Shown here one piece after another: positions 1-64,000 of a DNA stretch of 64,000 nt. The translations under genes and the position numbers were made by a program. The notes beneath the pieces are model-generated. The model made no database searches and had not been told where the DNA came from. It was given only the letters and a program-made list of their open reading frames with translations. Source of the DNA: a virus (taxonomy: Duplodnaviria > Caudoviricetes); the IMG/VR virus record IMGVR_UViG_2799112265_000001, positions 67,783-131,782 of that record; one strand, given 5' to 3'. Position 1 is the stretch's first letter. Each line of letters starts with the position of its first letter.

Positions 1-309
1 CACGGCGGCGAGAGGTACATCCTCCGCCTGGCCGACGAGAAACTGCCGGTCCTCCCGCCCACCTCGGAGCGCGGCTACGACCTGCTGCTGTGGGACCCCT
101 GCATGCCCGCGCGGCTGCCCCGATACAAGGAGGCGTGGCTGCATCGGGTGACCCTGTCCCCCGCCCCTCCCGGCCCTGGCTACGTCAGCTTGGCCGGCCC
201 CGCCTGGGGCCGCACCTTCCACCTCGAAACGGAGCCTCCCGTCCCGTTCGCCACCACCGCGCCGCCGGGCCTGGAAGTTCTGACCCACGACCTGCCCGAA
301 GGGAACTGA
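1..309 (+). CDS. hypothetical protein, 5'-truncated by window edge
   Basis: Open in frame 1 from base 1 to TGA at 309; next ATG at 312. Confidence 0.6.
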   Translation, partial: HGGERYILRLADEKLPVLPPTSERGYDLLLWDPCMPARLPRYKEAWLHRVTLSPAPPGPGYVSLAGPAWGRTFHLETEPPVPFATTAPPGLEVLTHDLPEGN

Positions 310-311
310 CC

Positions 312-1016
312 ATGAGCGACGAGCTGTACGAGACCCCCGCCGAGGCGGACACCAGCGACCTGCGGGCAGGCAAGCGGATCACGGTCACCGAGGCCGCCGT
401 GGAGCTGGCGGCGATCGACCTGCGCCTCCGCCAACTGGCCCGTGCCCTGGAAACCCCGGAGACGCCGGTCGAACTGGACTCGCTCATCGAGAGCCTGCGC
501 GGCCATGCCGGAAGCCACCGTGGGCAGGCCGAGCGCATGGCTCGCCTCGCCCGGATCGTGGACGGCGGCATCCCGCTCGCCAAGCACTTCCCCCACCGCG
601 GCGAGGGATGGGGCGCGGCCGCGCGGGACAGCGACCGCGAGGACTTCGGTGGCCCTGCGATCATTCCCACCGAGAATCAGCTCGACCTGCTCGCCCGGGA
701 GGGGGCCCGCCTAGTCAAGAAGGGCGAGGAGACCACCACCTTCCCGGAGGCGATGAAGGGCGTCGGGCTGGGCTGGGAGTCCAAGGCCGCCAGTGCGCGG
801 CGCCGCCGCGAGCGGGACGCCGAGGTCGACAAGCAGGTGCTGCGCACGAAGTGCGAGACCCCGACGTGCCAGGCGGGCGACGGGGAACCGTGCCGTACGA
901 AGCACGGCCGGATCTCCGAGCAGCCGCACACCGGCCGTCTCCGCGAGGCCGAGGCCACCGTCGACGCCCGACTCGGCTACCTCGGAGACAACCCGGTAGC
1001 CGTCCTGGACGCCTGA
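312..1016 (+). CDS. hypothetical protein with C-terminal phage-type zinc finger
   Basis: ATG 312 after GAAGGGA; C-terminal CETPTCQAGDGEPCRT...PH motif. Confidence 0.7.
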   Translation: MSDELYETPAEADTSDLRAGKRITVTEAAVELAAIDLRLRQLARALETPETPVELDSLIESLRGHAGSHRGQAERMARLARIVDGGIPLAKHFPHRGEGWGAAARDSDREDFGGPAIIPTENQLDLLAREGARLVKKGEETTTFPEAMKGVGLGWESKAASARRRRERDAEVDKQVLRTKCETPTCQAGDGEPCRTKHGRISEQPHTGRLREAEATVDARLGYLGDNPVAVLDA

Positions 1017-1022
1017 CGCCGA

Positions 1023-1052
1023 CAAGGCCCGCACGTTGCCGTGCGGGCCTTG
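1023..1052. terminator. bidirectional terminator hairpin
   Basis: CAAGGCCCGCACG-ttgc-CGTGCGGGCCTTG between convergent genes. Confidence 0.7.
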
Positions 1053-1063
1053 CGCGAGTCTGC

Positions 1064-2230
1064 CTACGCCGAGGGTTCCTGGGCGTCCGGGTCGTAGATC
1101 GGGACCTTGGCGAACCGGTTCCGGTTGGCGTCCTTGGCCGCGCGCACGTAGATCCGGGGCATGCGAGAGCCCCGCCGCCAGCGGCCGGCGTCCTCCAGCT
1201 CCTCCTCGGTGGCGTTGTTCATACCGAGGTCGGTGGCCCCGCCGGCACGCAGGCTGTGGGAGGACACGGGCCGCCCGTCCGTCACCAGTCCGGCGGCCTT
1301 GAACCACAACTTCACACGCTCGTTGACGGTCTGCGGGCGCAGGTAGTCACCGCGCTTGGTGGCCGTCTTGGCGCGGGTCTCCGACGAGGCGACCTTGCCG
1401 CTCCGCTTGACCTCCCGGAACAGCGGGCCGCTGGTGATGCCCTGCTGCTGGAGGTAGCCGAGCCAGCGGCGCAGCCGGAACACCAGCCGCAGGTCCGTCC
1501 GGTCGTGCAGCACGATCGTCTGCTCGTCGTCGTGCGTCTTGTCCTCGGCCAGCCAGACGATCACCCGGTCGTCCAGGATGGTGAGGTCTTCAATGTCGAA
1601 GTCGACGTCCTCAACGCTTCGCCCGAGGAACTGGTACCCGAAGGCCATCATCGCCGAGTCCCGCCAGGCGATCGGCCGGTCGGCCGCGTCGGCCTTGGCC
1701 AGCATCGGCATGAGGTACGCCAGCGTGATCGGGAAGGCTTCCTTGCGGCGCAGCGCCCGCTTGTTCTTCTTCCGGTACTGCACCATCAGGGACTTGAAGA
1801 TGCTCTTGTCGGGCCGCTTCCCCGGCGGCATCGACGTCATGATCAGCGACATGTAGTTGTTGATCGTGGTGACCTTGAGCTGCTTGCGCATCAGGTGGCG
1901 GCCGTACTCGGTGTACGTCGCCGTGGTGCACGGCTTCGCCACTCGCCCCTCCTGCGCGCACCACGCCTCGAACAGGCGCATGGCCGTACGCCGCGGCGGC
2001 GACTCCTCCTCCCGCGCCTTCTTGATCGCCTCGGCGGTCTCCTCGCTGACGTGCAGATCCCGCTCGCTGTACGTCACACCCGGCGTGTCGGTGGTCGGGA
2101 TCTCCTCGCCGGGGAACAGCACGGTGTGCGCGTCGACGAGCGGCCGCGGCGCCGGTTCCTCGATGACCGCCAGGGCGCCGCCGTCGTCGACGATCTCGGC
2201 GGTGACGATCTCCTCATCGTCCGGGGTCAC
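1064..2230 (-). CDS. tyrosine recombinase/integrase, Cre-like
   Basis: RDSAMMAFGY..LGR, SHSLRAG (HxxR), GRW and RIY catalytic motifs; GTG start overlaps upstream TGA. Confidence 0.9.
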   Translation of the reverse strand: MTPDDEEIVTAEIVDDGGALAVIEEPAPRPLVDAHTVLFPGEEIPTTDTPGVTYSERDLHVSEETAEAIKKAREEESPPRRTAMRLFEAWCAQEGRVAKPCTTATYTEYGRHLMRKQLKVTTINNYMSLIMTSMPPGKRPDKSIFKSLMVQYRKKNKRALRRKEAFPITLAYLMPMLAKADAADRPIAWRDSAMMAFGYQFLGRSVEDVDFDIEDLTILDDRVIVWLAEDKTHDDEQTIVLHDRTDLRLVFRLRRWLGYLQQQGITSGPLFREVKRSGKVASSETRAKTATKRGDYLRPQTVNERVKLWFKAAGLVTDGRPVSSHSLRAGGATDLGMNNATEEELEDAGRWRRGSRMPRIYVRAAKDANRNRFAKVPIYDPDAQEPSA

Positions 2231-2595
2231 GCTTCCGCCCACTGAACTTGGAGGATGGACTGCCCCTCCATGACCCGGAAGGCGTGGCCGCAGGGCGTGA
2301 GGGTGAGGAGGCGCCCGGCGATCTGATGACCGGGCCACAGGCTCCGCGGTCCGTCGAGGATGGGGGCGTAGGCGACGATGTTGTCCTGGGCCATCGCCGT
2401 GGTGGTCTCCTGGCACTGGGGGCACCATGCCTCGGTTACCGGCCCGTCCTTGATGCCTACGGCCTTTACGGGGCCGGGCAGGTCCGGCGCCTGCTCATAG
2501 CGGAAGACCAGATCCTCGTCCGCCGAAAGCTCCAGCCCAGGCAGCACCATCGGCAGGTCGCTCGCGCGTCGTTCCACCGTCACCGGTCTCTCCAC
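2227..2595 (-). CDS. hypothetical protein
   Basis: Coupled ORF in minus-strand operon; CPQC and PCGH motifs. Confidence 0.6.
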   Translation of the reverse strand: MERPVTVERRASDLPMVLPGLELSADEDLVFRYEQAPDLPGPVKAVGIKDGPVTEAWCPQCQETTTAMAQDNIVAYAPILDGPRSLWPGHQIAGRLLTLTPCGHAFRVMEGQSILQVQWAEA

Positions 2596-3131
2596 TTCCA
2601 GCAGTCGGGGGTGCAGTCCTTCGGCAGGTGGTACTTCGCCGGCTGGCCGGACAGCAGTTGGCCAGCGTCATAGTGGACGCCCGCCTTCTCCAGCTCGGCG
2701 ACCTTCGGTGACTGCCAGAAGTGCCCGCCGCCGTGCCCCTCCGATGCCGTCCAACCTCGAGGGATCTTCTTGGTGCAGGGGTGCCCGGTGTCGTCCGACG
2801 GGATGGGGCACGGCATGGTGCCGTCGGAGACCGGCTCGGGGAAGTCGGTGTGGCTGCTCCACTGGCCGGCGATGTTCTTCAGCTCCCACCACGCGTCTTT
2901 GGCCTCGTACCGGTCCCGGCGCTGCCATGCGTCGGTGAACCTCTGGTGCGCGCACTGCGCAGTCTTCAGGTCCTCCTGGTAATCCCCGACGGCAGACCCG
3001 CTGTCGGCCGTTGGGTAGCCCGTGCGCAGGTCGTCGGCGAGCCGGTCGGCGATGAAGGTGTACCAGGCGAGGGCGGACTCCACGGTGTAGAGGGGGTGCG
3101 GGGTGCGGGCGGTCTTCTCGGTTTCGGTCAC
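2580..3131 (-). CDS. hypothetical protein
   Basis: Coupled ORF with GTGA overlap and high GC3. Confidence 0.65.
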   Translation of the reverse strand: MTETEKTARTPHPLYTVESALAWYTFIADRLADDLRTGYPTADSGSAVGDYQEDLKTAQCAHQRFTDAWQRRDRYEAKDAWWELKNIAGQWSSHTDFPEPVSDGTMPCPIPSDDTGHPCTKKIPRGWTASEGHGGGHFWQSPKVAELEKAGVHYDAGQLLSGQPAKYHLPKDCTPDCWKWRDR

Positions 3132-3427
3132 TTCAGTCCCCCCGTGCTCGTCTGCACCCCGGGGTCTACGGGGGAGCGGCCTTCGGCGACCTGGTGCAGG
3201 TAGAGGCTCAGCCAGCGGCGGGCCTCCTCCTTGCCCATCGGCGGGCCGCCCATGCTGAACTCCGCGAGCGCGTGGAGGATGACGGCCTCGACGGCGTACG
3301 GCTCCCGGTTACGGATGTCCTCGAGGACGTTGCCTGTCTGGATGGCGCCGGAGGGGATCTGTCCTGCGGTGATCGCGTCAGCGGGGATGGGGTGCGGACC
3401 TGCCGGGTCGTGCATCGGATGGTTCAC
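3128..3427 (-). CDS. hypothetical protein
   Basis: Coupled ORF with GTGA overlap. Confidence 0.6.
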   Translation of the reverse strand: MNHPMHDPAGPHPIPADAITAGQIPSGAIQTGNVLEDIRNREPYAVEAVILHALAEFSMGGPPMGKEEARRWLSLYLHQVAEGRSPVDPGVQTSTGGLK

Positions 3428-3906
3428 GGGTTCCTACCGGGGCGGTTGATGGTAATAGGGCAGAGCATCGCGTAGAGCTGGCTTCGGAGCGCAGCGTCGG
3501 AGCAGCCGACCGGGTCGGCGAAGTCCCCGGCGAGCGCGATGAACATCCCGAGCTTGCGGGCTTCCTTCCGCCACCTGGGGGAGCTGTTCAGCGTGCCGCT
3601 GTAGAACGCCTCACCGGCGGAGTTGGACATGGTCAGCTCGTCGGTGGCGACGTCGAGGACGGCGGACCAGCCAGGCGCCGGGTCGGCCCAGCCTGCGAAG
3701 TCGTCGAGCAGCGCCCAGCCGCCGGTGCGCAGGCCCTCAAGGTACGGGTCGGGGCCGCGGCCGCCGTCTGTGCCGAACGTCTCCACCCGATGGGTGGCGG
3801 CGAACACGACCCGCGGCACGCTGTCCCGGTCGTCCATCCACGCCTGCATGTCGAGCGCGACGGGCGGCCCGCTCAGGTCCACGCTGTACATGGTGTTCGG
3901 GTCCAT
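3424..3906 (-). CDS. hypothetical protein
   Basis: 160-aa ORF; ATG follows upstream stop. Confidence 0.65.
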   Translation of the reverse strand: MDPNTMYSVDLSGPPVALDMQAWMDDRDSVPRVVFAATHRVETFGTDGGRGPDPYLEGLRTGGWALLDDFAGWADPAPGWSAVLDVATDELTMSNSAGEAFYSGTLNSSPRWRKEARKLGMFIALAGDFADPVGCSDAALRSQLYAMLCPITINRPGRNP

Positions 3907-3909
3907 GAG

Positions 3910-4164
3910 TCACGCCTCCCGGCAGTACGCGAAGTGGATGCCAGGAGCGCGTAGCGCAGGCGGCAGTAGGGACTCCGTCACCTCGTGTTCAACGGCCTGC
4001 AAGTCACCGAGAACGCGAGCTTCGCCCGCCTCGCGGTCGGCGCGCGCGGCGAGGTAGAGGGAGTCGAGAGCCTGGCCCAGCGGGTCGTCCTCGACGAGCC
4101 CAAAGGCCGCGAGCACGCTTTTGCGGGTCCGCTCCGCGAGCGTCTGGGCCTCAGCCACGATCAT
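3910..4164 (-). CDS. hypothetical protein
   Basis: MIVAEAQTL... start preceded by GGAG; fits operon packing. Confidence 0.55.
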   Translation of the reverse strand: MIVAEAQTLAERTRKSVLAAFGLVEDDPLGQALDSLYLAARADREAGEARVLGDLQAVEHEVTESLLPPALRAPGIHFAYCREA

Positions 4165-4375
4165 CTCCAGAAACGACGTCCACGTGGGTGAGGGCGATGC
4201 ACGCGCCGTGCCCCTCGACCCAGACCACATCGGTGTGGCCCCCGAGGACTTCGGCGCGGCTGCGTGTCTTCGTGACGAGCCGTTCATCGTTCGGGTGGTC
4301 CTCGGGCCGGCAGCCGGGGTAGGCGATGACGGGGGTCCCGATCGGGTACAGCTTGTTCCACTGCTCAGCGTTCAT
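4151..4375 (-). CDS. small phage hypothetical protein (MNAEQWNKLYPIGTPV...)
   Basis: ATGA overlap with upstream gene. Confidence 0.65.
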   Translation of the reverse strand: MNAEQWNKLYPIGTPVIAYPGCRPEDHPNDERLVTKTRSRAEVLGGHTDVVWVEGHGACIALTHVDVVSGDDRG

Positions 4376-4776
4376 GCCTGTGGCGCCCACGGCCGGTTCA
4401 CCCCTCTAGCGTCGGCGTTCAGCTTCAACGAGTTGACTTCCCTGAGGGCAAAGTCCAGGAGGTGCACCGTCGCATTCCGCTCGTCCGCCGGTTCCTGGAG
4501 GGCAAGTTCGTGGACCAGGCTCAGGAGGTAGCCGACCCCGTTGTGTTCCTTGCTGTAGAGCAGGACGCGGCGCGTGCTGTCGGTCGGGAGCTTGGTCGGC
4601 AGGTGGCCGATGTTGTGATCGGCCAGCTTCTTCTCGACGCCCTCCATGACGCGGGCGCCGGCCTTCTGCGCGCCGGCAAAGCGCACCAAGTCCTCGACGT
4701 TGCGCGCCTCGTACCCGGCCCATCTCACCCTCTGGGCCAGGACCTCCCAGTCGTCCATGTCTTCCCATCGCTTCAC
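4372..4776 (-). CDS. hypothetical protein, first gene of leftward operon
   Basis: 134-aa ORF next to divergent intergenic region. Confidence 0.6.
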   Translation of the reverse strand: MKRWEDMDDWEVLAQRVRWAGYEARNVEDLVRFAGAQKAGARVMEGVEKKLADHNIGHLPTKLPTDSTRRVLLYSKEHNGVGYLLSLVHELALQEPADERNATVHLLDFALREVNSLKLNADARGVNRPWAPQA

Positions 4777-4828
4777 GGCCCTGCGTACCCCGCCCTCGTG
4801 TGGTGGTTCTGACGTGCCGCCAACTTTA

Positions 4829-4854
4829 CCGACAACAATTGAATTTGTTGTCGG
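4829..4854. promoter_or_regulatory. operator-like inverted repeat in divergent promoter region
   Basis: CCGACAACAA-ttgaat-TTGTTGTCGG, AT-rich; TATGGT -10-like box at 4874-4879. Confidence 0.6.
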
Positions 4855-4882
4855 CTACTCGCCAGTAACCTCGTATGGTGTT

Positions 4883-4940
4883 CCCCGAGGCGGAGAGCAA
4901 CCGCCTCACCTCACCCCGAACCGAAGGAACACCCGCCATG
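4883..4940 (+). promoter_or_regulatory. conserved hairpin leader element, copy 1
   Basis: GAGGCGG-AGAGCAA-CCGCCTC then CACCCCGAACCGAAGGAACACCC..ATG. Confidence 0.75.
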
Positions 4941-5213
4941 CCGAAGCCGGTCAAGACCGTCGCCTACGCCCTCGGCCTCCTGGCCCTCGCCCACCCCGCG
5001 ATCGTTCCGCCCGTTCTCCACGCGCTCGCCTTCGCGGCCGGCCTCGGCGCCGCCGCCGCGCTCTGGGTCCTCGCACACCTCGCGCTCACCCTCACGGTCG
5101 CCGCCGGCGTTCTCCTCGCGCAGTTCCTGCCCGGCCAACTCGGTGCCGCCGCTCGCTGGTTCGGGCGCGCCTGGGATACGTCGATCGACGCGATCCTGCC
5201 CCGTACGATCTGA
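4938..5213 (+). CDS. small membrane protein (possibly Spd-like)
   Basis: MPKPVKTVAYAL..., several hydrophobic segments, AAGGA RBS. Confidence 0.7.
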   Translation: MPKPVKTVAYALGLLALAHPAIVPPVLHALAFAAGLGAAAALWVLAHLALTLTVAAGVLLAQFLPGQLGAAARWFGRAWDTSIDAILPRTI

Positions 5214-5249
5214 CCCTCACCCCCATCACGCCCCGAGAGGAACACCACG

Positions 5250-5360
5250 ATGGCAGCGCTGCGCGGAGGCGACGGCAAGGTCATGGACTTCGTCAACCTG
5301 CTGGGGATCTTCTCCCCCGCGTGGCTCGTGGCCGTGCTGGTGATCCGCCACTGGCACTAG
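5250..5360 (+). CDS. 36-aa hydrophobic peptide
   Basis: GAGAGGAAC RBS; MAALRGGDGKVMDFVNLLGIFSPAWLVAVLVIRHWH. Confidence 0.45.
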   Translation: MAALRGGDGKVMDFVNLLGIFSPAWLVAVLVIRHWH

Positions 5361-5453
5361 TCGAACAGTTCGATTCTTCGCTGAGAACGATTTTGCGCTC
5401 AGCCCCCTCGCGCGGCACCAACACCGCGCGACCGTAAAACGCCCCCTGTGGCA

Positions 5454-5512
5454 CCCCTTCGCGGCGTAGAGCAACCGCCGCAGCCCACCCCGAATCGAAG
5501 GAACACCCCATG
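5454..5512 (+). promoter_or_regulatory. conserved hairpin leader element, copy 2
   Basis: GCGGCG-t-AGAGCAA-c-CGCCGC then CACCCCGAATCGAAGGAACACCCCATG. Confidence 0.75.
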
Positions 5513-6421
5513 AGGCGAAGCCTCGGCATCCCCCTGCGCCAAAATCCGGAGCCCGAACCCGCCTACGGCCTGTACCAGCAGATCCGAGTCGACGCCGAGT
5601 CCCGGAGCCGGGGCTTCCTCGGACCCGACGACCTTCGCCGGTTCGAGGAGGTCGCCTCCCGGCGCGGGGGAGACTGGTGCACCGCTGTCCTCGGCTACAG
5701 CTTCCCCGGCATTCACTACGTCTCCAGCACCGACGGTTGGCACCTGGTGCACGCCGACGAACTCGGCATCGACCCGCCCCTGCCCGCCCCCGTCGTCCAG
5801 GCCCGCGAGGAGACCGCCGCCCGCGATCGGAAGCGGCAGCAGCAGGAGGCCGAGCGCCGCGACCGTGAGCGCCGACAGTGGGACGCCCTCGTAGCCGCCG
5901 CCGGGGTGGAGATCACCGTGCGGGCCAACACCCGGCACACCGGAGTCGGTGGGGCGCTGCGGCACGCCGTGCCCAACGCCGAGCTGGTGTCCGGCCGCTC
6001 ACGCCGCCACCTGCCCGGCCGAGGGCTGTGCGAGACGCCCGGCCGCGCAGACCCGCTGCACCTGAGCGACCCCGTCGACGACCCTGCGAACTGCCGGCGC
6101 TGCCTCACCTACATGGAGCAGGTCCGCGCGCTGGACGCACCCGCCCCGCCCACGGCCGCCGAGCGGCGACTCCTGCAACTGGTCCGCGACGGAGCCGTGT
6201 TCACCTTCCACGTCGCGCGCCGCCCCGCCACCATCCGGGACACCAGCCAGCGCAGCAAGGGCGCCTGGGGACACCTCGGCCGGAAGGTCGACGCCGCCAT
6301 GCTCAAGCTGGAGGCCAAGGGCTGGGTGAGCAAGGAGCAGACGTACAGCGCGACGCAAGACGGTCACCGCGGCGACCGTTGGCGGCTGACCGACACCGGT
6401 ACCGCCGCCCTGGAGGGCTGA
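5510..6421 (+). CDS. hypothetical protein (Cys motif, possible C-terminal winged helix)
   Basis: 303-aa ORF with strong RBS; LC...NCRRC motif. Confidence 0.75.
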   Translation: MRRSLGIPLRQNPEPEPAYGLYQQIRVDAESRSRGFLGPDDLRRFEEVASRRGGDWCTAVLGYSFPGIHYVSSTDGWHLVHADELGIDPPLPAPVVQAREETAARDRKRQQQEAERRDRERRQWDALVAAAGVEITVRANTRHTGVGGALRHAVPNAELVSGRSRRHLPGRGLCETPGRADPLHLSDPVDDPANCRRCLTYMEQVRALDAPAPPTAAERRLLQLVRDGAVFTFHVARRPATIRDTSQRSKGAWGHLGRKVDAAMLKLEAKGWVSKEQTYSATQDGHRGDRWRLTDTGTAALEG

Positions 6422-6426
6422 CCCCG

Positions 6427-7017
6427 ATGGTTGCCCGGATGACCGCAGCCCAGTACAAAGCCCTGCTTGCCAGCCGTCAGGCCGGGAAGGGCGCCCCGGC
6501 GGCCGCGCCGAAGAAGAAGCCGGCCACCAAGAAGCCCGCCGCCGACCCCGGCCCGCCCTCCGTGCCCGAGCCGCCCGCACTGGAGCCCCTCCTCGCGGGC
6601 CTGTCCGGAGTCGGGCGCACCTGGAGCATCCTCATGCCGTACGCGGAGAAGATGCTCGACAGCAACCAGCGGCTGCACTGGCGGCCCGAGCACGCCATCC
6701 GGCAGCAACTCCGCACCGACGCCGTGCAGATGGCACGCGTGCACCGCCTGCCCCGGCTGGAGCGCGCGGCGATCTTCTACGTCCTGCACCCCCGATCCAT
6801 CCGGCGGTCCCGCGACCCTGGGAACTGGGCGCCGACCGCGAAGGCGTACGTCGACGGACTGGTGACCCCGAACCCTCACCAGCCGCGCGAGCGCCACCTC
6901 CTCCCGGACGACGACCACGAGCACCTCCTCGGCCCCTTCCCCGCGATGGGCGCCCCGGTCAGCACCGGCTACGCCCGCATGACCCTGGTCATCACCGAAC
7001 TCATCACACCTGCCTGA
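6427..7017 (+). CDS. RusA-like Holliday junction resolvase
   Basis: RDPGN..TAKAYVDGLV..LLPDDD matches the RusA-family acidic motif pattern. Confidence 0.7.
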   Translation: MVARMTAAQYKALLASRQAGKGAPAAAPKKKPATKKPAADPGPPSVPEPPALEPLLAGLSGVGRTWSILMPYAEKMLDSNQRLHWRPEHAIRQQLRTDAVQMARVHRLPRLERAAIFYVLHPRSIRRSRDPGNWAPTAKAYVDGLVTPNPHQPRERHLLPDDDHEHLLGPFPAMGAPVSTGYARMTLVITELITPA

Positions 7018-7119
7018 CCTGCCCAAACGCGGAAAACGTAACAGGTACAGGCGTTCTGTCGTACTGAAGGGTGAGGGCCTTCGCGGCCCTTCCCGCACTG
7101 CACAAGGAGATGCCCCTCC

Positions 7120-7755
7120 GTGAGCACCACCCCGCCCGTCAAGCTGTCGTCCCTCCAGGTCTACGAGGCCAACGGCACGCCCGTCCCGCACGTCGACCCC
7201 CGCGAGCAGATGCTCAAGGTGGCCGCCGCGGCGTTCACCCGTTCCGGTACCTACATGGACCCCGACGTGGTGGACAGCCACCTGCTGGAGATCGCCGACA
7301 AGGCGGCCTGCTCGCTGCTGCGCGACCGCTGGCGCGACGACTTCCCCGTGGCCGCGTACAGCGAACTCCTCGCCACCATCGCCGCGTTCCGGGAAGTCCT
7401 CGGACTCGACCCGACCCCCACCGGCGTGGAGGTCTTCAACTGGGCGGCCCTGCAGAAGCGACTCGCCATGCAGAAGATCGACGGTCAGCACCAGCAGTAC
7501 CTGGTCCAGTTCCGCAACGGCCCCTTCAAGGGCGCGATCATGCCGTTCCACGGGCCGACCGGCCAGGGGCCGGTCAAGACGCTCACGCTGCCCATCGCCT
7601 GGGGCGACTCGACCGAGCGCGGCCGGGGCACCGCCATCTACGTCCGCAGCGGCGACGCCAACGACCAGCACCTCTGGCCGTACAAGCTGGGCAACCAGGT
7701 CCCCGAGGACGCCCGTCCCCACATCGCCGTCGTCTCGGCCCGGAAGGACGTGTGA
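7120..7755 (+). CDS. hypothetical protein
   Basis: AAGGAG RBS, high GC3. Confidence 0.75.
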   Translation: MSTTPPVKLSSLQVYEANGTPVPHVDPREQMLKVAAAAFTRSGTYMDPDVVDSHLLEIADKAACSLLRDRWRDDFPVAAYSELLATIAAFREVLGLDPTPTGVEVFNWAALQKRLAMQKIDGQHQQYLVQFRNGPFKGAIMPFHGPTGQGPVKTLTLPIAWGDSTERGRGTAIYVRSGDANDQHLWPYKLGNQVPEDARPHIAVVSARKDV

Positions 7756-8153
7756 TGACCACCCCCACCCCCCTCCCGCCTCGCAAGGTCGTCCTCGGGT
7801 CGGCTGTTCGTCTTCTTGAAGGGCCGCCCCTCCAAGACGGCTCCCCTGCGCACGAGTTCTGCCTCATGCGCCTGCCGCAGCAGGACAAGACCTACTTCCC
7901 CATCGACGAAATCAGCGCGACGACGTCCGGACTGGTCAACTACCCCGACCTCCGCGACCTTCTCGACGGCGTCGACCACCTCAGCCACCGTCCCGTAGTT
8001 GAGGGCCCGCAGAACCAGGTCGAATGCCCCGAGTGCCATCGCCGGGAGACCGACACCGACTACTACATATCGCAGCAGCAGCTCGTCATTGACCTGCGGT
8101 GTCACGGCTTCATCGTGGTCAACCCCCCGCGTCCGGCGGAGGGAACCGCCTGA
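7755..8153 (+). CDS. hypothetical protein
   Basis: TGATG coupling; CPEC motif. Confidence 0.65.
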   Translation: MTTPTPLPPRKVVLGSAVRLLEGPPLQDGSPAHEFCLMRLPQQDKTYFPIDEISATTSGLVNYPDLRDLLDGVDHLSHRPVVEGPQNQVECPECHRRETDTDYYISQQQLVIDLRCHGFIVVNPPRPAEGTA

Positions 8154-8392
8154 TGGCCGCCCTGTCCGTCGTGATCCCCTCCCCGGCCGCGGACGCCGCG
8201 CACGACGCTGCGCACGAGACGCTCGCCCGGTTCCGGCACGGCGCCTACTCGGTGCCGTGCGACACCTGCCGCGCCCCGGCCGGGACGCTGTGCCGGTCCC
8301 GGCGTGCGGTGTGCACTCAGCGCCGCGCGGCGTACCGGGAGCGGCAGCAGGCCGTCACGCTGGTTCCGCTCCTCGTCGGGCGTGCCCGATGA
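8153..8392 (+). CDS. small phage zinc-finger protein
   Basis: TGATG coupling; VPCDTCRAPAGTLCR, same motif type as 312-1016. Confidence 0.65.
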   Translation: MAALSVVIPSPAADAAHDAAHETLARFRHGAYSVPCDTCRAPAGTLCRSRRAVCTQRRAAYRERQQAVTLVPLLVGRAR

Positions 8393-8715
8393 GCGCGGTC
8401 GCGGCCGCCATGCCGGCCGACTGCTATGCCTCCCTGTACGACGAGCAGCTCGTCCACATCCTGCTCCAGGGCAATGCGGCCGAGGGGCTCACCATGCAGG
8501 CCGGGTTCCCCCTCTACCCGGCGCCCGCCGTGGGCCGGCCGGTCGAGGTCCGCTGGTCGATTCCTTGCCCGGCGTGCGGGGAGGGCCGCCTGTCTCGACG
8601 GTGGCTTCCCACCGTGTCGGAGCGGCTGATGGTCGGCTCCGACTGCATGCGGCACGTCTTCCTCGTCGTCGTGCCCGACTGGCTACGCCCGGCGTGGCCG
8701 GGGAGCGAGCTGTGA
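8389..8715 (+). CDS. hypothetical protein
   Basis: ATGA coupling; CPAC motif. Confidence 0.55.
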   Translation: MSAVAAAMPADCYASLYDEQLVHILLQGNAAEGLTMQAGFPLYPAPAVGRPVEVRWSIPCPACGEGRLSRRWLPTVSERLMVGSDCMRHVFLVVVPDWLRPAWPGSEL

Positions 8716-9368
8716 GTGCCCTCGCGGTGGAGACCGCGGCCGTCCCCGAGTGGGACAGCCGCCTGGTCGTACGCGCCGCCGGACGCCCCGATCTCCACAT
8801 CGGTGCCGCCGGGACCGTGGCCCCGCGGGTGCCGATGTTCACCGTGGCGCTGGAGTGCCAGCCGGACGTCGACCAGGCGCCCGGCGTCCGGCCGTGGACC
8901 GGCCCGGTCACCGAACGCGCCATCTGCCCGGCCTGCCTGCGCGCGCTGCGCGGCGAACCCGAACCGGTGAAGCCCGCCCGGGTCCCCGCCGGGGTCCTCG
9001 AGGAACTGCCGCAGCCGGAGCCCGACCGGGCCGGCCGACACCTGTGGGCGGTTCCCGCCCCGCAGACCTACGCCGAGGCGCCGCTGCCGGCCGAACACGC
9101 CGGCCGCCGCATCACCTGGTCGGCGTGGAAGCCCACCCCGGTCCTCAGCCGCTACGACCCGGCGTGCGAGTGGTGCGGCGACACCGAGCACGGCGAGATG
9201 ACCAGCGGCCGCCAGGGCAACCCGCTCTCGGCCACCAACCCGCTGCGCAGGTTCCTCGCCTACCGGTGCACCGCCTGCCAGCTGATGACCGCCTACGAGC
9301 AGACCGGCACCGACCTCACGGTCATCGCCCACTTCAAGTCCCATGCCCCGAAGGACTGCAACCGATGA
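8712..9368 (+). CDS. hypothetical Cys-rich protein
   Basis: GTGA coupling; three CxxC pairs. Confidence 0.6.
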   Translation: MSALAVETAAVPEWDSRLVVRAAGRPDLHIGAAGTVAPRVPMFTVALECQPDVDQAPGVRPWTGPVTERAICPACLRALRGEPEPVKPARVPAGVLEELPQPEPDRAGRHLWAVPAPQTYAEAPLPAEHAGRRITWSAWKPTPVLSRYDPACEWCGDTEHGEMTSGRQGNPLSATNPLRRFLAYRCTACQLMTAYEQTGTDLTVIAHFKSHAPKDCNR

Positions 9369-9649
9369 GCACCGCCACCGTCGCACCCCCGTCGACCAGC
9401 GCCGAGCTGGAGCAGCGTCTCGCCCTGATCGCCTGCGGCGAGAACTCCTGGCCCGGTAAGACCCGCGCCTGCGACGACCACCTGAAGAAGTCGTCGACCT
9501 GGCTGCGGATCACCTCCACCGGGGCCGTCGACGCCCTCGCCGCGGCGATATGCGGCTCCGGGCACCGGCACAACCGGTCGTGCCAGCCGTGCACGGAGAA
9601 GGCCGTGCGGTGCGTCAGCGTCTACAACGCGTGGAGGGCGAGCCAGTGA
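9365..9649 (+). CDS. hypothetical Cys/His-rich protein
   Basis: ATGA coupling. Confidence 0.6.
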   Translation: MSTATVAPPSTSAELEQRLALIACGENSWPGKTRACDDHLKKSSTWLRITSTGAVDALAAAICGSGHRHNRSCQPCTEKAVRCVSVYNAWRASQ

Positions 9650-10104
9650 CGACCGCAACCGCGCTCGCGCCGGCCGTCATCTTCGACGTCGACGGCACCC
9701 TCTGCGACGTGTCCGACATCCGCCACCTGACCAAGGGGCCGGGCGGGTTCACCGCGTTCCACGCGGCCAGCATCAACTGCCCGCCCCACCAGGACGTCGT
9801 CGACGCCGCCCGCCAGGCCCGCGCCGAGGGCCTGGCCGTGCTCATCATGACCGGCCGGGACCGCCGCTGGGAGCGGCTGACGTCCATGTGGCTGGCCATG
9901 CACGACGTGCCCTCCGATGGCCTGTGGATGCGCGGCCGGGGTGACTACCGGCCCGACTACGTCATCAAGAGGGAGCTGCTGCGCTCCGCCCGGAACCGCT
10001 ACCAGGTGGTGCGGGCCTGGGACGACAACCCGAACGTGATCCGGCTGTGGGAACAGGAGGGCATCCCCGTCACGGTGGTGCCCGGCTGGGAGGACGAGAC
10101 GTGA
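9646..10104 (+). CDS. HAD-family phosphatase (polynucleotide 3'-phosphatase-like domain)
   Basis: IFDVDGTL, TGR, MRxxGDxRPD..K and DDNP motifs, as in the T4 Pnk phosphatase domain. Confidence 0.85.
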   Translation: MTTATALAPAVIFDVDGTLCDVSDIRHLTKGPGGFTAFHAASINCPPHQDVVDAARQARAEGLAVLIMTGRDRRWERLTSMWLAMHDVPSDGLWMRGRGDYRPDYVIKRELLRSARNRYQVVRAWDDNPNVIRLWEQEGIPVTVVPGWEDET

Positions 10105-10559
10105 CAGAGCACCTGACCCTCAGCGGCAGCGCCGTCGTCGGGCCCCTGGCGGTGAGCGCTGACGCCATCGGATGTGCGGCCATCGACCCGCCGCCGCCGA
10201 GCATCTCCATACCCGGCGTCGGAGGGCGCCCGCTGGTCACGATCCACCCCGGCGGCCGACTGGAGTTCGGCGACGGCTACAGGCCGGACGAGGCGGCCCA
10301 GGCGTTCTGGGAGGCCGTGCAGCGCTTCACCCCGCCGCCGATGACCTACACGTTCGGCGCGCCGCTCGCGGCCCGGATCGACGCCGAGCTGAAGCACGGC
10401 AACAAGGCCATGGAGCTGCTGCGGCAGTCCCTACGCGTCCACTCTGCGGTCCACGCGGAGAGCGTCGTCGGCCACCAGTACGGGGCGGTGCCGGATTGCG
10501 CCTTGTGCGACCACGCCGCCGCCATCCGGGAGTTCTTCCAGAAGGGCACCACTCTGTGA
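10101..10559 (+). CDS. hypothetical protein
   Basis: GTGA coupling. Confidence 0.6.
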   Translation: MTEHLTLSGSAVVGPLAVSADAIGCAAIDPPPPSISIPGVGGRPLVTIHPGGRLEFGDGYRPDEAAQAFWEAVQRFTPPPMTYTFGAPLAARIDAELKHGNKAMELLRQSLRVHSAVHAESVVGHQYGAVPDCALCDHAAAIREFFQKGTTL

Positions 10560-11011
10560 CCGCGATCGAGAGCGGAGAGGTCTCCTGCATCGCCTGCACC
10601 GCAACCGTCGTGCACGCTCTTCAGGGCATCGTGCGGTGCGCCCTGCCAGTCGGGCACTATGACGCGGCGAACGTGCCGGACTGGGGCAAGGCAGATCCGA
10701 ACGGGTGGCACCAGTCTGCGCCTGTCCGCGACGGCACCTGGGTCACCTGGGCCGACACGACGATCGGGGCGACGCCGCACGGCCATCCACTGGCACCAGC
10801 GACGGAGCAGTCGACGCAGGCCGTCCGCTTCATCTGCCCGACGTGCGGCCCGACGGCTGTGGAGGCACACCCCGACCTCGCCGTCGTTCTGCGGTGCTCC
10901 AACTGCAAGGAGCACCTGGCCCACGGCTCCCTCGCGCCCACCAAGAGCCGTGTGGCCCAGAGCCACGACCACCTTCGCGCCGCTCTCGCCGCCATGGAGG
11001 CTCAGCAGTGA
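10556..11011 (+). CDS. hypothetical zinc-ribbon protein
   Basis: GTGA coupling; CPTC/CSNC. Confidence 0.55.
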   Translation: MTAIESGEVSCIACTATVVHALQGIVRCALPVGHYDAANVPDWGKADPNGWHQSAPVRDGTWVTWADTTIGATPHGHPLAPATEQSTQAVRFICPTCGPTAVEAHPDLAVVLRCSNCKEHLAHGSLAPTKSRVAQSHDHLRAALAAMEAQQ

Positions 11012-11508
11012 AAGCCCACCTTGCAGCGAGTCCGCCCGGGTCCGCCGGACTCACGGCGCCATGCGCGCAGCACCCCGCGGCCCCCGTCATCGGCGGCCTG
11101 TGCGGGGGCTGCACCCAGTACCCGGTAGATATGCGTCCGTCCCCTGCCGGTGCTCGCGTGTTCCTGGCCCCAGTCGATGCTGACCCCGCAGACCCCAGCG
11201 CCTGGAAGGAGATCGGCTACGTCACCGACTCCTCCTTCACGGAGACGCCCGAGTGGGACACGGCTGACCCGTACCCGTTCGCTCACCTGAAGATTTCGCC
11301 GTTCACCGCCTCGGTTTCGATGAGCCGGTGCCGCGTCTTCCACCCGTGGATCTACCCGCCGTGCGTTGATGCTGTGGCCGCGATCGAGAAGCGGGCCGTT
11401 CGCTGGCGGGCCGCCGCCATCCTCGCGGAGGCGCTCCACCGCCCGCTCTGGCCGTGCCCCCTCCCCTTCGCAGGCCGCAACGTCAGCGAGAGGCTGTGCT
11501 GTCGCTGA
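11008..11508 (+). CDS. hypothetical protein with tail-tube-like segment
   Basis: GTGA coupling; ARVFLAPV...WKEIGYVTD. Confidence 0.5.
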   Translation: MKAHLAASPPGSAGLTAPCAQHPAAPVIGGLCGGCTQYPVDMRPSPAGARVFLAPVDADPADPSAWKEIGYVTDSSFTETPEWDTADPYPFAHLKISPFTASVSMSRCRVFHPWIYPPCVDAVAAIEKRAVRWRAAAILAEALHRPLWPCPLPFAGRNVSERLCCR

Positions 11509-11591
11509 GATCAATCATTCTCGGCGACAACTTCCAATCTCCGTGAAAGACCGGCACAATGAGGGCTGACGGTCAATCAGGGGGGAAGTTC

Positions 11592-11846
11592 ATGACGAAC
11601 GATGTACCACGGGTCCTACGGCTGACGTTCGAGTTCCACATCCCGCGCGGCCTGCGCACCAACATCCGCAACGACCGGCGGGAGAGCGCCGTAGCGTCGC
11701 TGATCTCGTCGGTGGAAGCACTCGCCCACCGGCTGTTCCCATGGGCGGACAGAATGACGGTCCGGCAGGAATGGTCCTACGCCTGGGTCGACAGGACCGA
11801 GACGATCACGCTGCCGGAGAACGACCTGAACACCCGCAAGCCGTAA
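11592..11846 (+). CDS. hypothetical protein
   Basis: ATG after GGGGAAG; 84 aa. Confidence 0.55.
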   Translation: MTNDVPRVLRLTFEFHIPRGLRTNIRNDRRESAVASLISSVEALAHRLFPWADRMTVRQEWSYAWVDRTETITLPENDLNTRKP

Positions 11847-11876
11847 CACAACTGAACACCTGGCCCACCAGCCAGA

Positions 11877-11934
11877 CCCCGTCGGCGGAGAGCAACCGCC
11901 GGCACCACCGCGAATCGAAGGAACACCCGCGATG
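11877..11934 (+). promoter_or_regulatory. conserved hairpin leader element, copy 3
   Basis: GTCGGCGG-AGAGCAA-CCGCCGGC then CACCGCGAATCGAAGGAACACCCGCGATG. Confidence 0.75.
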
Positions 11935-11962
11935 CCCTCTCGCTCCGGCGAGGTGAGGTGAC

Positions 11963-13933
11963 GTGTTCATACCGGACTCCGATCACCTCACCTCATCCGC
12001 GACCAGCTCCCCGCACGGCCGGACCCGCCGCGCGGCCGCCGCGATCTGCCGCCTGTGCGGGCGCCTGCGCTACGAACTCGCTCCGGCCGCCGCCACGGTC
12101 GGCATGACCTGCCTGGGCTGGCTCCACCACCTCGCCGGCGTGAACACCGCCTCCTACATCGGGTACGGCCTCGGGATCGCCGCCACCAGCGCGCTCACCG
12201 CGGGCGGCCTCAAGTTCAAAAGCGCCCCCGCCGCCTCCATCGGCATGGTGGGCACCGGCAGTCTCATCAACACCACCATCGGCGCGGCCACCGGCCCCTC
12301 CGTGCCCTCCCTGATCGCCTCCGGTGTCGTCACCCTGGCCGCGTACGCCACGTACCTGCCGTGGCTGATCAAGACCCGGCACGACCGCATCAACCTCCAG
12401 ATCAAGGCCGCGAAGACCGGCCCGCTCCCGGACGGCATGGGCGTCAACGTCGGCATGCCCGGCGTCATGGGGGACACCGAGGAGGAGACCGCGCTCCGCC
12501 GCGCCCTTGTCGCCCTCGGAACCCCCGCCGTGGACGTCTCCCGGCTCCGGTTCAGCGACACCGGCTGGCACGCCGTGGTGACGCTCCCGCCCGGCAAGAA
12601 CACCTCGGCCGAGGCCATCAAGGCCCGGCGGCAACAGCTCGAAGCCAACCTCGGCCTGCCGGGCAAGCTGCACCTGGCCGAGGGCGCCCAGGCCAACGAG
12701 CTGCTGGTGTTCATGCAGACTTTCGACCCGCTCGCCGAGACGGTGCCGTGGCCGGGCCCGTCTATCCCCTCGATCGAGCAGCCGCTGCCCATCGGGGTGT
12801 ACCCCGACGGCACCGAGACGTTCCTCGACCTGGTCGCCGGGCACGTCCTCATCGCGGGCGGCACCGACATGGGCAAGTCGACCGTCATCAACTGCATCAT
12901 CGGGAACCTGGTCGCCTGCGCCGACGCCGAGATCCTCGGTATCGACATGAAGCCGGGCGCCCTTGAGCTGGGCCCGTGGCGGCGGAACATGCTCGCCCTG
13001 GCCGACGGCGCCGATGCGGCCCGCCAGGTTCTCACCATGTTCAAGGCGGAGATGCACCGCCGAGGGAAGTACCTGGCGTCTCTGCGCGGCCCGAACGGCG
13101 AGCCCGTCCGGAAGTGGACGTCCGAGCACGGCCCGTACTGGGTCCTCGTCATCGACGAGCTGGCCGAGCTGCTGCGCCAGGCCCCGGACGTGGCCGCCGA
13201 GCTGGTCACCATCAACCAGGTGGCCCGCGCCATGGGCATGCGCGTCATCTCCGCGACCCAGTCGCCCAGCGAGCAGGCGTTCGGCGGGAAGGGTACCGAC
13301 GCCCGCCAGCAGTACAGCACCCGCATCGGGCTGCCCATGTTCGAGCCCGAGCCCATCAACATGGTGTTCGGCCGGGGCGCGTACGGGCAGGGCTGGCGCC
13401 TGGACTGGCTCTACCTCCCCGGCAAGTACATGGTGATGTCCCGCCGGTACACCACGCCCCGCGAGGGCCGCGGCTACTACGTGAGCGACGCCGACATCGT
13501 GGCCGTCTCCACCGAGCACGCCCGGTACGACGAGACGCTGGTCCAGGAAGCGCGGCCGCACCCGGAGCCCGACCCGGAGCCCCCGAGGCCGCCCGGCGGG
13601 GGAGGCCCGCGCGGCGGCCGGCCGACGCTGCGCGCCGTGCCGACGTTCCCGGACGGCTCCCGCATCCCCGACAACCGGCTGCCGCTGTGGCAGGCCCTGG
13701 AGAAGGCCGGACCCGAGGGCCTGACCAAACCCGAGGCGGTCCGGCACGGCATCTGCAACCACCACACGTCCATCGCCCCCTACCTGGCGCAGTGGGCCGC
13801 CCAGGGATGGGTCGAGGAGGACGGCAAGCGGGACCGGGCGATCGTCTACGTCCTCACCGCCGCCCAGCACTCACCCGCCCCCGAGGCGCCCGCCACCGAC
13901 GAGGAGAACCCCGCATGTCCCGCGAGCCTGTGA
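11963..13933 (+). CDS. traB: FtsK/SpoIIIE-family conjugative DNA translocase (TraB-type)
   Basis: N-terminal TM segments, Walker A GGTDMGKS, IDMK, Walker B LVIDE, ATQ, Pro linker and C-terminal wHTH-like domain. Confidence 0.9.
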   Translation: MFIPDSDHLTSSATSSPHGRTRRAAAAICRLCGRLRYELAPAAATVGMTCLGWLHHLAGVNTASYIGYGLGIAATSALTAGGLKFKSAPAASIGMVGTGSLINTTIGAATGPSVPSLIASGVVTLAAYATYLPWLIKTRHDRINLQIKAAKTGPLPDGMGVNVGMPGVMGDTEEETALRRALVALGTPAVDVSRLRFSDTGWHAVVTLPPGKNTSAEAIKARRQQLEANLGLPGKLHLAEGAQANELLVFMQTFDPLAETVPWPGPSIPSIEQPLPIGVYPDGTETFLDLVAGHVLIAGGTDMGKSTVINCIIGNLVACADAEILGIDMKPGALELGPWRRNMLALADGADAARQVLTMFKAEMHRRGKYLASLRGPNGEPVRKWTSEHGPYWVLVIDELAELLRQAPDVAAELVTINQVARAMGMRVISATQSPSEQAFGGKGTDARQQYSTRIGLPMFEPEPINMVFGRGAYGQGWRLDWLYLPGKYMVMSRRYTTPREGRGYYVSDADIVAVSTEHARYDETLVQEARPHPEPDPEPPRPPGGGGPRGGRPTLRAVPTFPDGSRIPDNRLPLWQALEKAGPEGLTKPEAVRHGICNHHTSIAPYLAQWAAQGWVEEDGKRDRAIVYVLTAAQHSPAPEAPATDEENPACPASL

Positions 13934-14226
13934 TCCCCACGAGCGTCTACCAGCCCATGGCCACGCACTACCCGGTGGAGGAGTACCAGGCGCAGCACTG
14001 CCAGTGCGGGCACTCCCACAGCCAGGCGCCGGTGCAGAACATCACCATCAAGCAGGCCGACCCGTGGCTGCGCTACATCGGGGTGGGCTTCGCCGGGGCC
14101 GGGATCGGCTTGCTCGTCTTTGCCAGCATCGTGGCGACGCTCATCGCGGCCGGCGCGTGCGCACTGTGCGTCGCCGTGGCCACCTGGGCGCTGCGCGGCC
14201 TGTTCAACGGCAAGAAGGCGTCCTAG
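13915..14226 (+). CDS. SpdD-like plasmid spread membrane protein
   Basis: MSREPVIP..., CxCxH then two TM segments, directly after traB. Confidence 0.65.
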   Translation: MSREPVIPTSVYQPMATHYPVEEYQAQHCQCGHSHSQAPVQNITIKQADPWLRYIGVGFAGAGIGLLVFASIVATLIAAGACALCVAVATWALRGLFNGKKAS

Positions 14227-14258
14227 GCCCACAGCACTTAACCGACTCACTGCGTGAA

Positions 14259-14286
14259 GGGCAGGGGGCGCGTTCGCCCCCTGCCC
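14259..14286 (+). terminator. terminator hairpin
   Basis: GGGCAGGGGGCG-cgtt-CGCCCCCTGCCC. Confidence 0.65.
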
Positions 14287-14306
14287 GCTGACGAGAGGAA
14301 CTGACG

Positions 14307-14621
14307 GTGCTGGAAGTCCGGATGACCGAGCACGCGGCGCACTTCAACCTGATCGACGAGACTGGCCAGATCGGCTCGGTGTTCTTCGCGGAGGCCGACG
14401 GAGAGGACCCGGCCGGGGGCTGGTACGCCGCCGTCAGCCGGTCCCAGTTCCCCGGCGCAGAGTGGCAGAGCGGCCCCCACCCCACCGCGCCGCTGGCGGT
14501 CGCGGCCGCATACCCCTTGCAAGCTCAACTGCGGGAGGAGCGGAAGAAGCTCGCCCACTGGCATCGGGTGAACCGCACACGGCTGATCAGCACGCCCATG
14601 GGCGGCAAGCCGCGCGGGTAA
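14307..14621 (+). CDS. hypothetical protein
   Basis: GAGGA RBS, GTG start. Confidence 0.6.
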   Translation: MLEVRMTEHAAHFNLIDETGQIGSVFFAEADGEDPAGGWYAAVSRSQFPGAEWQSGPHPTAPLAVAAAYPLQAQLREERKKLAHWHRVNRTRLISTPMGGKPRG

Positions 14622-14673
14622 CTCCCGGCGCGACAGGGGCCCGTGTCGGCCGTTCGTGCGATGATCACCGGCT

Positions 14674-15117
14674 ATGGGGAGATACACGTGGGGGATGAAG
14701 GCCAGCATGCTGGTCCTGACCGTGGCGGCCGCGAGCGGCTGCGGCACGTCGGAGAAGGCAGAGCAGCCGGTGGCAGCGAAGCCGAAGACGGTGAGCGTGG
14801 CGGCCGCCACCGAAGACTTCAAGGCCGCCGTGGACAAGTTCGACACGGACGGCGGGTGCCTGGAACAGGCCCCGGGGACGTGCTGGTCGGAGATGACCGC
14901 GGTGATGGAGCCCGCCCGGACCCTGCGGAAGGCGATGAACGCCGACAAGACGGTGGGCCCCGACTTCTGGACCGGTGCGTACGCCTTGATCAACACCATG
15001 GAGAAGGGCATCGCGGTCGGAGAGGACAAGGGCGCCGGCACCTTCTCCAACCGGCCAGACGTCCTCGGCTCCGCGCACCACTTGGCCGACTGGCTGGACG
15101 AGCACCCGCTCAGTTGA
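14674..15117 (+). CDS. lipoprotein
   Basis: Signal peptide with lipobox-like AASGC. Confidence 0.7.
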   Translation: MGRYTWGMKASMLVLTVAAASGCGTSEKAEQPVAAKPKTVSVAAATEDFKAAVDKFDTDGGCLEQAPGTCWSEMTAVMEPARTLRKAMNADKTVGPDFWTGAYALINTMEKGIAVGEDKGAGTFSNRPDVLGSAHHLADWLDEHPLS

Positions 15118-15135
15118 GGTAGCGGTAAGACCGCG

Positions 15136-15164
15136 AGAGCCCCGACCTGTGTGGTCGGGGCTCT
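15136..15164. terminator. terminator hairpin between lipoprotein and mini-array
   Basis: AGAGCCCCGACC-tgtgt-GGTCGGGGCTCT. Confidence 0.7.
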
Positions 15165-15284
15165 GCCCCGCCAGCGCGGGGGCGACCCGTCGGTGAGACG
15201 GGAGAGCGGAACATCCCCGCGAGGGCGGGGTCAACCACTCCATGAAACAGAGGAGCGGATCATCCCCGCGCACGCGGGGGACCA
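15158..15284 (-). CRISPR. orphan type I-E-like mini-array: 3 repeats of 29 nt, 2 spacers of 20 nt
   Basis: CCCCGC-N4-GCGGGG hairpins at 15166, 15215 and 15264 (exact 49-nt period); minus-strand repeats end ATGATCCG and ATGTTCCG like I-E 5' handles; terminal repeat degenerate. Confidence 0.75.
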
Positions 15285-15326
15285 ACACCCCCACTATGGC
15301 ACGTCGGGCTGCTCGTTGGGTCGGTT

Positions 15327-15683
15327 TCAAAACCCGCGCTTCACGGGCAAGGGTCGAGTGCCTCTGCAGCGCACATCACGACAGCGCAGCAGCATCTCGC
15401 CCTCTTCGGCATTCCACGCCCCTCGCTCGGTCATGTTCGAGGCTCCGCACGATGGGCAACAGCGGCGCGGGTTGACGTGAGAGACGGGAAACTTGACCTG
15501 AAAGTCCCGGTTTCTATCGCAAAGCTCGTGATGTGGGTGCTTGGTACCATAGACGCGATTATTGGTACATGGCACGCAGCAACTGATTCCTGCGGCGGTC
15601 CATCTTCCACACCAGCATGATTCGACTTCGAGTCCCATTGCGTTCAGCTGGACTTTCCGGCTCTTCTGCGGCTCAGGGTTCAC
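15327..15683 (-). CDS. Cys-rich hypothetical protein, lower GC
   Basis: 118-aa ORF with many Cys, 9 nt downstream of the GNAT; atypical composition. Confidence 0.45.
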   Translation of the reverse strand: MNPEPQKSRKVQLNAMGLEVESCWCGRWTAAGISCCVPCTNNRVYGTKHPHHELCDRNRDFQVKFPVSHVNPRRCCPSCGASNMTERGAWNAEEGEMLLRCRDVRCRGTRPLPVKRGF

Positions 15684-15692
15684 GGGGAACTC

Positions 15693-16256
15693 CTACGCTC
15701 CGAGCGGGTCGCGCAGCATCGTGGCGAAGACCGGGGAGTCGTCAAAGGGCTGCTGCTCACCGATCTTCCGATACCCCCAGGACTCGTAGACCGCCTTGAG
15801 GCGGCCGCCGGACAGCTCCGGGTTGACCAGGAGGGTTACGCGCTGCTCCTGCCTCTGAGACAGGAGTTCCTCGTGAAGAGCCCGAGCGGCGCCCTGACCG
15901 TGCGCGCCACGCCATTTCCGGCGGACGAGGATCTCGTTCAACGCGAGGGTGCGCTCCCCATCCTCCCGAACGTAGTCAGCCGGGTGATCGTGGCGTTCGT
16001 TGTCCCACCACTTGGTGTCGGCGCCGAGAGGAACGGCGAAGACGTACCCGATGGGTTCCTCCTCGCCCGAGTAGGCCACGACGGCCTCCCAGCCGGGGCG
16101 CGAGGCGTACATGGTGAGCCGTTCATCGAACCGTTCGGGGTGGTAGAAGGGCTGGTTCAGCAGCCCGAACTCCCCGCGGACCTCGATGTGGATGTCGAGG
16201 ATGAGATCGCGGACAGAGTCGACATCTGCCGTTCGGCGGTAGGTCGTGCCGTTCAT
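15693..16256 (-). CDS. GNAT N-acetyltransferase
   Basis: EILVRRKWRG..G acetyl-CoA motif, YESWGY; ATGA coupling. Confidence 0.85.
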   Translation of the reverse strand: MNGTTYRRTADVDSVRDLILDIHIEVRGEFGLLNQPFYHPERFDERLTMYASRPGWEAVVAYSGEEEPIGYVFAVPLGADTKWWDNERHDHPADYVREDGERTLALNEILVRRKWRGAHGQGAARALHEELLSQRQEQRVTLLVNPELSGGRLKAVYESWGYRKIGEQQPFDDSPVFATMLRDPLGA

Positions 16257-17518
16257 GCGGCTTCCCTTCGGTGTTCCAGCCATGCCGTGGTGTCCGAGCT
16301 GGTCGGAGCGATGGATGTGAGGCGCCGGGTGAAGTCGTTCAGGAGGACGTGCACGCGGCCGTGGCGGGCCATGTCGGCTGGGATCTTCCGTGCGGAGGCG
16401 ACGGCGGTCTCGACTTCGCGCTGCCCGAGCTGGGCCAGGGCGAGGTTGGCGTAGGTCAGGGACCGGTTGCGCTCGAGGTCGGGGCGGAGTTTCCCGAGGC
16501 AGCGGTGTGCGTGCCGTTCAGCGTCTTCACAGCGGCCGAGCCGCAGGTAGGCGAAGGTGGCCAGGCTGTCGAGTTCGGCCTGGTCGTAGAAGGCCATCCA
16601 CGGGGGACGGTGCTTGGACCGGTCGGCTCGTTCGTAAGCGCTCTGGGCGAGCTTGATGGCCCGGACGGCTCCCCGCTCGTCTGCCATGTCGGCGTGGAAG
16701 GTGGCCAGCCGGGCGAGCGCCAGGGAGGCGTACAGGGGGTCGGCGCGAGTGATGGGGGTGGAGCGGGCGGCTTCGCCTGCGGCGACGGCGTCGGCGTGGC
16801 GGCCGAGGTGCCGGTACATGATGCCCGCGTGCCCCCACACCCGGTACAGGATGGCGTGGTTGTTCGCCAGTCCAGCGAGGGTCACGGCCCGGTTGAGGTA
16901 GGGCTCGGCTTCGTCCAGGCGGCGGCCGTCGATGGCGGCCCACATGGCGCTGGCCGTGAACGCGGCCGCGACGGAGTAGCACTCCGACCGGATGCGGCTG
17001 GAGGCGATGTGCTGGTTGGGTAGGTCGGCGCTTTCCTCGGCGAGCGCGGCCGCGTGCTGCTGGAGCTGCCGGGTGCCTCCGTACCGGTTGTCCATGCTGA
17101 CGAGGGCGGCGAGTTTCGCGTTCAGCCGGTCGACGTCGGTGGAACCCAGGCGGCGTTGGTTGGCGGAGGGGGCGGTGAGCGAGGCGCCGGCGGCAGTGGC
17201 CGCGGCGAGGAATGTGCGTCGGAACAACGGATCGTCCTCAAGAGATGAGAGGGAGAGCCCTGGGGTCTTAGTTCCCCGAGGAACGAACCCTAGCTCTAGG
17301 GGAGTTCGGCCGGTAACCGCCTGTAAGGCGATGCGAAGTGCGGTGTTCGGCCAGCGGACCTCGCCGCTGAGCAGCTTGTAGACGTGGCGGTCGTGGATGG
17401 TGCCGTACCGGCCGGTGAGGTCGTGAAGTGTCTTGTTGACCAGCTTCACCAGCTCTTCGACTTTCACGCCGTGCTCGCGCATCCACGCCGTGAGAGCCTC
17501 GTTCCGCGTCCCCGTCAT
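16253..17518 (-). CDS. XRE-HTH / TPR-like transcriptional regulator (NsdA-like)
   Basis: N-terminal HTH (GEVRWP...LGF), RRTFL linker, helical repeats, PPWMAFYDQAEL. Confidence 0.8.
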   Translation of the reverse strand: MTGTRNEALTAWMREHGVKVEELVKLVNKTLHDLTGRYGTIHDRHVYKLLSGEVRWPNTALRIALQAVTGRTPLELGFVPRGTKTPGLSLSSLEDDPLFRRTFLAAATAAGASLTAPSANQRRLGSTDVDRLNAKLAALVSMDNRYGGTRQLQQHAAALAEESADLPNQHIASSRIRSECYSVAAAFTASAMWAAIDGRRLDEAEPYLNRAVTLAGLANNHAILYRVWGHAGIMYRHLGRHADAVAAGEAARSTPITRADPLYASLALARLATFHADMADERGAVRAIKLAQSAYERADRSKHRPPWMAFYDQAELDSLATFAYLRLGRCEDAERHAHRCLGKLRPDLERNRSLTYANLALAQLGQREVETAVASARKIPADMARHGRVHVLLNDFTRRLTSIAPTSSDTTAWLEHRREAA

Positions 17519-17675
17519 GACAGAACGTTAGGACTTGACCGCCCTGCGATAGGTAAAGCGGGAGTCAAAATGGCAGGGCGACTGCTCGTAACTTCCGCCC
17601 CAGATGGCATTACTGACGCCCCCTCGGCAGCGGTTACCTACCTCGTAAGACGACCGCGACCGAGGAGGTAGTGCA

Positions 17676-18260
17676 GTGACGGGGCCCCTGCCGCACACCG
17701 CGCGCCACGTACGGCCGCCGATGCCGGCCGAGGAGCGCCAAGCCCTCGAAGCCGCCTGGAACTGGCTGCTCCGGGCGGCCGACAGCCAGCGCGTTGCCGA
17801 GCGCGAGTGGGAGCCCGGCCACGGTGGGCGGACCCTGCTCAGGGCCGGGAAGACCTTCGACGTTCTCCGCGTCACCTACCGCGCGCTCGGCGTGCGTCTG
17901 CCCGACCGCGCGGGCGGCCGTCCGCTCCCGGTCCCCCGGCCGGACCTCCTCGGCAGGCTGGCCGAGCTGGGCATCACCGGCATGGTCTACCGGACCGATT
18001 ACCGCCCCTACCTGTACTTCCTGGTCCCGCCGGGCACCGACCGGACCTGGCCCAAGCCCCGCCTCCTGCGCGACCAGGTGGAGTGCGTGGGTGGTTCGTA
18101 CGCCGACGTGCACCTGGTGGGTGTGCCGAGCCCGCTGTGCACCGAGGGACCGCATCTCCACTGGGTGCGCCCGTTCGGGCCCGGCGGCCCCGCGGAGTGG
18201 CTCGCCGATCCCGAGCACCTGCACCAGGTGCTGCTGGAGCGGGCGGAGGCGACCGTATGA
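17676..18260 (+). CDS. hypothetical protein
   Basis: GAGGAGG RBS; divergent from the regulator; FDVLRV..LYFLVPPG. Confidence 0.7.
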   Translation: MTGPLPHTARHVRPPMPAEERQALEAAWNWLLRAADSQRVAEREWEPGHGGRTLLRAGKTFDVLRVTYRALGVRLPDRAGGRPLPVPRPDLLGRLAELGITGMVYRTDYRPYLYFLVPPGTDRTWPKPRLLRDQVECVGGSYADVHLVGVPSPLCTEGPHLHWVRPFGPGGPAEWLADPEHLHQVLLERAEATV

Positions 18261-18748
18261 GGTACCGCCAGGCCGACCCTCGGGAGCTGGAGTTCCGCCC
18301 GTGGTTGACGCGCGCCCCCGAGGTCCGGCTCGTACCGACCGCTGAGAGCCGTCTCGAATCGGTGCGCCGCACCTGCTACGCCGACGTCCTGGACCGGATC
18401 GGGGGCAGCCGACCCGTGCGGGTGGCCATCTACCTCCGGGCTGCCGGCGGACTCGACACCGACTACTGGGGGCACACCCTCGCCACGCTCGCCACGGCCC
18501 GCGGTTGGCGTGTCAGCGGTCGTAGGTTCACCGACGCGGCCGGCGCCTCCTTCTTCCCCGAGTTCGAGAGCGCCTGCCAGTACGCCCGGCAGGGCTACGT
18601 CGACGGCATCCTCACCATCCGCCGGACCAGCGTGCCGCTGGACGACGAGACGTACGAGGACCGGGTGAACCGGCTGAGGGAGCACACCACGTTCCTCGCG
18701 TTCCTCCAGCAGGTCGATCCCACGAGCGGTGGGGGTGCGGCGTGGTGA
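18257..18748 (+). CDS. degenerate serine-recombinase-catalytic-like domain protein
   Basis: VAIYLR...GWRV..RFTD...VDGIL pattern, but Ala in place of the catalytic Ser. Confidence 0.55.
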   Translation: MRYRQADPRELEFRPWLTRAPEVRLVPTAESRLESVRRTCYADVLDRIGGSRPVRVAIYLRAAGGLDTDYWGHTLATLATARGWRVSGRRFTDAAGASFFPEFESACQYARQGYVDGILTIRRTSVPLDDETYEDRVNRLREHTTFLAFLQQVDPTSGGGAAW

Positions 18749-19365
18749 CGATGCCCTACGTCCTGCCCCGCACCGGTGAACTCGGGAAGCGCGAGCCGGT
18801 CATCGTGACCCCGGCCGGCGTCCGCTACGCCGACCCGGCGCTGACTGAGACCTGGCGCGACCTCGACGGCGTGCTCTGGGAGGTACGCGAGGGTGCTCCC
18901 ACGGGCCCGCCCGCGTACACCGCCGAGCTGCACCCGGTCCGGCAGCCCGAGGCCATGGACGGTCTGCTGTGTGCGGGCTGCCGTGAGCCCGCCGACCGGG
19001 GCCCGGACGGAATGCTGTGGCTGCTGCCCCTGCTCGGCGCCGCCCCGGACACCCGCTGGGAGGGCGTACGGACGGCGATCCCGCCGATGTGCGCCACCTG
19101 CGCCGAGCTGGCCCCCACCGTGTGCCCGGTGCTCGGCGACGGCCACGTGGAACTCCGCGTACGGGAGGCCGGCCCCATCGGCGTACGCGGCACCCGCCAC
19201 CCCCGGCCCGGCGAGCCCGGCGACCCCGACCCCGACGCCCTGGTCCTCTACGACTCCCCGGACCTGCCGTTCGTCGTCGCCCGCCAGGCCATCCGCGAGC
19301 TACGCCGCACCACCGTGGTCCGCATCTCCAAGCCGTCCGTCACCCCGCAGGAGCACCGTTGCTGA
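18745..19365 (+). CDS. hypothetical protein
   Basis: HPVRQ.AM..LLCAGC and PPMCATCA..CP motifs. Confidence 0.7.
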   Translation: MTMPYVLPRTGELGKREPVIVTPAGVRYADPALTETWRDLDGVLWEVREGAPTGPPAYTAELHPVRQPEAMDGLLCAGCREPADRGPDGMLWLLPLLGAAPDTRWEGVRTAIPPMCATCAELAPTVCPVLGDGHVELRVREAGPIGVRGTRHPRPGEPGDPDPDALVLYDSPDLPFVVARQAIRELRRTTVVRISKPSVTPQEHRC

Positions 19366-19835
19366 CCGCCGACTCCCTGAGTCCCCTGGAACTGCTGCGT
19401 CTCCACAGTCTCGTCACCTACGAGTTCAGCGTCGACCTGCATCATCCGGACGCACTGAGGGGCCGCATCTGCGTGTGGTGCCACACGCCGGAGCCGACCG
19501 GGCCGCAACTGGATTACGTATTCGTTGACGGCGAGGACCCCCGAGGGTGCCGCGCCTGCTACTCCACCCGCCTGGCGTATGTGCTGACCTGGGACAACTG
19601 GGCTGCGCACGTCGACATCTGTCCGGCCTGCACACTGGGCTGGCCCTGCTTCATGGGGCGCCGCCGCCGTGTCGAGCATGAGCGGACTTTGCCGGGCGTG
19701 AAAAGGATGCTGTGGTGCTTCCGCTGCGCCGATCCCATGCAGACCAACCGACGTGTCGCCGCACAGAGGCGGCACGAGCAGTACGGCCCGCGCATGGGCT
19801 ACGTCCATGCCTCCCACATGCCCCTCCCGTCTTAA
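19359..19835 (+). CDS. multi-CxxC hypothetical protein
   Basis: AGGAG RBS, TTG start; four CxxC. Confidence 0.55.
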   Translation: MLTADSLSPLELLRLHSLVTYEFSVDLHHPDALRGRICVWCHTPEPTGPQLDYVFVDGEDPRGCRACYSTRLAYVLTWDNWAAHVDICPACTLGWPCFMGRRRRVEHERTLPGVKRMLWCFRCADPMQTNRRVAAQRRHEQYGPRMGYVHASHMPLPS

Positions 19836-19926
19836 CCACAGGCCCCTGCTCGGCGGCCGGGATGTCACTTGCTCGGTCGTCGGGCAGGCAGCAAGGCACC
19901 ATCCCTTCAAGGAGAGGAAGCCGCAC

Positions 19927-20505
19927 ATGTCCCAGACCGGCATGCCTGCCGTGGAGACCGTCGCGGTCGCCGCGCAGCAGATCGTGGACCGCATCAAGGG
20001 CGACCCCGAGTTCGGCGCGTTCGAGGCGGCGTCGCTGGAGTACGGCGAGGACTGGCAGTGCTTCACCGGGTTTCCGGTGGTCAGCCTGTGGAAGCTGGAG
20101 ACGGACGCCGCACCGCTGTTCGAGGAGGGTCTGCGCGCCCTCGCGCTGAAGGCCGCGGTGTACGCGGCCACCGGCGACGACAAGGTGGCGGAGGTCGCCA
20201 TCGCTGTGCCGGTGGACGAGATGACCCACGCGATGCTCGCTCAGACGCAGTTGTTCGCGCGGATCGCGGTCCGGTGCGGGGTCGGCATCATCCACCAGAC
20301 GGACCAGGAGCACACCGACTACCGCTCGGGCGGGTACACCTACGACTGCTACCGGGCGGCGTGGGGTGAGCCCCCGGCCCGCTACTGGCTGGACCACGAG
20401 GAGGTGGAGCGGCGCCGTGACGTCCTGGCCGGCCGGTACGAGAGCATCGGCGTGGGACGTTCCGGCCGGGAGCACAGCATCGACTTCGCCACGGTCGCGG
20501 CCTAG
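19927..20505 (+). CDS. hypothetical protein (glycine-rich-domain-containing-protein-like motif)
   Basis: AGGAGAGG RBS; VDEMTHAMLAQT...IIH...Y..AWG. Confidence 0.7.
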   Translation: MSQTGMPAVETVAVAAQQIVDRIKGDPEFGAFEAASLEYGEDWQCFTGFPVVSLWKLETDAAPLFEEGLRALALKAAVYAATGDDKVAEVAIAVPVDEMTHAMLAQTQLFARIAVRCGVGIIHQTDQEHTDYRSGGYTYDCYRAAWGEPPARYWLDHEEVERRRDVLAGRYESIGVGRSGREHSIDFATVAA

Positions 20506-20909
20506 CCGAGAGCGGCGCGCAGCACCGCCGTGATGTCGATGCCGGGGTCTGAGGCGAGCAGGAGTTCCGTCGCCTGCCGGATCACGTCGTCGCACACCTC
20601 CGGTGGTGCCGCGTCGAGCATGGAACGCACCCACGCGGGGACCTCGTCGGCCTGTACCGGCGGCGGGGTCTCCCAGGGCAGAGGCAGGCCATCGCTGGCG
20701 TATGGGGCGGCGGGGAGGCCGACCCGGTCGGGGTGCACGCACACGGGAACGCCTGCGGCCGTGAACCGGTGTCCGGTCTTCGGGTCGAAGGGGCAGTCGC
20801 GGGAAGGGCGTGCGAGGACGTCGAACCCGCCGCCCGGCAACTGGTTCGAGGGGCACACGTCGCACACCGGCCGGCCGCCCCGCGCGAACGGCTCCACGCG
20901 TCCCGTCAT
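20502..20909 (-). CDS. hypothetical protein
   Basis: GGAGG RBS; CDVC and VCVHP motifs. Confidence 0.65.
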   Translation of the reverse strand: MTGRVEPFARGGRPVCDVCPSNQLPGGGFDVLARPSRDCPFDPKTGHRFTAAGVPVCVHPDRVGLPAAPYASDGLPLPWETPPPVQADEVPAWVRSMLDAAPPEVCDDVIRQATELLLASDPGIDITAVLRAALG

Positions 20910-21060
20910 CGTCCCGCCTCCCGTCGTACTGGGGGTGCACGGTAGCGGAGTTCCACCCGGCTTCGTGGCCCCTCCTCACGGCCCGTCCGCGCACTCAAAC
21001 CCCGCGGCGCACGGGGCGCAGTTCACCACCACACCAGAGGGAAAGTAGGGGAGGCACGGC

Positions 21061-21387
21061 ATGGCTGAACATGAGGAGCCGTTGGAGGACTGGGCCGCCC
21101 GGCGGGACGCACGCCGCCCCCGCTTCGGGGAGCGCCGCCCGGCGCCTCTCGGGGACGAGCAGCGGGGCGCGCACGTCGACCCGGACGCCCCGCGCGGTGT
21201 CGAAGTGTGGGACGGGCAGGACTGGGTGCCGTCCGGGGCGGCAGAGGACTACGAAGCGGCGGCCGCCGAGACCGGCGGTGACACCACGGTGCGAGCCGAG
21301 CGGGTGCCGCTGCCCGCGTTCGGACGTCTCCCGACGATGCCCAAGCCATACCGGCCGACCATCCCCGTCCACCGCCCGCACTCCTGA
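21061..21387 (+). CDS. hypothetical protein (DUF6087-like)
   Basis: GGAGG RBS; EPLEDWAARR...HVDPDAPR..WDG. Confidence 0.65.
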   Translation: MAEHEEPLEDWAARRDARRPRFGERRPAPLGDEQRGAHVDPDAPRGVEVWDGQDWVPSGAAEDYEAAAAETGGDTTVRAERVPLPAFGRLPTMPKPYRPTIPVHRPHS

Positions 21388-21550
21388 GCCTTCTGGGCTC
21401 ACTCAATCGGCCCCGTCCGTGCGCTGAACCCCCGAGGCGCACGGGCGGGGCTTCTCCGTTGCAGGGTGTAACAGATCGTTCCGGGTGACGTTTGGCATGT
21501 AGAGACTCGCGGTTTATGTCAATCCCCCAGCGCGGTTTCCGGAGGAAACG

Positions 21551-22060
21551 GTGTCGACAGCGATAGCCCCCCAGCAGGAGTCCCTCTTCGCGTGGCTCAC
21601 GGACGAACCGGTGCCCTCCGTGCCGCAGGTGAAGGCCGAGCCCCTGCAGAAGACCGCTCCCCCGCCCGCGAAGCCTCCGACGGAGACGAAGAGGCCGGCC
21701 CGGAAGAAGAAGAAGGACGACCTCTCGCACGTGTGGGTGGTGGCCGCCGAGGTCGAGGTGGAGCCGAAGATCGCCAAGATGGCCGACAGCAAGGGCAGCT
21801 TCAAGACCCCGGAGGGGATGCGCGTCGACGCGCTGGACGTGTACTGCCGCGAGTGCCGCCGCCCGTACGACGAGGTCCGCGGCGAGGACTGCGCCGCCAA
21901 GATCGACAACAGGCACCTGATCGGCGGTGACCAGAGCGTGCGCGCGAAGCGGAAGCCGGCCCCCGCGCCCCCGAAGAACGCCCGCATCATCCCCGGTGGC
22001 CGCATCAACCGGCGGGGAGTCGACGCCTACATGAGCGGGGTGTCTCGCCCGCCGCGCTGA
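21551..22060 (+). CDS. phage hypothetical protein at start of virion module
   Basis: GGAGG RBS; YCRECRRPY motif. Confidence 0.75.
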   Translation: MSTAIAPQQESLFAWLTDEPVPSVPQVKAEPLQKTAPPPAKPPTETKRPARKKKKDDLSHVWVVAAEVEVEPKIAKMADSKGSFKTPEGMRVDALDVYCRECRRPYDEVRGEDCAAKIDNRHLIGGDQSVRAKRKPAPAPPKNARIIPGGRINRRGVDAYMSGVSRPPR

Positions 22061-22066
22061 CCACGC

Positions 22067-22094
22067 GACACTAACGCCGGCCGCGCCCCACTGT
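22067..22094 (+). promoter_or_regulatory. putative late promoter (first of 16 copies)
   Basis: GACACTAA-N14-CACTGT; GTG starts 8 nt later. Confidence 0.7.
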
Positions 22095-22101
22095 GCGCGG
22101 C

Positions 22102-22482
22102 GTGACTACTGAGCGAACCTCTTGGGCGCTAGCGCGCGAAGCCGTCGGCCTGGTCCTCACCGCGTTCGGCGTCCTCGGCGTCCTCGTGGCGCTGGGCCAG
22201 GTCCACTGGAGTGCGGCCCTCGCCGCGATAGCCGTCCTGTTCATCCTGGCGGGCGTCTTCCTGCGGCCCGACCCCAGCTTCCCCCGCTGGACGCACATGC
22301 TGCGGGGCGTGCTCGGTGTCACCGGCTACCTCGGGCTCATCGTCTGCGCGTTCAACCTGTCCGTCCCACTCGGGTGGATCGCGGTGTTCACCGGGGTCGG
22401 CATCGTCGGCCTGCTGATGGCCTCCCCCCGCGACACCGCCCCCGAGAGCGGCGCCGCTGACCAGGGCGAGGGGGCCGCCTGA
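22102..22482 (+). CDS. 4-TM membrane protein upstream of portal
   Basis: Hydrophobic segments; TGATG coupling to portal. Confidence 0.7.
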   Translation: MTTERTSWALAREAVGLVLTAFGVLGVLVALGQVHWSAALAAIAVLFILAGVFLRPDPSFPRWTHMLRGVLGVTGYLGLIVCAFNLSVPLGWIAVFTGVGIVGLLMASPRDTAPESGAADQGEGAA

Positions 22483-24932
22483 TGCCCCGCCATCTGCTCC
22501 CCGCCTGGCGCGGCCTGTTCGTCCCCCGTACCGCCGCAGCCGCCGCCCCGCTCGCCCCGGCCGAGACCAAGGACCTCTCCTTCACGGGCAGCTACGCGTC
22601 CGTGACGTACGCCGGTGTCACCAACGTGTGGGGCACTCCCGGCCGCGCGGACGGCTGGGACCTCGAACGAGTCATCATCGAGGGCTACGAGCGCAGCATC
22701 TGGACCTTCAAGGCCGTTGAGGCGATCAGCAAGCACGCCGGCTCGTTGCCCATCCAGATCGGCCGAGGCGGCGACGAAAGCCGCTTCGCAGAGACCCTCG
22801 ACTCCCACCCGCTCCTCAAGCTGCTCAACAAGAAGGCCAACCCCTTGGAGAGCGGCGACGTCTTCAAGAAGCGGCTCTCCGCGCAGCTCCTGCTCAGCAA
22901 GAAGGGCGTCTTCATCGAGAAGACGTACTCCCGCGCGCGCATCCTCGTACGGCTCGATCTGCTCCCGCCGGACCGAGTGCGGATCATCCCGGACGACGAG
23001 AACGACGACTACGTCAAGCACTTCGAGTTCACGGACTACCGCGGCCGGGTCCGCATCCTGCTGCCCAAGCACGTCATCTGGATTCGGGACCCGCACCCGT
23101 ACGACCCGTTCAGCGGTGTCACCCCGCTGGAGGCCGCCGGACTGTCCGTCGACCTGGACGTGAAGGCCCGCACCTACAACATCAGCTTCATCGACCGAGA
23201 CGCCCGCCCGTCCGGCATCGTCGGCATCGACCTCGAAGGCGTCGCCGATCAGGAGATCGACCGCATCCAGCGCCGCTTCGCGCCCGGCGCCCACCAGGCC
23301 GGTGAACTCGCGCTCGTCGGCACCGGGAAGGGCGGCATCACCTACGTCGACACCTCCACCCGGCCGCGCGACATGGCCTACGAGACGATGTCGAACATCT
23401 GCAAGGGCGAGATCCTCGCCGCGTTCGGCGTGCCGGAGAGCGTCGTCGGCAACGCCTCCGAGCGGACGTACGCCAACGCCGACCGCGAGGAGTGGACGTT
23501 CTGGGACCACACCGAGCTGCCGCACCTGAACCTGATCGCGTCCGGGTTCGACGACGACCTGGACGACGAGTGGGTGGTCCGGTTCGACACCCAGCGCGTG
23601 CAGGCCCTGGAGTACCCCCGCCGCGCCGCCCGCGAGGAAGCCCGCAAGGAGTTCGAGGCCGGGCTCATCAGCGTCGACGAGTACCGGGACGTGGCGAGGA
23701 AGCCCAGGTTCAACACCGCACAGTCTCGCGCCCTGTGGATCAGCCCGCAGAAGGCACCCATCGCCGCGAACGACGCCGACGCCGCCACGCTCGGCCTCAC
23801 CCAGGGCGGCCCGGGCGCGCCCGGCGCCACCCCCACCGGCGCACCCCTGCCCGACGGCGCCCCGGCCGGCAACGCGGCCGCCGACGTCGCCGCCGCCAGC
23901 AGCGCCCCAGCCAGCGTCGGGGACGCGGCCGCCGACGTCGCCGCCGCACGCGCGCAGCAGCCGCCCGCCGGCGCGACGGGCCGTGCTGCCGACGCCGTAG
24001 AGGCAGCCCGCGCCGCCAGCGCTGGCATCGGCCCCGGTAACGCGGCCGCCGACGTCGCCGCCGCCAGCAGCTCCCAGAGCACGCTCCGGCCCGGCCCGGC
24101 CGCCGCCGACGTCACCCTCGCACGCGAGTCCAAGGCGCTGCCACAGAGCCCGCAGCGCACCGGGTCCGAGGTCACCGAAGACGACTTCGACACCCTCGCC
24201 GCCGCCGTCACCGCCGCGCTCAGCCCGCTGCTGGAGCAGCAGGAGGGCGTCATCATCGCCCGGCTCCGCGCCCCGAAGACGCGCAAGCACACCCGGTTCT
24301 GGCAGCCCGAGTACGAGCACGACACCCGAGGCGGCGACGCCGACCTGGACCAGGACCGCGTGGTCTCCGCCGAGCGTTGGGCCACGGAGGCCATGACCGC
24401 ACTGGCGCCGATCCTTCAGCAGGCTGCCGTCGAGACCGCCCGCAAGGTAGGCCGCGCCCTCACGGGCACGGACACGGTCACCCCGGCCGCCGCCGCGGCC
24501 GCCATAGCCAGCGCCGCGTACGCCGGCCAGGCCGTGACCGCGTTCCTCGCCGACCTCGCCGACGTGCTTCAGGGTGCCCAGCAGGGCCCCGTGACCCTGG
24601 ACGGCCTGATCGACGCCGTGGGCGGCCACTACGAGGCGGCCAAGCCCGCCCTGATCGAGCGGGTCGCAGAGAGCTGCGCCGTGGCCACCATCAACGGGGC
24701 AGCCGACGCCGCCGCCGAGAACGCCGGACCCGGAGTCGTCCGCACCTGGGTCACCCGGGGCGACGACCGCGTACGGCCCGCCCACAAGGCCCTCAGCGGC
24801 AAGACGCTACCCGTCGGCACCCCGTACACCGTCGACGGAGCCAGCCTCCGCTACCCCGGCGACCCGTTCGCCCCGCTCGGCCTGACCATCAACTGCCGTT
24901 GCCGTCTGCGCTACACCACCGAAGAGGAGTAA
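22482..24932 (+). CDS. portal protein fused to C-terminal MuF (SPP1 gp7-like) domain
   Basis: HPLLKLLNKKANP, GVTPL, EILAAFGVP..VG..YAN (HK97-type portal); TWVTRGDDRVRPAH...PGD...INCRC (MuF). Confidence 0.9.
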   Translation: MPRHLLPAWRGLFVPRTAAAAAPLAPAETKDLSFTGSYASVTYAGVTNVWGTPGRADGWDLERVIIEGYERSIWTFKAVEAISKHAGSLPIQIGRGGDESRFAETLDSHPLLKLLNKKANPLESGDVFKKRLSAQLLLSKKGVFIEKTYSRARILVRLDLLPPDRVRIIPDDENDDYVKHFEFTDYRGRVRILLPKHVIWIRDPHPYDPFSGVTPLEAAGLSVDLDVKARTYNISFIDRDARPSGIVGIDLEGVADQEIDRIQRRFAPGAHQAGELALVGTGKGGITYVDTSTRPRDMAYETMSNICKGEILAAFGVPESVVGNASERTYANADREEWTFWDHTELPHLNLIASGFDDDLDDEWVVRFDTQRVQALEYPRRAAREEARKEFEAGLISVDEYRDVARKPRFNTAQSRALWISPQKAPIAANDADAATLGLTQGGPGAPGATPTGAPLPDGAPAGNAAADVAAASSAPASVGDAAADVAAARAQQPPAGATGRAADAVEAARAASAGIGPGNAAADVAAASSSQSTLRPGPAAADVTLARESKALPQSPQRTGSEVTEDDFDTLAAAVTAALSPLLEQQEGVIIARLRAPKTRKHTRFWQPEYEHDTRGGDADLDQDRVVSAERWATEAMTALAPILQQAAVETARKVGRALTGTDTVTPAAAAAAIASAAYAGQAVTAFLADLADVLQGAQQGPVTLDGLIDAVGGHYEAAKPALIERVAESCAVATINGAADAAAENAGPGVVRTWVTRGDDRVRPAHKALSGKTLPVGTPYTVDGASLRYPGDPFAPLGLTINCRCRLRYTTEEE

Positions 24933-24938
24933 CCCGCC

Positions 24939-25151
24939 ATGTGGGCAGCCATCTGGATCGCCTGGGGCGTGACCTTCGCCGTCGTTGAGGGCCTCGCCCT
25001 GACCAACAGACGCGACGGAGACACCCTTTCCGAGAACACCCGACGCCTCTTCCGGACCCGGACCAGCAAGGTGGGCAGAGCCATCTTCGCGGTCGCCTGG
25101 ATCGGCTTCTCCGGCTGGTTCGCCCTGCACATCCTCACCGAGACGATGTGA
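24939..25151 (+). CDS. small 2-TM membrane protein
   Basis: GAGGAG RBS; GDTLSE motif between TM segments. Confidence 0.7.
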   Translation: MWAAIWIAWGVTFAVVEGLALTNRRDGDTLSENTRRLFRTRTSKVGRAIFAVAWIGFSGWFALHILTETM

Positions 25152-25198
25152 CAGGGACCGAAGGGACCCAAGAACTGACAGCCGCTCACCCTCGCGCC

Positions 25199-26212
25199 AT
25201 GCCAGAAACCAAATCAGCAGCCTGGAACGCCGCGCTCCACCCGCGAGACCGCTTCGGCCGGTTCATCGAGACCGGGGCGATCGTCTCCCTGTGGAGCACG
25301 CCCGGTCTCTTCCGTGTGCGGCGCCCCCTGGGCGGGAGCAGGGTCTCCGTCGAGCCCGTGTTCGGCGGGGAGCCCCGTACCGTGGCTGCGGACCGGGTGC
25401 AGGTCATCCCAGCTCTTTCACCCGCGTCCGCGCTGGAGCGGGAGCACGCCGGGCTGAACAACATCGTCACCTCGCCGAACACCGCGGAGGAGGTGGCCAA
25501 GGCCGTTGACCGGGCGCGGAAGGCCATCGCCAAGGTGCACGGCGTGCCCGACGTCGTCCCGGTCCTCCCGGTCATCACCCAGGTGGACCGTGCCGGGAAA
25601 CTGCCCGCTGCCGGCGAGTACCTGGTCAGTCCCTCACCCGGGGGTGCGGCGGAGCCGGTCAGCCTGTTCATAAGCCCCACCGGTGTGCAGCCCGCGCTGA
25701 CGGCTGTTCACGAAATCGGGCACGTGCTCGACCATCTGCTGCTCGGCGCCGGCCGGGACTGGTTCGCCACCAGCGGGCGCGGCGAACCGGTGCACGTCGA
25801 CGACGACCTGACCGACTGGTGGGCTGCCGTGGAGCGCAGCAAGCCGTACCAGTTGCTGCGGCTCATGCAGCTCCGGCTACGGAACAAGGACACGGTGCAC
25901 TGGTCGGTGATCAGGCATCCGTCGACGGGCGAGGAACGCCCGGTCTCCGTCACCCGCGGGGAGGTGGACTACTACGTCAGCCCCCGGGAGATGTTCGCCC
26001 GCGCCTACGCCCAGTGGATCGCGCTGCGGAGCGGTGATCCGGTCCTTCTCCAGCTGCTGAAGAACGACATCGAGCGCGGCTTCGGCAACATCATCAGCGG
26101 CTTGAGCGGTTGGTACCCTCGCCAGTGGCCCGAGGAGGACTTCGCCGAGATCGCCGCCGAACTCGATGCGATCTTCGCGGCCAGGGGACTGCTCAAGGGG
26201 GCCCAGTCATGA
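25199..26212 (+). CDS. zincin-like metallopeptidase domain protein with N-terminal HPRD motif
   Basis: WNAALHPRDRFGRF; HEIGH...EMFARAY; ATG 7 nt after promoter motif. Confidence 0.75.
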   Translation: MPETKSAAWNAALHPRDRFGRFIETGAIVSLWSTPGLFRVRRPLGGSRVSVEPVFGGEPRTVAADRVQVIPALSPASALEREHAGLNNIVTSPNTAEEVAKAVDRARKAIAKVHGVPDVVPVLPVITQVDRAGKLPAAGEYLVSPSPGGAAEPVSLFISPTGVQPALTAVHEIGHVLDHLLLGAGRDWFATSGRGEPVHVDDDLTDWWAAVERSKPYQLLRLMQLRLRNKDTVHWSVIRHPSTGEERPVSVTRGEVDYYVSPREMFARAYAQWIALRSGDPVLLQLLKNDIERGFGNIISGLSGWYPRQWPEEDFAEIAAELDAIFAARGLLKGAQS

Positions 26213-26376
26213 TCAAGCCGGAGCTGCTGGACGAGTTGATCGCCGAGCACGGCGTGGACGCCTACAAGGTGGCGGCGGAGATCCTCGAAGCGGACGAGAA
26301 GAGCTGGCCGGCGCTTCCGCCCGGCGACTACACCATGGATGAGGCCGACTTCGGGTTCCCCCCGGTCCCTTCCTGA
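26209..26376 (+). CDS. small acidic protein
   Basis: ATGA coupling; 55 aa. Confidence 0.55.
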   Translation: MIKPELLDELIAEHGVDAYKVAAEILEADEKSWPALPPGDYTMDEADFGFPPVPS

Positions 26377-26432
26377 TCCGGCGCGGCCCGTAGGCCGCGA
26401 CATAAGCAGCGCGCGGTGTGCAGTGTCCGCGC

Positions 26433-29400
26433 ATGCTGAATCGTCCCACTGCACAGGCCCTGTCGTCCGACCTGAGCGACGGCCTCGAAGCCAAGGCCAC
26501 GCGCCGCCCGTGGAACCCTGCCCTGCACCCGCGCGACAGTAAGGGCAGGTTCATTGAGACCGGCGGCGTGGTGCGACTGTGGGGTGGCAAGCTCGCCCGC
26601 GTCGTCCGCGCGCTCCCGCACGACCGCATCCTCGTCCAGGACCAGAGCGGCCCGAACCAGTTCAATGGCGAGCGGCGCACCAGCAGCGCCAAGTGGGTGA
26701 CCATGGTCGCCCGCCCGGACGGCAGCGCACCCACCGGCGACGAGAAGAAGGTTGCTGAGGAGGACGAGCGCCGCCAGGTCGACCCGCGCCGCGGTAACGG
26801 CGTGGTCCACGACGATGGCGGCGACCCGGACACCCCCGACGACCCGCACCACGTTGACGACCAGGGCCAGCCTCTCGGGGACGACCACGGTGACGGCCCG
26901 GACGCCGGCGACGACCAGCCCGAGTCGGCCGACGCCGCGCACCCGGTCAACGTTCGCGCGCTGCCCAACCAGCGGTATGCGGACGGGGCCCGCTACGCCG
27001 ACACCGCGGCGGTCCGCGAGCACTTCCTCCAGCTCGCCGAGCAGCCCAGCACCCAGCCCGGCATGGCCGCCTTCCTCCGCTCGGTCGCACACGACGACGA
27101 CCTGCACGTCACCCCGTCCGGCCGTCTGGCCATCCTCCGCAACAGCGACGGCCGCTGGAACCTGACCGCCACCGGCACCGGGCAGCGCATGGACGACGCC
27201 GGCGACTTCGCCACCGTCCAGGACGCCACCCGCTTCGCCGAGCACCTGGAGGACGAAGTCCGGGCCTCGAACGGCAAGCCGTTCGACTTTTCCGACCCCT
27301 CCCTCGACCAGGCCGCCCGCACATGGCGCTCCGAATGGAACGAGAACGTGCAGGCCGCCATCGTGCGGGCCCGCACCGAGTTCTCCGCCGAGCAGGCTGC
27401 ACCCCAGCAAGACCCGAAGACCCCGCATCCGGACGCGCCCGGCGGACAGGTCACCCTCAGCCCTGACGAGGTGTCGCAGTCCCTCGACGCCGTTCGCCCC
27501 GAGGGCTCCAGGGCCCCGTCGACGATGACGGACGCGGAACTCCGTGACGAGATCGTGGACCTGATGGGCCGCGAGATGGAGAACGGCGGGGAACTGTCCG
27601 GCCCCGACCGCACCCGCATGCGCGTCCTGGAGGCCGAGGAGGCCCGCCGCGCCGGCCGGGCACCGAAGCAGGACAGCGCGAAGCCGAAACCCGCCGTCGA
27701 CGAGGGTGGCCTCTTCGACATCGACCAGCCGGTTACCGCCCAGCCCAGCCGGGCCGCCGACCCGAACAACCCCGACGACCAGCCCGACGACGAGCTGGGC
27801 ACCCCGGACATGTTCGCCGACCACGAGGGACGCGACACCGCCGGACTGCGTGCGGCCGAGATCCGCAGCGCCGCCGAGCTGGAGGTCGGCGACCGCTACG
27901 CCGACGCGGACGGCAACGTGCACACCGTGGCGGAAAAGCCGGTGCGCACTCCGCGCGGCCGCACCCGCCTGGTCACCGACGACGGCCAGGAGCGGCTCTA
28001 CACCGCCGACGCCGAGGTACGCCTCCAGCCCAAGGACGAGACCACCCCGAACGGCACGCCGAACAGCCCGGACATCGCCCCGGAACCCACCCCGGACGAG
28101 ATCCCGCCCGTGCCGATCGGTGAGCAGCGGCCGGCGGACATGGACGACGCCGCCCTCCAGGCCGAGATCGACGCCATGGAGGAGTGGCGGCAGCGGCACA
28201 TAGTGCCCGGCGGCGAAGGCCCCACTGTTCCCCGGCAGGAACTGAGCCCGACCGTCAGCGCGATCGGTGACCGGCGCGGCAAGCTGATGGACGAGCAGCG
28301 GCAGCGCAGCACCCGGCAGGAGGCACGGGAGCGCGCTGAGGCGGAGCAGCAGGCGAAGCGGGACGCCCTGGCGCGCGCCGAGGTCGGCAAGCGGGCCGCG
28401 GACGGCACCTTCCCGGTCACCGTCGACGGGGAGAGCATCGGCTCGGTCGAGAAGACGGGCCGGGACTGGTACGGGACGTACAGCGACGGCACGTCGGTCT
28501 ACGACCACAAGACCAAGGGTGACGCGGTCGCCGCGCTGGTCCGCCTTCACGACGCGCGTACGCAGCATGAGCAGGACCGTGTCCGGCAAGAGGAGGCGCG
28601 CACGCAGGCCCCGGAGGGCTGGCTGTTCGGCGACCGCGACGACCTCGCCGAGAACGACATCATCCGCCTGCCCCGAACTCAGCGGGACCGCGACGGCCGC
28701 GCCTACCCGGTGGGCTGGGGCGAGCCCGTCCGCGTCCGTTCCGTGGAACGCCACGACAACGGCCGCATGACCCTCTCAGTGACTCACCTCGACGGCTCCC
28801 GAGCCGGGACCGGCGTGGTCATGATGGACGGCCCCGGCAAGGACGCCGGCTTCGTGTGGGCGACCGACCGGACCAGGCCGGAACCCACCCCGCAGTGGAG
28901 GAACGAACTCCGTCCCCGGATGGCCGACATCGGCGACGACGTCGCCACCCTGCTCAACCACGCCGACGGGATCGACGGCCAGGACCAGGACCGGATGCGG
29001 CGCCTGGGCGAGCTGATCCGCCGCGTCGAGGACGGTGACACCGAGGATCTTCAGGCGGACCTCCGCAAGATCCGCGACGAGGCCGCGTGGCTTGAGGAGC
29101 AGTACAACAACCCGGATCTGCCGTACGAGACGCGCACCTACAGGTCGTGGGCAGTGGCCGCGCACGGGAAGGCGCAGCGCGCGCTGGACCACCCGGACTT
29201 CCAGCACGGCAGCACCGGCAACGGCCCGGACACCGCCCCGGACGCGGACGCTCCGAACGCCGGCAGCGCGCCCGACTGGGCTGACGACCTGGGGGACAGC
29301 GTCTGGCTCGACCAGCCGAGCAACACGCACGACTCCCGCAACATCTACGTAGACGGCCGTATCGAAGCACTCCTGGGCGGGGACCGGGCGCAGGGCGGGT

Positions 29401-32400
29401 ACTACTGGTGGCGGCCGGGGGGCCAGAGAAGCGAAGAACGCTTCGACACCCCCGAAGAGGCCGCCCGCGGCTTCGCCAGCGAGCTGCGGGAGAACAACCT
29501 GCCGAGCCTCAGCGCGCCTGCCGACGGCGGCGACGGCCACGACGGCGGAGACGGCCGGGCCAGCCGCGCTCGGGACCTGTTCGGCGAGGGCATGAACGCG
29601 GTGGGCGGCGACTCGCTGCCGGAGATGCAGGAGCTGAACGACCGCCTGGGCCGGGCCGACACTGCGGAGGACCGGGACGCGGAACTCGGCGACATCGCCG
29701 ACCGCATGGACGGGCTCGCTGACCAGTACGGGCTCGCAGGCCCGCAGGGTGAGCTGGCTGCCGACCGGTTCCGTCGCGCGGCGCGTGCTGCGCGAGGCGA
29801 GCACGACGACCACGACAACCGTGCAGACGCACCCCGCGACGACCAGCACGGCGACGACAGCAACGAGCCGAACCCCGACGACACGCAGACCCGCAACGAC
29901 GACCAGAGCCAGGCGGACAACGAGGACGAGCAGCGCGGGGACGACCAGGACAACGGCCGGCCGCGCAGCGACACGGACCCCGACGGAGCCGGTCCCGACG
30001 GCGGGCCCGACGCTGGCGGCCCCGGCGCCCCCGATTCCTCCGGCGAGGACGGGGACTCGACCGACGACAACCGCGGTGACGCCCCCGACCACACGGACGA
30101 AGAGGGCGACGCCCCGGGCCCCGACGAAGAAGGCCAGGACGAGGAGGACAAGAACGACGACGACAAGAAGCGGCGCCGCCGCAGGAACAGGGACGGCGGG
30201 GGTCCGGGAGGCCCCGGTGGACCCGGTGGCCCGGGCGGCATGGGACTGCCCCACCTGCCCCGGCTCAGCCCGCCCGCCGCGCCCGGAGGAGGCGACGGCG
30301 ACGGTCGGGGTCGACACGGCCGGGACCGGCACCCGCGCACCGGCCACGACGGCACCCCGCACCGCGACACGGAGTCGCTGCGCAACGCGTGGCGCACCGG
30401 AGCAGGCCTTACGGAGGCCGAGGACACCCCGGAGCGGCGTGCCGCCCTCACGGAGGCCGCCGACCGGGAAGGACTCCAGTTGTCCCCGGACGGCGGTCTG
30501 GCGACCTGGCCCGAGCCGCAGGCCGACGGCAGCACCGTGTGGCGGTTCGCCCAGGCCCGCAACGGCTCCAACCTGCCCGGCGTCACCCTCACCACCGACG
30601 ACCCCGAGGAAGCCCGCGCGCTCGCCGGACGGTTCGAGGACCTCATCGGCAACGACGGACGCCCCTTCGACTGGCAGGCCGCATGGGGGCCGAGCAGCCT
30701 CGCCCAGTGGCGCGACAGCGAAGGCCGCACCCTGCCCCGCGCCCTGCGGGACGTCCAGGAGGACTACGAGCAGGAACGCGCCGGCGAGTTCACGCTGCCC
30801 GACGATCTGTCCACCCTCGACGACGGAAGCCTGGAAGAGGCGCTCCGGCACGGCCTCGGCCCGCAGGACTTGCAGCGCCTCATGGCGGAGATGGACCGCC
30901 GCGACGGCCACACCGACGAGCGGGTCCGCGCCGCCGTGCCGGACACCCCGCCCGAGGACGCTGCCGAAGCCGAGCGCCGCGCCCGCGCCATGGACGAGGC
31001 CCTCGGGTTCAACGGGACCGACGTCACCGAGCCCGTGCCGCCCACCCCTGGACGTCTGCGCCGCGAGTTCGACGCTGCCGACGAGGAGCGTTTCCAGGCC
31101 GCCATGGAGGCCACCGGCGGCCGCATGCTCACCCCCGAGGCCGAAGCCGCCGGGGTGGACCCGCGCGCCGTGTTCTCGGGCGGCAAGTACAGCAACAAGG
31201 CCGCGCGGGATCTGGCGTCCCCTGAGCTGAACACCTGGCTGTACGGCGACGACACCACGCCCGGACACGGCCGGCTCACCTACCCGCAGTACCGGGCGCG
31301 GGAAGCCGACCGCGTGCTCCGTGCCGAGTTCGCCGACTGGGACGACGCCCGCTACCGGCAGGCCATCGAGGCGACGAACGGCTACTTCTTCAACCGGGAG
31401 CACAAGTACGGCGACCCCGGCTTCAACGAGCGGGAGCTGTTCTCCGGCGGCAGCCTGTCCGCCCGCGACCGGTGGCGGCAGTACGCCAGCGAGGAGTTGC
31501 AGGACTGGTACGACGCCAACGGCGGCCGTCAGACCTTCGCCCAGTACAAGGAGGCCCGCCGGGCGGACGACCGGGCGGAGCGCCACCAGCACGAGGAGGA
31601 GCAGCGGCGCGCCGCCGAAGGCGTTGCCACCGGCAGCACTGCCCCGGAGGACGTGCAGCCTGCCCCGGCGGCCGACGCCGACGCCGGTACGCCCGCACCG
31701 ACGGCGGCGCCCCGAGCGACGATGCGAGGGGAGAACGAGGAGGACGCCGCAGCCCGCTTCGGCGGCCGCGACCGCATGCAGGAGTTCGCCGCGAGGGCCG
31801 AACTCCGGCCCGACGCTGCGTCGGGCGGCGAGGCGGTGTGGCTGGACGGCCGCAGGATCGGCACGGTCGTCGACCTGAACCGCAACACCCCCGAGCGCGG
31901 GCCCCTGTGGCGGGCCCAGCCGTACTTCGGGCTCGACGAGTCCCGTACCAGCCGGGCCCAGTCCCGTGACGCGGCTGTCGCCGATCTCGTCTCCCGGGCC
32001 GAGCAGGACGGCCCCAACGACTCTACGCACCCCAGCGAGGACGTCTGGGACACCGTCACCCTTCGGATGGCCAGCGTGAACCGGGAGCTGCCTCCGCTCC
32101 CGGACTCCCTGCGTAACGATCCGGACGCCCGCGCCCGGTACGAGCGGCTGACCGGCATGGTCGACGCCTTCCGGGACCAGCGTTCGCCCAGCGGCGACCT
32201 GCGCAACGACCTGGTGCAGGCCCGCGATGACCTGACGTGGCTGCGGGACGCCGTGAGCCGCTCGGGCGAGCCCAGCCAGAACCGCGAGACCGTGGCCGAC
32301 CTGGACTCGCGGATCTCCTGGGCTCAGGACATGACGGACGCGCTCGGGGAACCGCCGGCCGGTGACGTCGCACGCCCGCTCCCGGACGCCGAACCCCACG

Positions 32401-35400
32401 TCGCCGGCGACACCCCGTCTCCCGACCTGCCGTCCCCCGACGCACCGGACGACACCCCGGACACCCCGGCCCCGCCCGCTGAACCGGCGCCGCTCCCCGG
32501 CGAGGCCCCGGAACCGGTCGACGGCCAGCCCGCGCACTGGGCGCGCGTCGCCGACCTCACCCCCGGCGACATGGTCCGCATGACCGGCACCACCCGGCGC
32601 GGCCGCCACACCCAGCGCGCCGGATACCTGTACACGGGACCGGTCCGCGTCGAGGTCACCCGCCGCGGCCGCACCGAGCAGATGTGGCGGAGCTGGGTCA
32701 CCGCGAACCCGGACGGGACCGGCTCGGCCGGCAACGTCTACACACCGCTCAACGCCGCCGCCGCCCGCGCGGAGACCCCCGGCAACGTGGCGCCCGGCTC
32801 CCCCGCCAGCGGCGCCCAGGCCGCGCTGCGCTCCGGCGACCTGCCCGACACCATCCCCTCCGACCGTGAGGGACGCGGCCTGTTCCCCGGCAGCACCGTG
32901 AGCGGCCCCGGCGACCGCGCGGGCACCGTGACGGGCGCAACCAGCAGCACGGTGTCCGTGGACTGGACGGACGGAGACGAGGAGGACGGGCTCGCCCCGA
33001 ACGTGCTCACCGTGACCAGCGAGGAACGCCCCGACGGGTGGACGTCGTCCGGGCAGCGGATCACGTCCGGCCAGGTCGTGTCCGGCACCGACGGTGCTCT
33101 CCTCGGCCCGGTCGACGACGTCGACGGCGACCGCGTCACCATCACCACCTCCTCCGGAACCACCACCCGGAGCGCCGCCGACCTCCAGGTCACCGGCCAG
33201 GTCCGCGACGACGCCGCCGACACCCCGCCCATCACCGGCATCGACACCCCGGCGGCCGCCGACATCAAGGAGGGCGACATCGTCGTCCTCGACCTCGACG
33301 GCACACCCTCCACCGTGGCGGTCACCGGCAGCAGCCGCAGCGGCGACCGCGTCACCCTCCAGTACGCGGACACCACCACCGGCGAGATCGGCGAGATCGA
33401 CGTCGACTCCACCGCCGTCCTGGCCCGAGCCCACGGGGAGGACGGCCACGCCCCCGACCTTGGCCCCGGCGACGCCCCCGACGCCGATGACGACCTGGTC
33501 GTGCACGAGCCGCCCCGCCGCATCGACCCGGTCACCGGCCCCGTACTCGACCCCGGCCTCACCACGGGCGACCGGGACATCATCGGCGACCATGCCGACG
33601 GCCCCGACGACGACCCGGACGCCCAGCAGGCCGCGGCCCGGATCGACGACGACCTTCCGGTCACCGACCAGCAGGCGGCCGCGCTCGCCACGCAGCTCCG
33701 CAGCTCCGCCGACCCGTCCACCCCCGAGGGCCGCGCGGCGATGCGTGCCGCCGACCACCTCGACCAGGCCGCCGGCCGCACCCCGCCCACCGGCCTGGAC
33801 CGGCCACGCCCGTCGAACGTCGCCCAGCTCGGCGAGGGCGACCACATCGCCATGCCCGACGAACGCCACGGCGACCAGGTCCGCGTGTTCCGCGTCATCG
33901 ACGCCGAAGACGCCCCCGGCGGCCTGCGCAGCCTCCTCCTGGAAGACGAGGACCGGCAGTGGCGGCGCCGCCTCGTTCACGGCGCCATGCCCGTCTGGCA
34001 GCTCCCCGAGGCCCGCCCGGACGAGCCGACCCCGCCCGCCCCCGACGACGCCCCGGACCCGGTCGCACCGTCGACCCCCGCAGCACCGTCGGCCCCCGCG
34101 GTCACTCCGGCTGCCCCGGCGCCGTCCGCGCCCGTCGCCCAGGCGCGCCCCGGAAGCCTCCGCGTCGGAGACGTCATCGACGCCCCCACGTCCCGCACCG
34201 GCTACCAGTTCCAAGGGCACCGGCGGCTCACCATCATCAGCCCGCCCCAGCGCAACGGCTGGTGGATGCAGCTCACCGGCGTAGACGATGAGGGCAACGT
34301 CCACGACTTCGGGCTGCACTCCGGCCGCGCAGTCAACGTGTACGAGCGGAACCGGCCCACCCCGGCCCTTCCGCCGCTCGGCGCGCCCCGCGACCCCAAC
34401 CCGGCCCCCCAGTCCAGCGCCGACCGGATCATCGCCGACCATCCCCGAGCGGTAGCCGCCCGGATCATCGCCGACGCCATCGCGGGCACCGACCCCGCCG
34501 GAGACATCCACGCCCTGCGCGAGCAGATCGCCCAGCGCCTCACCGCCGAGGCTCTGCGCGACGCCCGCCAGGCCGCCCGCCGAGACGCCCACGCCGCCCT
34601 CGACGACGCCGGCGTCACCGGCCGCGACCGGGCCGCCGCGATCCAGGCCCTCAAGCAGGCCCGGCAGGACGCCCACAAGGCGACCGTGCGGGCCGCGCTG
34701 CGCACCATCAACGACCTGGAGCCGCTGCCCGACGAAAGCGACGAAGACCTGGCCGCCCGCGCGCGGGACCTGCTGAACCTGATCCCCGACCAGATCGGCG
34801 GCCGCGCCGCCCACCGCCCCGGTGACCGGGCCCCCGGCGTGACCCGCTCGGTCACCGGGCACGTCGACGACGCCGTGAACACGGTGCTGCGGCAGTTGCA
34901 GGCCGCGGGTGTCGACCCCGGCGACGCCGAGGGCATCGTGCGCGCTCTCACCCAGCAGACGGGCCGTACCCGGCAGGCCACCGCCCGCCGGATCGCCCGC
35001 CAGGTCACCGCCGCCAACCCCGACGCCGCCCGCCAGCCCGGCATGTTCGCCCACATCGTGGCCGCACTGGTCAAGATGGCCAAGCGCCTCGCGGAACTCG
35101 TCCGCGCGGGCGCCCAGAAGATCGCCGAGAAGTGGGAGGACACCAAGGAGCGCGCGGCCCGTCTGCGGGCGTTCCTGGGCCGCATGGTCCGCCGGGTCCG
35201 GGAGTGGCCCGAGTCCCGCCGTCTGGCCCGCCTGCACCGTGCGGTGAACCTCCCCGACGCGGAAGGCGAGTCCCTGGCCGCCCGCATCACCCACTGGGCC
35301 GGACTGATGCCCGAGCCCGGCCGATTCGGGCAGACGCAGCAGCGTGTCACCTGGTGGCGCCCCACCTCGTGGGCGCAGCTCGCCGCCGGACGGCTCCCCG

Positions 35401-36287
35401 GCCGCTCCGACCGCATCGGCTGGGCGCCGGACCGCGCGGCGGACGGCGGGCCGGGCCTGACCGGGCTCCGGCACCTGGCCGCGCTCCGCGCCGCCGGCAG
35501 CGACGTCGACCAGGCCGTGACCCGCCGTCTCTCCCAGGCCCTGGGCGACGACTTCGGGGACGACCCGCACGGCGCGCTGCAGCACGCCGACGACTACCTG
35601 GCCGCCGCCGAGCGCCGCCTCGTCAGCCTGCAGGCGGCCCGGTCCGACAGCCTCCTGCACGCCGACCCGGACCTGGACGTGGAGATCGCCGCCGCCCAGG
35701 CCGAGGTCACGGGCGCCCGCAGCGAGTGGGCGGACCTGCGCGACCGGTACGCCGCCGCAGTCCCCGACGCGGTCGCCGACGCCCTTGCCGAGATCCGCGA
35801 CATGGGCCCCGAGGGCAGCGCCGGGCTGGTGTTCGGCCCGGACTCCACACCGGACGCCGAACGCGCCGTGCGGGGCGTACAGCGCCTCATCCCACGCACC
35901 TGGCTGAGCACCCCGGCCGCCCGCCGGATCACGGCTGTGGACGGCACAGCGGGCGACTACGAGCCCGACGACCAGCACATCACCGTGGCCGACCTCGGGG
36001 ACGACGGGGCGGGAACCGCCGCGCACGCGCTCGCGCAGCACCTGGCGCGGCACGTCGGCGACCTCGACTCCGCCCAGCGGGCCTACTGGTTCTCCCGGAC
36101 CCACACCGGCCGGCCCGGCGCGCGCCGGATGCGGCCGAGCCGACTGTCCCGCGTGCTGCGGCGCGAGCAGACGCAACCGGATACGGGTGACAGCTTCGCC
36201 CGGTCTGTGCAGGCGATGTTCAACGGGGACTGGTACCTGGACGACGACCTGCGGGCCTTCCTCTTGGGCCTGCTCGCCACCCGATAG
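26433..36287 (+). CDS. giant (~3,280 aa) multidomain head-associated protein
   Basis: Uninterrupted ORF with strong GC3; WNPALHPRDSKGRF; internal domain repeats; lies between portal and protease. Confidence 0.85.
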   Translation: MLNRPTAQALSSDLSDGLEAKATRRPWNPALHPRDSKGRFIETGGVVRLWGGKLARVVRALPHDRILVQDQSGPNQFNGERRTSSAKWVTMVARPDGSAPTGDEKKVAEEDERRQVDPRRGNGVVHDDGGDPDTPDDPHHVDDQGQPLGDDHGDGPDAGDDQPESADAAHPVNVRALPNQRYADGARYADTAAVREHFLQLAEQPSTQPGMAAFLRSVAHDDDLHVTPSGRLAILRNSDGRWNLTATGTGQRMDDAGDFATVQDATRFAEHLEDEVRASNGKPFDFSDPSLDQAARTWRSEWNENVQAAIVRARTEFSAEQAAPQQDPKTPHPDAPGGQVTLSPDEVSQSLDAVRPEGSRAPSTMTDAELRDEIVDLMGREMENGGELSGPDRTRMRVLEAEEARRAGRAPKQDSAKPKPAVDEGGLFDIDQPVTAQPSRAADPNNPDDQPDDELGTPDMFADHEGRDTAGLRAAEIRSAAELEVGDRYADADGNVHTVAEKPVRTPRGRTRLVTDDGQERLYTADAEVRLQPKDETTPNGTPNSPDIAPEPTPDEIPPVPIGEQRPADMDDAALQAEIDAMEEWRQRHIVPGGEGPTVPRQELSPTVSAIGDRRGKLMDEQRQRSTRQEARERAEAEQQAKRDALARAEVGKRAADGTFPVTVDGESIGSVEKTGRDWYGTYSDGTSVYDHKTKGDAVAALVRLHDARTQHEQDRVRQEEARTQAPEGWLFGDRDDLAENDIIRLPRTQRDRDGRAYPVGWGEPVRVRSVERHDNGRMTLSVTHLDGSRAGTGVVMMDGPGKDAGFVWATDRTRPEPTPQWRNELRPRMADIGDDVATLLNHADGIDGQDQDRMRRLGELIRRVEDGDTEDLQADLRKIRDEAAWLEEQYNNPDLPYETRTYRSWAVAAHGKAQRALDHPDFQHGSTGNGPDTAPDADAPNAGSAPDWADDLGDSVWLDQPSNTHDSRNIYVDGRIEALLGGDRAQGGYYWWRPGGQRSEERFDTPEEAARGFASELRENNLPSLSAPADGGDGHDGGDGRASRARDLFGEGMNAVGGDSLPEMQELNDRLGRADTAEDRDAELGDIADRMDGLADQYGLAGPQGELAADRFRRAARAARGEHDDHDNRADAPRDDQHGDDSNEPNPDDTQTRNDDQSQADNEDEQRGDDQDNGRPRSDTDPDGAGPDGGPDAGGPGAPDSSGEDGDSTDDNRGDAPDHTDEEGDAPGPDEEGQDEEDKNDDDKKRRRRRNRDGGGPGGPGGPGGPGGMGLPHLPRLSPPAAPGGGDGDGRGRHGRDRHPRTGHDGTPHRDTESLRNAWRTGAGLTEAEDTPERRAALTEAADREGLQLSPDGGLATWPEPQADGSTVWRFAQARNGSNLPGVTLTTDDPEEARALAGRFEDLIGNDGRPFDWQAAWGPSSLAQWRDSEGRTLPRALRDVQEDYEQERAGEFTLPDDLSTLDDGSLEEALRHGLGPQDLQRLMAEMDRRDGHTDERVRAAVPDTPPEDAAEAERRARAMDEALGFNGTDVTEPVPPTPGRLRREFDAADEERFQAAMEATGGRMLTPEAEAAGVDPRAVFSGGKYSNKAARDLASPELNTWLYGDDTTPGHGRLTYPQYRAREADRVLRAEFADWDDARYRQAIEATNGYFFNREHKYGDPGFNERELFSGGSLSARDRWRQYASEELQDWYDANGGRQTFAQYKEARRADDRAERHQHEEEQRRAAEGVATGSTAPEDVQPAPAADADAGTPAPTAAPRATMRGENEEDAAARFGGRDRMQEFAARAELRPDAASGGEAVWLDGRRIGTVVDLNRNTPERGPLWRAQPYFGLDESRTSRAQSRDAAVADLVSRAEQDGPNDSTHPSEDVWDTVTLRMASVNRELPPLPDSLRNDPDARARYERLTGMVDAFRDQRSPSGDLRNDLVQARDDLTWLRDAVSRSGEPSQNRETVADLDSRISWAQDMTDALGEPPAGDVARPLPDAEPHVAGDTPSPDLPSPDAPDDTPDTPAPPAEPAPLPGEAPEPVDGQPAHWARVADLTPGDMVRMTGTTRRGRHTQRAGYLYTGPVRVEVTRRGRTEQMWRSWVTANPDGTGSAGNVYTPLNAAAARAETPGNVAPGSPASGAQAALRSGDLPDTIPSDREGRGLFPGSTVSGPGDRAGTVTGATSSTVSVDWTDGDEEDGLAPNVLTVTSEERPDGWTSSGQRITSGQVVSGTDGALLGPVDDVDGDRVTITTSSGTTTRSAADLQVTGQVRDDAADTPPITGIDTPAAADIKEGDIVVLDLDGTPSTVAVTGSSRSGDRVTLQYADTTTGEIGEIDVDSTAVLARAHGEDGHAPDLGPGDAPDADDDLVVHEPPRRIDPVTGPVLDPGLTTGDRDIIGDHADGPDDDPDAQQAAARIDDDLPVTDQQAAALATQLRSSADPSTPEGRAAMRAADHLDQAAGRTPPTGLDRPRPSNVAQLGEGDHIAMPDERHGDQVRVFRVIDAEDAPGGLRSLLLEDEDRQWRRRLVHGAMPVWQLPEARPDEPTPPAPDDAPDPVAPSTPAAPSAPAVTPAAPAPSAPVAQARPGSLRVGDVIDAPTSRTGYQFQGHRRLTIISPPQRNGWWMQLTGVDDEGNVHDFGLHSGRAVNVYERNRPTPALPPLGAPRDPNPAPQSSADRIIADHPRAVAARIIADAIAGTDPAGDIHALREQIAQRLTAEALRDARQAARRDAHAALDDAGVTGRDRAAAIQALKQARQDAHKATVRAALRTINDLEPLPDESDEDLAARARDLLNLIPDQIGGRAAHRPGDRAPGVTRSVTGHVDDAVNTVLRQLQAAGVDPGDAEGIVRALTQQTGRTRQATARRIARQVTAANPDAARQPGMFAHIVAALVKMAKRLAELVRAGAQKIAEKWEDTKERAARLRAFLGRMVRRVREWPESRRLARLHRAVNLPDAEGESLAARITHWAGLMPEPGRFGQTQQRVTWWRPTSWAQLAAGRLPGRSDRIGWAPDRAADGGPGLTGLRHLAALRAAGSDVDQAVTRRLSQALGDDFGDDPHGALQHADDYLAAAERRLVSLQAARSDSLLHADPDLDVEIAAAQAEVTGARSEWADLRDRYAAAVPDAVADALAEIRDMGPEGSAGLVFGPDSTPDAERAVRGVQRLIPRTWLSTPAARRITAVDGTAGDYEPDDQHITVADLGDDGAGTAAHALAQHLARHVGDLDSAQRAYWFSRTHTGRPGARRMRPSRLSRVLRREQTQPDTGDSFARSVQAMFNGDWYLDDDLRAFLLGLLATR

Positions 36288-36297
36288 GAGAGAGCCG

Positions 36298-36564
36298 ATG
36301 TTCACCGTCACCGGAGCCTTCGACGACGGCGCGACCTACACCGTCCAGGTCACGGGGGACGCCGCCCGCCCCGTGGCGGGGTCGCGTCGCGCGGCCGCCC
36401 TGGTGGAGCTCCACCAGGGCGAGCAGATCGCGCTGTCCCCCACAGGCCCCCGGCGGCCCGTCGACGGGGCCGATACGGCGACCGTCCTTGCCGTGCTCCG
36501 CGAGTACACCGATGTGATCGAGGAGGGGCCGGGGGCGCCCCGGCGGGCTTCGGCCCTGCAATAG
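36298..36564 (+). CDS. hypothetical protein
   Basis: AGGAG RBS; MFTVTGAFDD... Confidence 0.7.
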   Translation: MFTVTGAFDDGATYTVQVTGDAARPVAGSRRAAALVELHQGEQIALSPTGPRRPVDGADTATVLAVLREYTDVIEEGPGAPRRASALQ

Positions 36565-36571
36565 AGCCGAT

Positions 36572-36605
36572 CCGGGCCGCTTGCACAATTGTGCAAGCGG
36601 CCCGG
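36572..36605. repeat. 34-bp perfect palindrome
   Basis: CCGGGCCGCTTGCACAA|TTGTGCAAGCGGCCCGG. Confidence 0.85.
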
Positions 36606-36691
36606 CGGACGTCCGGTCGAACCCGATCCCCACCGTTTCCTTGCGCAGCAGGAGAGGACGCAAGCCCCACCTGCTGGGCACGGTGCGCGCC

Positions 36692-37285
36692 ATGACCAGA
36701 TACGGATTCGCCATCAAGGCGCTCCCCAAGGGCGCCAAGCCGTTCGGGGAAGAGGAAGACGACAAGAAGCCCGACGGCACCAGTGAGCTGACACAGCCCG
36801 ACGCCGGCACCGGCCCTGCGGAGCCCGAGCCCACCCCGGCCACGGACAATCCGTTCGCCGACCCCGGTACCGAACAGCCCGACCCGGCCGCCGACGAGAC
36901 CTCCGATGGCGGCCAGGAGCCGGCCGAAACCGAGGCGGAGACGCCGCCGGATGCGCCCGCTGACGACGCCCGCCCCTGGGCTGGGGACGAGTACAGCGCG
37001 GGCGACGAGAGCGACCCGGCCGACGCGTTCTCCGCCTACACCGGCAGCAACGGAGAGCAGGCTTGGCTCGACAGGGACACGGACGGCACACTCACCGGGT
37101 GGGTCCGTGACTCCACGGGCCAGGTCTGGCGCTACACCGACCCCGACGCCTGGGCCGACGACGTCGACGGAGCCCAGATGACGCAGACGCACAGCCAGGC
37201 CAACGGCGACACGACCAGCCAACAGCCGGACTCCGCCACTGCACCGCAGGCCGGGGTCCAGGACTCGATGTTCCAGGGGAGCTGA
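36692..37285 (+). CDS. acidic low-complexity head-region protein
   Basis: ATG 8 nt after promoter motif; D/E/P-rich. Confidence 0.7.
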   Translation: MTRYGFAIKALPKGAKPFGEEEDDKKPDGTSELTQPDAGTGPAEPEPTPATDNPFADPGTEQPDPAADETSDGGQEPAETEAETPPDAPADDARPWAGDEYSAGDESDPADAFSAYTGSNGEQAWLDRDTDGTLTGWVRDSTGQVWRYTDPDAWADDVDGAQMTQTHSQANGDTTSQQPDSATAPQAGVQDSMFQGS

Positions 37286-37288
37286 CCA

Positions 37289-37498
37289 GTGCAACTCGAC
37301 CGCCAGACCGCCCTCGCGCTGATCGCCGAGGGTAAGGCCGCGCAGGCGAATGGAGACCCCTCCGACGCCTGCCCGTACGACCGACTGGGCAACGCGGAGC
37401 AGCAGTTCGGCAGCCGGTACTGGACGAAGGGCTGGTCCACGGCCCGCTCGGCAGCAGAGGAAGCCCAGACGGCCGCCCCGGCCACAGCAGGACACTAG
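37289..37498 (+). CDS. Rmf (ribosome modulation factor)-like small protein
   Basis: EGKAA..G....CPY...YW.KGW resembles the Rmf signature. Confidence 0.6.
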   Translation: MQLDRQTALALIAEGKAAQANGDPSDACPYDRLGNAEQQFGSRYWTKGWSTARSAAEEAQTAAPATAGH

Positions 37499-37557
37499 GC
37501 AGGCGCACTCGGCACGGTGCCCGGCAGTTCACTGTCGTCCACCGGAGGTTCCCCGCC

Positions 37558-39510
37558 GTGCCGAGCGCTCCACCCACCCCAGCGTCTCTTCCCGCCAGCC
37601 TGCGAGGCGTCGGCCGCGCGATCTACGCCGTCACCGGCGTCGTCGACGAGGTCAACGACCTCATCCTGCCGGGCGCGTTCACCAAAACCCTCTCCACCCG
37701 GCCCGTCAAAACCGTCTGGCACCACGAGTGGAAGGAGCCGTGCGGCGTCGTCCTCAGCGTTGAGGAGTGGCTGCCCGGCGACAAGCGGTTCGCCGAGATC
37801 CCCGACTGGCCCGCCCAGGCCGGCGCGCTCGTCGCCACCGTCTCCTACAACCTGCGCACCTCCAAGGGCCGCGACACCTACGAGCAGGTCAAGCAGTGGC
37901 ACGAGCGCGGCGAGGCCGCGTTCTCCATCGGCTACCGCGTCCCCGAGACCGCCGCGACGAAGCGAGCCGACGGCGTCCGCGTCATCCACTCCCTGGACCT
38001 GTTCGAGGTCTCCCCGGTCCTGCACGGCGCGCACCCCATGACCCGCTCCCTGGAGATCAAGTCGGCGGCCGGGACGGCTCCGGACATGGAGTACAAGGCC
38101 ACCGCCACCGCGATCACGCTCGCCGCCCCCGAGAGCAGCGACGACATCAAGGTGGCCGGACTCACCGTCAAGGCTGCCGACACCAGCCGGATTCTCCTCA
38201 TCCAGCGCGCCCTCGACCCCGAGGACCCCGCCGCCGGCACGTGGGAGTTCCCGGGCGGGCACCTGGAGGACGGCGAGAACCCCCTCGCGGCCGCGCTCCG
38301 CGAGTGGCAGGAGGAGACCGGCTCCGAACTCCCCGCCGATGCGAGCGTCGTCGGCTCCTGGACGGCCCCGAACGGCAAGTACCGCGGGTTCGTCGTCGTC
38401 GTCCCCAGCGAGCAGAGCGTCCCCATCAACCGGCCCGCCGCCGAGCGGCCCCTCGCCAACCCCGACGACCCCAAGGGCGACAGCCCCGAGGTGACCGCCT
38501 GGTGGCCGCTGCACGCCCTCCCCGACATGCCGCTGCTACGGCCCGCCTGCCGCGACACCCCCTGGGCACTGCTCACCGGGGCGTCGCTGCCGCAGAACCC
38601 GGCCAGCGGGAAGCCCAGCCCGGCCGCGCAGCAGTTCGCCGCCGCGGTGATGGCCGCCTACACCTCCCCGGCCGCCGGAGGCGAGCAAAAGGCCCACGCC
38701 GACGTCGCCGCCGCCCGCGCCACGCCGGCCCGCATCGAGCACAAGTCCGCCCACACGGCAGTCGCCGAGGCCAAGAGCCTCCCCACCCCGCCCACGGAGG
38801 CCCCCGCCATGTCCACCTATCTGCCCGAGTCCATGGAGGCGTTCCAGTCCCGGCTCCGCGGCCTCGTCCGTGACCTGTTCCGTGAGGGCAACGACGCCGC
38901 CTGGCCGTGCATCGAGGGCACCTACCCCAACCAGGTCATCGTCACCGTCCACTACGACGACGGCAGCAGCGAGGACGGCAACGCCTACGCCGTGCCCTAC
39001 ACGGTCGACGCCGACGGCGGGATCACCCTCGACACCCCGCAGCCCGTAGAGCTGGCAACCGTCGTCATCCCCCAGGGCGACGGCGCACAGCGGGAGGCCA
39101 CCGACACCGAGGACATCGACGCCCGCGTGGTGCAGCCCGCCGTCGAGGCCCTCACCGACGCCACCGCCCGGGTCAGCAATTCCGGCGCGGACGCCGGGCA
39201 GCTCGAAGACGTCCGGGCCTCCGTGCGCGAGCTGATCGAGGCGCTGTCCGCGAAGGGTCTCGACGTGGCGGCCGCCAAGGTCGAACGGCCGGCTGCCGCG
39301 CCGTCGGGGAACGCCCTGGACCTGTGGGATGCGGACGCCTTCCCCGAGGACGAGGAGGACGAGGAGGAGCTGCCGAACCCCGACCCCGACGAGGACGACG
39401 GCGGCGACGAGGACGACGAAGACGCCGAGGAGACCGTCCGGATCGACCCCGCCGAGATGAAGGCCCTGATGGAGGCGTTCGAGCTGAGTCGCACCCTGAT
39501 CCCGAGCTGA
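37558..39510 (+). CDS. HK97-type prohead protease fused to Nudix hydrolase and acidic tail
   Basis: DLILPGAF, WHH, FSIGY, LFEVSPV..GA (protease); GGHLEDGENPLAAALREWQEETG (Nudix box). Confidence 0.9.
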   Translation: MPSAPPTPASLPASLRGVGRAIYAVTGVVDEVNDLILPGAFTKTLSTRPVKTVWHHEWKEPCGVVLSVEEWLPGDKRFAEIPDWPAQAGALVATVSYNLRTSKGRDTYEQVKQWHERGEAAFSIGYRVPETAATKRADGVRVIHSLDLFEVSPVLHGAHPMTRSLEIKSAAGTAPDMEYKATATAITLAAPESSDDIKVAGLTVKAADTSRILLIQRALDPEDPAAGTWEFPGGHLEDGENPLAAALREWQEETGSELPADASVVGSWTAPNGKYRGFVVVVPSEQSVPINRPAAERPLANPDDPKGDSPEVTAWWPLHALPDMPLLRPACRDTPWALLTGASLPQNPASGKPSPAAQQFAAAVMAAYTSPAAGGEQKAHADVAAARATPARIEHKSAHTAVAEAKSLPTPPTEAPAMSTYLPESMEAFQSRLRGLVRDLFREGNDAAWPCIEGTYPNQVIVTVHYDDGSSEDGNAYAVPYTVDADGGITLDTPQPVELATVVIPQGDGAQREATDTEDIDARVVQPAVEALTDATARVSNSGADAGQLEDVRASVRELIEALSAKGLDVAAAKVERPAAAPSGNALDLWDADAFPEDEEDEEELPNPDPDEDDGGDEDDEDAEETVRIDPAEMKALMEAFELSRTLIPS

Positions 39511-39563
39511 GTCGCACTCGGACCAAGGATCTTCGGCACGGAAAACCCCAGGTCAGACCCTAT

Positions 39564-39599
39564 GCGCTGCCCGTTCCAGATTTCAGGAACGGGCAGCGC
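39564..39599 (+). terminator. stem-loop before capsid promoter
   Basis: GCGCTGCCCGTTCC-N8-GGAACGGGCAGCGC. Confidence 0.55.
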
Positions 39600-39712
39600 G
39601 CGACGTTAACCACTCCCACCCTCTTCCATGCGCCTCGCGTTCGAGGCGTCCCGGTGCTGGCCGGGCGAGCGACGCACGTCAACCGCACCCAGCATCAGGG
39701 AGAGCAGCAGAA

Positions 39713-41014
39713 ATGCCCGCCACCACCAGCCGCATCACCGAACTCCAGCGCCAGCTTGAGGCCAAGTCCGCCGAGGCCGACCGGATCAGCTCGACCTTCA
39801 AGGTCGAGGACAACGGCGGCTTCGTCATCTCCACCGAGCAGGCCGCCGAGTTCCGCAAGATCGCCGCCCAGGCGCAGGAGATCAAGGGCCTCATCGACGC
39901 CGAGCAGGGCCTCACCGATATCAAGCAGTACCTCGAGGCCCCCGAGCGTCCGTCGGCCGCCGGCTCCCACTACGGGCAGAACCCGCAGATGGAGCGGAAG
40001 TCCCTCGGCGACCTGTTCCTCGACTCCGACGGCTACAAGAGGGCCCGCACCGCCGACCCGAACCTCCGCAACAAGCCCGACATCCGCGCGGACATCGAGG
40101 GCAAGTCCATCTTCTCCCTCTCCGCCGGAACCGTCACCCACCAGGCCCTCGGCTCGGCGCAGACCCTCACCCTCGGCGAGATCCCCCGCCGCAAGTTCCA
40201 CATCCGCGACCTGTTCCCGAAGTCCACCACCAAGGCCGCGGTGCTCTACGGCGTCCGCGAGACCGGCTGGGTGAACAACGCCGCGCAGGTCAAGGAGCGG
40301 TACGCGGCGGACGGCGTCAGCCCGGCCACCGGCGACGACTCCGACACCTGGGGCCGGGCCCCCCGCTCGAAGCTGAAGCTGTCGAGCGTGATGTACCCGG
40401 TCGCCGAGGTCGCCCACCTGCTCGACTCGCACAAGAACATCCTCGCCGACGAGCCCCGGCTGAAGAAGTTCATCGACGACCGGATGGTGGAGGGCGTCAA
40501 GTTCGCCGAGGACTGGGACCTCCTGCACTCCAAGGGCGACGCCCAGTCCCTCACCGGCATCTACAACACCCCCGGCGTCCAGCAGTACAGCGGACTGGCC
40601 AGCGACAAGTACTCCGTCCAGATCCGGCGCGCCATCACCAAGGCGCTCCTGGCCGAGTACTCCCCGACCGGCATCGTCCTCTCCCCGACCATGTGGGAGG
40701 AGGTCGAGCTGGAGGAGGACGACAACGGCGCGTTCCGCGTCGCCCTCGCCGTCGCCGTCGGCGCCGAGAAGAAGGTGTGGAAGCTCGACGTCGTCGAGAC
40801 CACGGCCATGCGCGACACCGACTTCCTGATCGGCGCGTTCGGCATGGGCGCGCAGCTCCACGACAGGGAGTCGGTCTCCGTCACCGTCTCCTCCGAGAAC
40901 GGCACCAACTACGAGCAGGGCGTCATCACGTTCCGTGCCGACGAGCGCGTGGCTCTCGAGGTACCCCGCCCCGAGAGTTTCGTCATCGGCAAGTGGACCG
41001 AGCCGACGCCGTAA
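39713..41014 (+). CDS. major capsid protein, HK97 fold
   Basis: Coiled-coil delta domain, IRDLFP, GD...LTGI, final FRADERVALEV.RPESF. Confidence 0.92.
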   Translation: MPATTSRITELQRQLEAKSAEADRISSTFKVEDNGGFVISTEQAAEFRKIAAQAQEIKGLIDAEQGLTDIKQYLEAPERPSAAGSHYGQNPQMERKSLGDLFLDSDGYKRARTADPNLRNKPDIRADIEGKSIFSLSAGTVTHQALGSAQTLTLGEIPRRKFHIRDLFPKSTTKAAVLYGVRETGWVNNAAQVKERYAADGVSPATGDDSDTWGRAPRSKLKLSSVMYPVAEVAHLLDSHKNILADEPRLKKFIDDRMVEGVKFAEDWDLLHSKGDAQSLTGIYNTPGVQQYSGLASDKYSVQIRRAITKALLAEYSPTGIVLSPTMWEEVELEEDDNGAFRVALAVAVGAEKKVWKLDVVETTAMRDTDFLIGAFGMGAQLHDRESVSVTVSSENGTNYEQGVITFRADERVALEVPRPESFVIGKWTEPTP

Positions 41015-41074
41015 TGACCCCCTGACCGAGACGGCGCCCAGGGGGAGGCGCCGCAGCGGTCGGGCGACGTAAGG

Positions 41075-41102
41075 ACGGGGCGGACTCTACGGTCCGCCCC
41101 GT
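41075..41102 (+). terminator. terminator after capsid gene
   Basis: ACGGGGCGGAC-tctacg-GTCCGCCCCGT followed by T-rich tract. Confidence 0.7.
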
Positions 41103-41131
41103 TCGTTGTTCTGCGGTGGCTGGAGGAGCCG

Positions 41132-41407
41132 GTGAGTGAGAAGCAGTCCGTGGGCCTGGTAGAGGAGTTGGAGGCGCTGACCGGCGCGACCAGCCTCCGC
41201 CGGGGCCCGCAGTGCGGAGTCGGCGCGTTCCTCGCCGAGCTGGAAGAGACGGAGGCCGCCGCGCTCCGAAGCGTGCTGGACTCCGCGCGCGTGCCCGCTC
41301 GGGCCATCGCGGACACCATCAGCCGGCACAGCGACCCGGTGTCGGCGTACACCGTGAACCGGCACCGCCGCCGGGGCGAGTCCAACGGATGCAGGTGCGA
41401 GCGATGA
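41132..41407 (+). CDS. small protein with C...HRR..CxC motif
   Basis: GGAGGAG RBS; coupled to phosphoesterase. Confidence 0.7.
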   Translation: MSEKQSVGLVEELEALTGATSLRRGPQCGVGAFLAELEETEAAALRSVLDSARVPARAIADTISRHSDPVSAYTVNRHRRRGESNGCRCER

Positions 41408-42654
41408 CCCTGACCGCAGAGCTGGACGCCCTCCTCGAACCGGCCGCGGCCGCACAGTCCGGGCCGACCCAGGTGGTGCGGCCGCAGCCCGCGGCGCCGC
41501 GCGGCTGGGAGAGCGGCGTGCGCTGGGAGCCGGACGGCACGATGGTGGTCACCGCGCCGCCCGCAGAGACGCAGCCCGCCGGCGGCGTGGAGGAGTGGCG
41601 GCGCCGCGTCGAGGAGATGGGACTCGCCGTCCCCGACGGGTTCACCGTCCGCCTCGTCGAGGCGAAGCACGACCCGGCCGCCTGGCACCGTGACAAGCAG
41701 GGCGAGGACGCGGTCACCCGCGCGGTGTGGCGTTGCCGGTACGTCATCGAGCCCGCCGCGCCCGCCTGGAAGTCCGCCGGGGATCTGGACGCCCTGGTCC
41801 GTGACGCCATGCGGCGCCGCCGCAAACCCCGTACGGCCGTGGACACCGCCGAGCGGGCCCTGGTCGTGGTGTACGCCGACGCGCAGGCCGGAAAGGTCGG
41901 CCGGGACGGCGGCACCCCCGAGCTGGTCGCGCGGATCGCCGACCGCTTCGACCGGCTCGACGACCACATACGGGACCTCAAGACCGTGGGGCGCGCCCCG
42001 TCCGCCGCGTACTGGATGGACGCCGGCGACTGCGTCGAAGGATTCGAGAACACGGCCGCGCAGGCGTTCACCAACGACCTCACGCTGACCGAGATGATCC
42101 GCGTGCACCGCAGGTTGACGTTCGAGGGCCTGGACCGGCTCGCCGGACGCTTCGGCCGGGTCGTCGCCGCGACGTGCGGCTCCAACCACGCCCGGGTGCG
42201 GCGCGGGAAGGACGCTGTCGGCCCCCCGGTCGACGACTGGGGCATCGAGGTCATGTCCCAGGTCGCGGACGCCTACGCCCGCAACCAGGACGCGTACGGG
42301 CACGTCTCGTTCGTGATGCCGGAGCGGTGGCGGGACACCGTGTCCCTGGACGTCGCCGGGACGGTCGTGGGCCTCGCGCACGGCCACCAGTACCCGCGCC
42401 CGGAGAAGGCCGGGGATTGGTGGCGCGGCCAGACCTTCGGCCGGCAGCCCGTCGCCGACGCCCAGATCCTCATCTCCGGCCACTACCACCACTTCAGGGC
42501 GCAGCAGATGGGGCACGGCAGGCTCCACATCCAGGCGCCCACCCTGGACAACGGCTCGGACTGGTACACGGTGCGCTCCGGCGAGGTGTCCACGGCCGGG
42601 CTGCTCGTGTTCAGCGTCGGCCCGGACGGCTGGGACGACCTGCGGATTCTGTGA
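41404..42654 (+). CDS. calcineurin-like metallophosphoesterase
   Basis: ADAQ, GDCVE, SNH, AHGH and GHYH motifs; ATGA coupling. Confidence 0.85.
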   Translation: MTLTAELDALLEPAAAAQSGPTQVVRPQPAAPRGWESGVRWEPDGTMVVTAPPAETQPAGGVEEWRRRVEEMGLAVPDGFTVRLVEAKHDPAAWHRDKQGEDAVTRAVWRCRYVIEPAAPAWKSAGDLDALVRDAMRRRRKPRTAVDTAERALVVVYADAQAGKVGRDGGTPELVARIADRFDRLDDHIRDLKTVGRAPSAAYWMDAGDCVEGFENTAAQAFTNDLTLTEMIRVHRRLTFEGLDRLAGRFGRVVAATCGSNHARVRRGKDAVGPPVDDWGIEVMSQVADAYARNQDAYGHVSFVMPERWRDTVSLDVAGTVVGLAHGHQYPRPEKAGDWWRGQTFGRQPVADAQILISGHYHHFRAQQMGHGRLHIQAPTLDNGSDWYTVRSGEVSTAGLLVFSVGPDGWDDLRIL

Positions 42655-42750
42655 GCCGACCGGCTCGGCCCGGCAGGACGCGACGGTAACCGCACCGGTA
42701 GGCCACGGTGCCCCCGCTCGAAACGACAACCGTGAAAGAGGTACCAGGGC

Positions 42751-43242
42751 ATGGGGCTCTACACCGCAGCAGGAACCCGGATCGCCAAGGCGGCCTTCCC
42801 CGCCTCGGCCGCGCCGATCACCGACCCCGAGGTAGTGGTGACCGCCGACGTCTACGGCACCCGGCACTCCGACGAGGGCAGCTACTACACCGGCGACACC
42901 AACGACCGGGCCCCCGAGGGCGACATCAAGACCCTCGCGTTCCGCGCCGGGCAGGTGGTCCGCCAGTCGCAGATCGACCGCATGTACTCCCCGGCGGTCA
43001 TCGCCAGCATCAGCCCGGCCACGGGTCCGGTCGCCGGTGGCACCGTGGTCACGATCACCGGGAAGTACCTGGACGGTGTCAGCGACGTCAAGTTCAACGG
43101 GGCGTCGGGCACCGCGCTGAAGATCGTGTCGCCGACGAAGCTGACCGTGACCGCACCGGCGGGCACCGCCGGCGCCCGGGACGTCGTCCTGGTCGACGAC
43201 GCCGGCAACGTCACCAAGACGGGAGGCTTCACCTACTCCTGA
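42751..43242 (+). CDS. IPT/TIG (Ig-like) domain virion protein
   Basis: ISPATGPVAGGTVVTITG...FTY. Confidence 0.85.
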   Translation: MGLYTAAGTRIAKAAFPASAAPITDPEVVVTADVYGTRHSDEGSYYTGDTNDRAPEGDIKTLAFRAGQVVRQSQIDRMYSPAVIASISPATGPVAGGTVVTITGKYLDGVSDVKFNGASGTALKIVSPTKLTVTAPAGTAGARDVVLVDDAGNVTKTGGFTYS

Positions 43243-43256
43243 TCCGCGCACGACCT

Positions 43257-43290
43257 GGTGGCCCCCTCACTCGCCGGTGAGGGGGCCACC
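43257..43290 (+). terminator. terminator hairpin
   Basis: GGTGGCCCCCTCAC-N6-GTGAGGGGGCCACC followed by TT. Confidence 0.7.
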
Positions 43291-43379
43291 TTCGTGTCCG
43301 GGTGGGCGCGACACAAGCCCTCGACGCTGTGCAGGGTGCCCGCTGATCGGATACCCGGAGCCCGAGAGGGAGAGCCATC

Positions 43380-43928
43380 ATGGCCGCCAGCACCACGCGT
43401 GCCCCCCGCAAGACCGCCGCGGCGAAGGCGGCAGAAGCCGCCAGCGCGGCCGAAGAGACCCCGCAGGCCACCGACACCGGTGACCAGGGCGGAGAGAACG
43501 CGACCGCCCCCGACACGGCGCCACTGGAGCCGCCGGCCTCGGCCGACGAGCCTGCCGTAGAGAGCCCGAAGGCGCCCGACGCGGCGCCGCTGGAGCCGCC
43601 GGCCGCACCGGAGGAGCCGGAGCCCGAGGAGCGCACCTACGTCTTCTCCACCGAGGCCATCCCGGACGCGGCGCACCTCGTGGAGGTCATCCTCGACGAC
43701 GCCACGAAGGCACCCCCGGCGGACCTGGACGCCGTGTTCCAGCCTGCCCCGCCATACGGCACGGAGATGGTGTGCCAGCTCCGCCTGGTCGAGCGGGCGT
43801 TCCTCGGCCCGCACAGCAACCCCATCGAGCGGCTGCTGATGCCCGAGGGCGCGCTCGTTGCGCCCCACATCGCCGCCCGCGTCCTGGAGCGCCTGCGCGC
43901 CCAGGCCGACGCCCGCACCGGCAAGTAG
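43380..43928 (+). CDS. hypothetical protein
   Basis: GGGAG RBS; A/P/E-rich N-terminus. Confidence 0.7.
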   Translation: MAASTTRAPRKTAAAKAAEAASAAEETPQATDTGDQGGENATAPDTAPLEPPASADEPAVESPKAPDAAPLEPPAAPEEPEPEERTYVFSTEAIPDAAHLVEVILDDATKAPPADLDAVFQPAPPYGTEMVCQLRLVERAFLGPHSNPIERLLMPEGALVAPHIAARVLERLRAQADARTGK

Positions 43929-43941
43929 CGGGAGGCTCGGG

Positions 43942-44796
43942 GTGTTCTACGACTACCAGCCCATATTCGGTGGCGCCGCGTACGACCCGGAACCGGCCGG
44001 CGGGCAGATCCAAGCCCTCGTCCTCTACGACGGGCCCGACCGGGCAACCGAGGTAGCCCGCGCCGGGGCGGCTGCTCGGCTGCGTGCCGGGGTGTACCGG
44101 TTCGCGCTGCCCGACGTGCCGCCCGGCCGGTACTGGGCCACGGTCACGTTCACCCCGAGCGGCGGCAGCCAGCCCGTCAAGGACCCGTCGCTCCGGCTCG
44201 ACCTTCCGCTCGGCCTCGGCCTTGTCACGTCCCCGGAGGCGGTTGCTGACGAGCTGAAGGTGCCGCTCCCGCTCACCCCGGCGCAGCGGGACGAGCTGGA
44301 GACCGTGATCCGCAAGGCGCAGGCCGACGTCGTCAGCTTCCTCGGCCGGCCCCTTGTCCCGCAGATCGTCACCCGGCAGGCCCTCACCCCCCGCTGGCCT
44401 GTCGACGACTTCGCCGACGCGGACTCCTGGCCGGTCGTCTTCGACGACCTGGTGCAGGTTCTCGCCTACCGCGACCGGGGGGACGGCACGTACGACGTCG
44501 ACTTCCTCATCGGGCTGGACGGCGCCGCCGAGGAGCCCATCGTCCGCTACGTCACCGCCCACGCCGCCGAGTCCGAACGGCAGCGGCCCGGCGGCGTCGG
44601 CGCGACCGGACGCCGGGTGTCCTCGGTCAGCGCGGAGGGCCAGTCCATCTCGTACGAGGCGTCACCGGCCGCCGGCCAGGTCGGCGCACCGCCCGTCGTC
44701 GACACCCTGGCCCGGTACAAGCGGCTGCTGCTGGGGAAGCCCAGCTCCCCCGCCCGCGCGCCGTGGCCGTACTCGTCCAGCCGCTACCGCCGCTGA
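43942..44796 (+). CDS. head-tail adaptor-like protein
   Basis: Position; VSSVSAEGQSISY motif; GGAGG RBS. Confidence 0.7.
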   Translation: MFYDYQPIFGGAAYDPEPAGGQIQALVLYDGPDRATEVARAGAAARLRAGVYRFALPDVPPGRYWATVTFTPSGGSQPVKDPSLRLDLPLGLGLVTSPEAVADELKVPLPLTPAQRDELETVIRKAQADVVSFLGRPLVPQIVTRQALTPRWPVDDFADADSWPVVFDDLVQVLAYRDRGDGTYDVDFLIGLDGAAEEPIVRYVTAHAAESERQRPGGVGATGRRVSSVSAEGQSISYEASPAAGQVGAPPVVDTLARYKRLLLGKPSSPARAPWPYSSSRYRR

Positions 44797-44814
44797 CCCG
44801 GAGGATCTGACCTC

Positions 44815-45147
44815 ATGGCCGTCGTCCTGCCCAACGCCGCGCTCACCGCGTACGTGCTCGATCACCCCTTCGTGCGCGACGCCAACGGTGTGCCTGTCCC
44901 CCCGAACCCGGATGTCCGGCCGGAGCCTCGCGGGACCTGGCCGGGGTCGGTGTTGCAGCAGGACGACGGGTCCTGGTCGGTGCGGCTGGACCCGCAGGCG
45001 TGGCCGGTGAAGCCGGGGGACACGGTGACGGACGAGTCCGGCCGGTCGTGGACGCTGACCATGACCCGGCTGCACCAGGTGCCCGGCTGCCCCGACGTGG
45101 ACTACATCGGGGCAGCCGCCACGTTGGACCCGCCGGAGGTGCCCTGA
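44815..45147 (+). CDS. head closure/stopper-like protein
   Basis: Position and size. Confidence 0.6.
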   Translation: MAVVLPNAALTAYVLDHPFVRDANGVPVPPNPDVRPEPRGTWPGSVLQQDDGSWSVRLDPQAWPVKPGDTVTDESGRSWTLTMTRLHQVPGCPDVDYIGAAATLDPPEVP

Positions 45148-45677
45148 TGGCCAAGTTCACGGCGACGCCGGGCCTGGAGGAGGCGCTTGCCCGGATGATC
45201 GCCCCCCACGTGCAGCGGATCGCGCACCAGGTGGAGTTGGAGGCGAAGCGCCTCGCTCCGCCCATGAAGCGGTGGGTCACCATGGGCGACGACAAGGTGC
45301 GCCACACCCACGTTGCCGCCCAGGGCCAGGAGGTACCCGGCAACCTGCGGTTCGAGGTCAATTCGATGGACTGGGACCGCAAGCACCGCGGCGTCGGCGA
45401 CAAGACCTACATGACCGAGCCTCGGGACGAGTCCAGCCGCGCGGTCGCCAACCTGAAGAACTGCCGGTGCATGGCCCACAGCGAGCGGGACGGCATCTCC
45501 AAGCTGATCAACACCGGGCAGCCGGTCGTGACCGGGAAGCGGGTCACAGTCACCGTGTCGGTCACCGGCCCCCGGATCGTGGAGGCGGAGGTCGGCACGG
45601 TCTACCCCGGCAACCTGGTCGCCGACGGCGCGTTCTTCATGGCGCGGGCGGCCGCGATCGTCGCCGTCCGACGCTGA
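45147..45677 (+). CDS. neck/tail-completion protein with MuF-like insert
   Basis: EAKRLAP...EVGT frame containing KRWVTMGDDKVRHTH...NCRC. Confidence 0.7.
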   Translation: MAKFTATPGLEEALARMIAPHVQRIAHQVELEAKRLAPPMKRWVTMGDDKVRHTHVAAQGQEVPGNLRFEVNSMDWDRKHRGVGDKTYMTEPRDESSRAVANLKNCRCMAHSERDGISKLINTGQPVVTGKRVTVTVSVTGPRIVEAEVGTVYPGNLVADGAFFMARAAAIVAVRR

Positions 45678-45697
45678 CTTGCACAATTGTGCAAGTC
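45676..45697. repeat. 22-bp perfect palindrome sharing its core with 36572-36605
   Basis: GACTTGCACAA|TTGTGCAAGTC. Confidence 0.85.
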
Positions 45698-45760
45698 GCC
45701 CGCAGCCCAGTGTTCCCAAGGGCGCGACATAAGCCGAGCGGCTTTTGCACAGTGCCCGGC

Positions 45761-46018
45761 ATGGCTACTAACACCGCGAAGAAGACGCCCGAGACCGACG
45801 CCGAGGACACCCCGGCGGTCCGCACCGAACGCACTGCCCGCACCCCGGACCGGGAGGTCGTGGGCCCGGCGCTGGCACTCGGCCAGGAACCCCAGACCGT
45901 CACCCTCGCCCACCACCTCGACATCGAGGACAAGTCCTTCCTGCCGGGCGACGAGATCCAGGTGGCCCCGGCCTACGCCCGCCACCTCCACAACCAGGGC
46001 TTCACCACCCGCACCTGA
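45761..46018 (+). CDS. hypothetical virion-module protein
   Basis: ATG 8 nt after promoter motif; TGATG coupling to next gene. Confidence 0.65.
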   Translation: MATNTAKKTPETDAEDTPAVRTERTARTPDREVVGPALALGQEPQTVTLAHHLDIEDKSFLPGDEIQVAPAYARHLHNQGFTTRT

Positions 46019-46461
46019 TGAGCAGCGACCCGACCGCCAAGGACGCCGACCTGGAGGACGCCGACCCGGTCGCGCTCCTCCTGGCGTGGCTCCAGCAGAG
46101 CGACGAGGCCGCCGACGCACTCGGCGGCCTCGACCGCGTGTCCGGCCTTCCCGAGGCGCCCTGGCCCCACCTGATGCTCGATCACGGCCCCGGCGGAGAC
46201 CTGGAGGACATGCGCTACCTCACCCACCCCGAGGTGATCCTCGACCTGCGCGGCCACCCCGGCGGCTGGCCGGGGAAGGCCGAGCTGCGCCGCATCCTCG
46301 TGCGTCTGGTGAAGGCCGCCAAGGGCATCGTCGAAGCCCCCCACGTTCCCGGCCGGCCGGTCGTGAACAAGGTCAAGCCGTCCGGGCTGCTGGTCTGGGC
46401 CCCGCTCATCGACGGCCAGCCCCGCTGGCTGATCACCCTCGGCGTCACCCTGCACCCGTGA
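46018..46461 (+). CDS. tail terminator-like protein
   Basis: Immediately upstream of major tail protein; size. Confidence 0.65.
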   Translation: MSSDPTAKDADLEDADPVALLLAWLQQSDEAADALGGLDRVSGLPEAPWPHLMLDHGPGGDLEDMRYLTHPEVILDLRGHPGGWPGKAELRRILVRLVKAAKGIVEAPHVPGRPVVNKVKPSGLLVWAPLIDGQPRWLITLGVTLHP

Positions 46462-46535
46462 CGACGCGACGTTAACCACCCCGGCTCTCCAAGGTGTCCG
46501 CGCCCTGAGCAGCAGACACCTTGGAGAGCCCCGTC

Positions 46536-47123
46536 ATGGCAACGAACGTCACGAACACCGAGATGGTCGTCCCCACGATCACTCGCGTCTACCTCGGCCC
46601 GGTCGGCACGACCGCCCCGGCCGACGCCACCTCCGCCCTGGACCCGGCGCTGCGCGACGTCGGATTCACGAGCGAGGACAGCCTCAAGTTCAACGAAGAG
46701 GTCAACTTCGAGCAGGTGAAGTCCGCGCAGTCCCTGTTTCCCACCCGCACCTTCCAGACGAGCGACGCGGCGACCGTGGAGGTCGACCTCCAGCAGTGGT
46801 CCGCGCCGAACTTCAAGGCGGTGTACGGCGGCGGCACCATCACCGAGATCAGCGTGGCCGGGCCGCCCGCCGTCAAGCACTACAAGTTCGCCCCGCCGAA
46901 GATCGGCGGCCGCGGCGAGGTGATGGCCGTGGTCGAGGTCATCGACGGCGGCAAGCACTACCGGTACGTGTTGCCGCGCTGCATGCAGATGGAAGGCGTC
47001 TCCAAGGACCTCGCGCAGGCCAAGGCCGCCGTGCTCCCGCTGCGCCTCGCGGTCCAGGGCGGCGACAACCTCGACGCCTGGTACATGCTCACCGACGACC
47101 CGGCGTTCGCCCTGACGGCGTGA
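46536..47123 (+). CDS. major tail (tube) protein
   Basis: VYLGPVGTTAP...VGFTSEDS actinophage tail-tube pattern. Confidence 0.85.
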   Translation: MATNVTNTEMVVPTITRVYLGPVGTTAPADATSALDPALRDVGFTSEDSLKFNEEVNFEQVKSAQSLFPTRTFQTSDAATVEVDLQQWSAPNFKAVYGGGTITEISVAGPPAVKHYKFAPPKIGGRGEVMAVVEVIDGGKHYRYVLPRCMQMEGVSKDLAQAKAAVLPLRLAVQGGDNLDAWYMLTDDPAFALTA

Positions 47124-47224
47124 CCTCCAGCGGCAGCGCGCGACACAAGCATCACCGGCTTGGCACTGTCCGCGCGCTGCCGCACCCCCGCGACTCAGCT
47201 ACGCATCTGGAGAGGTCACACCCC

Positions 47225-47767
47225 ATGTCTTCGGACTCGACTTTCGTCATCGACCTGGACGCCCCCCGCCGCGAGGTCCAGTACCCCCACGGCATCCCGG
47301 TCCAGTTCCACGGAGAGCAGTACATGTTCCCGGCCGAGCTGCCGGACGCCGCGCTCGACCCGCTGCTCGCGGATGACCTGAACCTGACCGGGCTCGTCGC
47401 CGACGTCTACGAGGCGTCCGAGCGCGACGCCTCCGTCAGCGACATCGTTCTCCTGGCCCTGCGCGGCCGCGGCAACCTCCTGCGCAAGGTCCTGGCAGCC
47501 GTACGCGAAACGTTCAACATCCTTCTCGGCGACGAGGAATGGGCCCGCTTCCAGCAGAGCCGCCCGTCCATCTCGGACTACGTACGCCTCGCCGCCGGCC
47601 TGTCGCAGGTCTACGGAGTTGAGCTGGGAAAGCTCTTTGGGTCGGACGTCTCCTCCGCGAACGATTCGCAGACGTCGAATCCGACCTCTCCCGCTTCCAC
47701 GGACTCGACGCCCGACGCGTCTGGCTCCGCCCAGGCGACCCCGGCTTCATCGGGCTCCGCCGGCTGA
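47225..47767 (+). CDS. tail assembly chaperone (gpG-like)
   Basis: Between tube and tape measure genes; contains slippery site. Confidence 0.8.
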   Translation: MSSDSTFVIDLDAPRREVQYPHGIPVQFHGEQYMFPAELPDAALDPLLADDLNLTGLVADVYEASERDASVSDIVLLALRGRGNLLRKVLAAVRETFNILLGDEEWARFQQSRPSISDYVRLAAGLSQVYGVELGKLFGSDVSSANDSQTSNPTSPASTDSTPDASGSAQATPASSGSAG

Positions 47768-48075
47768 TCTCTTTCATCGACGGTCTCCCCGAAGACTCCC
47801 GAGTGCACTCCGGCCCCCTACGCGGCTGGACACGACACCTGGAACTCCTGGCCCGGATCGTCGAAGAGATCGGAGTCCTGGCCGCCGACCGGCGGCGCGA
47901 GGAGCCGATAGCCATCGTCCGGCCGGGCCAGCCCGGCGCCACGGCGAGCAGCCTCCCCGGTTCAGCACCGCAGCCGCGGCCCGCACCGCAGGCACCCGCG
48001 CCGGCATCAGCCGGTGGCGGCCACAAGCAGATGGCCATGGCCGCCATGCAGAGAGGAATGATCCGTAGTGGGTGA
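47225..48075 (+). CDS. tail assembly chaperone, -1 frameshift product (gpGT-like)
   Basis: G GGA AAG at 47626-47632; -1 frame open to 48075 (VESDLSRFHGLD...LISFIDGLPEDSR). Confidence 0.8.
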
Positions 48076-51000
48076 GGGCCTGCAGGCCGGTCGCCTCGAC
48101 GTACCGGTCGTGGCGGACCTTTCGGGGTTCGCACAGAAGCTGCGGACGGACGTCGAGGCGGCGGCCGAGGGGCTCACCGCCAAGATCAAGCTCAAGGTCG
48201 ACGGCAAGGGGTTCCGCAAGCAGCTTGAGCGCACCGTCAAGGAGGCCGCCAAGGGCGTCACCGCGACGGTGAAGGTCAAGATCGACGAGGAGCGCGTCCG
48301 CTCCGAGATCGACGGCCTGCGCCGCCGTCTCGACGAGTCCGGCCTCACCGTCCCGGTGACGGCCGGCAACGACCGAAACGGGCAGCTCGGGAACGGGGTA
48401 CGGCGGCAGATCGACGGGGTTCAGGGAGAGGTCGACCGGCGGCCGATCACCGTGCCGGTGACGGCGGGCAAGTCGAATTTCTCCCTGCGTTCCCTGGGCA
48501 TCGGGGCGATAGCCTCCCTGGCGCAGCCCGCCGTCGCCCTCCTCGGCCAGTACGGCGCCGGGCTCACCGCGCTCGCCTCCTCCGCCGCGCCCGCCGTCGG
48601 CGTACTCGGCGCGCTCCCCGGCCTGATCTCGGCCGCAGCGACCGCGATGATCGGCGGCAAGGTCGCCTTCTCCGGGTTCGGGGACGCCGTCCAGGCGGCA
48701 ACAGCGATCGAGCAGAAGCACGCCGCCGGCACAAAGGTCACCAAGGCCGAGCAGCAGAAGCTCAACCAGACCCTCGGGAACCTGTCCACGTCCGCCCGGA
48801 AGACCGTCACCGAGGTCACGGGCCTCTCCGGCGCCTGGGCCAAGGTCCGCAAGAGCGTCAGCGAACGGTTCTTCTCCAAGATCCAGGGGGACATCAAGCC
48901 CCTCGCGGACAAGACTCTCCCCCTGCTGGAGGGGGCGCTCGGCGGCGTCTCCGGGCAACTGGGCTCCCTCGCCGCGCGCGGCGCCAAGTACATGCAGTCC
49001 GGCGTCTTCCGCAAGGACTTCAAGACGATCGCGGGCACCAACTCGCACGTCGTCGGCAACATGGTCAACGGGCTGGCCAACCTCGGCCACGCCACCCAGG
49101 ACTTCATGGTGGCCTCCGGGCCGTTCGTCCGCCGCGTCGGCGACGCCGGCGAGAAGTTCACCCTCTGGCTCCGCGCGCAGGCCAAGGCAGGCCGCGAGAC
49201 CGGCAGCCTCGCCCGCTTCCTCGACGAGGCCGGGAACAAGGCCGCCCAGCTCGGCCGGGCCACCGGCAACCTGATCGGCGGCCTCGGGGGCGTCGGCAAG
49301 GCCGCCAAGGAGACAGGCGACTCCCTCCTCGACGGCCTGGAAGGGTCGCTGCTGCGCTTCAAGCGCTGGGCCAACTCCAAGGCCGGCCAGGTGTCGATGA
49401 AGGACTTCTTCGCCGACGCCGCCCCCACCTTCCACGAAGTCAACCGCCTGTTCGGTGACCTGATGCGCGGCATGGGCCGCGGCATGAGGGACGGCGGTAT
49501 CACCGACCTCGTCCGGCAGATCCGCCTGCAACTGGTCCCCGCCCTGGGCACGTTCTTCAACGCGCTCGGACACAGCGTCGGCCCCGCCGTCATCGCCGTC
49601 ATCTCGAACATCGCCACCGCCATCGGGCACGTCTCGGAGGCTGGAACCGGCCTCGGGGTGCTGCTAGCCGCCTTCAACGGCCTGCTGCACGTCTTCAACG
49701 CGGTCATGGCGGTCATACCCGGCGCCAACACGGGACTGGCCGCCCTGCTGGGCACGATGCTCGCCCTGAAGGTGGTCACCTCCGTCGCCAACGCGCTCCG
49801 CGGCTTCGGTACCAGGGTGGCCAGTCTCACCGCGTCCAGCCGGACGCTCGGCGCCACCCTGAGCGGATCGCTCGGCGCCAGCGCGATCGGCCCGCAGGCC
49901 ACCGTCTGGCAGCGAATGTCCGGCAGCTACCAGCGGGCCTCGCAAGAAGGCAATCGGCTGACCGGCACCCTCCGGGGTATCGGCCGCGCCAACGGCGTAG
50001 CGATGCGGTCCTTCGGCGGCATCACGTCCGCCCTCGGCGGCCCCCTCGGTATCGCCATCACCGCCATCACCATCGGCCTCGGCCTGCTCGCCACCAAGCA
50101 CGAGCAGGCCGCCCGCGCGGCCGCCGCGCAGAAGGAGCAGGAGAACGACCTCGCGGCCGCCCTGAAGGCGTCCGGCGGCGCGATCGACGCCAACGTGCGC
50201 GCCCAGGCCGCGTCCTACCTCCAGGACGCCCAGCTCAGCAACGGCAAGGGCAAACTCATGGACGCCTTGCGGGCCGGAAAGATCGAGCTGAAGGACGCCA
50301 CGAACGCCTACCTGGGGCAGGGCGCCTCGGTCGACGAGCTGCGCAAGAAGCTGTACGCCCTCGCTGAAGGCACCAAGGAATACAAGAAGATCGGCGCCGA
50401 CACCTACGTCCTGAAGATGTCCGAGCAGGGTGAGCAGTGGAAGGCTGCGGGCGACGACCTGGGCAAGCTGGGCGGCCACCTCAAGGACGTCATCGGCAAG
50501 CAGAAGGCTGTCGCCGACGCCGCCAACAGCGCCGCCGACAGCGGCACCGGCTCGTACGGCCGCCTGAAGATCGCGGTCTCGGCGTTCAACGACGAGACGA
50601 AGTCCTCCGACGAGCGGGTGAAGGCTCTCGGCGCGGCGCTGGACGCGCTGTCCGGCAACGTCATGTCGATCCACGACGCCACGGCGCGCCTCGACCAGAC
50701 GATGCTCCAGGTCGACGAAGCCATGAAGGGGAACATCCAGAAGGCGGACGGCTGGGGCAAGGCCCTCATCGGGGCGGACAAGCTGGTCAACACCTCCACG
50801 AAGAACGGTCAGCAGCTCAACCAGCAGCTCATGGACCTGCGTGATGGCATGCTCCAGGTCTCCACGAGCGCCCGAGAGGCCGCCGACCAGGGGCAGATCC
50901 CGCTGGCGCAGGCGATGAAGACCAGCGAGAACGCGGCGGAGAGGGCCCGCGCCAAGGCAATCGATCTAGCCGTAGCCATGGGGGTTCCGGTGCCCAAGGC

Positions 51001-52090
51001 GAAGGCCCTGGCGGACCAGATGGGCCTCATCCCCAACGAGGTTTCCACGGCGGTCACGACCAACGGCATACCCGAGGCGACGGCGGACGTGTTCAACCTG
51101 CGCGGCGAGCTGTCCAAGATCACCCCGACCAAGGGCATCCAGATCAACGCGCCGACCGTGGAGGCCCGCGCGCAGATCGAGGCCCTCGGCTTCAAGGTGC
51201 AGCGCATCCCCGGCTCGAAGAAGGTCGCCGTCACCGCCCCGACCAAGGGCGCCCGTGTCGACCTCAACGCGCTCGCCCAGGACATCGCCAGCGCACCGGA
51301 CCGGAAGAAGGTCACGGTCCAGGCCATCGTCAAGCAGGCCGCGAGCGAGCTGAAGAACGTCCAAAACAAGGTCGCCAACCTCAAGGGCAAGAACGTTGAG
51401 GTCAAGGCGCCGACCAAGGTCGCCCAGGCGGCACTGGCCCAGCTCGGCTACAAGATCAAGACCGTCGACGGGACCGGCGGGAAGAAGGTGCGGATCACCG
51501 CGCCCACCGGGACACCCATCAGCCAGATCGCAGCGATCCAGGGCAAGATCAACAGCCTGCAAGGGCGGACCGTCAACGTCGTCGTCCGGTACTCCGCGCA
51601 GGGCAAGCCGTACATGACGGAGAAGGCCAACGGCGGCATCGTGCAGTACGCCAACGGCGGCATCCGCGCCATGGCCGGCCGGGTGAAGGCGTTCGCCAAC
51701 GGCGCCGAGCGGCACATCGCGCAGATCGCGCAGGCCGGCGAGATGCGTCTGTGGGCGGAGCCCGAGACCGGCGGCGAGGCATACATCCCGCTGGCCCCCG
51801 GCAAGCGCAAGCGGTCGGAGCAGATCCTCGACCGCGTCGCGGAGATGTTCGGCGGCCGCGTCGTCTACTTCGCCAACAACTCGATGCGCCAGTACGCCCA
51901 GGGCGGCGTACGCACCCGATCCACCCCCGCCCGCCAGCGAGTCGAGACGGGCCGTGCCGCCCAAGCGCTCGTCGGCGGCGACTTGAACGTGAACGTCGGG
52001 GCGGTCGACAGCACCGCCACCGCGATGGAGGACGTGATGTACGAGCTGCGCCTGCTGCGCATGGGAGGGGGCGGCTATGGAGAGTGGTGA
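48068..52090 (+). CDS. tape measure protein
   Basis: 1340 aa, Ala/Gly helical; C-terminal ANGG...AEPETGGEAYIPL. Confidence 0.9.
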   Translation: MGEGLQAGRLDVPVVADLSGFAQKLRTDVEAAAEGLTAKIKLKVDGKGFRKQLERTVKEAAKGVTATVKVKIDEERVRSEIDGLRRRLDESGLTVPVTAGNDRNGQLGNGVRRQIDGVQGEVDRRPITVPVTAGKSNFSLRSLGIGAIASLAQPAVALLGQYGAGLTALASSAAPAVGVLGALPGLISAAATAMIGGKVAFSGFGDAVQAATAIEQKHAAGTKVTKAEQQKLNQTLGNLSTSARKTVTEVTGLSGAWAKVRKSVSERFFSKIQGDIKPLADKTLPLLEGALGGVSGQLGSLAARGAKYMQSGVFRKDFKTIAGTNSHVVGNMVNGLANLGHATQDFMVASGPFVRRVGDAGEKFTLWLRAQAKAGRETGSLARFLDEAGNKAAQLGRATGNLIGGLGGVGKAAKETGDSLLDGLEGSLLRFKRWANSKAGQVSMKDFFADAAPTFHEVNRLFGDLMRGMGRGMRDGGITDLVRQIRLQLVPALGTFFNALGHSVGPAVIAVISNIATAIGHVSEAGTGLGVLLAAFNGLLHVFNAVMAVIPGANTGLAALLGTMLALKVVTSVANALRGFGTRVASLTASSRTLGATLSGSLGASAIGPQATVWQRMSGSYQRASQEGNRLTGTLRGIGRANGVAMRSFGGITSALGGPLGIAITAITIGLGLLATKHEQAARAAAAQKEQENDLAAALKASGGAIDANVRAQAASYLQDAQLSNGKGKLMDALRAGKIELKDATNAYLGQGASVDELRKKLYALAEGTKEYKKIGADTYVLKMSEQGEQWKAAGDDLGKLGGHLKDVIGKQKAVADAANSAADSGTGSYGRLKIAVSAFNDETKSSDERVKALGAALDALSGNVMSIHDATARLDQTMLQVDEAMKGNIQKADGWGKALIGADKLVNTSTKNGQQLNQQLMDLRDGMLQVSTSAREAADQGQIPLAQAMKTSENAAERARAKAIDLAVAMGVPVPKAKALADQMGLIPNEVSTAVTTNGIPEATADVFNLRGELSKITPTKGIQINAPTVEARAQIEALGFKVQRIPGSKKVAVTAPTKGARVDLNALAQDIASAPDRKKVTVQAIVKQAASELKNVQNKVANLKGKNVEVKAPTKVAQAALAQLGYKIKTVDGTGGKKVRITAPTGTPISQIAAIQGKINSLQGRTVNVVVRYSAQGKPYMTEKANGGIVQYANGGIRAMAGRVKAFANGAERHIAQIAQAGEMRLWAEPETGGEAYIPLAPGKRKRSEQILDRVAEMFGGRVVYFANNSMRQYAQGGVRTRSTPARQRVETGRAAQALVGGDLNVNVGAVDSTATAMEDVMYELRLLRMGGGGYGEW

Positions 52091-53120
52091 CTGGCGTCTC
52101 GGCTACCTACCGGCGGACAACCTGCCTGGGGCGAGCCTGACGTTCGGCCGGGTGGCGTCCGGGATCTACACCCTGACGAAGCCCGACCTGAAGTTCACCG
52201 ACATGGAGGTCGGCGACGCGGCCCTGCCGGGCGAGGACGGCATCCGTATGGGCCGGGATTACCGGCGGGCCGCCACGGTGACGTTCGAGCTGGGCGTGGA
52301 CGGCGTGGACGGTCCCGTAGACCGGCACTGGCCCACACGCCCCTGGGCCGACGGATCGGTGGGCGGCTGGACGCCCATGGAAGCGACGCTCGCCGCAGCG
52401 CGCAAGGCCGACCAGGGTCCGGAGCAGTGGTGCGCGGACGGTATCGACATGCTGCGGCAGGTGTGGGATGCCGACGCGGTGCGCGGTAGGGCGGGCCGTG
52501 CGGCCTGGCTGATGCACACCAGGGCTGGCCGGACCCGGCAGTTGTACGGCCGGCCACGCAAGTTCGACGTCGCGGACGAACGGTTCGCCAGCCAGGGCTA
52601 CACGTCGGTGGCCTGCGACTTCGTCTCCGTCGACGACCGCTTCTACGACAGCACAGAGCAGCGCGAGGAGCTGTGGGAGTACCACTGGCCGACACTGCCC
52701 TCACGGCCGGGCCGCCCTGCCGGCGGCCCGAATCGTCCCGCCTCGGGGGCGAAGAAGTCTGCGACCATCACCCAGGGAGGGTCGAAGAGCACGTTCCCGG
52801 TCATCGTGATCCACGGGCCGTGCAAGAACCCTTCGGTGACCCTCCCCAGACTGTGGTCGGTGCAGGTGAACCTGACGATCGGGGACGGCGAGTACGTCAC
52901 GATCGACCCGCGGCCGTGGGTGCGCACCGTGACGCACACCAAGGGCTCGTCGACGGTGGGCGCGGGCGACAAGCTGACCCGCTCCAGCGCCCGACTTGCC
53001 CAGATGGCCATCCCCCCCGGGCGGTGGACGGCGTCCATGTCCTACGGCGCGATCAGCTCCGTACACCTTGCTGGCCCCCGCATCGAGATCAGGTGGCGGA
53101 ACGCGTTCGCCGGATGGTGA
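52077..53120 (+). CDS. distal tail (Dit-like) protein
   Basis: Follows TMP; LYGRPRK, IHGPCKNP, IDPRPW. Confidence 0.75.
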   Translation: MESGDWRLGYLPADNLPGASLTFGRVASGIYTLTKPDLKFTDMEVGDAALPGEDGIRMGRDYRRAATVTFELGVDGVDGPVDRHWPTRPWADGSVGGWTPMEATLAAARKADQGPEQWCADGIDMLRQVWDADAVRGRAGRAAWLMHTRAGRTRQLYGRPRKFDVADERFASQGYTSVACDFVSVDDRFYDSTEQREELWEYHWPTLPSRPGRPAGGPNRPASGAKKSATITQGGSKSTFPVIVIHGPCKNPSVTLPRLWSVQVNLTIGDGEYVTIDPRPWVRTVTHTKGSSTVGAGDKLTRSSARLAQMAIPPGRWTASMSYGAISSVHLAGPRIEIRWRNAFAGW

Positions 53121-53181
53121 GCGGGCGACACTAGCTGGTCGGCCGCTGTCTCCTCCTCCCTCCACATGGAGGAGGAGACAG

Positions 53182-54150
53182 ATGGCTTGGGACGGCATCC
53201 CGTGGTTCGTCGAGAACACGACCGCGTCCGAGGAGACGTTGCGGCTGATCGTGGACGCGGCCGCGTGCGGGGGCGAAGGCGTCATCGCGGCGGCCGACCT
53301 GCTCGTGACGGCCTTGGACGCGCCCGGTCCGGGTGTGCAGGTCGGGCCGGGCGCGATGGTGGCCAAGCGGCGAGGGGCCGCGGGCGGGGGCGGCCAGTCC
53401 TACGCGGCCCGCAAGCCGACGCCGGACCAGGAGAACGTTGCCCCGACCGGTGTCGACGGCGGCCGCTCGGACCTGGTCATCGTCCGGATCGAGGACCCCT
53501 ACGGCGGGGAGACCTGGCCCGAGCCGGTGGACCCGCAGATCGGCCCGTACGTCTTCACCCGGATCATCTCCGACGTGCCGCCGGGCACGACCAGCATTCA
53601 GGACATCGAGCCCGGTTCCACTGCCATCACGCTGGCCCGGATCGACCTGCCCGCCTCCACCTCCACCGTCATGGCGGGCATGATCACGGACCTTCGGCAG
53701 CTCGCGCGGCCGCGCGAGCAGTTCTTCCGCCGCTACCTGGCCGGGGCGTGGCCGCAGACCGACGACAACGGGGCCGTCACCACCGACTGGGAGGCCTTCC
53801 CGCTCGGCGCGACGTGGACGGAGCGAGTCCCTGAGTGGGCGACGCACGTGGCTGCGCACGTCACCATCACCGGACTGCTGCACCCGGACGCCACCGAAGC
53901 CCGGGGGCAGGTCCGGGTGTCCTTCGACGACCGGCACGGTGCCGGCATGCCGTACACGGTGGCTCAGGCCGGCCGTCTCACTGTGCAGGCCGGGCACAAG
54001 TTCCTCCTGGACCCCGACGACCGCGGGCAGATGCGGGACTTCGACATCGAGGGCATCGGTACCGCAGGGTTCACCGGCCTGCTCCGCGCGGACGCGTACA
54101 CGGTCCTGGCGCTCGAGGTCGTCTTCTCGCAGGAGCCGGTGAGTACCTGA
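53182..54150 (+). CDS. minor tail protein
   Basis: GGAGGAG RBS; RSDLVIVRIEDP...LARIDLPA..ITDLR. Confidence 0.75.
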   Translation: MAWDGIPWFVENTTASEETLRLIVDAAACGGEGVIAAADLLVTALDAPGPGVQVGPGAMVAKRRGAAGGGGQSYAARKPTPDQENVAPTGVDGGRSDLVIVRIEDPYGGETWPEPVDPQIGPYVFTRIISDVPPGTTSIQDIEPGSTAITLARIDLPASTSTVMAGMITDLRQLARPREQFFRRYLAGAWPQTDDNGAVTTDWEAFPLGATWTERVPEWATHVAAHVTITGLLHPDATEARGQVRVSFDDRHGAGMPYTVAQAGRLTVQAGHKFLLDPDDRGQMRDFDIEGIGTAGFTGLLRADAYTVLALEVVFSQEPVST

Positions 54151-55352
54151 TGGGGTGGCGGTACATCGCGGCGCGCCCGGTCACCGGCGACATCATCGAC
54201 TGGGACGTGCCCTTCAAGGCGGACTCGCCGCCTCGGCGCGAGCTGAACGGTCCGGGCAGGATGTCGGGGTCGATCGAGCCGGAGTACCTGCGGCTGCTGG
54301 CCAAGCCGGACGGCCTGCCGATCATCAGCGAGTGGGCCACAGCGATCTTCGCGGAGTACGACGGCTATATCCGCTGGGGTGGTCTCGTCACCAACGTGTC
54401 CTTCGAGCAGCAGGCCATGAAGGTCACCTGTGCCGGCTACACGGCTTACCCGGCCGGTATGCCGTACCTCGGGGACACCATCCGCTCCGGCGCCAAGCAG
54501 CACGAGAAGTGGGCGTACGACGGCAAGGACAAAAATCATGACGGCTACATAGACGGCACCCACCCGAAGCGGAAGATGCCGAAGCGGCCGAAGGACAAGG
54601 TCGGCAGCCGGTGGGACGCCTACGACGTCGTCCGGCACATCTGGTCCCATCTGCAGAGCTACTCCATGGGCAAGCTCGGCGTCACCCTCGACGGGCACGA
54701 CTCGGGCTACCTGCTGGGCGCCGCCTCCGGCGAGGACCCGTGGCAGTTGCAATGGTGGGACAACCCCGATTGCGGGTCCACGATCACCGACGTGATGAAC
54801 CTGGCCCAGGCCGACTACGCGGAGCGGCATTACTGGGACGGGGCGAGGGAGAAGATCCTCCATCACGTCGACCTGGGCACCCGGCGGCTCGGCCGGGCCC
54901 GCAACGACCTGCGCTTCGCTCAGGGCGAGAACATCGTGGAGGTCGCCAAGCCGAACTATCAGGGCGACACGTACGCCAGCGACGTGTACGTGCTGGGCAA
55001 GGGCAGCGGCGCGAAGACCGCGCGGGCCCGCGTCTCCGCCTACGACGGCAGACGCGTACGGCGCGCCAAGTTCATCAGCCGCAAGTCGACAGCGAACGTC
55101 AAGACGCTCACCGAGTACGGCAAGAAGGAACTGGCGAGGCACTCGGAGCAGCTCACCATTCCGTCGATCGCGGTTCGCGCGCACCGCAACGCGCCGATGG
55201 CCTCCTGGGCGATGGGCGACCGCATCCTGCTCCAGGTCGAGGTGCCCTGGGCGGGCGAGCTGGCGATCTGGCACCGCATCGTCGCCGAGGAGATCGACAT
55301 GGAGCGCGACGTGGCCGTGCTCGACCTGACCCGTTCCGACTTCTACGGCTAG
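54150..55352 (+). CDS. minor tail/baseplate hub protein
   Basis: TGATG coupling; ELNGPG, RWGG, LRFAQGENI. Confidence 0.75.
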   Translation: MGWRYIAARPVTGDIIDWDVPFKADSPPRRELNGPGRMSGSIEPEYLRLLAKPDGLPIISEWATAIFAEYDGYIRWGGLVTNVSFEQQAMKVTCAGYTAYPAGMPYLGDTIRSGAKQHEKWAYDGKDKNHDGYIDGTHPKRKMPKRPKDKVGSRWDAYDVVRHIWSHLQSYSMGKLGVTLDGHDSGYLLGAASGEDPWQLQWWDNPDCGSTITDVMNLAQADYAERHYWDGAREKILHHVDLGTRRLGRARNDLRFAQGENIVEVAKPNYQGDTYASDVYVLGKGSGAKTARARVSAYDGRRVRRAKFISRKSTANVKTLTEYGKKELARHSEQLTIPSIAVRAHRNAPMASWAMGDRILLQVEVPWAGELAIWHRIVAEEIDMERDVAVLDLTRSDFYG

Positions 55353-55442
55353 CCCAGCACGCGACGTTAGCCCCTAGCCCCCTCCAACCTCCCCGTCTGC
55401 CTCCGGAGATCCCGGCGGCAGCGGAGCGGCAGGAGGGGGACG

Positions 55443-58400
55443 GTGGCGTCCTTCAATCTCGACGAGCGAGAGCGATCGAAGCAGCTCGCGGGCTTCTTCA
55501 AGCAGATTGAGGACCGGCTTGGCGCCCTTGAGCGCCCCAACCAGCTCAACGGCGCCTCCATCGAGGGCGGCACCCTCGACATCTACGACGAAGAGGGCGT
55601 GCTCAAGGGCTCGGTCGGCGTCCAGCCGGACGGTGGCCTGGCCGTAGTCCCCGACCCGGTCAACACCGCGCCTCCGCCCACCCCGACGCCGCCCACGGTC
55701 GAGACGGAGCTGGGCGGTCTGCGGATCGGCTGGGACGGGGCGTGGGCCGACGCCGTGGCGGCCCCCACCGACTTCGCCTTGGTCCAGGTCCACGTCGGCA
55801 CCAGCGAGACGTTCGTGCCGTCCGTGGCCACCCAGGTCGCCACGATCACCGCGCCGCTCGGCGGGACCATCACCGCCCACGTCACCGGCTATGACCCGGT
55901 GTGGGTGTGCCTGGTCGGGCAGAACACGGCCGCGCTCACCGGTGCCCCCTCGGCGCGCGTGCAGGGGCAGGCCCGGCAGGCGGTCGGTCAGGACCTGATC
56001 GACGGGATCGTGACCGAGGTCAAGCTGGCCGAGGCTGCCGTCACCGAGGCGAAGGTCGCCACGGCGGCGATCTCCACCGAGAAAATCCGGCAGGGCGCGG
56101 TCAACGAGCTGCTGCTCGCCAACGACGCGGTCACGGCGGCGAAGATCGCCGCCGGAGCGGTGCAGTCGACGGCCCTGGCGGACGGGGCGGTCCTCGCGGC
56201 GAAGCTGGCCGCGAACGCGGTCACGCAGGGAAAGCTCGCCACCGGGGCTGTCACCGAACTCGCGCTTGCCGACTCCGCGGTAACGGCCGCGAAGGTCGCC
56301 GTCAGCGCGATCGACGGGACGAAGATCCAGGACGCGGCGGTCACGGCCGCGAAGCTCGGCGACGCGGCGGTCACGTCCACGAAGTTGGCCGGCGGCGCGG
56401 TCAACGCTCTCGCCTTGGCGGACTCCGCGGTGACAGCCGCGAAGGTCGCCGTCAGCGCGATCGACGGGACGAAGATCCAGGACGCGGCGGTCACGGCCGC
56501 CAAGCTGGGCGCGGCCGCCGTGACGGCCGGCAAGCTGGCCGCGCAGTCGGTGACCCCGGCTGCGCTCACCGGGGCGCTCGCCGACACCGCGTCCCAGCGG
56601 TGGGTCGACACCATGGGCGACCCCACCGCCTGGTCCGTGCTCCAGCTCGGCACGGGCGCCTCCTGGCAGCACCTGACGGGGGTCCCGGACGCCGGTTCCG
56701 GTCAGACCGTCGGCCAGGCCGCCGGCTTCGTCCGCCTGCGCGGCAACGTCCTCATGGCGTACGACCCCGACGTGCTGTACCGGGTGGCGGTCCGCATCCG
56801 CGCCACCGTGCAGCCGGCCACCCCCGACGTGTTCTACCTCGGGCTCCTCGGGGTGGGCGCGGACGGTCTCACGCTCGTCAACCGGGACGGACAGAACTCC
56901 GCTAACAGCCACTACTACGCGGCGGCCTCCGCCCGGTCGCTGCCATCGGCGAGCGGCTGGGTCACCGCCATCGGCTACGTCAAGGGTCGCGCCCTGGCCG
57001 GGGCGTCGGGCTCGGCCGGCCCGAACCCTGACCCGCGCGCTCCGGGCCTCGTCCACGCGAACGTCCGCTACGTCACGCCGTACGTCTGGTGCAACTACAA
57101 CAACCAGGCGAGCGCGGCCGGGACGATGCAGGTCGACGTCGTCTCGATCGAGGCCCTGAAGACGGGTGTGGTCGACTCCACCAACCTGGTCACGGGCAGC
57201 GTCACCGCCGCAGCGATAGCCACGGACGCGGTGGTCGCGGGCAAGATCGCCGCCGACGCCATCACCGCGCGAGAGCTGGCCGCGGACTCGGTCACCGCGG
57301 GCAAGATCGCCGCCGGTTCGGTCGTCACCGCCAAGCTGGCGGCCGCGGCCGTCACTGCCAACGAGCTGGCCGCGAACTCGGTCACCGCGACTGCCATAGC
57401 GGCCGGGTCCGTGCAGGCGGGCGCCCTGGCCGCCGACGCCGTGGCGGCCGGGAAGGTGGCCGCCGACGCGATCACCGCGCGGGAGCTGGCCGCCAACTCG
57501 GTCACCGCGGCCGAGCTGACGGCCGGATCGGTTATCGCCGGAAAGATCGCCGCCGGCGCGGTGACAGCGGCGGAGATCGCCGCGAACACCATCACGGCCG
57601 GACAGCTCGCGGCGAACTCGGTCACGGCGGCCGCCATAGCGGCCGGGTCCGTGCAGGCGGGCGCCCTAGCCGCCGACGCGGTCGCGGCCGGGAAGATCGC
57701 TGCTGACGCGATCACGGCGCGGGAGCTGGCTGCGAACTCGGTCACGGCGTCCGAGCTGTCGGCGAACTCGGTCACCGCACAGGCCGTCGCGGCGGGCTCG
57801 ATCTCGGCGGACAAGCTGACGATCGTCGGCGGCTCCAACGTCCTCCCGGACCCCTCCTTCGAGGGGGCAGGCGGCGCCGCCATCGCGGCCAAGGCCACCT
57901 ACCTCTCGATCGACAAGACCTTCGGTAACGGCACCCCGGCCAGCCTGAAGTTGGTGGCCACCGCCGGGGCCGCAACGACCCGCAACGCCGAACTGATGCT
58001 CCTGCCCACCACCGCAGGCGATCAGGTGTACCTGGCGGTCGACTATTACCCGTCGACCGACTGGGCCGGGGCCGAGATCAACGTGCACGCCCAGTGGGAG
58101 AAGGCCGACGGCACGGTCCTGTCCGCGGGGAAGGTGTCGACCACCAGCCCCGCCAAGGGCGCGTGGGCACGGTTCTCCGGCACGGTCACCGCCCCGGCCG
58201 GCGCCGTGCTGGCCCGCATCCGGGTGGAGTCCGGGAACGCGACGGCGGGCTCGGTGTGGTGGGACAACGCGGCCGTACGCCCGGTGACCCCCGGCGTGCA
58301 GATCGCGGACGGTGCGATCACCACGCCGAAGATGGTCGCCGGGTCCATCCAGGGCGACCGGATCGCGGTCAACACCCTGGCGGCGGACCGGATCGTGTCC

Positions 58401-60986
58401 GGGTCGATCACGACCTCCCAGCTCAACGTCACCACCGCGGCGTCCGTCCTGCAGAAGTTCTACGACGTGGGGTCGGACGCCTCGAAGTGGCGGGTGTCGG
58501 GGTCGAGCACCGCTACCGCGACCGTCCCGTCGAACCTCAGCTCGGTGCAGGTCGCGGACGCGCAGTCCGGCAGTTCGGTGATGCGCGCGGTCGGGTCGCT
58601 CACCGCGGCCTGGCGGCCGGACGTGCTGATCCCGTTCGACCCGAACGTTCTCTACCGGGTGACCGCCGTCGTCCGGCAGACCGTCGCGGGCAGCGACACC
58701 ACCCAGCAGCGGCTGTACACCGGCGTCGCGGGCATCGCGGCCGACGGGGCCACGCTGGTCAACACCACGGGAGCCGCGTCGGCCGCGACCCAGCACTACA
58801 TCGCCGCCTCGTCGCAGAACCTCACGGCGGGCGCCGGGTGGGTGCGCGTCACCGGCTATCTCAAGGGGTGGGCGGCGGCCGGCGTGAACGGCTCCAGCGC
58901 GCCGTGCCCGACCCCGACCGCACCAGGCCAGGTCCACGCCAACACCCGGTTCCTCAGCCCGCTGCTCTACCTGAACTACAGCGGCGGCACCGGCACGGCC
59001 GAGGTCGGGTCGGTCACGATCGAGGTGGTCGAGACCGGCGCTGTGCAGTCGGTGAACATCGCCGACGGTGCAGTCACCACGCCGAAGCTGGTCGCGGGAG
59101 CGGTCACCACCGACAAGCTGGTGGCGAGCGCGGTCACGGCCGAGAAGATCGCTTCGCTGGCCATCACCACGGACAAGCTGGCGGCGCTGTCGATCACGGC
59201 CGACAAGCTGGCCGTGAACTCGGTGACGGCGTCCGCCATCGCGGCCGGGAGCATCGACTCCACGCACATCAAGGCCGGGTCGATCGCCGCCGACCGGCTC
59301 TCCCTGGCCGTCGACGGCAACGTGATCGCCGACCCGTCCTTCGAGGGCGCCACCTCGGACCAGCGCGTCGCCGGACAGAGCAACTGGTCCCTGATCGCGC
59401 CGGGCAACGGCACCGCCCGCGCGCTCCAGGTCAACGCAGTCAACGGCTCGGCCACATCCCGGGGCCTGACTCTGGCGACGCTGCCCGCCGTGCCCGGCAC
59501 CAAGGTGTGGCTGGCCATGGACTACCTGGCCTCCACCGACTGGAACGGCACCTCCGCGTGGATATACGCGCAGTGGCTCGACACCTCCGGCACGATCCTC
59601 GCCAACAGCGAGATCAGCACCACGGGCGGGGGCGCCACCACCGTGCTGGGCACCTGGACGACCCTCTCCGGCGTGCCCGACCTCCCGGCCCCGGTGGGCA
59701 CCGCGCAGCTCCGGATTGCGGTCGCGTCCAACAACGCCAGCGCAGGGACCGTGGCGTGGGACAACGTCAGCGCCCGCATCGTCATGGCGTCCGGCGTGGC
59801 CGGAGCGCGCACGGAGATCAGCCCGCGCGGCCTCCAGCTGTACGACGACAACGGGGACGAGGCGGTCGCCCTGGTCACCGGCCGCCCGAACTACCTGACC
59901 CTGTCGGCGGACGGGGTGGCGACGGCGACGATCGACCAGACCGGCGCAGCCGGCTTCCAGCGCCTGGCCGTCGCCGAGAACCTGACCGTGGGCGGCACCG
60001 ACCTGACCGACGTGCTGGCCGCGCTGCCCCGTGGCATCCAGGCCATCGACTACCAGGCCCTGTCGAAGACGGCGTCCGGCACGGAGATGGGCTTCGTCGA
60101 GCTGGCCTGCGACATCGACCCGACCCGCATGTACAAGTTCGTGTTCCAGGGCCGGTGTGACCCGTCGGCCGCGGGCGGGGAGCTGCGGCTGTTCCTCCGC
60201 ACCGGCGGGGCGAGCGGTGCCGCACCGACCATCTCCTCCACCCAGCTCTACATGGCCGTGCACGCCATGCCGGTGGCGACCTCGTTCACCGCGCGGATGG
60301 ACTTCGTCCGCAGCGGGCTGGCACTCGGGGGCGGCACTCACCGCTTCCTGCTGTCCTTCGCCAACGCCCTGGGCCCATCCGGGCAGACCTGCGCCCTGTA
60401 CGGCAACGACTACTCGATCGGCGAGTTCTGGATCGAGGACATCGGCCCGTACATCCCGGAGACGGGCGGCTACAACGACGGCGGCGGCACGAGCGCCCCC
60501 ACCCCGAAGCAGTACACGAAGTACTACAACGCGTCCTGGTCGGGCTCGTACGTCAACCGGGGATCGTACGACTCGTACCACGGCAACCAGTGCTTCCAGG
60601 GCTACTACAGCAGCACCAACGGCATGCAGGCGTCCCTGATCGGGTTCCCGTCAGCGCTGGGCTCCGACCTGGCCGGCGCCACGATCCAGCAGGCTCAGGT
60701 CTACCTGTACTTCGACCACTGGTACTCAAACGCGGGCGGCAAGGCCGTGATCAAGGCGCACAGCTTCACGTCCCGCCCGTCGTCATTCTCATGCGACCCC
60801 GAGGCGAAGACGATCTCGTGGGCCCGTAACGAGGGCAAGTGGGTCGACATCACCAGCGTGTTCGACAGCACGAAGTGGCGCGGCATCGCGCTCGACCCGA
60901 ACGCTTCCGGCACCACCTACTACGGCCGGGCTCGCGGCTACGGCCAGTCCAACCCGCCCCGCCTCAAGATCACCTACACGAAGTGA
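55443..60986 (+). CDS. tail fibre / receptor-binding protein
   Basis: 1847 aa; three blocks of ~10-aa VTAAKLAA-type repeats between duplicated beta-sandwich domains (DPSFEG x2, [YF]DPxVLYRV x2). Confidence 0.85.
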   Translation: MASFNLDERERSKQLAGFFKQIEDRLGALERPNQLNGASIEGGTLDIYDEEGVLKGSVGVQPDGGLAVVPDPVNTAPPPTPTPPTVETELGGLRIGWDGAWADAVAAPTDFALVQVHVGTSETFVPSVATQVATITAPLGGTITAHVTGYDPVWVCLVGQNTAALTGAPSARVQGQARQAVGQDLIDGIVTEVKLAEAAVTEAKVATAAISTEKIRQGAVNELLLANDAVTAAKIAAGAVQSTALADGAVLAAKLAANAVTQGKLATGAVTELALADSAVTAAKVAVSAIDGTKIQDAAVTAAKLGDAAVTSTKLAGGAVNALALADSAVTAAKVAVSAIDGTKIQDAAVTAAKLGAAAVTAGKLAAQSVTPAALTGALADTASQRWVDTMGDPTAWSVLQLGTGASWQHLTGVPDAGSGQTVGQAAGFVRLRGNVLMAYDPDVLYRVAVRIRATVQPATPDVFYLGLLGVGADGLTLVNRDGQNSANSHYYAAASARSLPSASGWVTAIGYVKGRALAGASGSAGPNPDPRAPGLVHANVRYVTPYVWCNYNNQASAAGTMQVDVVSIEALKTGVVDSTNLVTGSVTAAAIATDAVVAGKIAADAITARELAADSVTAGKIAAGSVVTAKLAAAAVTANELAANSVTATAIAAGSVQAGALAADAVAAGKVAADAITARELAANSVTAAELTAGSVIAGKIAAGAVTAAEIAANTITAGQLAANSVTAAAIAAGSVQAGALAADAVAAGKIAADAITARELAANSVTASELSANSVTAQAVAAGSISADKLTIVGGSNVLPDPSFEGAGGAAIAAKATYLSIDKTFGNGTPASLKLVATAGAATTRNAELMLLPTTAGDQVYLAVDYYPSTDWAGAEINVHAQWEKADGTVLSAGKVSTTSPAKGAWARFSGTVTAPAGAVLARIRVESGNATAGSVWWDNAAVRPVTPGVQIADGAITTPKMVAGSIQGDRIAVNTLAADRIVSGSITTSQLNVTTAASVLQKFYDVGSDASKWRVSGSSTATATVPSNLSSVQVADAQSGSSVMRAVGSLTAAWRPDVLIPFDPNVLYRVTAVVRQTVAGSDTTQQRLYTGVAGIAADGATLVNTTGAASAATQHYIAASSQNLTAGAGWVRVTGYLKGWAAAGVNGSSAPCPTPTAPGQVHANTRFLSPLLYLNYSGGTGTAEVGSVTIEVVETGAVQSVNIADGAVTTPKLVAGAVTTDKLVASAVTAEKIASLAITTDKLAALSITADKLAVNSVTASAIAAGSIDSTHIKAGSIAADRLSLAVDGNVIADPSFEGATSDQRVAGQSNWSLIAPGNGTARALQVNAVNGSATSRGLTLATLPAVPGTKVWLAMDYLASTDWNGTSAWIYAQWLDTSGTILANSEISTTGGGATTVLGTWTTLSGVPDLPAPVGTAQLRIAVASNNASAGTVAWDNVSARIVMASGVAGARTEISPRGLQLYDDNGDEAVALVTGRPNYLTLSADGVATATIDQTGAAGFQRLAVAENLTVGGTDLTDVLAALPRGIQAIDYQALSKTASGTEMGFVELACDIDPTRMYKFVFQGRCDPSAAGGELRLFLRTGGASGAAPTISSTQLYMAVHAMPVATSFTARMDFVRSGLALGGGTHRFLLSFANALGPSGQTCALYGNDYSIGEFWIEDIGPYIPETGGYNDGGGTSAPTPKQYTKYYNASWSGSYVNRGSYDSYHGNQCFQGYYSSTNGMQASLIGFPSALGSDLAGATIQQAQVYLYFDHWYSNAGGKAVIKAHSFTSRPSSFSCDPEAKTISWARNEGKWVDITSVFDSTKWRGIALDPNASGTTYYGRARGYGQSNPPRLKITYTK

Positions 60987-60994
60987 GGACCGCT

Positions 60995-61387
60995 GTGCCC
61001 ACTGCACCGTTGATGCCCCTCGCCCTGATGGCCGCGCTCGCCAACGAGAAGACGCTGATCCCCCGCGTCCGCATGGCCATCGCCGTCGTCGCCCAGGAGG
61101 TGTTCCTGGAGGACGCCAGCACCCCCGGCAATCCCCTGCGATTCAGCCTGGCCCGGTCGGTGCTGTCCCCGACCGACCTCCAGGCGGCCGCGATGATGGT
61201 CGGTCTCGTGGCATCCCCCCTGTTCCAGGCCGCGGCCATCACCGCCAACTCCAGCGACCCGGCGGTGATGGCGGCCGCCGTGACCGACGAGCAGCTCCTC
61301 AACGCTGTCCGGGTCGGATGGAGCGCCGTCGCAGGGGTGTCCCCCGCCCAGGCGGCCGGGGCAAAGGAGACGCCCATCGAGACGTAA
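60995..61387 (+). CDS. hypothetical protein (possible fibre chaperone)
   Basis: GAGGA RBS, directly after fibre gene. Confidence 0.65.
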   Translation: MPTAPLMPLALMAALANEKTLIPRVRMAIAVVAQEVFLEDASTPGNPLRFSLARSVLSPTDLQAAAMMVGLVASPLFQAAAITANSSDPAVMAAAVTDEQLLNAVRVGWSAVAGVSPAQAAGAKETPIET

Positions 61388-61489
61388 GCCTCCACGGTGA
61401 TGCATCTTCCGGGCTGCGGGGAGCCGCGAGCCGTACAAGGCTCCGGCTCCCGCGCACCCGACTGACCACCACGACCGAGGAGGCACCCC

Positions 61490-61918
61490 GTGGAGTGGCT
61501 CACCTCGCTGGGGCCCCTTCTCACCTCCGTCTTCGGCGCCACCAGTGCGCTGGGCGGCGCGTGGATGGTGCACCGGGCGACGAACCGCAAGACCCAGGTG
61601 GACGAGCGCAAGGCCCAGGTGGAGGAGAAGGCGAGCGAGGCCGCCACCTTTGTCCAGTCCGTGCAGACCGTCACCACCGGCTTCACCCAGCTCCTGGAGC
61701 AGCAGCGCGAGACGAACGCCAGAACGCTGGAGCGCGTCACCACGCTGGAGAACCGCGTGGAGCGCCTGGAGGAGGAACAGCGGATGTGGAGACGCTGGAA
61801 GGTGGCAGCCGTCGACTACATCCACCAGCTTCGCGCCCTCCTCGACAAGCTCCACGGCATCCCACCTGTGCCGCCGCAGGAGATCGCCGACGACCTGGGC
61901 GAGCCCGCCGCCCACTGA
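61490..61918 (+). CDS. membrane-anchored coiled-coil protein, lysis-cassette type
   Basis: GAGGAGG RBS; N-terminal TM then coiled coil. Confidence 0.7.
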   Translation: MEWLTSLGPLLTSVFGATSALGGAWMVHRATNRKTQVDERKAQVEEKASEAATFVQSVQTVTTGFTQLLEQQRETNARTLERVTTLENRVERLEEEQRMWRRWKVAAVDYIHQLRALLDKLHGIPPVPPQEIADDLGEPAAH

Positions 61919-61985
61919 GTGAGGGGACGCAAGGGCCCTCGGCCGCGCACAGTCGGCCCGTCATCTCCGTATGAAGGGCTGGACC

Positions 61986-62303
61986 ATGAATCTGTTGTAC
62001 GCACTGACGGCCGGCGCCAAGGTCGGACTGCTCCTGCCACTGCTCACTGCCGTGGTGCAGCAGCCCGGCTGGTCGGCGCGGGTGAAGAAGTGGGTCGCGG
62101 TCGCGGCCGCGGGCGTTGCCGGCGTCGTCACCGTGGCGGCCGAGGGTGGCTGGGCGCAGTTCCACTACGCGCACCTGACCGTGGTGACCCTTGCGGGTGT
62201 GCTGGCGGCCTCCCAGACGAGCTACGTGCTGCTGTGGAAGCCGATCAAGCTCGCCCCCTGGATTGAGGCCCTCACCGCCAGAAACAAGCCTCAGCAGGGC
62301 TGA
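61986..62303 (+). CDS. holin-like protein
   Basis: Three TM segments; LPLLTAVVQQPGWS. Confidence 0.7.
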   Translation: MNLLYALTAGAKVGLLLPLLTAVVQQPGWSARVKKWVAVAAAGVAGVVTVAAEGGWAQFHYAHLTVVTLAGVLAASQTSYVLLWKPIKLAPWIEALTARNKPQQG

Positions 62304-62584
62304 TATCCCTCTCGGTGCCCATCCGCGCTGTGTACGGCGGGTACCATCTCCCAACGAGGCGGCCGTACCGCTGCCACGACAAGCGTTGAGAGATCCCCAA
62401 GCCCTCTATGGCTCCGTTCACCTCAAGCGGGTGTTCCTTTCGGCCAGGCAGGTGGGGTGCGGGAATCGGTCTCGAGACCACCGGGTGCGTGCAGAGCACT
62501 CGGGGCCGGGGAGCGGTTGCTCCTGCGATGATCCGGCACACGCCTGTCGCTGGCTGGTACGGCCGTCTCGCTGTCTGTCCGAGC

Positions 62585-62643
62585 CCCCTTCGCGCGTCCG
62601 AGAGCAGCGGGCCGCACACCCCGAACTGGAGGAACACCCCGTG
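62585..62643 (+). promoter_or_regulatory. conserved hairpin leader element, copy 4
   Basis: GTCCG-AGAGCAG-CGGGC then CACCCCGAACTGGAGGAACACCCCGTG. Confidence 0.65.
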
Positions 62644-63459
62644 ACCGAAGACCAGATCGCCCAGGAGATCGAACGCCTTGCCCGCCTGGAGGACGACGAC
62701 TTCGTGGACGCTGTGGTCAGGTGCGTCACAGGCGCTCCAGATCGACGACTGCCGCGCGCCGTGCAGGAGGCGGCCCTCTCCTCGCCCCAGCTCGCGGGCC
62801 GCACCGCAGACGCTCTGGAGACGGCCCTGCGACGCGCCAAGCACTACAACCAGCTCCTGGAAGGGGAGACCCGACGGGCGCAGCAGATCCGAATCGAACC
62901 ATGGCGGGCCAAGATCAAGGCCGCCCTGGGGCACATGGAAGACATCGTCGACGACCAGGCCCACGAGCACGCGAAGCAGTTGGCCTCTCTCGATGACGCC
63001 GCCCTCGCCGACCGCTGGACCGCGTTCATCCTCGGCGAGCCCGCGCCGGCGCCGACGCCCCGCCGCGTCGAGGCCCTCGCTTTCCGGTCACACAGGGTAG
63101 CCGCGAGGGCGGCGGAGTTCTGCCGGCTGATGATGGAGAACCCGGGCCAGTACCTGCCCGATCCGCCCCCCGGGGAGGGCACCAACGCCCGACAGCGCCG
63201 CATCGACGGATTCCGGAAGAAGGTGGAGTCCGAGGCCCGGTTCCTGCGCTACGGCGTCCAGTACGCCGACGCCCGCCTAGGCCGAATGCCGGGCGAGCCG
63301 AACGTCCGACTGGCCGCTCTCCGTCTGCTGGGCAAGGCCCACCCCGAGGAACTGACCAAGCTGCTGCGCCAGGTCCGCGGCGAAGACCGCGCCGCGCGCC
63401 ACGAGGCGCGGCAGGATGCCCGCGCGGTTCGCCGCGCCGCGACACCGCGCGCGCGGTAG
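62641..63459 (+). CDS. hypothetical helical protein with internal duplication
   Basis: GGAGG RBS; LARLEDDDF/LASLDDAAL and EGETRRAQQIRI/EGTNARQRRI repeats. Confidence 0.7.
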   Translation: MTEDQIAQEIERLARLEDDDFVDAVVRCVTGAPDRRLPRAVQEAALSSPQLAGRTADALETALRRAKHYNQLLEGETRRAQQIRIEPWRAKIKAALGHMEDIVDDQAHEHAKQLASLDDAALADRWTAFILGEPAPAPTPRRVEALAFRSHRVAARAAEFCRLMMENPGQYLPDPPPGEGTNARQRRIDGFRKKVESEARFLRYGVQYADARLGRMPGEPNVRLAALRLLGKAHPEELTKLLRQVRGEDRAARHEARQDARAVRRAATPRAR

Positions 63460-64000
63460 CCCCGCGCGCTCCGATCGTCCCACCCAGGGCGCGCCCGTTG
63501 TGGCGCGCCCTTCGTCATGTCCACGGCGCGGCCAGCCACCCCGCGCGGCCCGCCAGGTCCCGCGCCGCGCGCCCGCGCCGCGCCAGGGGAGGGGAGCGGG
63601 CGCGCCCCATACCGCGCCCGTTCCCGGCGCGCGGCGCGGTCTTTCTCGGGGGCGCGGCGCGCCTGGTCCGGGCCGTTCCATGAGGGCGCGCCGGGAGGGG
63701 CGCGGTACCGGCGCGCCTGGCCCACAGGAGGCGCGCGCCTGCAAAACCGCAGGCCAGAGGGCGCGCGCCTGTCGAGCAGAGGGAGGCGCGCGCGTCAGGC
63801 GCGCCGCGCGGCGCGGCAGGCAGGGCGCGGTTGGGCGCGGTCACGGGGAGCGTGCTGGGCGCGCGGACGGGCGCGCCGCCGGAGGCGCGGTCGGGCGCGG
63901 GCGCGGTGGGTGGCGCGCGCGGCGCGGGTGCTGGGCGCGGCTGATGGCGCGCTCCAATCGCGCGGTGGGGGAGGCGCGCCGCGCGGTCGGAGCGCGCGGC
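63420..64000. repeat. dense GGCGCG/CGCGCC short-repeat tract
   Basis: Dozens of GCGCG cores; at least 6 GGGCGCGG octamers on + between 63650 and 63940. Confidence 0.7.

What the first reader, a model, noticed from the sequence alone, without database searches (positions are those of the whole stretch)
4883..62643. Four-copy covarying RNA hairpin leader (stem-AGAGCAR-stem plus conserved RBS tract)
Seen at 4883, 5454, 11877 and 62585: CCCC, then a stem whose sequence differs between copies but keeps pairing (GAGGCGG/CCGCCTC, GCGGCG/CGCCGC, GTCGGCGG/CCGCCGGC, GTCCG/CGGGC), a loop AGAGCAA/G, then CACC[C/G]CGAAYYGRAGGAACACCC and a start codon. Covariation with an invariant loop points to a protein-bound RNA (or ssDNA) structure. 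Inference: a boxB/nut-like antitermination or translational-control site linking traB, a membrane gene and two unknown genes in one regulon. I know of no described family.
Basis: partly seen in the sequence, partly recalled or inferred. Interest (0 to 1): 0.75.

Follow-up and report, generated by a model that had tools for sequence, protein, structure and literature searches.

The report
Phage leader RNA hairpin before start codons
A large Streptomyces phage puts the same small RNA hairpin (fixed tip, freely changing stem) plus a fixed ribosome-binding tract in front of about eighteen non-virion genes, an uncatalogued control tag whose reader is still unknown.

Summary
The window is the right half of a 131.8-kb virus record related to Streptomyces phage Gilgamesh, not a conjugative plasmid.

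The four sites belong to 18 full copies, plus one hairpin-only copy, of a ~60-nt leader:
- a 7-9 bp stem of free sequence;
- loop AGAGCA(A);
- a G-poor tract ending in GAAGGAACACCC;
- a start codon 21-31 nt after the stem.

A covariance model finds:
- 17 copies in Gilgamesh;
- 9-19 in each of five IMG/VR records;
- 16 and 18 in two circular Streptomyces plasmids;
- in lysogen genomes, hits only inside the prophage region.

Across 78 distinct copies, 94% of stem cells pair, 174 cells changed on both sides, G·U outnumbers A·C 30 to 5, and the GAGC loop core never changes.

There is no Rfam match, no paper was found, and no reader protein was identified.

Best reading: a sense-strand RNA leader acting on translation initiation and/or mRNA stability, read by one unknown factor. 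It resembles the start-associated sequences of actinobacteriophages more than lambda nut.

This scan noted the same family before: in overlapping windows of this genome (e1-6216558, e1-6216545) and on other genomes (e1-6204184, e1-5986453, e1-6214089).

The parts
4887..4907 (+). Hairpin of copy 1: GAGGCGG / loop AGAGCAA / CCGCCTC
   Evidence: Sequence; folded in the MFE and centroid structures; CM R1 hit 4880-4940, 76.2 bits, E 2e-22
4908..4940 (+). G-poor linker, SD tract GAAGGAACACCC (4923-4934) and ATG (4938-4940) of copy 1
4938..5213 (+). Downstream gene 1: 91-aa hydrophobic protein, no Pfam or PHROG match
5461..5481 (+). Hairpin of copy 2: GCGGCG(T) / AGAGCAA / (C)CGCCGC, with a mismatched loop-closing position
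   Evidence: CM hit 5454-5512, 70.5 bits
5482..5512 (+). Linker, SD tract (5497-5508) and ATG (5510-5512) of copy 2
5510..6421 (+). Downstream gene 2: 303 aa, no Pfam or PHROG match
11881..11903 (+). Hairpin of copy 3: GTCGGCGG / AGAGCAA / CCGCCGGC
   Evidence: CM hit 11875-11934, 76 bits
11904..11934 (+). Linker, SD tract (11917-11928) and ATG (11932-11934) of copy 3
11932..11961 (+). 9-codon upstream ORF (MPSRSGEVR*). Its stop lies 1 nt before the GTG of the FtsK-like gene. An MPSR... uORF is kept in 3 other genomes.
11963..13933 (+). FtsK/SpoIIIE (TraB-like) gene, 656 aa, apparently reached by coupling to the uORF
   Evidence: Pfam PF01580 E 9.6e-11; phrog_1358 E 3e-28
62596..62612 (+). Hairpin of copy 4: GTCCG / AGAGCAG / CGGGC (variant loop)
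   Evidence: CM hit 62587-62643, 50.4 bits
62613..62643 (+). Linker, SD tract GGAGGAACACCC (62628-62639) and GTG (62641-62643) of copy 4
62641..63459 (+). Downstream gene 4: 272 aa, no Pfam or PHROG match

Best explanation
The element is a standard 55-60-nt RNA leader placed on about 18 non-virion genes or operons. The replicon is a 131.8-kb temperate Streptomyces phage (phage-plasmid) of the Gilgamesh lineage.

The leader is transcribed with its gene. A 7-9 bp hairpin forms whose stem can have any sequence. Its loop is fixed as AGAGCA(A) and is closed by G-C pairs. Then comes an unpaired, G-poor tract (CC.CGAA..GAAGGAACACCC) that holds the Shine-Dalgarno core AGGA. The start codon lies 21-31 nt after the stem.

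Most likely the loop is read by one trans-acting factor, a phage or host protein. That factor would sit at the 5' edge of the ribosome-binding site and set translation initiation and/or mRNA lifetime for the whole gene set together. The hairpin would also keep the tract free of upstream pairing.

Shown here: the structure, its selection, its position, its copy number and its restriction to this phage lineage.

Inferred: that it acts after transcription, that a reader exists, and the sign of the effect.
For: 1. Copy number. Own genome: 18 CM hits with E<=4e-9, all co-oriented with a following ORF, plus one hairpin-only copy.

2. Covariation.
- Own genome, 19 hairpins: 88.3% of cells paired, 48 cells changed on both sides, 0 of 500 shuffles as high, and slid controls 30-54% paired.
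- 78 distinct copies from 7 genomes: 94.0% paired, 174 cells changed on both sides, 0 of 500 shuffles, slid controls 28-50%.
- RNAalifold on its own predicts the same single helix; 7 of 7 pairs have compensatory changes.

3. Strand. 30 G.U against 5 A.C in the inner 7 pairs, and the orientation always follows the gene.

4. Loop under selection. 35 AGAGCAA, 34 AGAGCA and 9 variants; the GAGC core is kept in 78 of 78, while every stem position varies.

5. Tie to the start codon.
- The distance from stem to start is 21-31 nt (median 25) in 77 complete copies.
- 15 of 17 CM-called starts in Gilgamesh equal the curated annotated starts.

6. Lineage-wide and lineage-specific.
- 17 copies in Gilgamesh.
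- 11, 15, 12, 19 and 9 hits in five IMG/VR records.
- 18 and 16 hits in two circular plasmids.
- In four Streptomyces genomes, all 11-15 hits lie in one contig or region.

7. The hairpin follows at least three different upstream contexts: the class I box, a CGTAGC-N17-CGTT type, and an operator plus TATGGT. In one orthologous set another hairpin precedes it, so it is kept even where it cannot be the 5'-terminal structure.

8. There are no copies in the virion module of the window.
Against: - No reader was found. 86 ORF products from outside the virion module were scanned with Pfam. The only RNA-related family was a MazF/PemK-like toxin, and that gene is absent from 4 of 5 related elements.
- No ANTAR domain is present in the phage.
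- There are no expression data: no RNA run is on record, so no 5' end is mapped.
- The large alignment (A6) was fitted to the model's structure.
- Copies within one genome are paralogues and the genomes are relatives, so the counts are not independent events.
- In host genomes only 150 of about 10,000 first-look candidates were scored.
- A passive role with no reader cannot be excluded.
Confidence: 0.55

Rival explanations
1. Passive expression cassette. The hairpin only protects the 5' end from 5'-end-dependent RNases and shields the RBS tract from upstream pairing. The tract is simply an optimised, unstructured ribosome-binding site. No specific reader exists.
For: - About 34 of 78 copies lie 6-30 nt after a conserved -10-like box (TACTGT/TACTAT), so the hairpin would start at or near +1.
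- The tract is G-poor and RNAalifold leaves it unpaired.
- No reader was found.
- That 5'-terminal stem-loops stabilise bacterial mRNAs is established knowledge, recalled and from no call.
Against: - The GAGC core is invariant in 78 of 78 loops, and AGAGCA(A) occurs in 69 of 78, while all stem positions drift. A purely physical hairpin does not need a fixed loop.
- In one orthologous set in 5 genomes, and in G000 copy 38857, another hairpin stands between the promoter box and this one.
- Several copies show no recognisable promoter and follow an upstream gene.
Confidence: 0.18
2. Nut-like processive antitermination. A phage protein binds the nascent hairpin near each promoter and makes RNA polymerase resistant to terminators.
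For: - A hairpin with a fixed loop and a free stem close behind many promoters.
- The phage has many short transcription units with terminator-like hairpins in the gaps.
- Earlier follow-ups of this scan named nut as the closest known system (e1-6204184, e1-5986453).
Against: - 17-19 copies per genome.
- The spacing to the start codon is fixed at 21-31 nt.
- The hairpin is fused to a conserved RBS tract in 18 of 19 hairpins of the genome.
- The loop is 6-7 nt, not a pentaloop.
- There is no conserved box 5' of the hairpin.
- Copy 3 sits directly before a short coupled uORF.
Confidence: 0.12
3. Hijack of host ANTAR regulators. Host ANTAR proteins, which read hexaloops with A at position 1 and G at position 4 and often act at the RBS in actinobacteria, bind the AGAGCA loop.
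For: - AGAGCA fits A1/G4 (the rule is from passages of PMC8164766).
- A lysogen genome has 6 ANTAR-domain ORFs above the Pfam cut-off, none in the prophage region.
Against: - ANTAR targets are dual stem-loops, and only one conserved hairpin exists here.
- 35 of 78 loops are heptaloops.
- Rfam gave nothing even at E<=10.
- The motif was not found in host genes outside the prophages.
Confidence: 0.07
4. DNA-level site. The inverted repeat is an operator or promoter element bound as double-stranded DNA, or a recombination boundary for swapping gene cassettes.
For: It lies in intergenic regulatory DNA near promoters. Repeated about 60-bp units could support recombination.
Against: - The arms have no conserved sequence but do covary.
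- G.U 30 against A.C 5 shows that one strand matters.
- The conserved centre is asymmetric.
- The distance from the -10-like box to the loop varies.
Confidence: 0.05

Closest known systems
Start-associated sequences (SAS) and extended SAS of Cluster K mycobacteriophages (PMC3203893, passages read) and Cluster EF Microbacterium phages (PMC7302621, passages read)
   Same: - A 12-13-nt over-conserved asymmetric motif at the RBS position a few nt before start codons.
- 10-19 copies per genome, in gene orientation, on non-structural genes only.
- Conserved positions beyond what can pair with 16S rRNA.
- A linked upstream element.
- Function unknown.
   Different: - The sequences are unrelated (GGGATAGGAGCCC and GGGAAAGGACCCC against GAAGGAACACCC).
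- The Cluster K authors state that the ESAS repeats have conserved sequence and do not support RNA pairing. Here the arms are free in sequence and covary.
- The EF element around GTAGAG in AnnaSerena looks like a promoter and has no AGAGCA hairpin.
Lambda-type nut sites (boxA + boxB read by N); features recalled, from no call
   Same: A small hairpin with a fixed loop and a free stem in early leaders, presumably read on the RNA.
   Different: - Loop of 6-7 nt.
- No box 5' of the hairpin.
- 17-19 copies per genome.
- Fixed spacing to the start codon and a fused RBS tract.
ANTAR-target RNAs of actinobacteria (PMC8164766, passages read)
   Same: - Hexaloop with A1 and G4.
- Location next to the RBS.
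- Translation control in actinobacteria.
- Host ANTAR proteins are present.
   Different: A single hairpin, not a dual one. Half of the loops are 7 nt. The motif is confined to the phage.
Translational operators of phage RNA-binding proteins (T4 RegA and gp32, MS2 coat protein) and 5'-terminal stabiliser hairpins (ompA type); all recalled, from no call
   Same: A cis-acting RNA element at the 5' side of the initiation region that sets translation or stability of a gene or gene set.
   Different: No binding protein is known here. The hairpin lies 14-20 nt upstream of the SD and does not cover the SD or the AUG. There are many copies with one fixed loop.

Membership tests
SAS/ESAS of actinobacteriophages | Over-conserved asymmetric ~13-nt motif at the RBS position within a few nt of the start codon | tested here: met
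   GAAGGAACACCC lies 0-6 nt before ATG/GTG in 18 copies. The 3' end of the 16S rRNA can pair only with AAGGA.
SAS/ESAS of actinobacteriophages | 10-19 copies per genome, in gene orientation, restricted to non-structural genes | tested here: met
   18 copies in G000 and 17 in Gilgamesh, none in the virion module. 9-19 copies in five further records.
SAS/ESAS of actinobacteriophages | The SAS consensus itself (GGGATAGGAGCCC or GGGAAAGGACCCC) | tested here: not met
   The consensus differs (against 46).
SAS/ESAS of actinobacteriophages | ESAS: upstream repeats of conserved sequence that do not support RNA pairing (Cluster K), or a GTAGAG-centred box (Cluster EF) | tested here: not met
   Here the arms are free in sequence and covary. 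The EF element in AnnaSerena is promoter-like.
Lambda-type nut (boxA/boxB) | boxB pentaloop hairpin (feature recalled) | tested here: not met
   The loops are 6 or 7 nt.
Lambda-type nut (boxA/boxB) | Conserved boxA 5' of the hairpin (feature recalled) | tested here: not met
   Columns 5' of the stem are not conserved in 78 copies.
Lambda-type nut (boxA/boxB) | One or two sites per genome, between an early promoter and terminators (feature recalled) | tested here: not met
   17-19 sites per genome, each 21-31 nt before a start codon.
Lambda-type nut (boxA/boxB) | An N-like arginine-rich RNA-binding protein | not tested
   Pfam scans of 86 ORF products gave nothing of the kind, but such peptides are short and poorly modelled.
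ANTAR-target RNA | Two stem-loops separated by a 2-25-nt linker | tested here: not met
   RNAalifold finds one helix only.
ANTAR-target RNA | Hexanucleotide loop with A1 and G4 | tested here: inconclusive
   34 of 78 loops are AGAGCA, which fits. 35 of 78 are the heptaloop AGAGCAA.
ANTAR-target RNA | An ANTAR protein is available | tested here: met
   Six ANTAR ORFs are present in a lysogen genome and none in the phage.
Any Rfam 15 family | Covariance-model match | tested here: not met
   No match at gathering scores in the window or the rest of the genome. No match at E<=10 in window 4800-5560.
5'-terminal stabiliser hairpin | Stem-loop within a few nt of the transcript's 5' end (feature recalled) | not testable with these tools
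   No RNA data are available. Positions are inferred from -10-like boxes only.

The most novel reading that the evidence does not exclude
The hairpin is the operator of a lineage-specific RNA-binding protein of an undescribed family, encoded by these ~125-130-kb Streptomyces phage-plasmids. Through one loop sequence, that protein would switch translation of the whole non-virion gene set (about 18 mRNAs) on or off. This would be the first structure-based, mechanistically tractable case of the start-associated sequence phenomenon, which has been unexplained in actinobacteriophages since 2011.
Probability: 0.3. Interest if true: 0.75.

Novelty: new variant of a known kind. Interest (0 to 1): 0.6.

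Why it matters
Repeated start-associated sequences in actinobacteriophages have had no mechanism since they were described. This family adds a clear handle: a covarying RNA hairpin with a fixed loop, in a culturable phage (Gilgamesh on S. lividans).

If one factor reads the loop, it would define a post-transcriptional regulon of a phage-plasmid and a new RNA-protein pair. The compact leader could also serve as an insulated expression part for high-GC actinomycetes.

If it proves passive, it still shows how a phage standardises its 5' UTRs across different promoter classes.

Tried and rejected
1. Pairing of the loop with rRNA. Neither strand of a host-type rrn operon (16S to 5S, 6031 nt) holds AGAGCAA or GAGAGCA. 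The 16S has no complement of 6 nt or more to the loop core, and the rrn operon shows no hairpin mimic. Rejected.

2. Homology with the GTAGAG-centred ESAS of Microbacterium phage AnnaSerena. That element reads as a promoter and has no such hairpin. Rejected.

3. The MazF/PemK-like toxin of the phage as reader or cutter. It is present in only 1 of 5 related elements. Rejected as a conserved partner.

4. A phage ANTAR protein: none at E<=1.

5. An RMF-like ORF is present but scores below the Pfam cut-off, and it lies in the virion module. No link could be tested.

6. The sigma-70 consensus scan around the four window copies found no promoter. It is uninformative for Streptomyces.

7. Sequencing runs: no RNA holder is listed. 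One DNA run may be the source of the record.

8. Pfam and PHROGs on the 18 downstream products. Only the following matched; the rest have no family:
- DNA methylase;
- FtsK/SpoIIIE;
- DUF2958;
- phrog_1366.

9. Literature searches for a prior description found none. Supplementary figures of PMC3203893 and PMC7302621, which hold the SAS/ESAS alignments, were not open to me and may bear on the comparison.

10. My gene list is crude: 112 ORFs, taken at the longest start. Three ORFs that cross locus borders and all virion-module ORFs were not scanned.

Full report
WHAT THE WINDOW IS

The window is bases 67,783-131,782 of a 131,782-bp virus record with direct terminal repeats. GC content is about 70%.

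Its only named relative in the phage collection is Streptomyces phage Gilgamesh (129 kb, host S. lividans). Identity is about 78% over a block that includes the FtsK-like translocase. The replicon is a temperate phage, not a conjugative plasmid.

Two complete circular Streptomyces 'plasmids' of 129,653 and 125,380 bp carry the same element. Several whole contigs of 125-128 kb carry it too. The lineage therefore also lives as a phage-plasmid.

THE OBSERVATION

All four sites are present as described. Exact coordinates are in the parts list.

- The RBS 12-mer with up to 1 mismatch occurs 5 times in the window, against 0.2 expected.
- Scanning the whole genome gives 19 hairpins with the loop AGAGC[AG][AG]. 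18 of them have the RBS tract and a start codon at fixed distance. One (genome 7064-7094, minus strand) has the tract about 100 nt further on.
- 16 of the 19 occurrences of AGAGCAA in the genome are flanked by a stem of at least 5 bp. The 104 other permutations of the 7-mer give at most 2 such hairpins.

STRUCTURE

On the 19 hairpins of the genome, a 9-bp helix is paired in 88.3% of cells. 48 cells changed on both sides, and 0 of 500 shuffles reach this. Sliding the partner by 1-3 columns gives 30-54% pairing.

A covariance model was built from 16 copies. It recovers all 18 full copies at E<=4e-9 and 17 copies in Gilgamesh. It finds 11, 15, 12, 19 and 9 matches in five IMG/VR records that a pattern scan had brought in.

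The 123 matches reduce to 78 distinct rows. On these rows:
- 94.0% of cells are paired, and 174 cells changed on both sides.
- 0 of 500 shuffles reach this, and slid controls give 28-50%.
- This alignment was fitted to the model. However, RNAalifold on its own predicts the same single helix, with compensatory changes in 7 of 7 pairs and no second helix.
- In the inner seven pairs there are 30 G.U and 5 A.C cells. This marks the gene's sense strand as the folding strand.
- The loops are AGAGCAA (35), AGAGCA (34) and nine variants. The GAGC core is kept in 78 of 78.

POSITION

The start codon lies 21-31 nt (median 25) after the eighth stem pair in 77 complete copies.

In Gilgamesh, 15 of the 17 start codons implied by the model are the starts annotated by the curators. 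The exceptions are an unannotated upstream ORF and the methylase gene, whose annotated start lies inside the leader.

In the window the model finds nothing in the virion module.

Most downstream products have no known family. Those with a match are a DNA methylase, the FtsK-like protein, DUF2958 and phrog_1366.

UPSTREAM CONTEXTS DIFFER

- About 34 of 78 copies follow a conserved box ending in TACTGT or TACTAT. This count comes from a regular expression with one mismatch allowed and includes at least one doubtful hit.
- Others follow a CGTAGC-N17-CGTT-type site.
- Others follow a palindromic operator plus TATGGT/TAGAGT, as copy 1 of the window does.
- Some show no recognisable promoter.
- In one orthologous set another small hairpin stands between the box and this hairpin.

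The hairpin therefore goes with the start of the coding unit, whatever the promoter. It is kept even where it cannot be the 5'-terminal structure.

SPECIFICITY

In four Streptomyces genomes of 7-10 Mb, all 11-15 matches fall in one contig or one region of about 117 kb. A fifth genome has a single match. Only 150 of about 10,000 first-look candidates were scored per genome.

A second pattern scan added seven further virus records.

Rfam has no match at gathering scores over the whole genome, and none at E<=10 on window 4800-5560.

MECHANISM

Three things point to a leader that acts on the RNA at or near translation initiation:
- the fixed spacing to the start codon;
- the fusion to an over-conserved RBS tract;
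- the strand asymmetry of the mismatches.

The fixed loop on a drifting stem argues for sequence-specific reading.
- 86 non-virion ORF products show no RNA-binding family except a MazF-like toxin, and that toxin is missing from 4 of 5 relatives.
- The phage has no ANTAR domain.
- The loop neither pairs with nor mimics rRNA.

A new lead is that AGAGCA fits the A1/G4 rule of ANTAR hexaloops, and a lysogen has six ANTAR proteins. However, the dual hairpin that ANTAR targets require is absent, and half of the loops have 7 nt.

A passive role as stabiliser and insulator remains a serious rival. Nut-like antitermination is less likely, for the reasons given under the membership tests.

COMPARISON WITH KNOWN SYSTEMS

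The closest described phenomenon is the start-associated sequences of Cluster K mycobacteriophages and Cluster EF Microbacterium phages.
- Same: logic, copy number, gene class and unknown function.
- Different: the sequences differ. The Cluster K authors state that their upstream repeats do not support RNA pairing, whereas here pairing is the conserved feature.
- The EF upstream element read directly in AnnaSerena is promoter-like.

No paper describing this hairpin was found.

EARLIER NOTES OF THIS SCAN

The same family was noted in overlapping windows of this genome (e1-6216558, e1-6216545). It was also noted on other genomes, with follow-ups that reached a similar verdict (e1-6204184, e1-5986453, e1-6214089). 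My tests were made independently of them and agree.

VERDICT

This is a real, strongly supported, uncatalogued cis-acting RNA leader of a Streptomyces phage-plasmid lineage. It is a new variant of the start-associated-sequence kind, and its reader and effect are unknown.

Noticed in passing
window 11932-11965: A 9-codon upstream ORF (MPSRSGEVR*) ends 1 nt before the GTG of the FtsK-like gene, inside GAGGTGAGGTGACGTG. uORFs of 17-18 codons that also start MPSR and end in the same context stand at the orthologous place in Gilgamesh and two IMG/VR records. This suggests termination-reinitiation coupling.
   Followed up: partly
window 4829-4854: A perfect 10-bp inverted repeat, CCGACAACAA-N6-TTGTTGTCGG, followed by a -10-like TATGGT just before copy 1. 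The same operator-like palindrome precedes the orthologous copy in Gilgamesh and two other records. It is probably a repressor-controlled promoter of the divergent region.
   Followed up: partly
L016:7037-7096 (-), genome 7064-7094: A hairpin-only copy with a 14-bp stem and the same AGAGCAA loop, behind a class I box. It is followed by GGTGTAACAAAT..CGTAC and only about 100 nt later by an RBS tract. It is conserved in Gilgamesh near 79,69x.
   Followed up: partly
L017 and L018, e.g. L017:14479-14500 (-): A conserved box TTTCCGnnTGGTGTACTGTT lies 6 nt before many hairpins, about 34 of 78 copies by a loose pattern. It is also present in the relatives, as TTGCTGTACTGTT or TGGTGTACTATT.
   Followed up: partly
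alignment A6 (all genomes): The linker between hairpin and SD is homogeneous within a genome but differs between genomes: CCCCGAA in this genome, CCACGAA in Gilgamesh, (G)TCCCGAA or GCCCGAA in others. Either the copies evolve in concert or they follow a genome-specific partner.
   Followed up: partly
L016:17206-17520 (+): A PemK/MazF-like toxin ORF (Pfam E 4e-6). It is shared at 70% identity with plasmid CP108533.1 but absent from Gilgamesh and three IMG/VR relatives. It is probably a maintenance module.
   Followed up: partly
window 37316-37450 (+): An ORF in the virion module resembles ribosome modulation factor (23.1 bits, below the 27.9 cut-off). Gilgamesh gp51 is annotated as RMF.
   Followed up: partly
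L017:8701-9582 (-) and L017:12107-13195 (-): DpdA (E 4e-78) and a PAPS-reductase-domain protein. Together they look like a 7-deazaguanine DNA-modification set.
   Followed up: no
L017:1516-2229 (+): An undecaprenyl-diphosphate-synthase-family protein (Prenyltransf, E 8e-47) is encoded by the phage.
   Followed up: no
window 62424-62455 (-): An RBS tract AAAGGAACACCC followed by TTG, without the hairpin. It points leftwards from the same intergenic region as copy 4 (CM E 0.036).
   Followed up: no
CP108533.1, NZ_CP107934.1; contigs behind L057, L059, L064, L065: Relatives occur as complete circular plasmids (129.7 and 125.4 kb) and as whole contigs of 125-128 kb. They also occur integrated in chromosomes. 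This is a phage-plasmid lineage.
   Followed up: partly
L016:52-136 (+): ARAGORN calls an 85-nt tRNA-Pro(CGG) at the left end of the genome. It was not checked, and it could be an attachment-site remnant.
   Followed up: no
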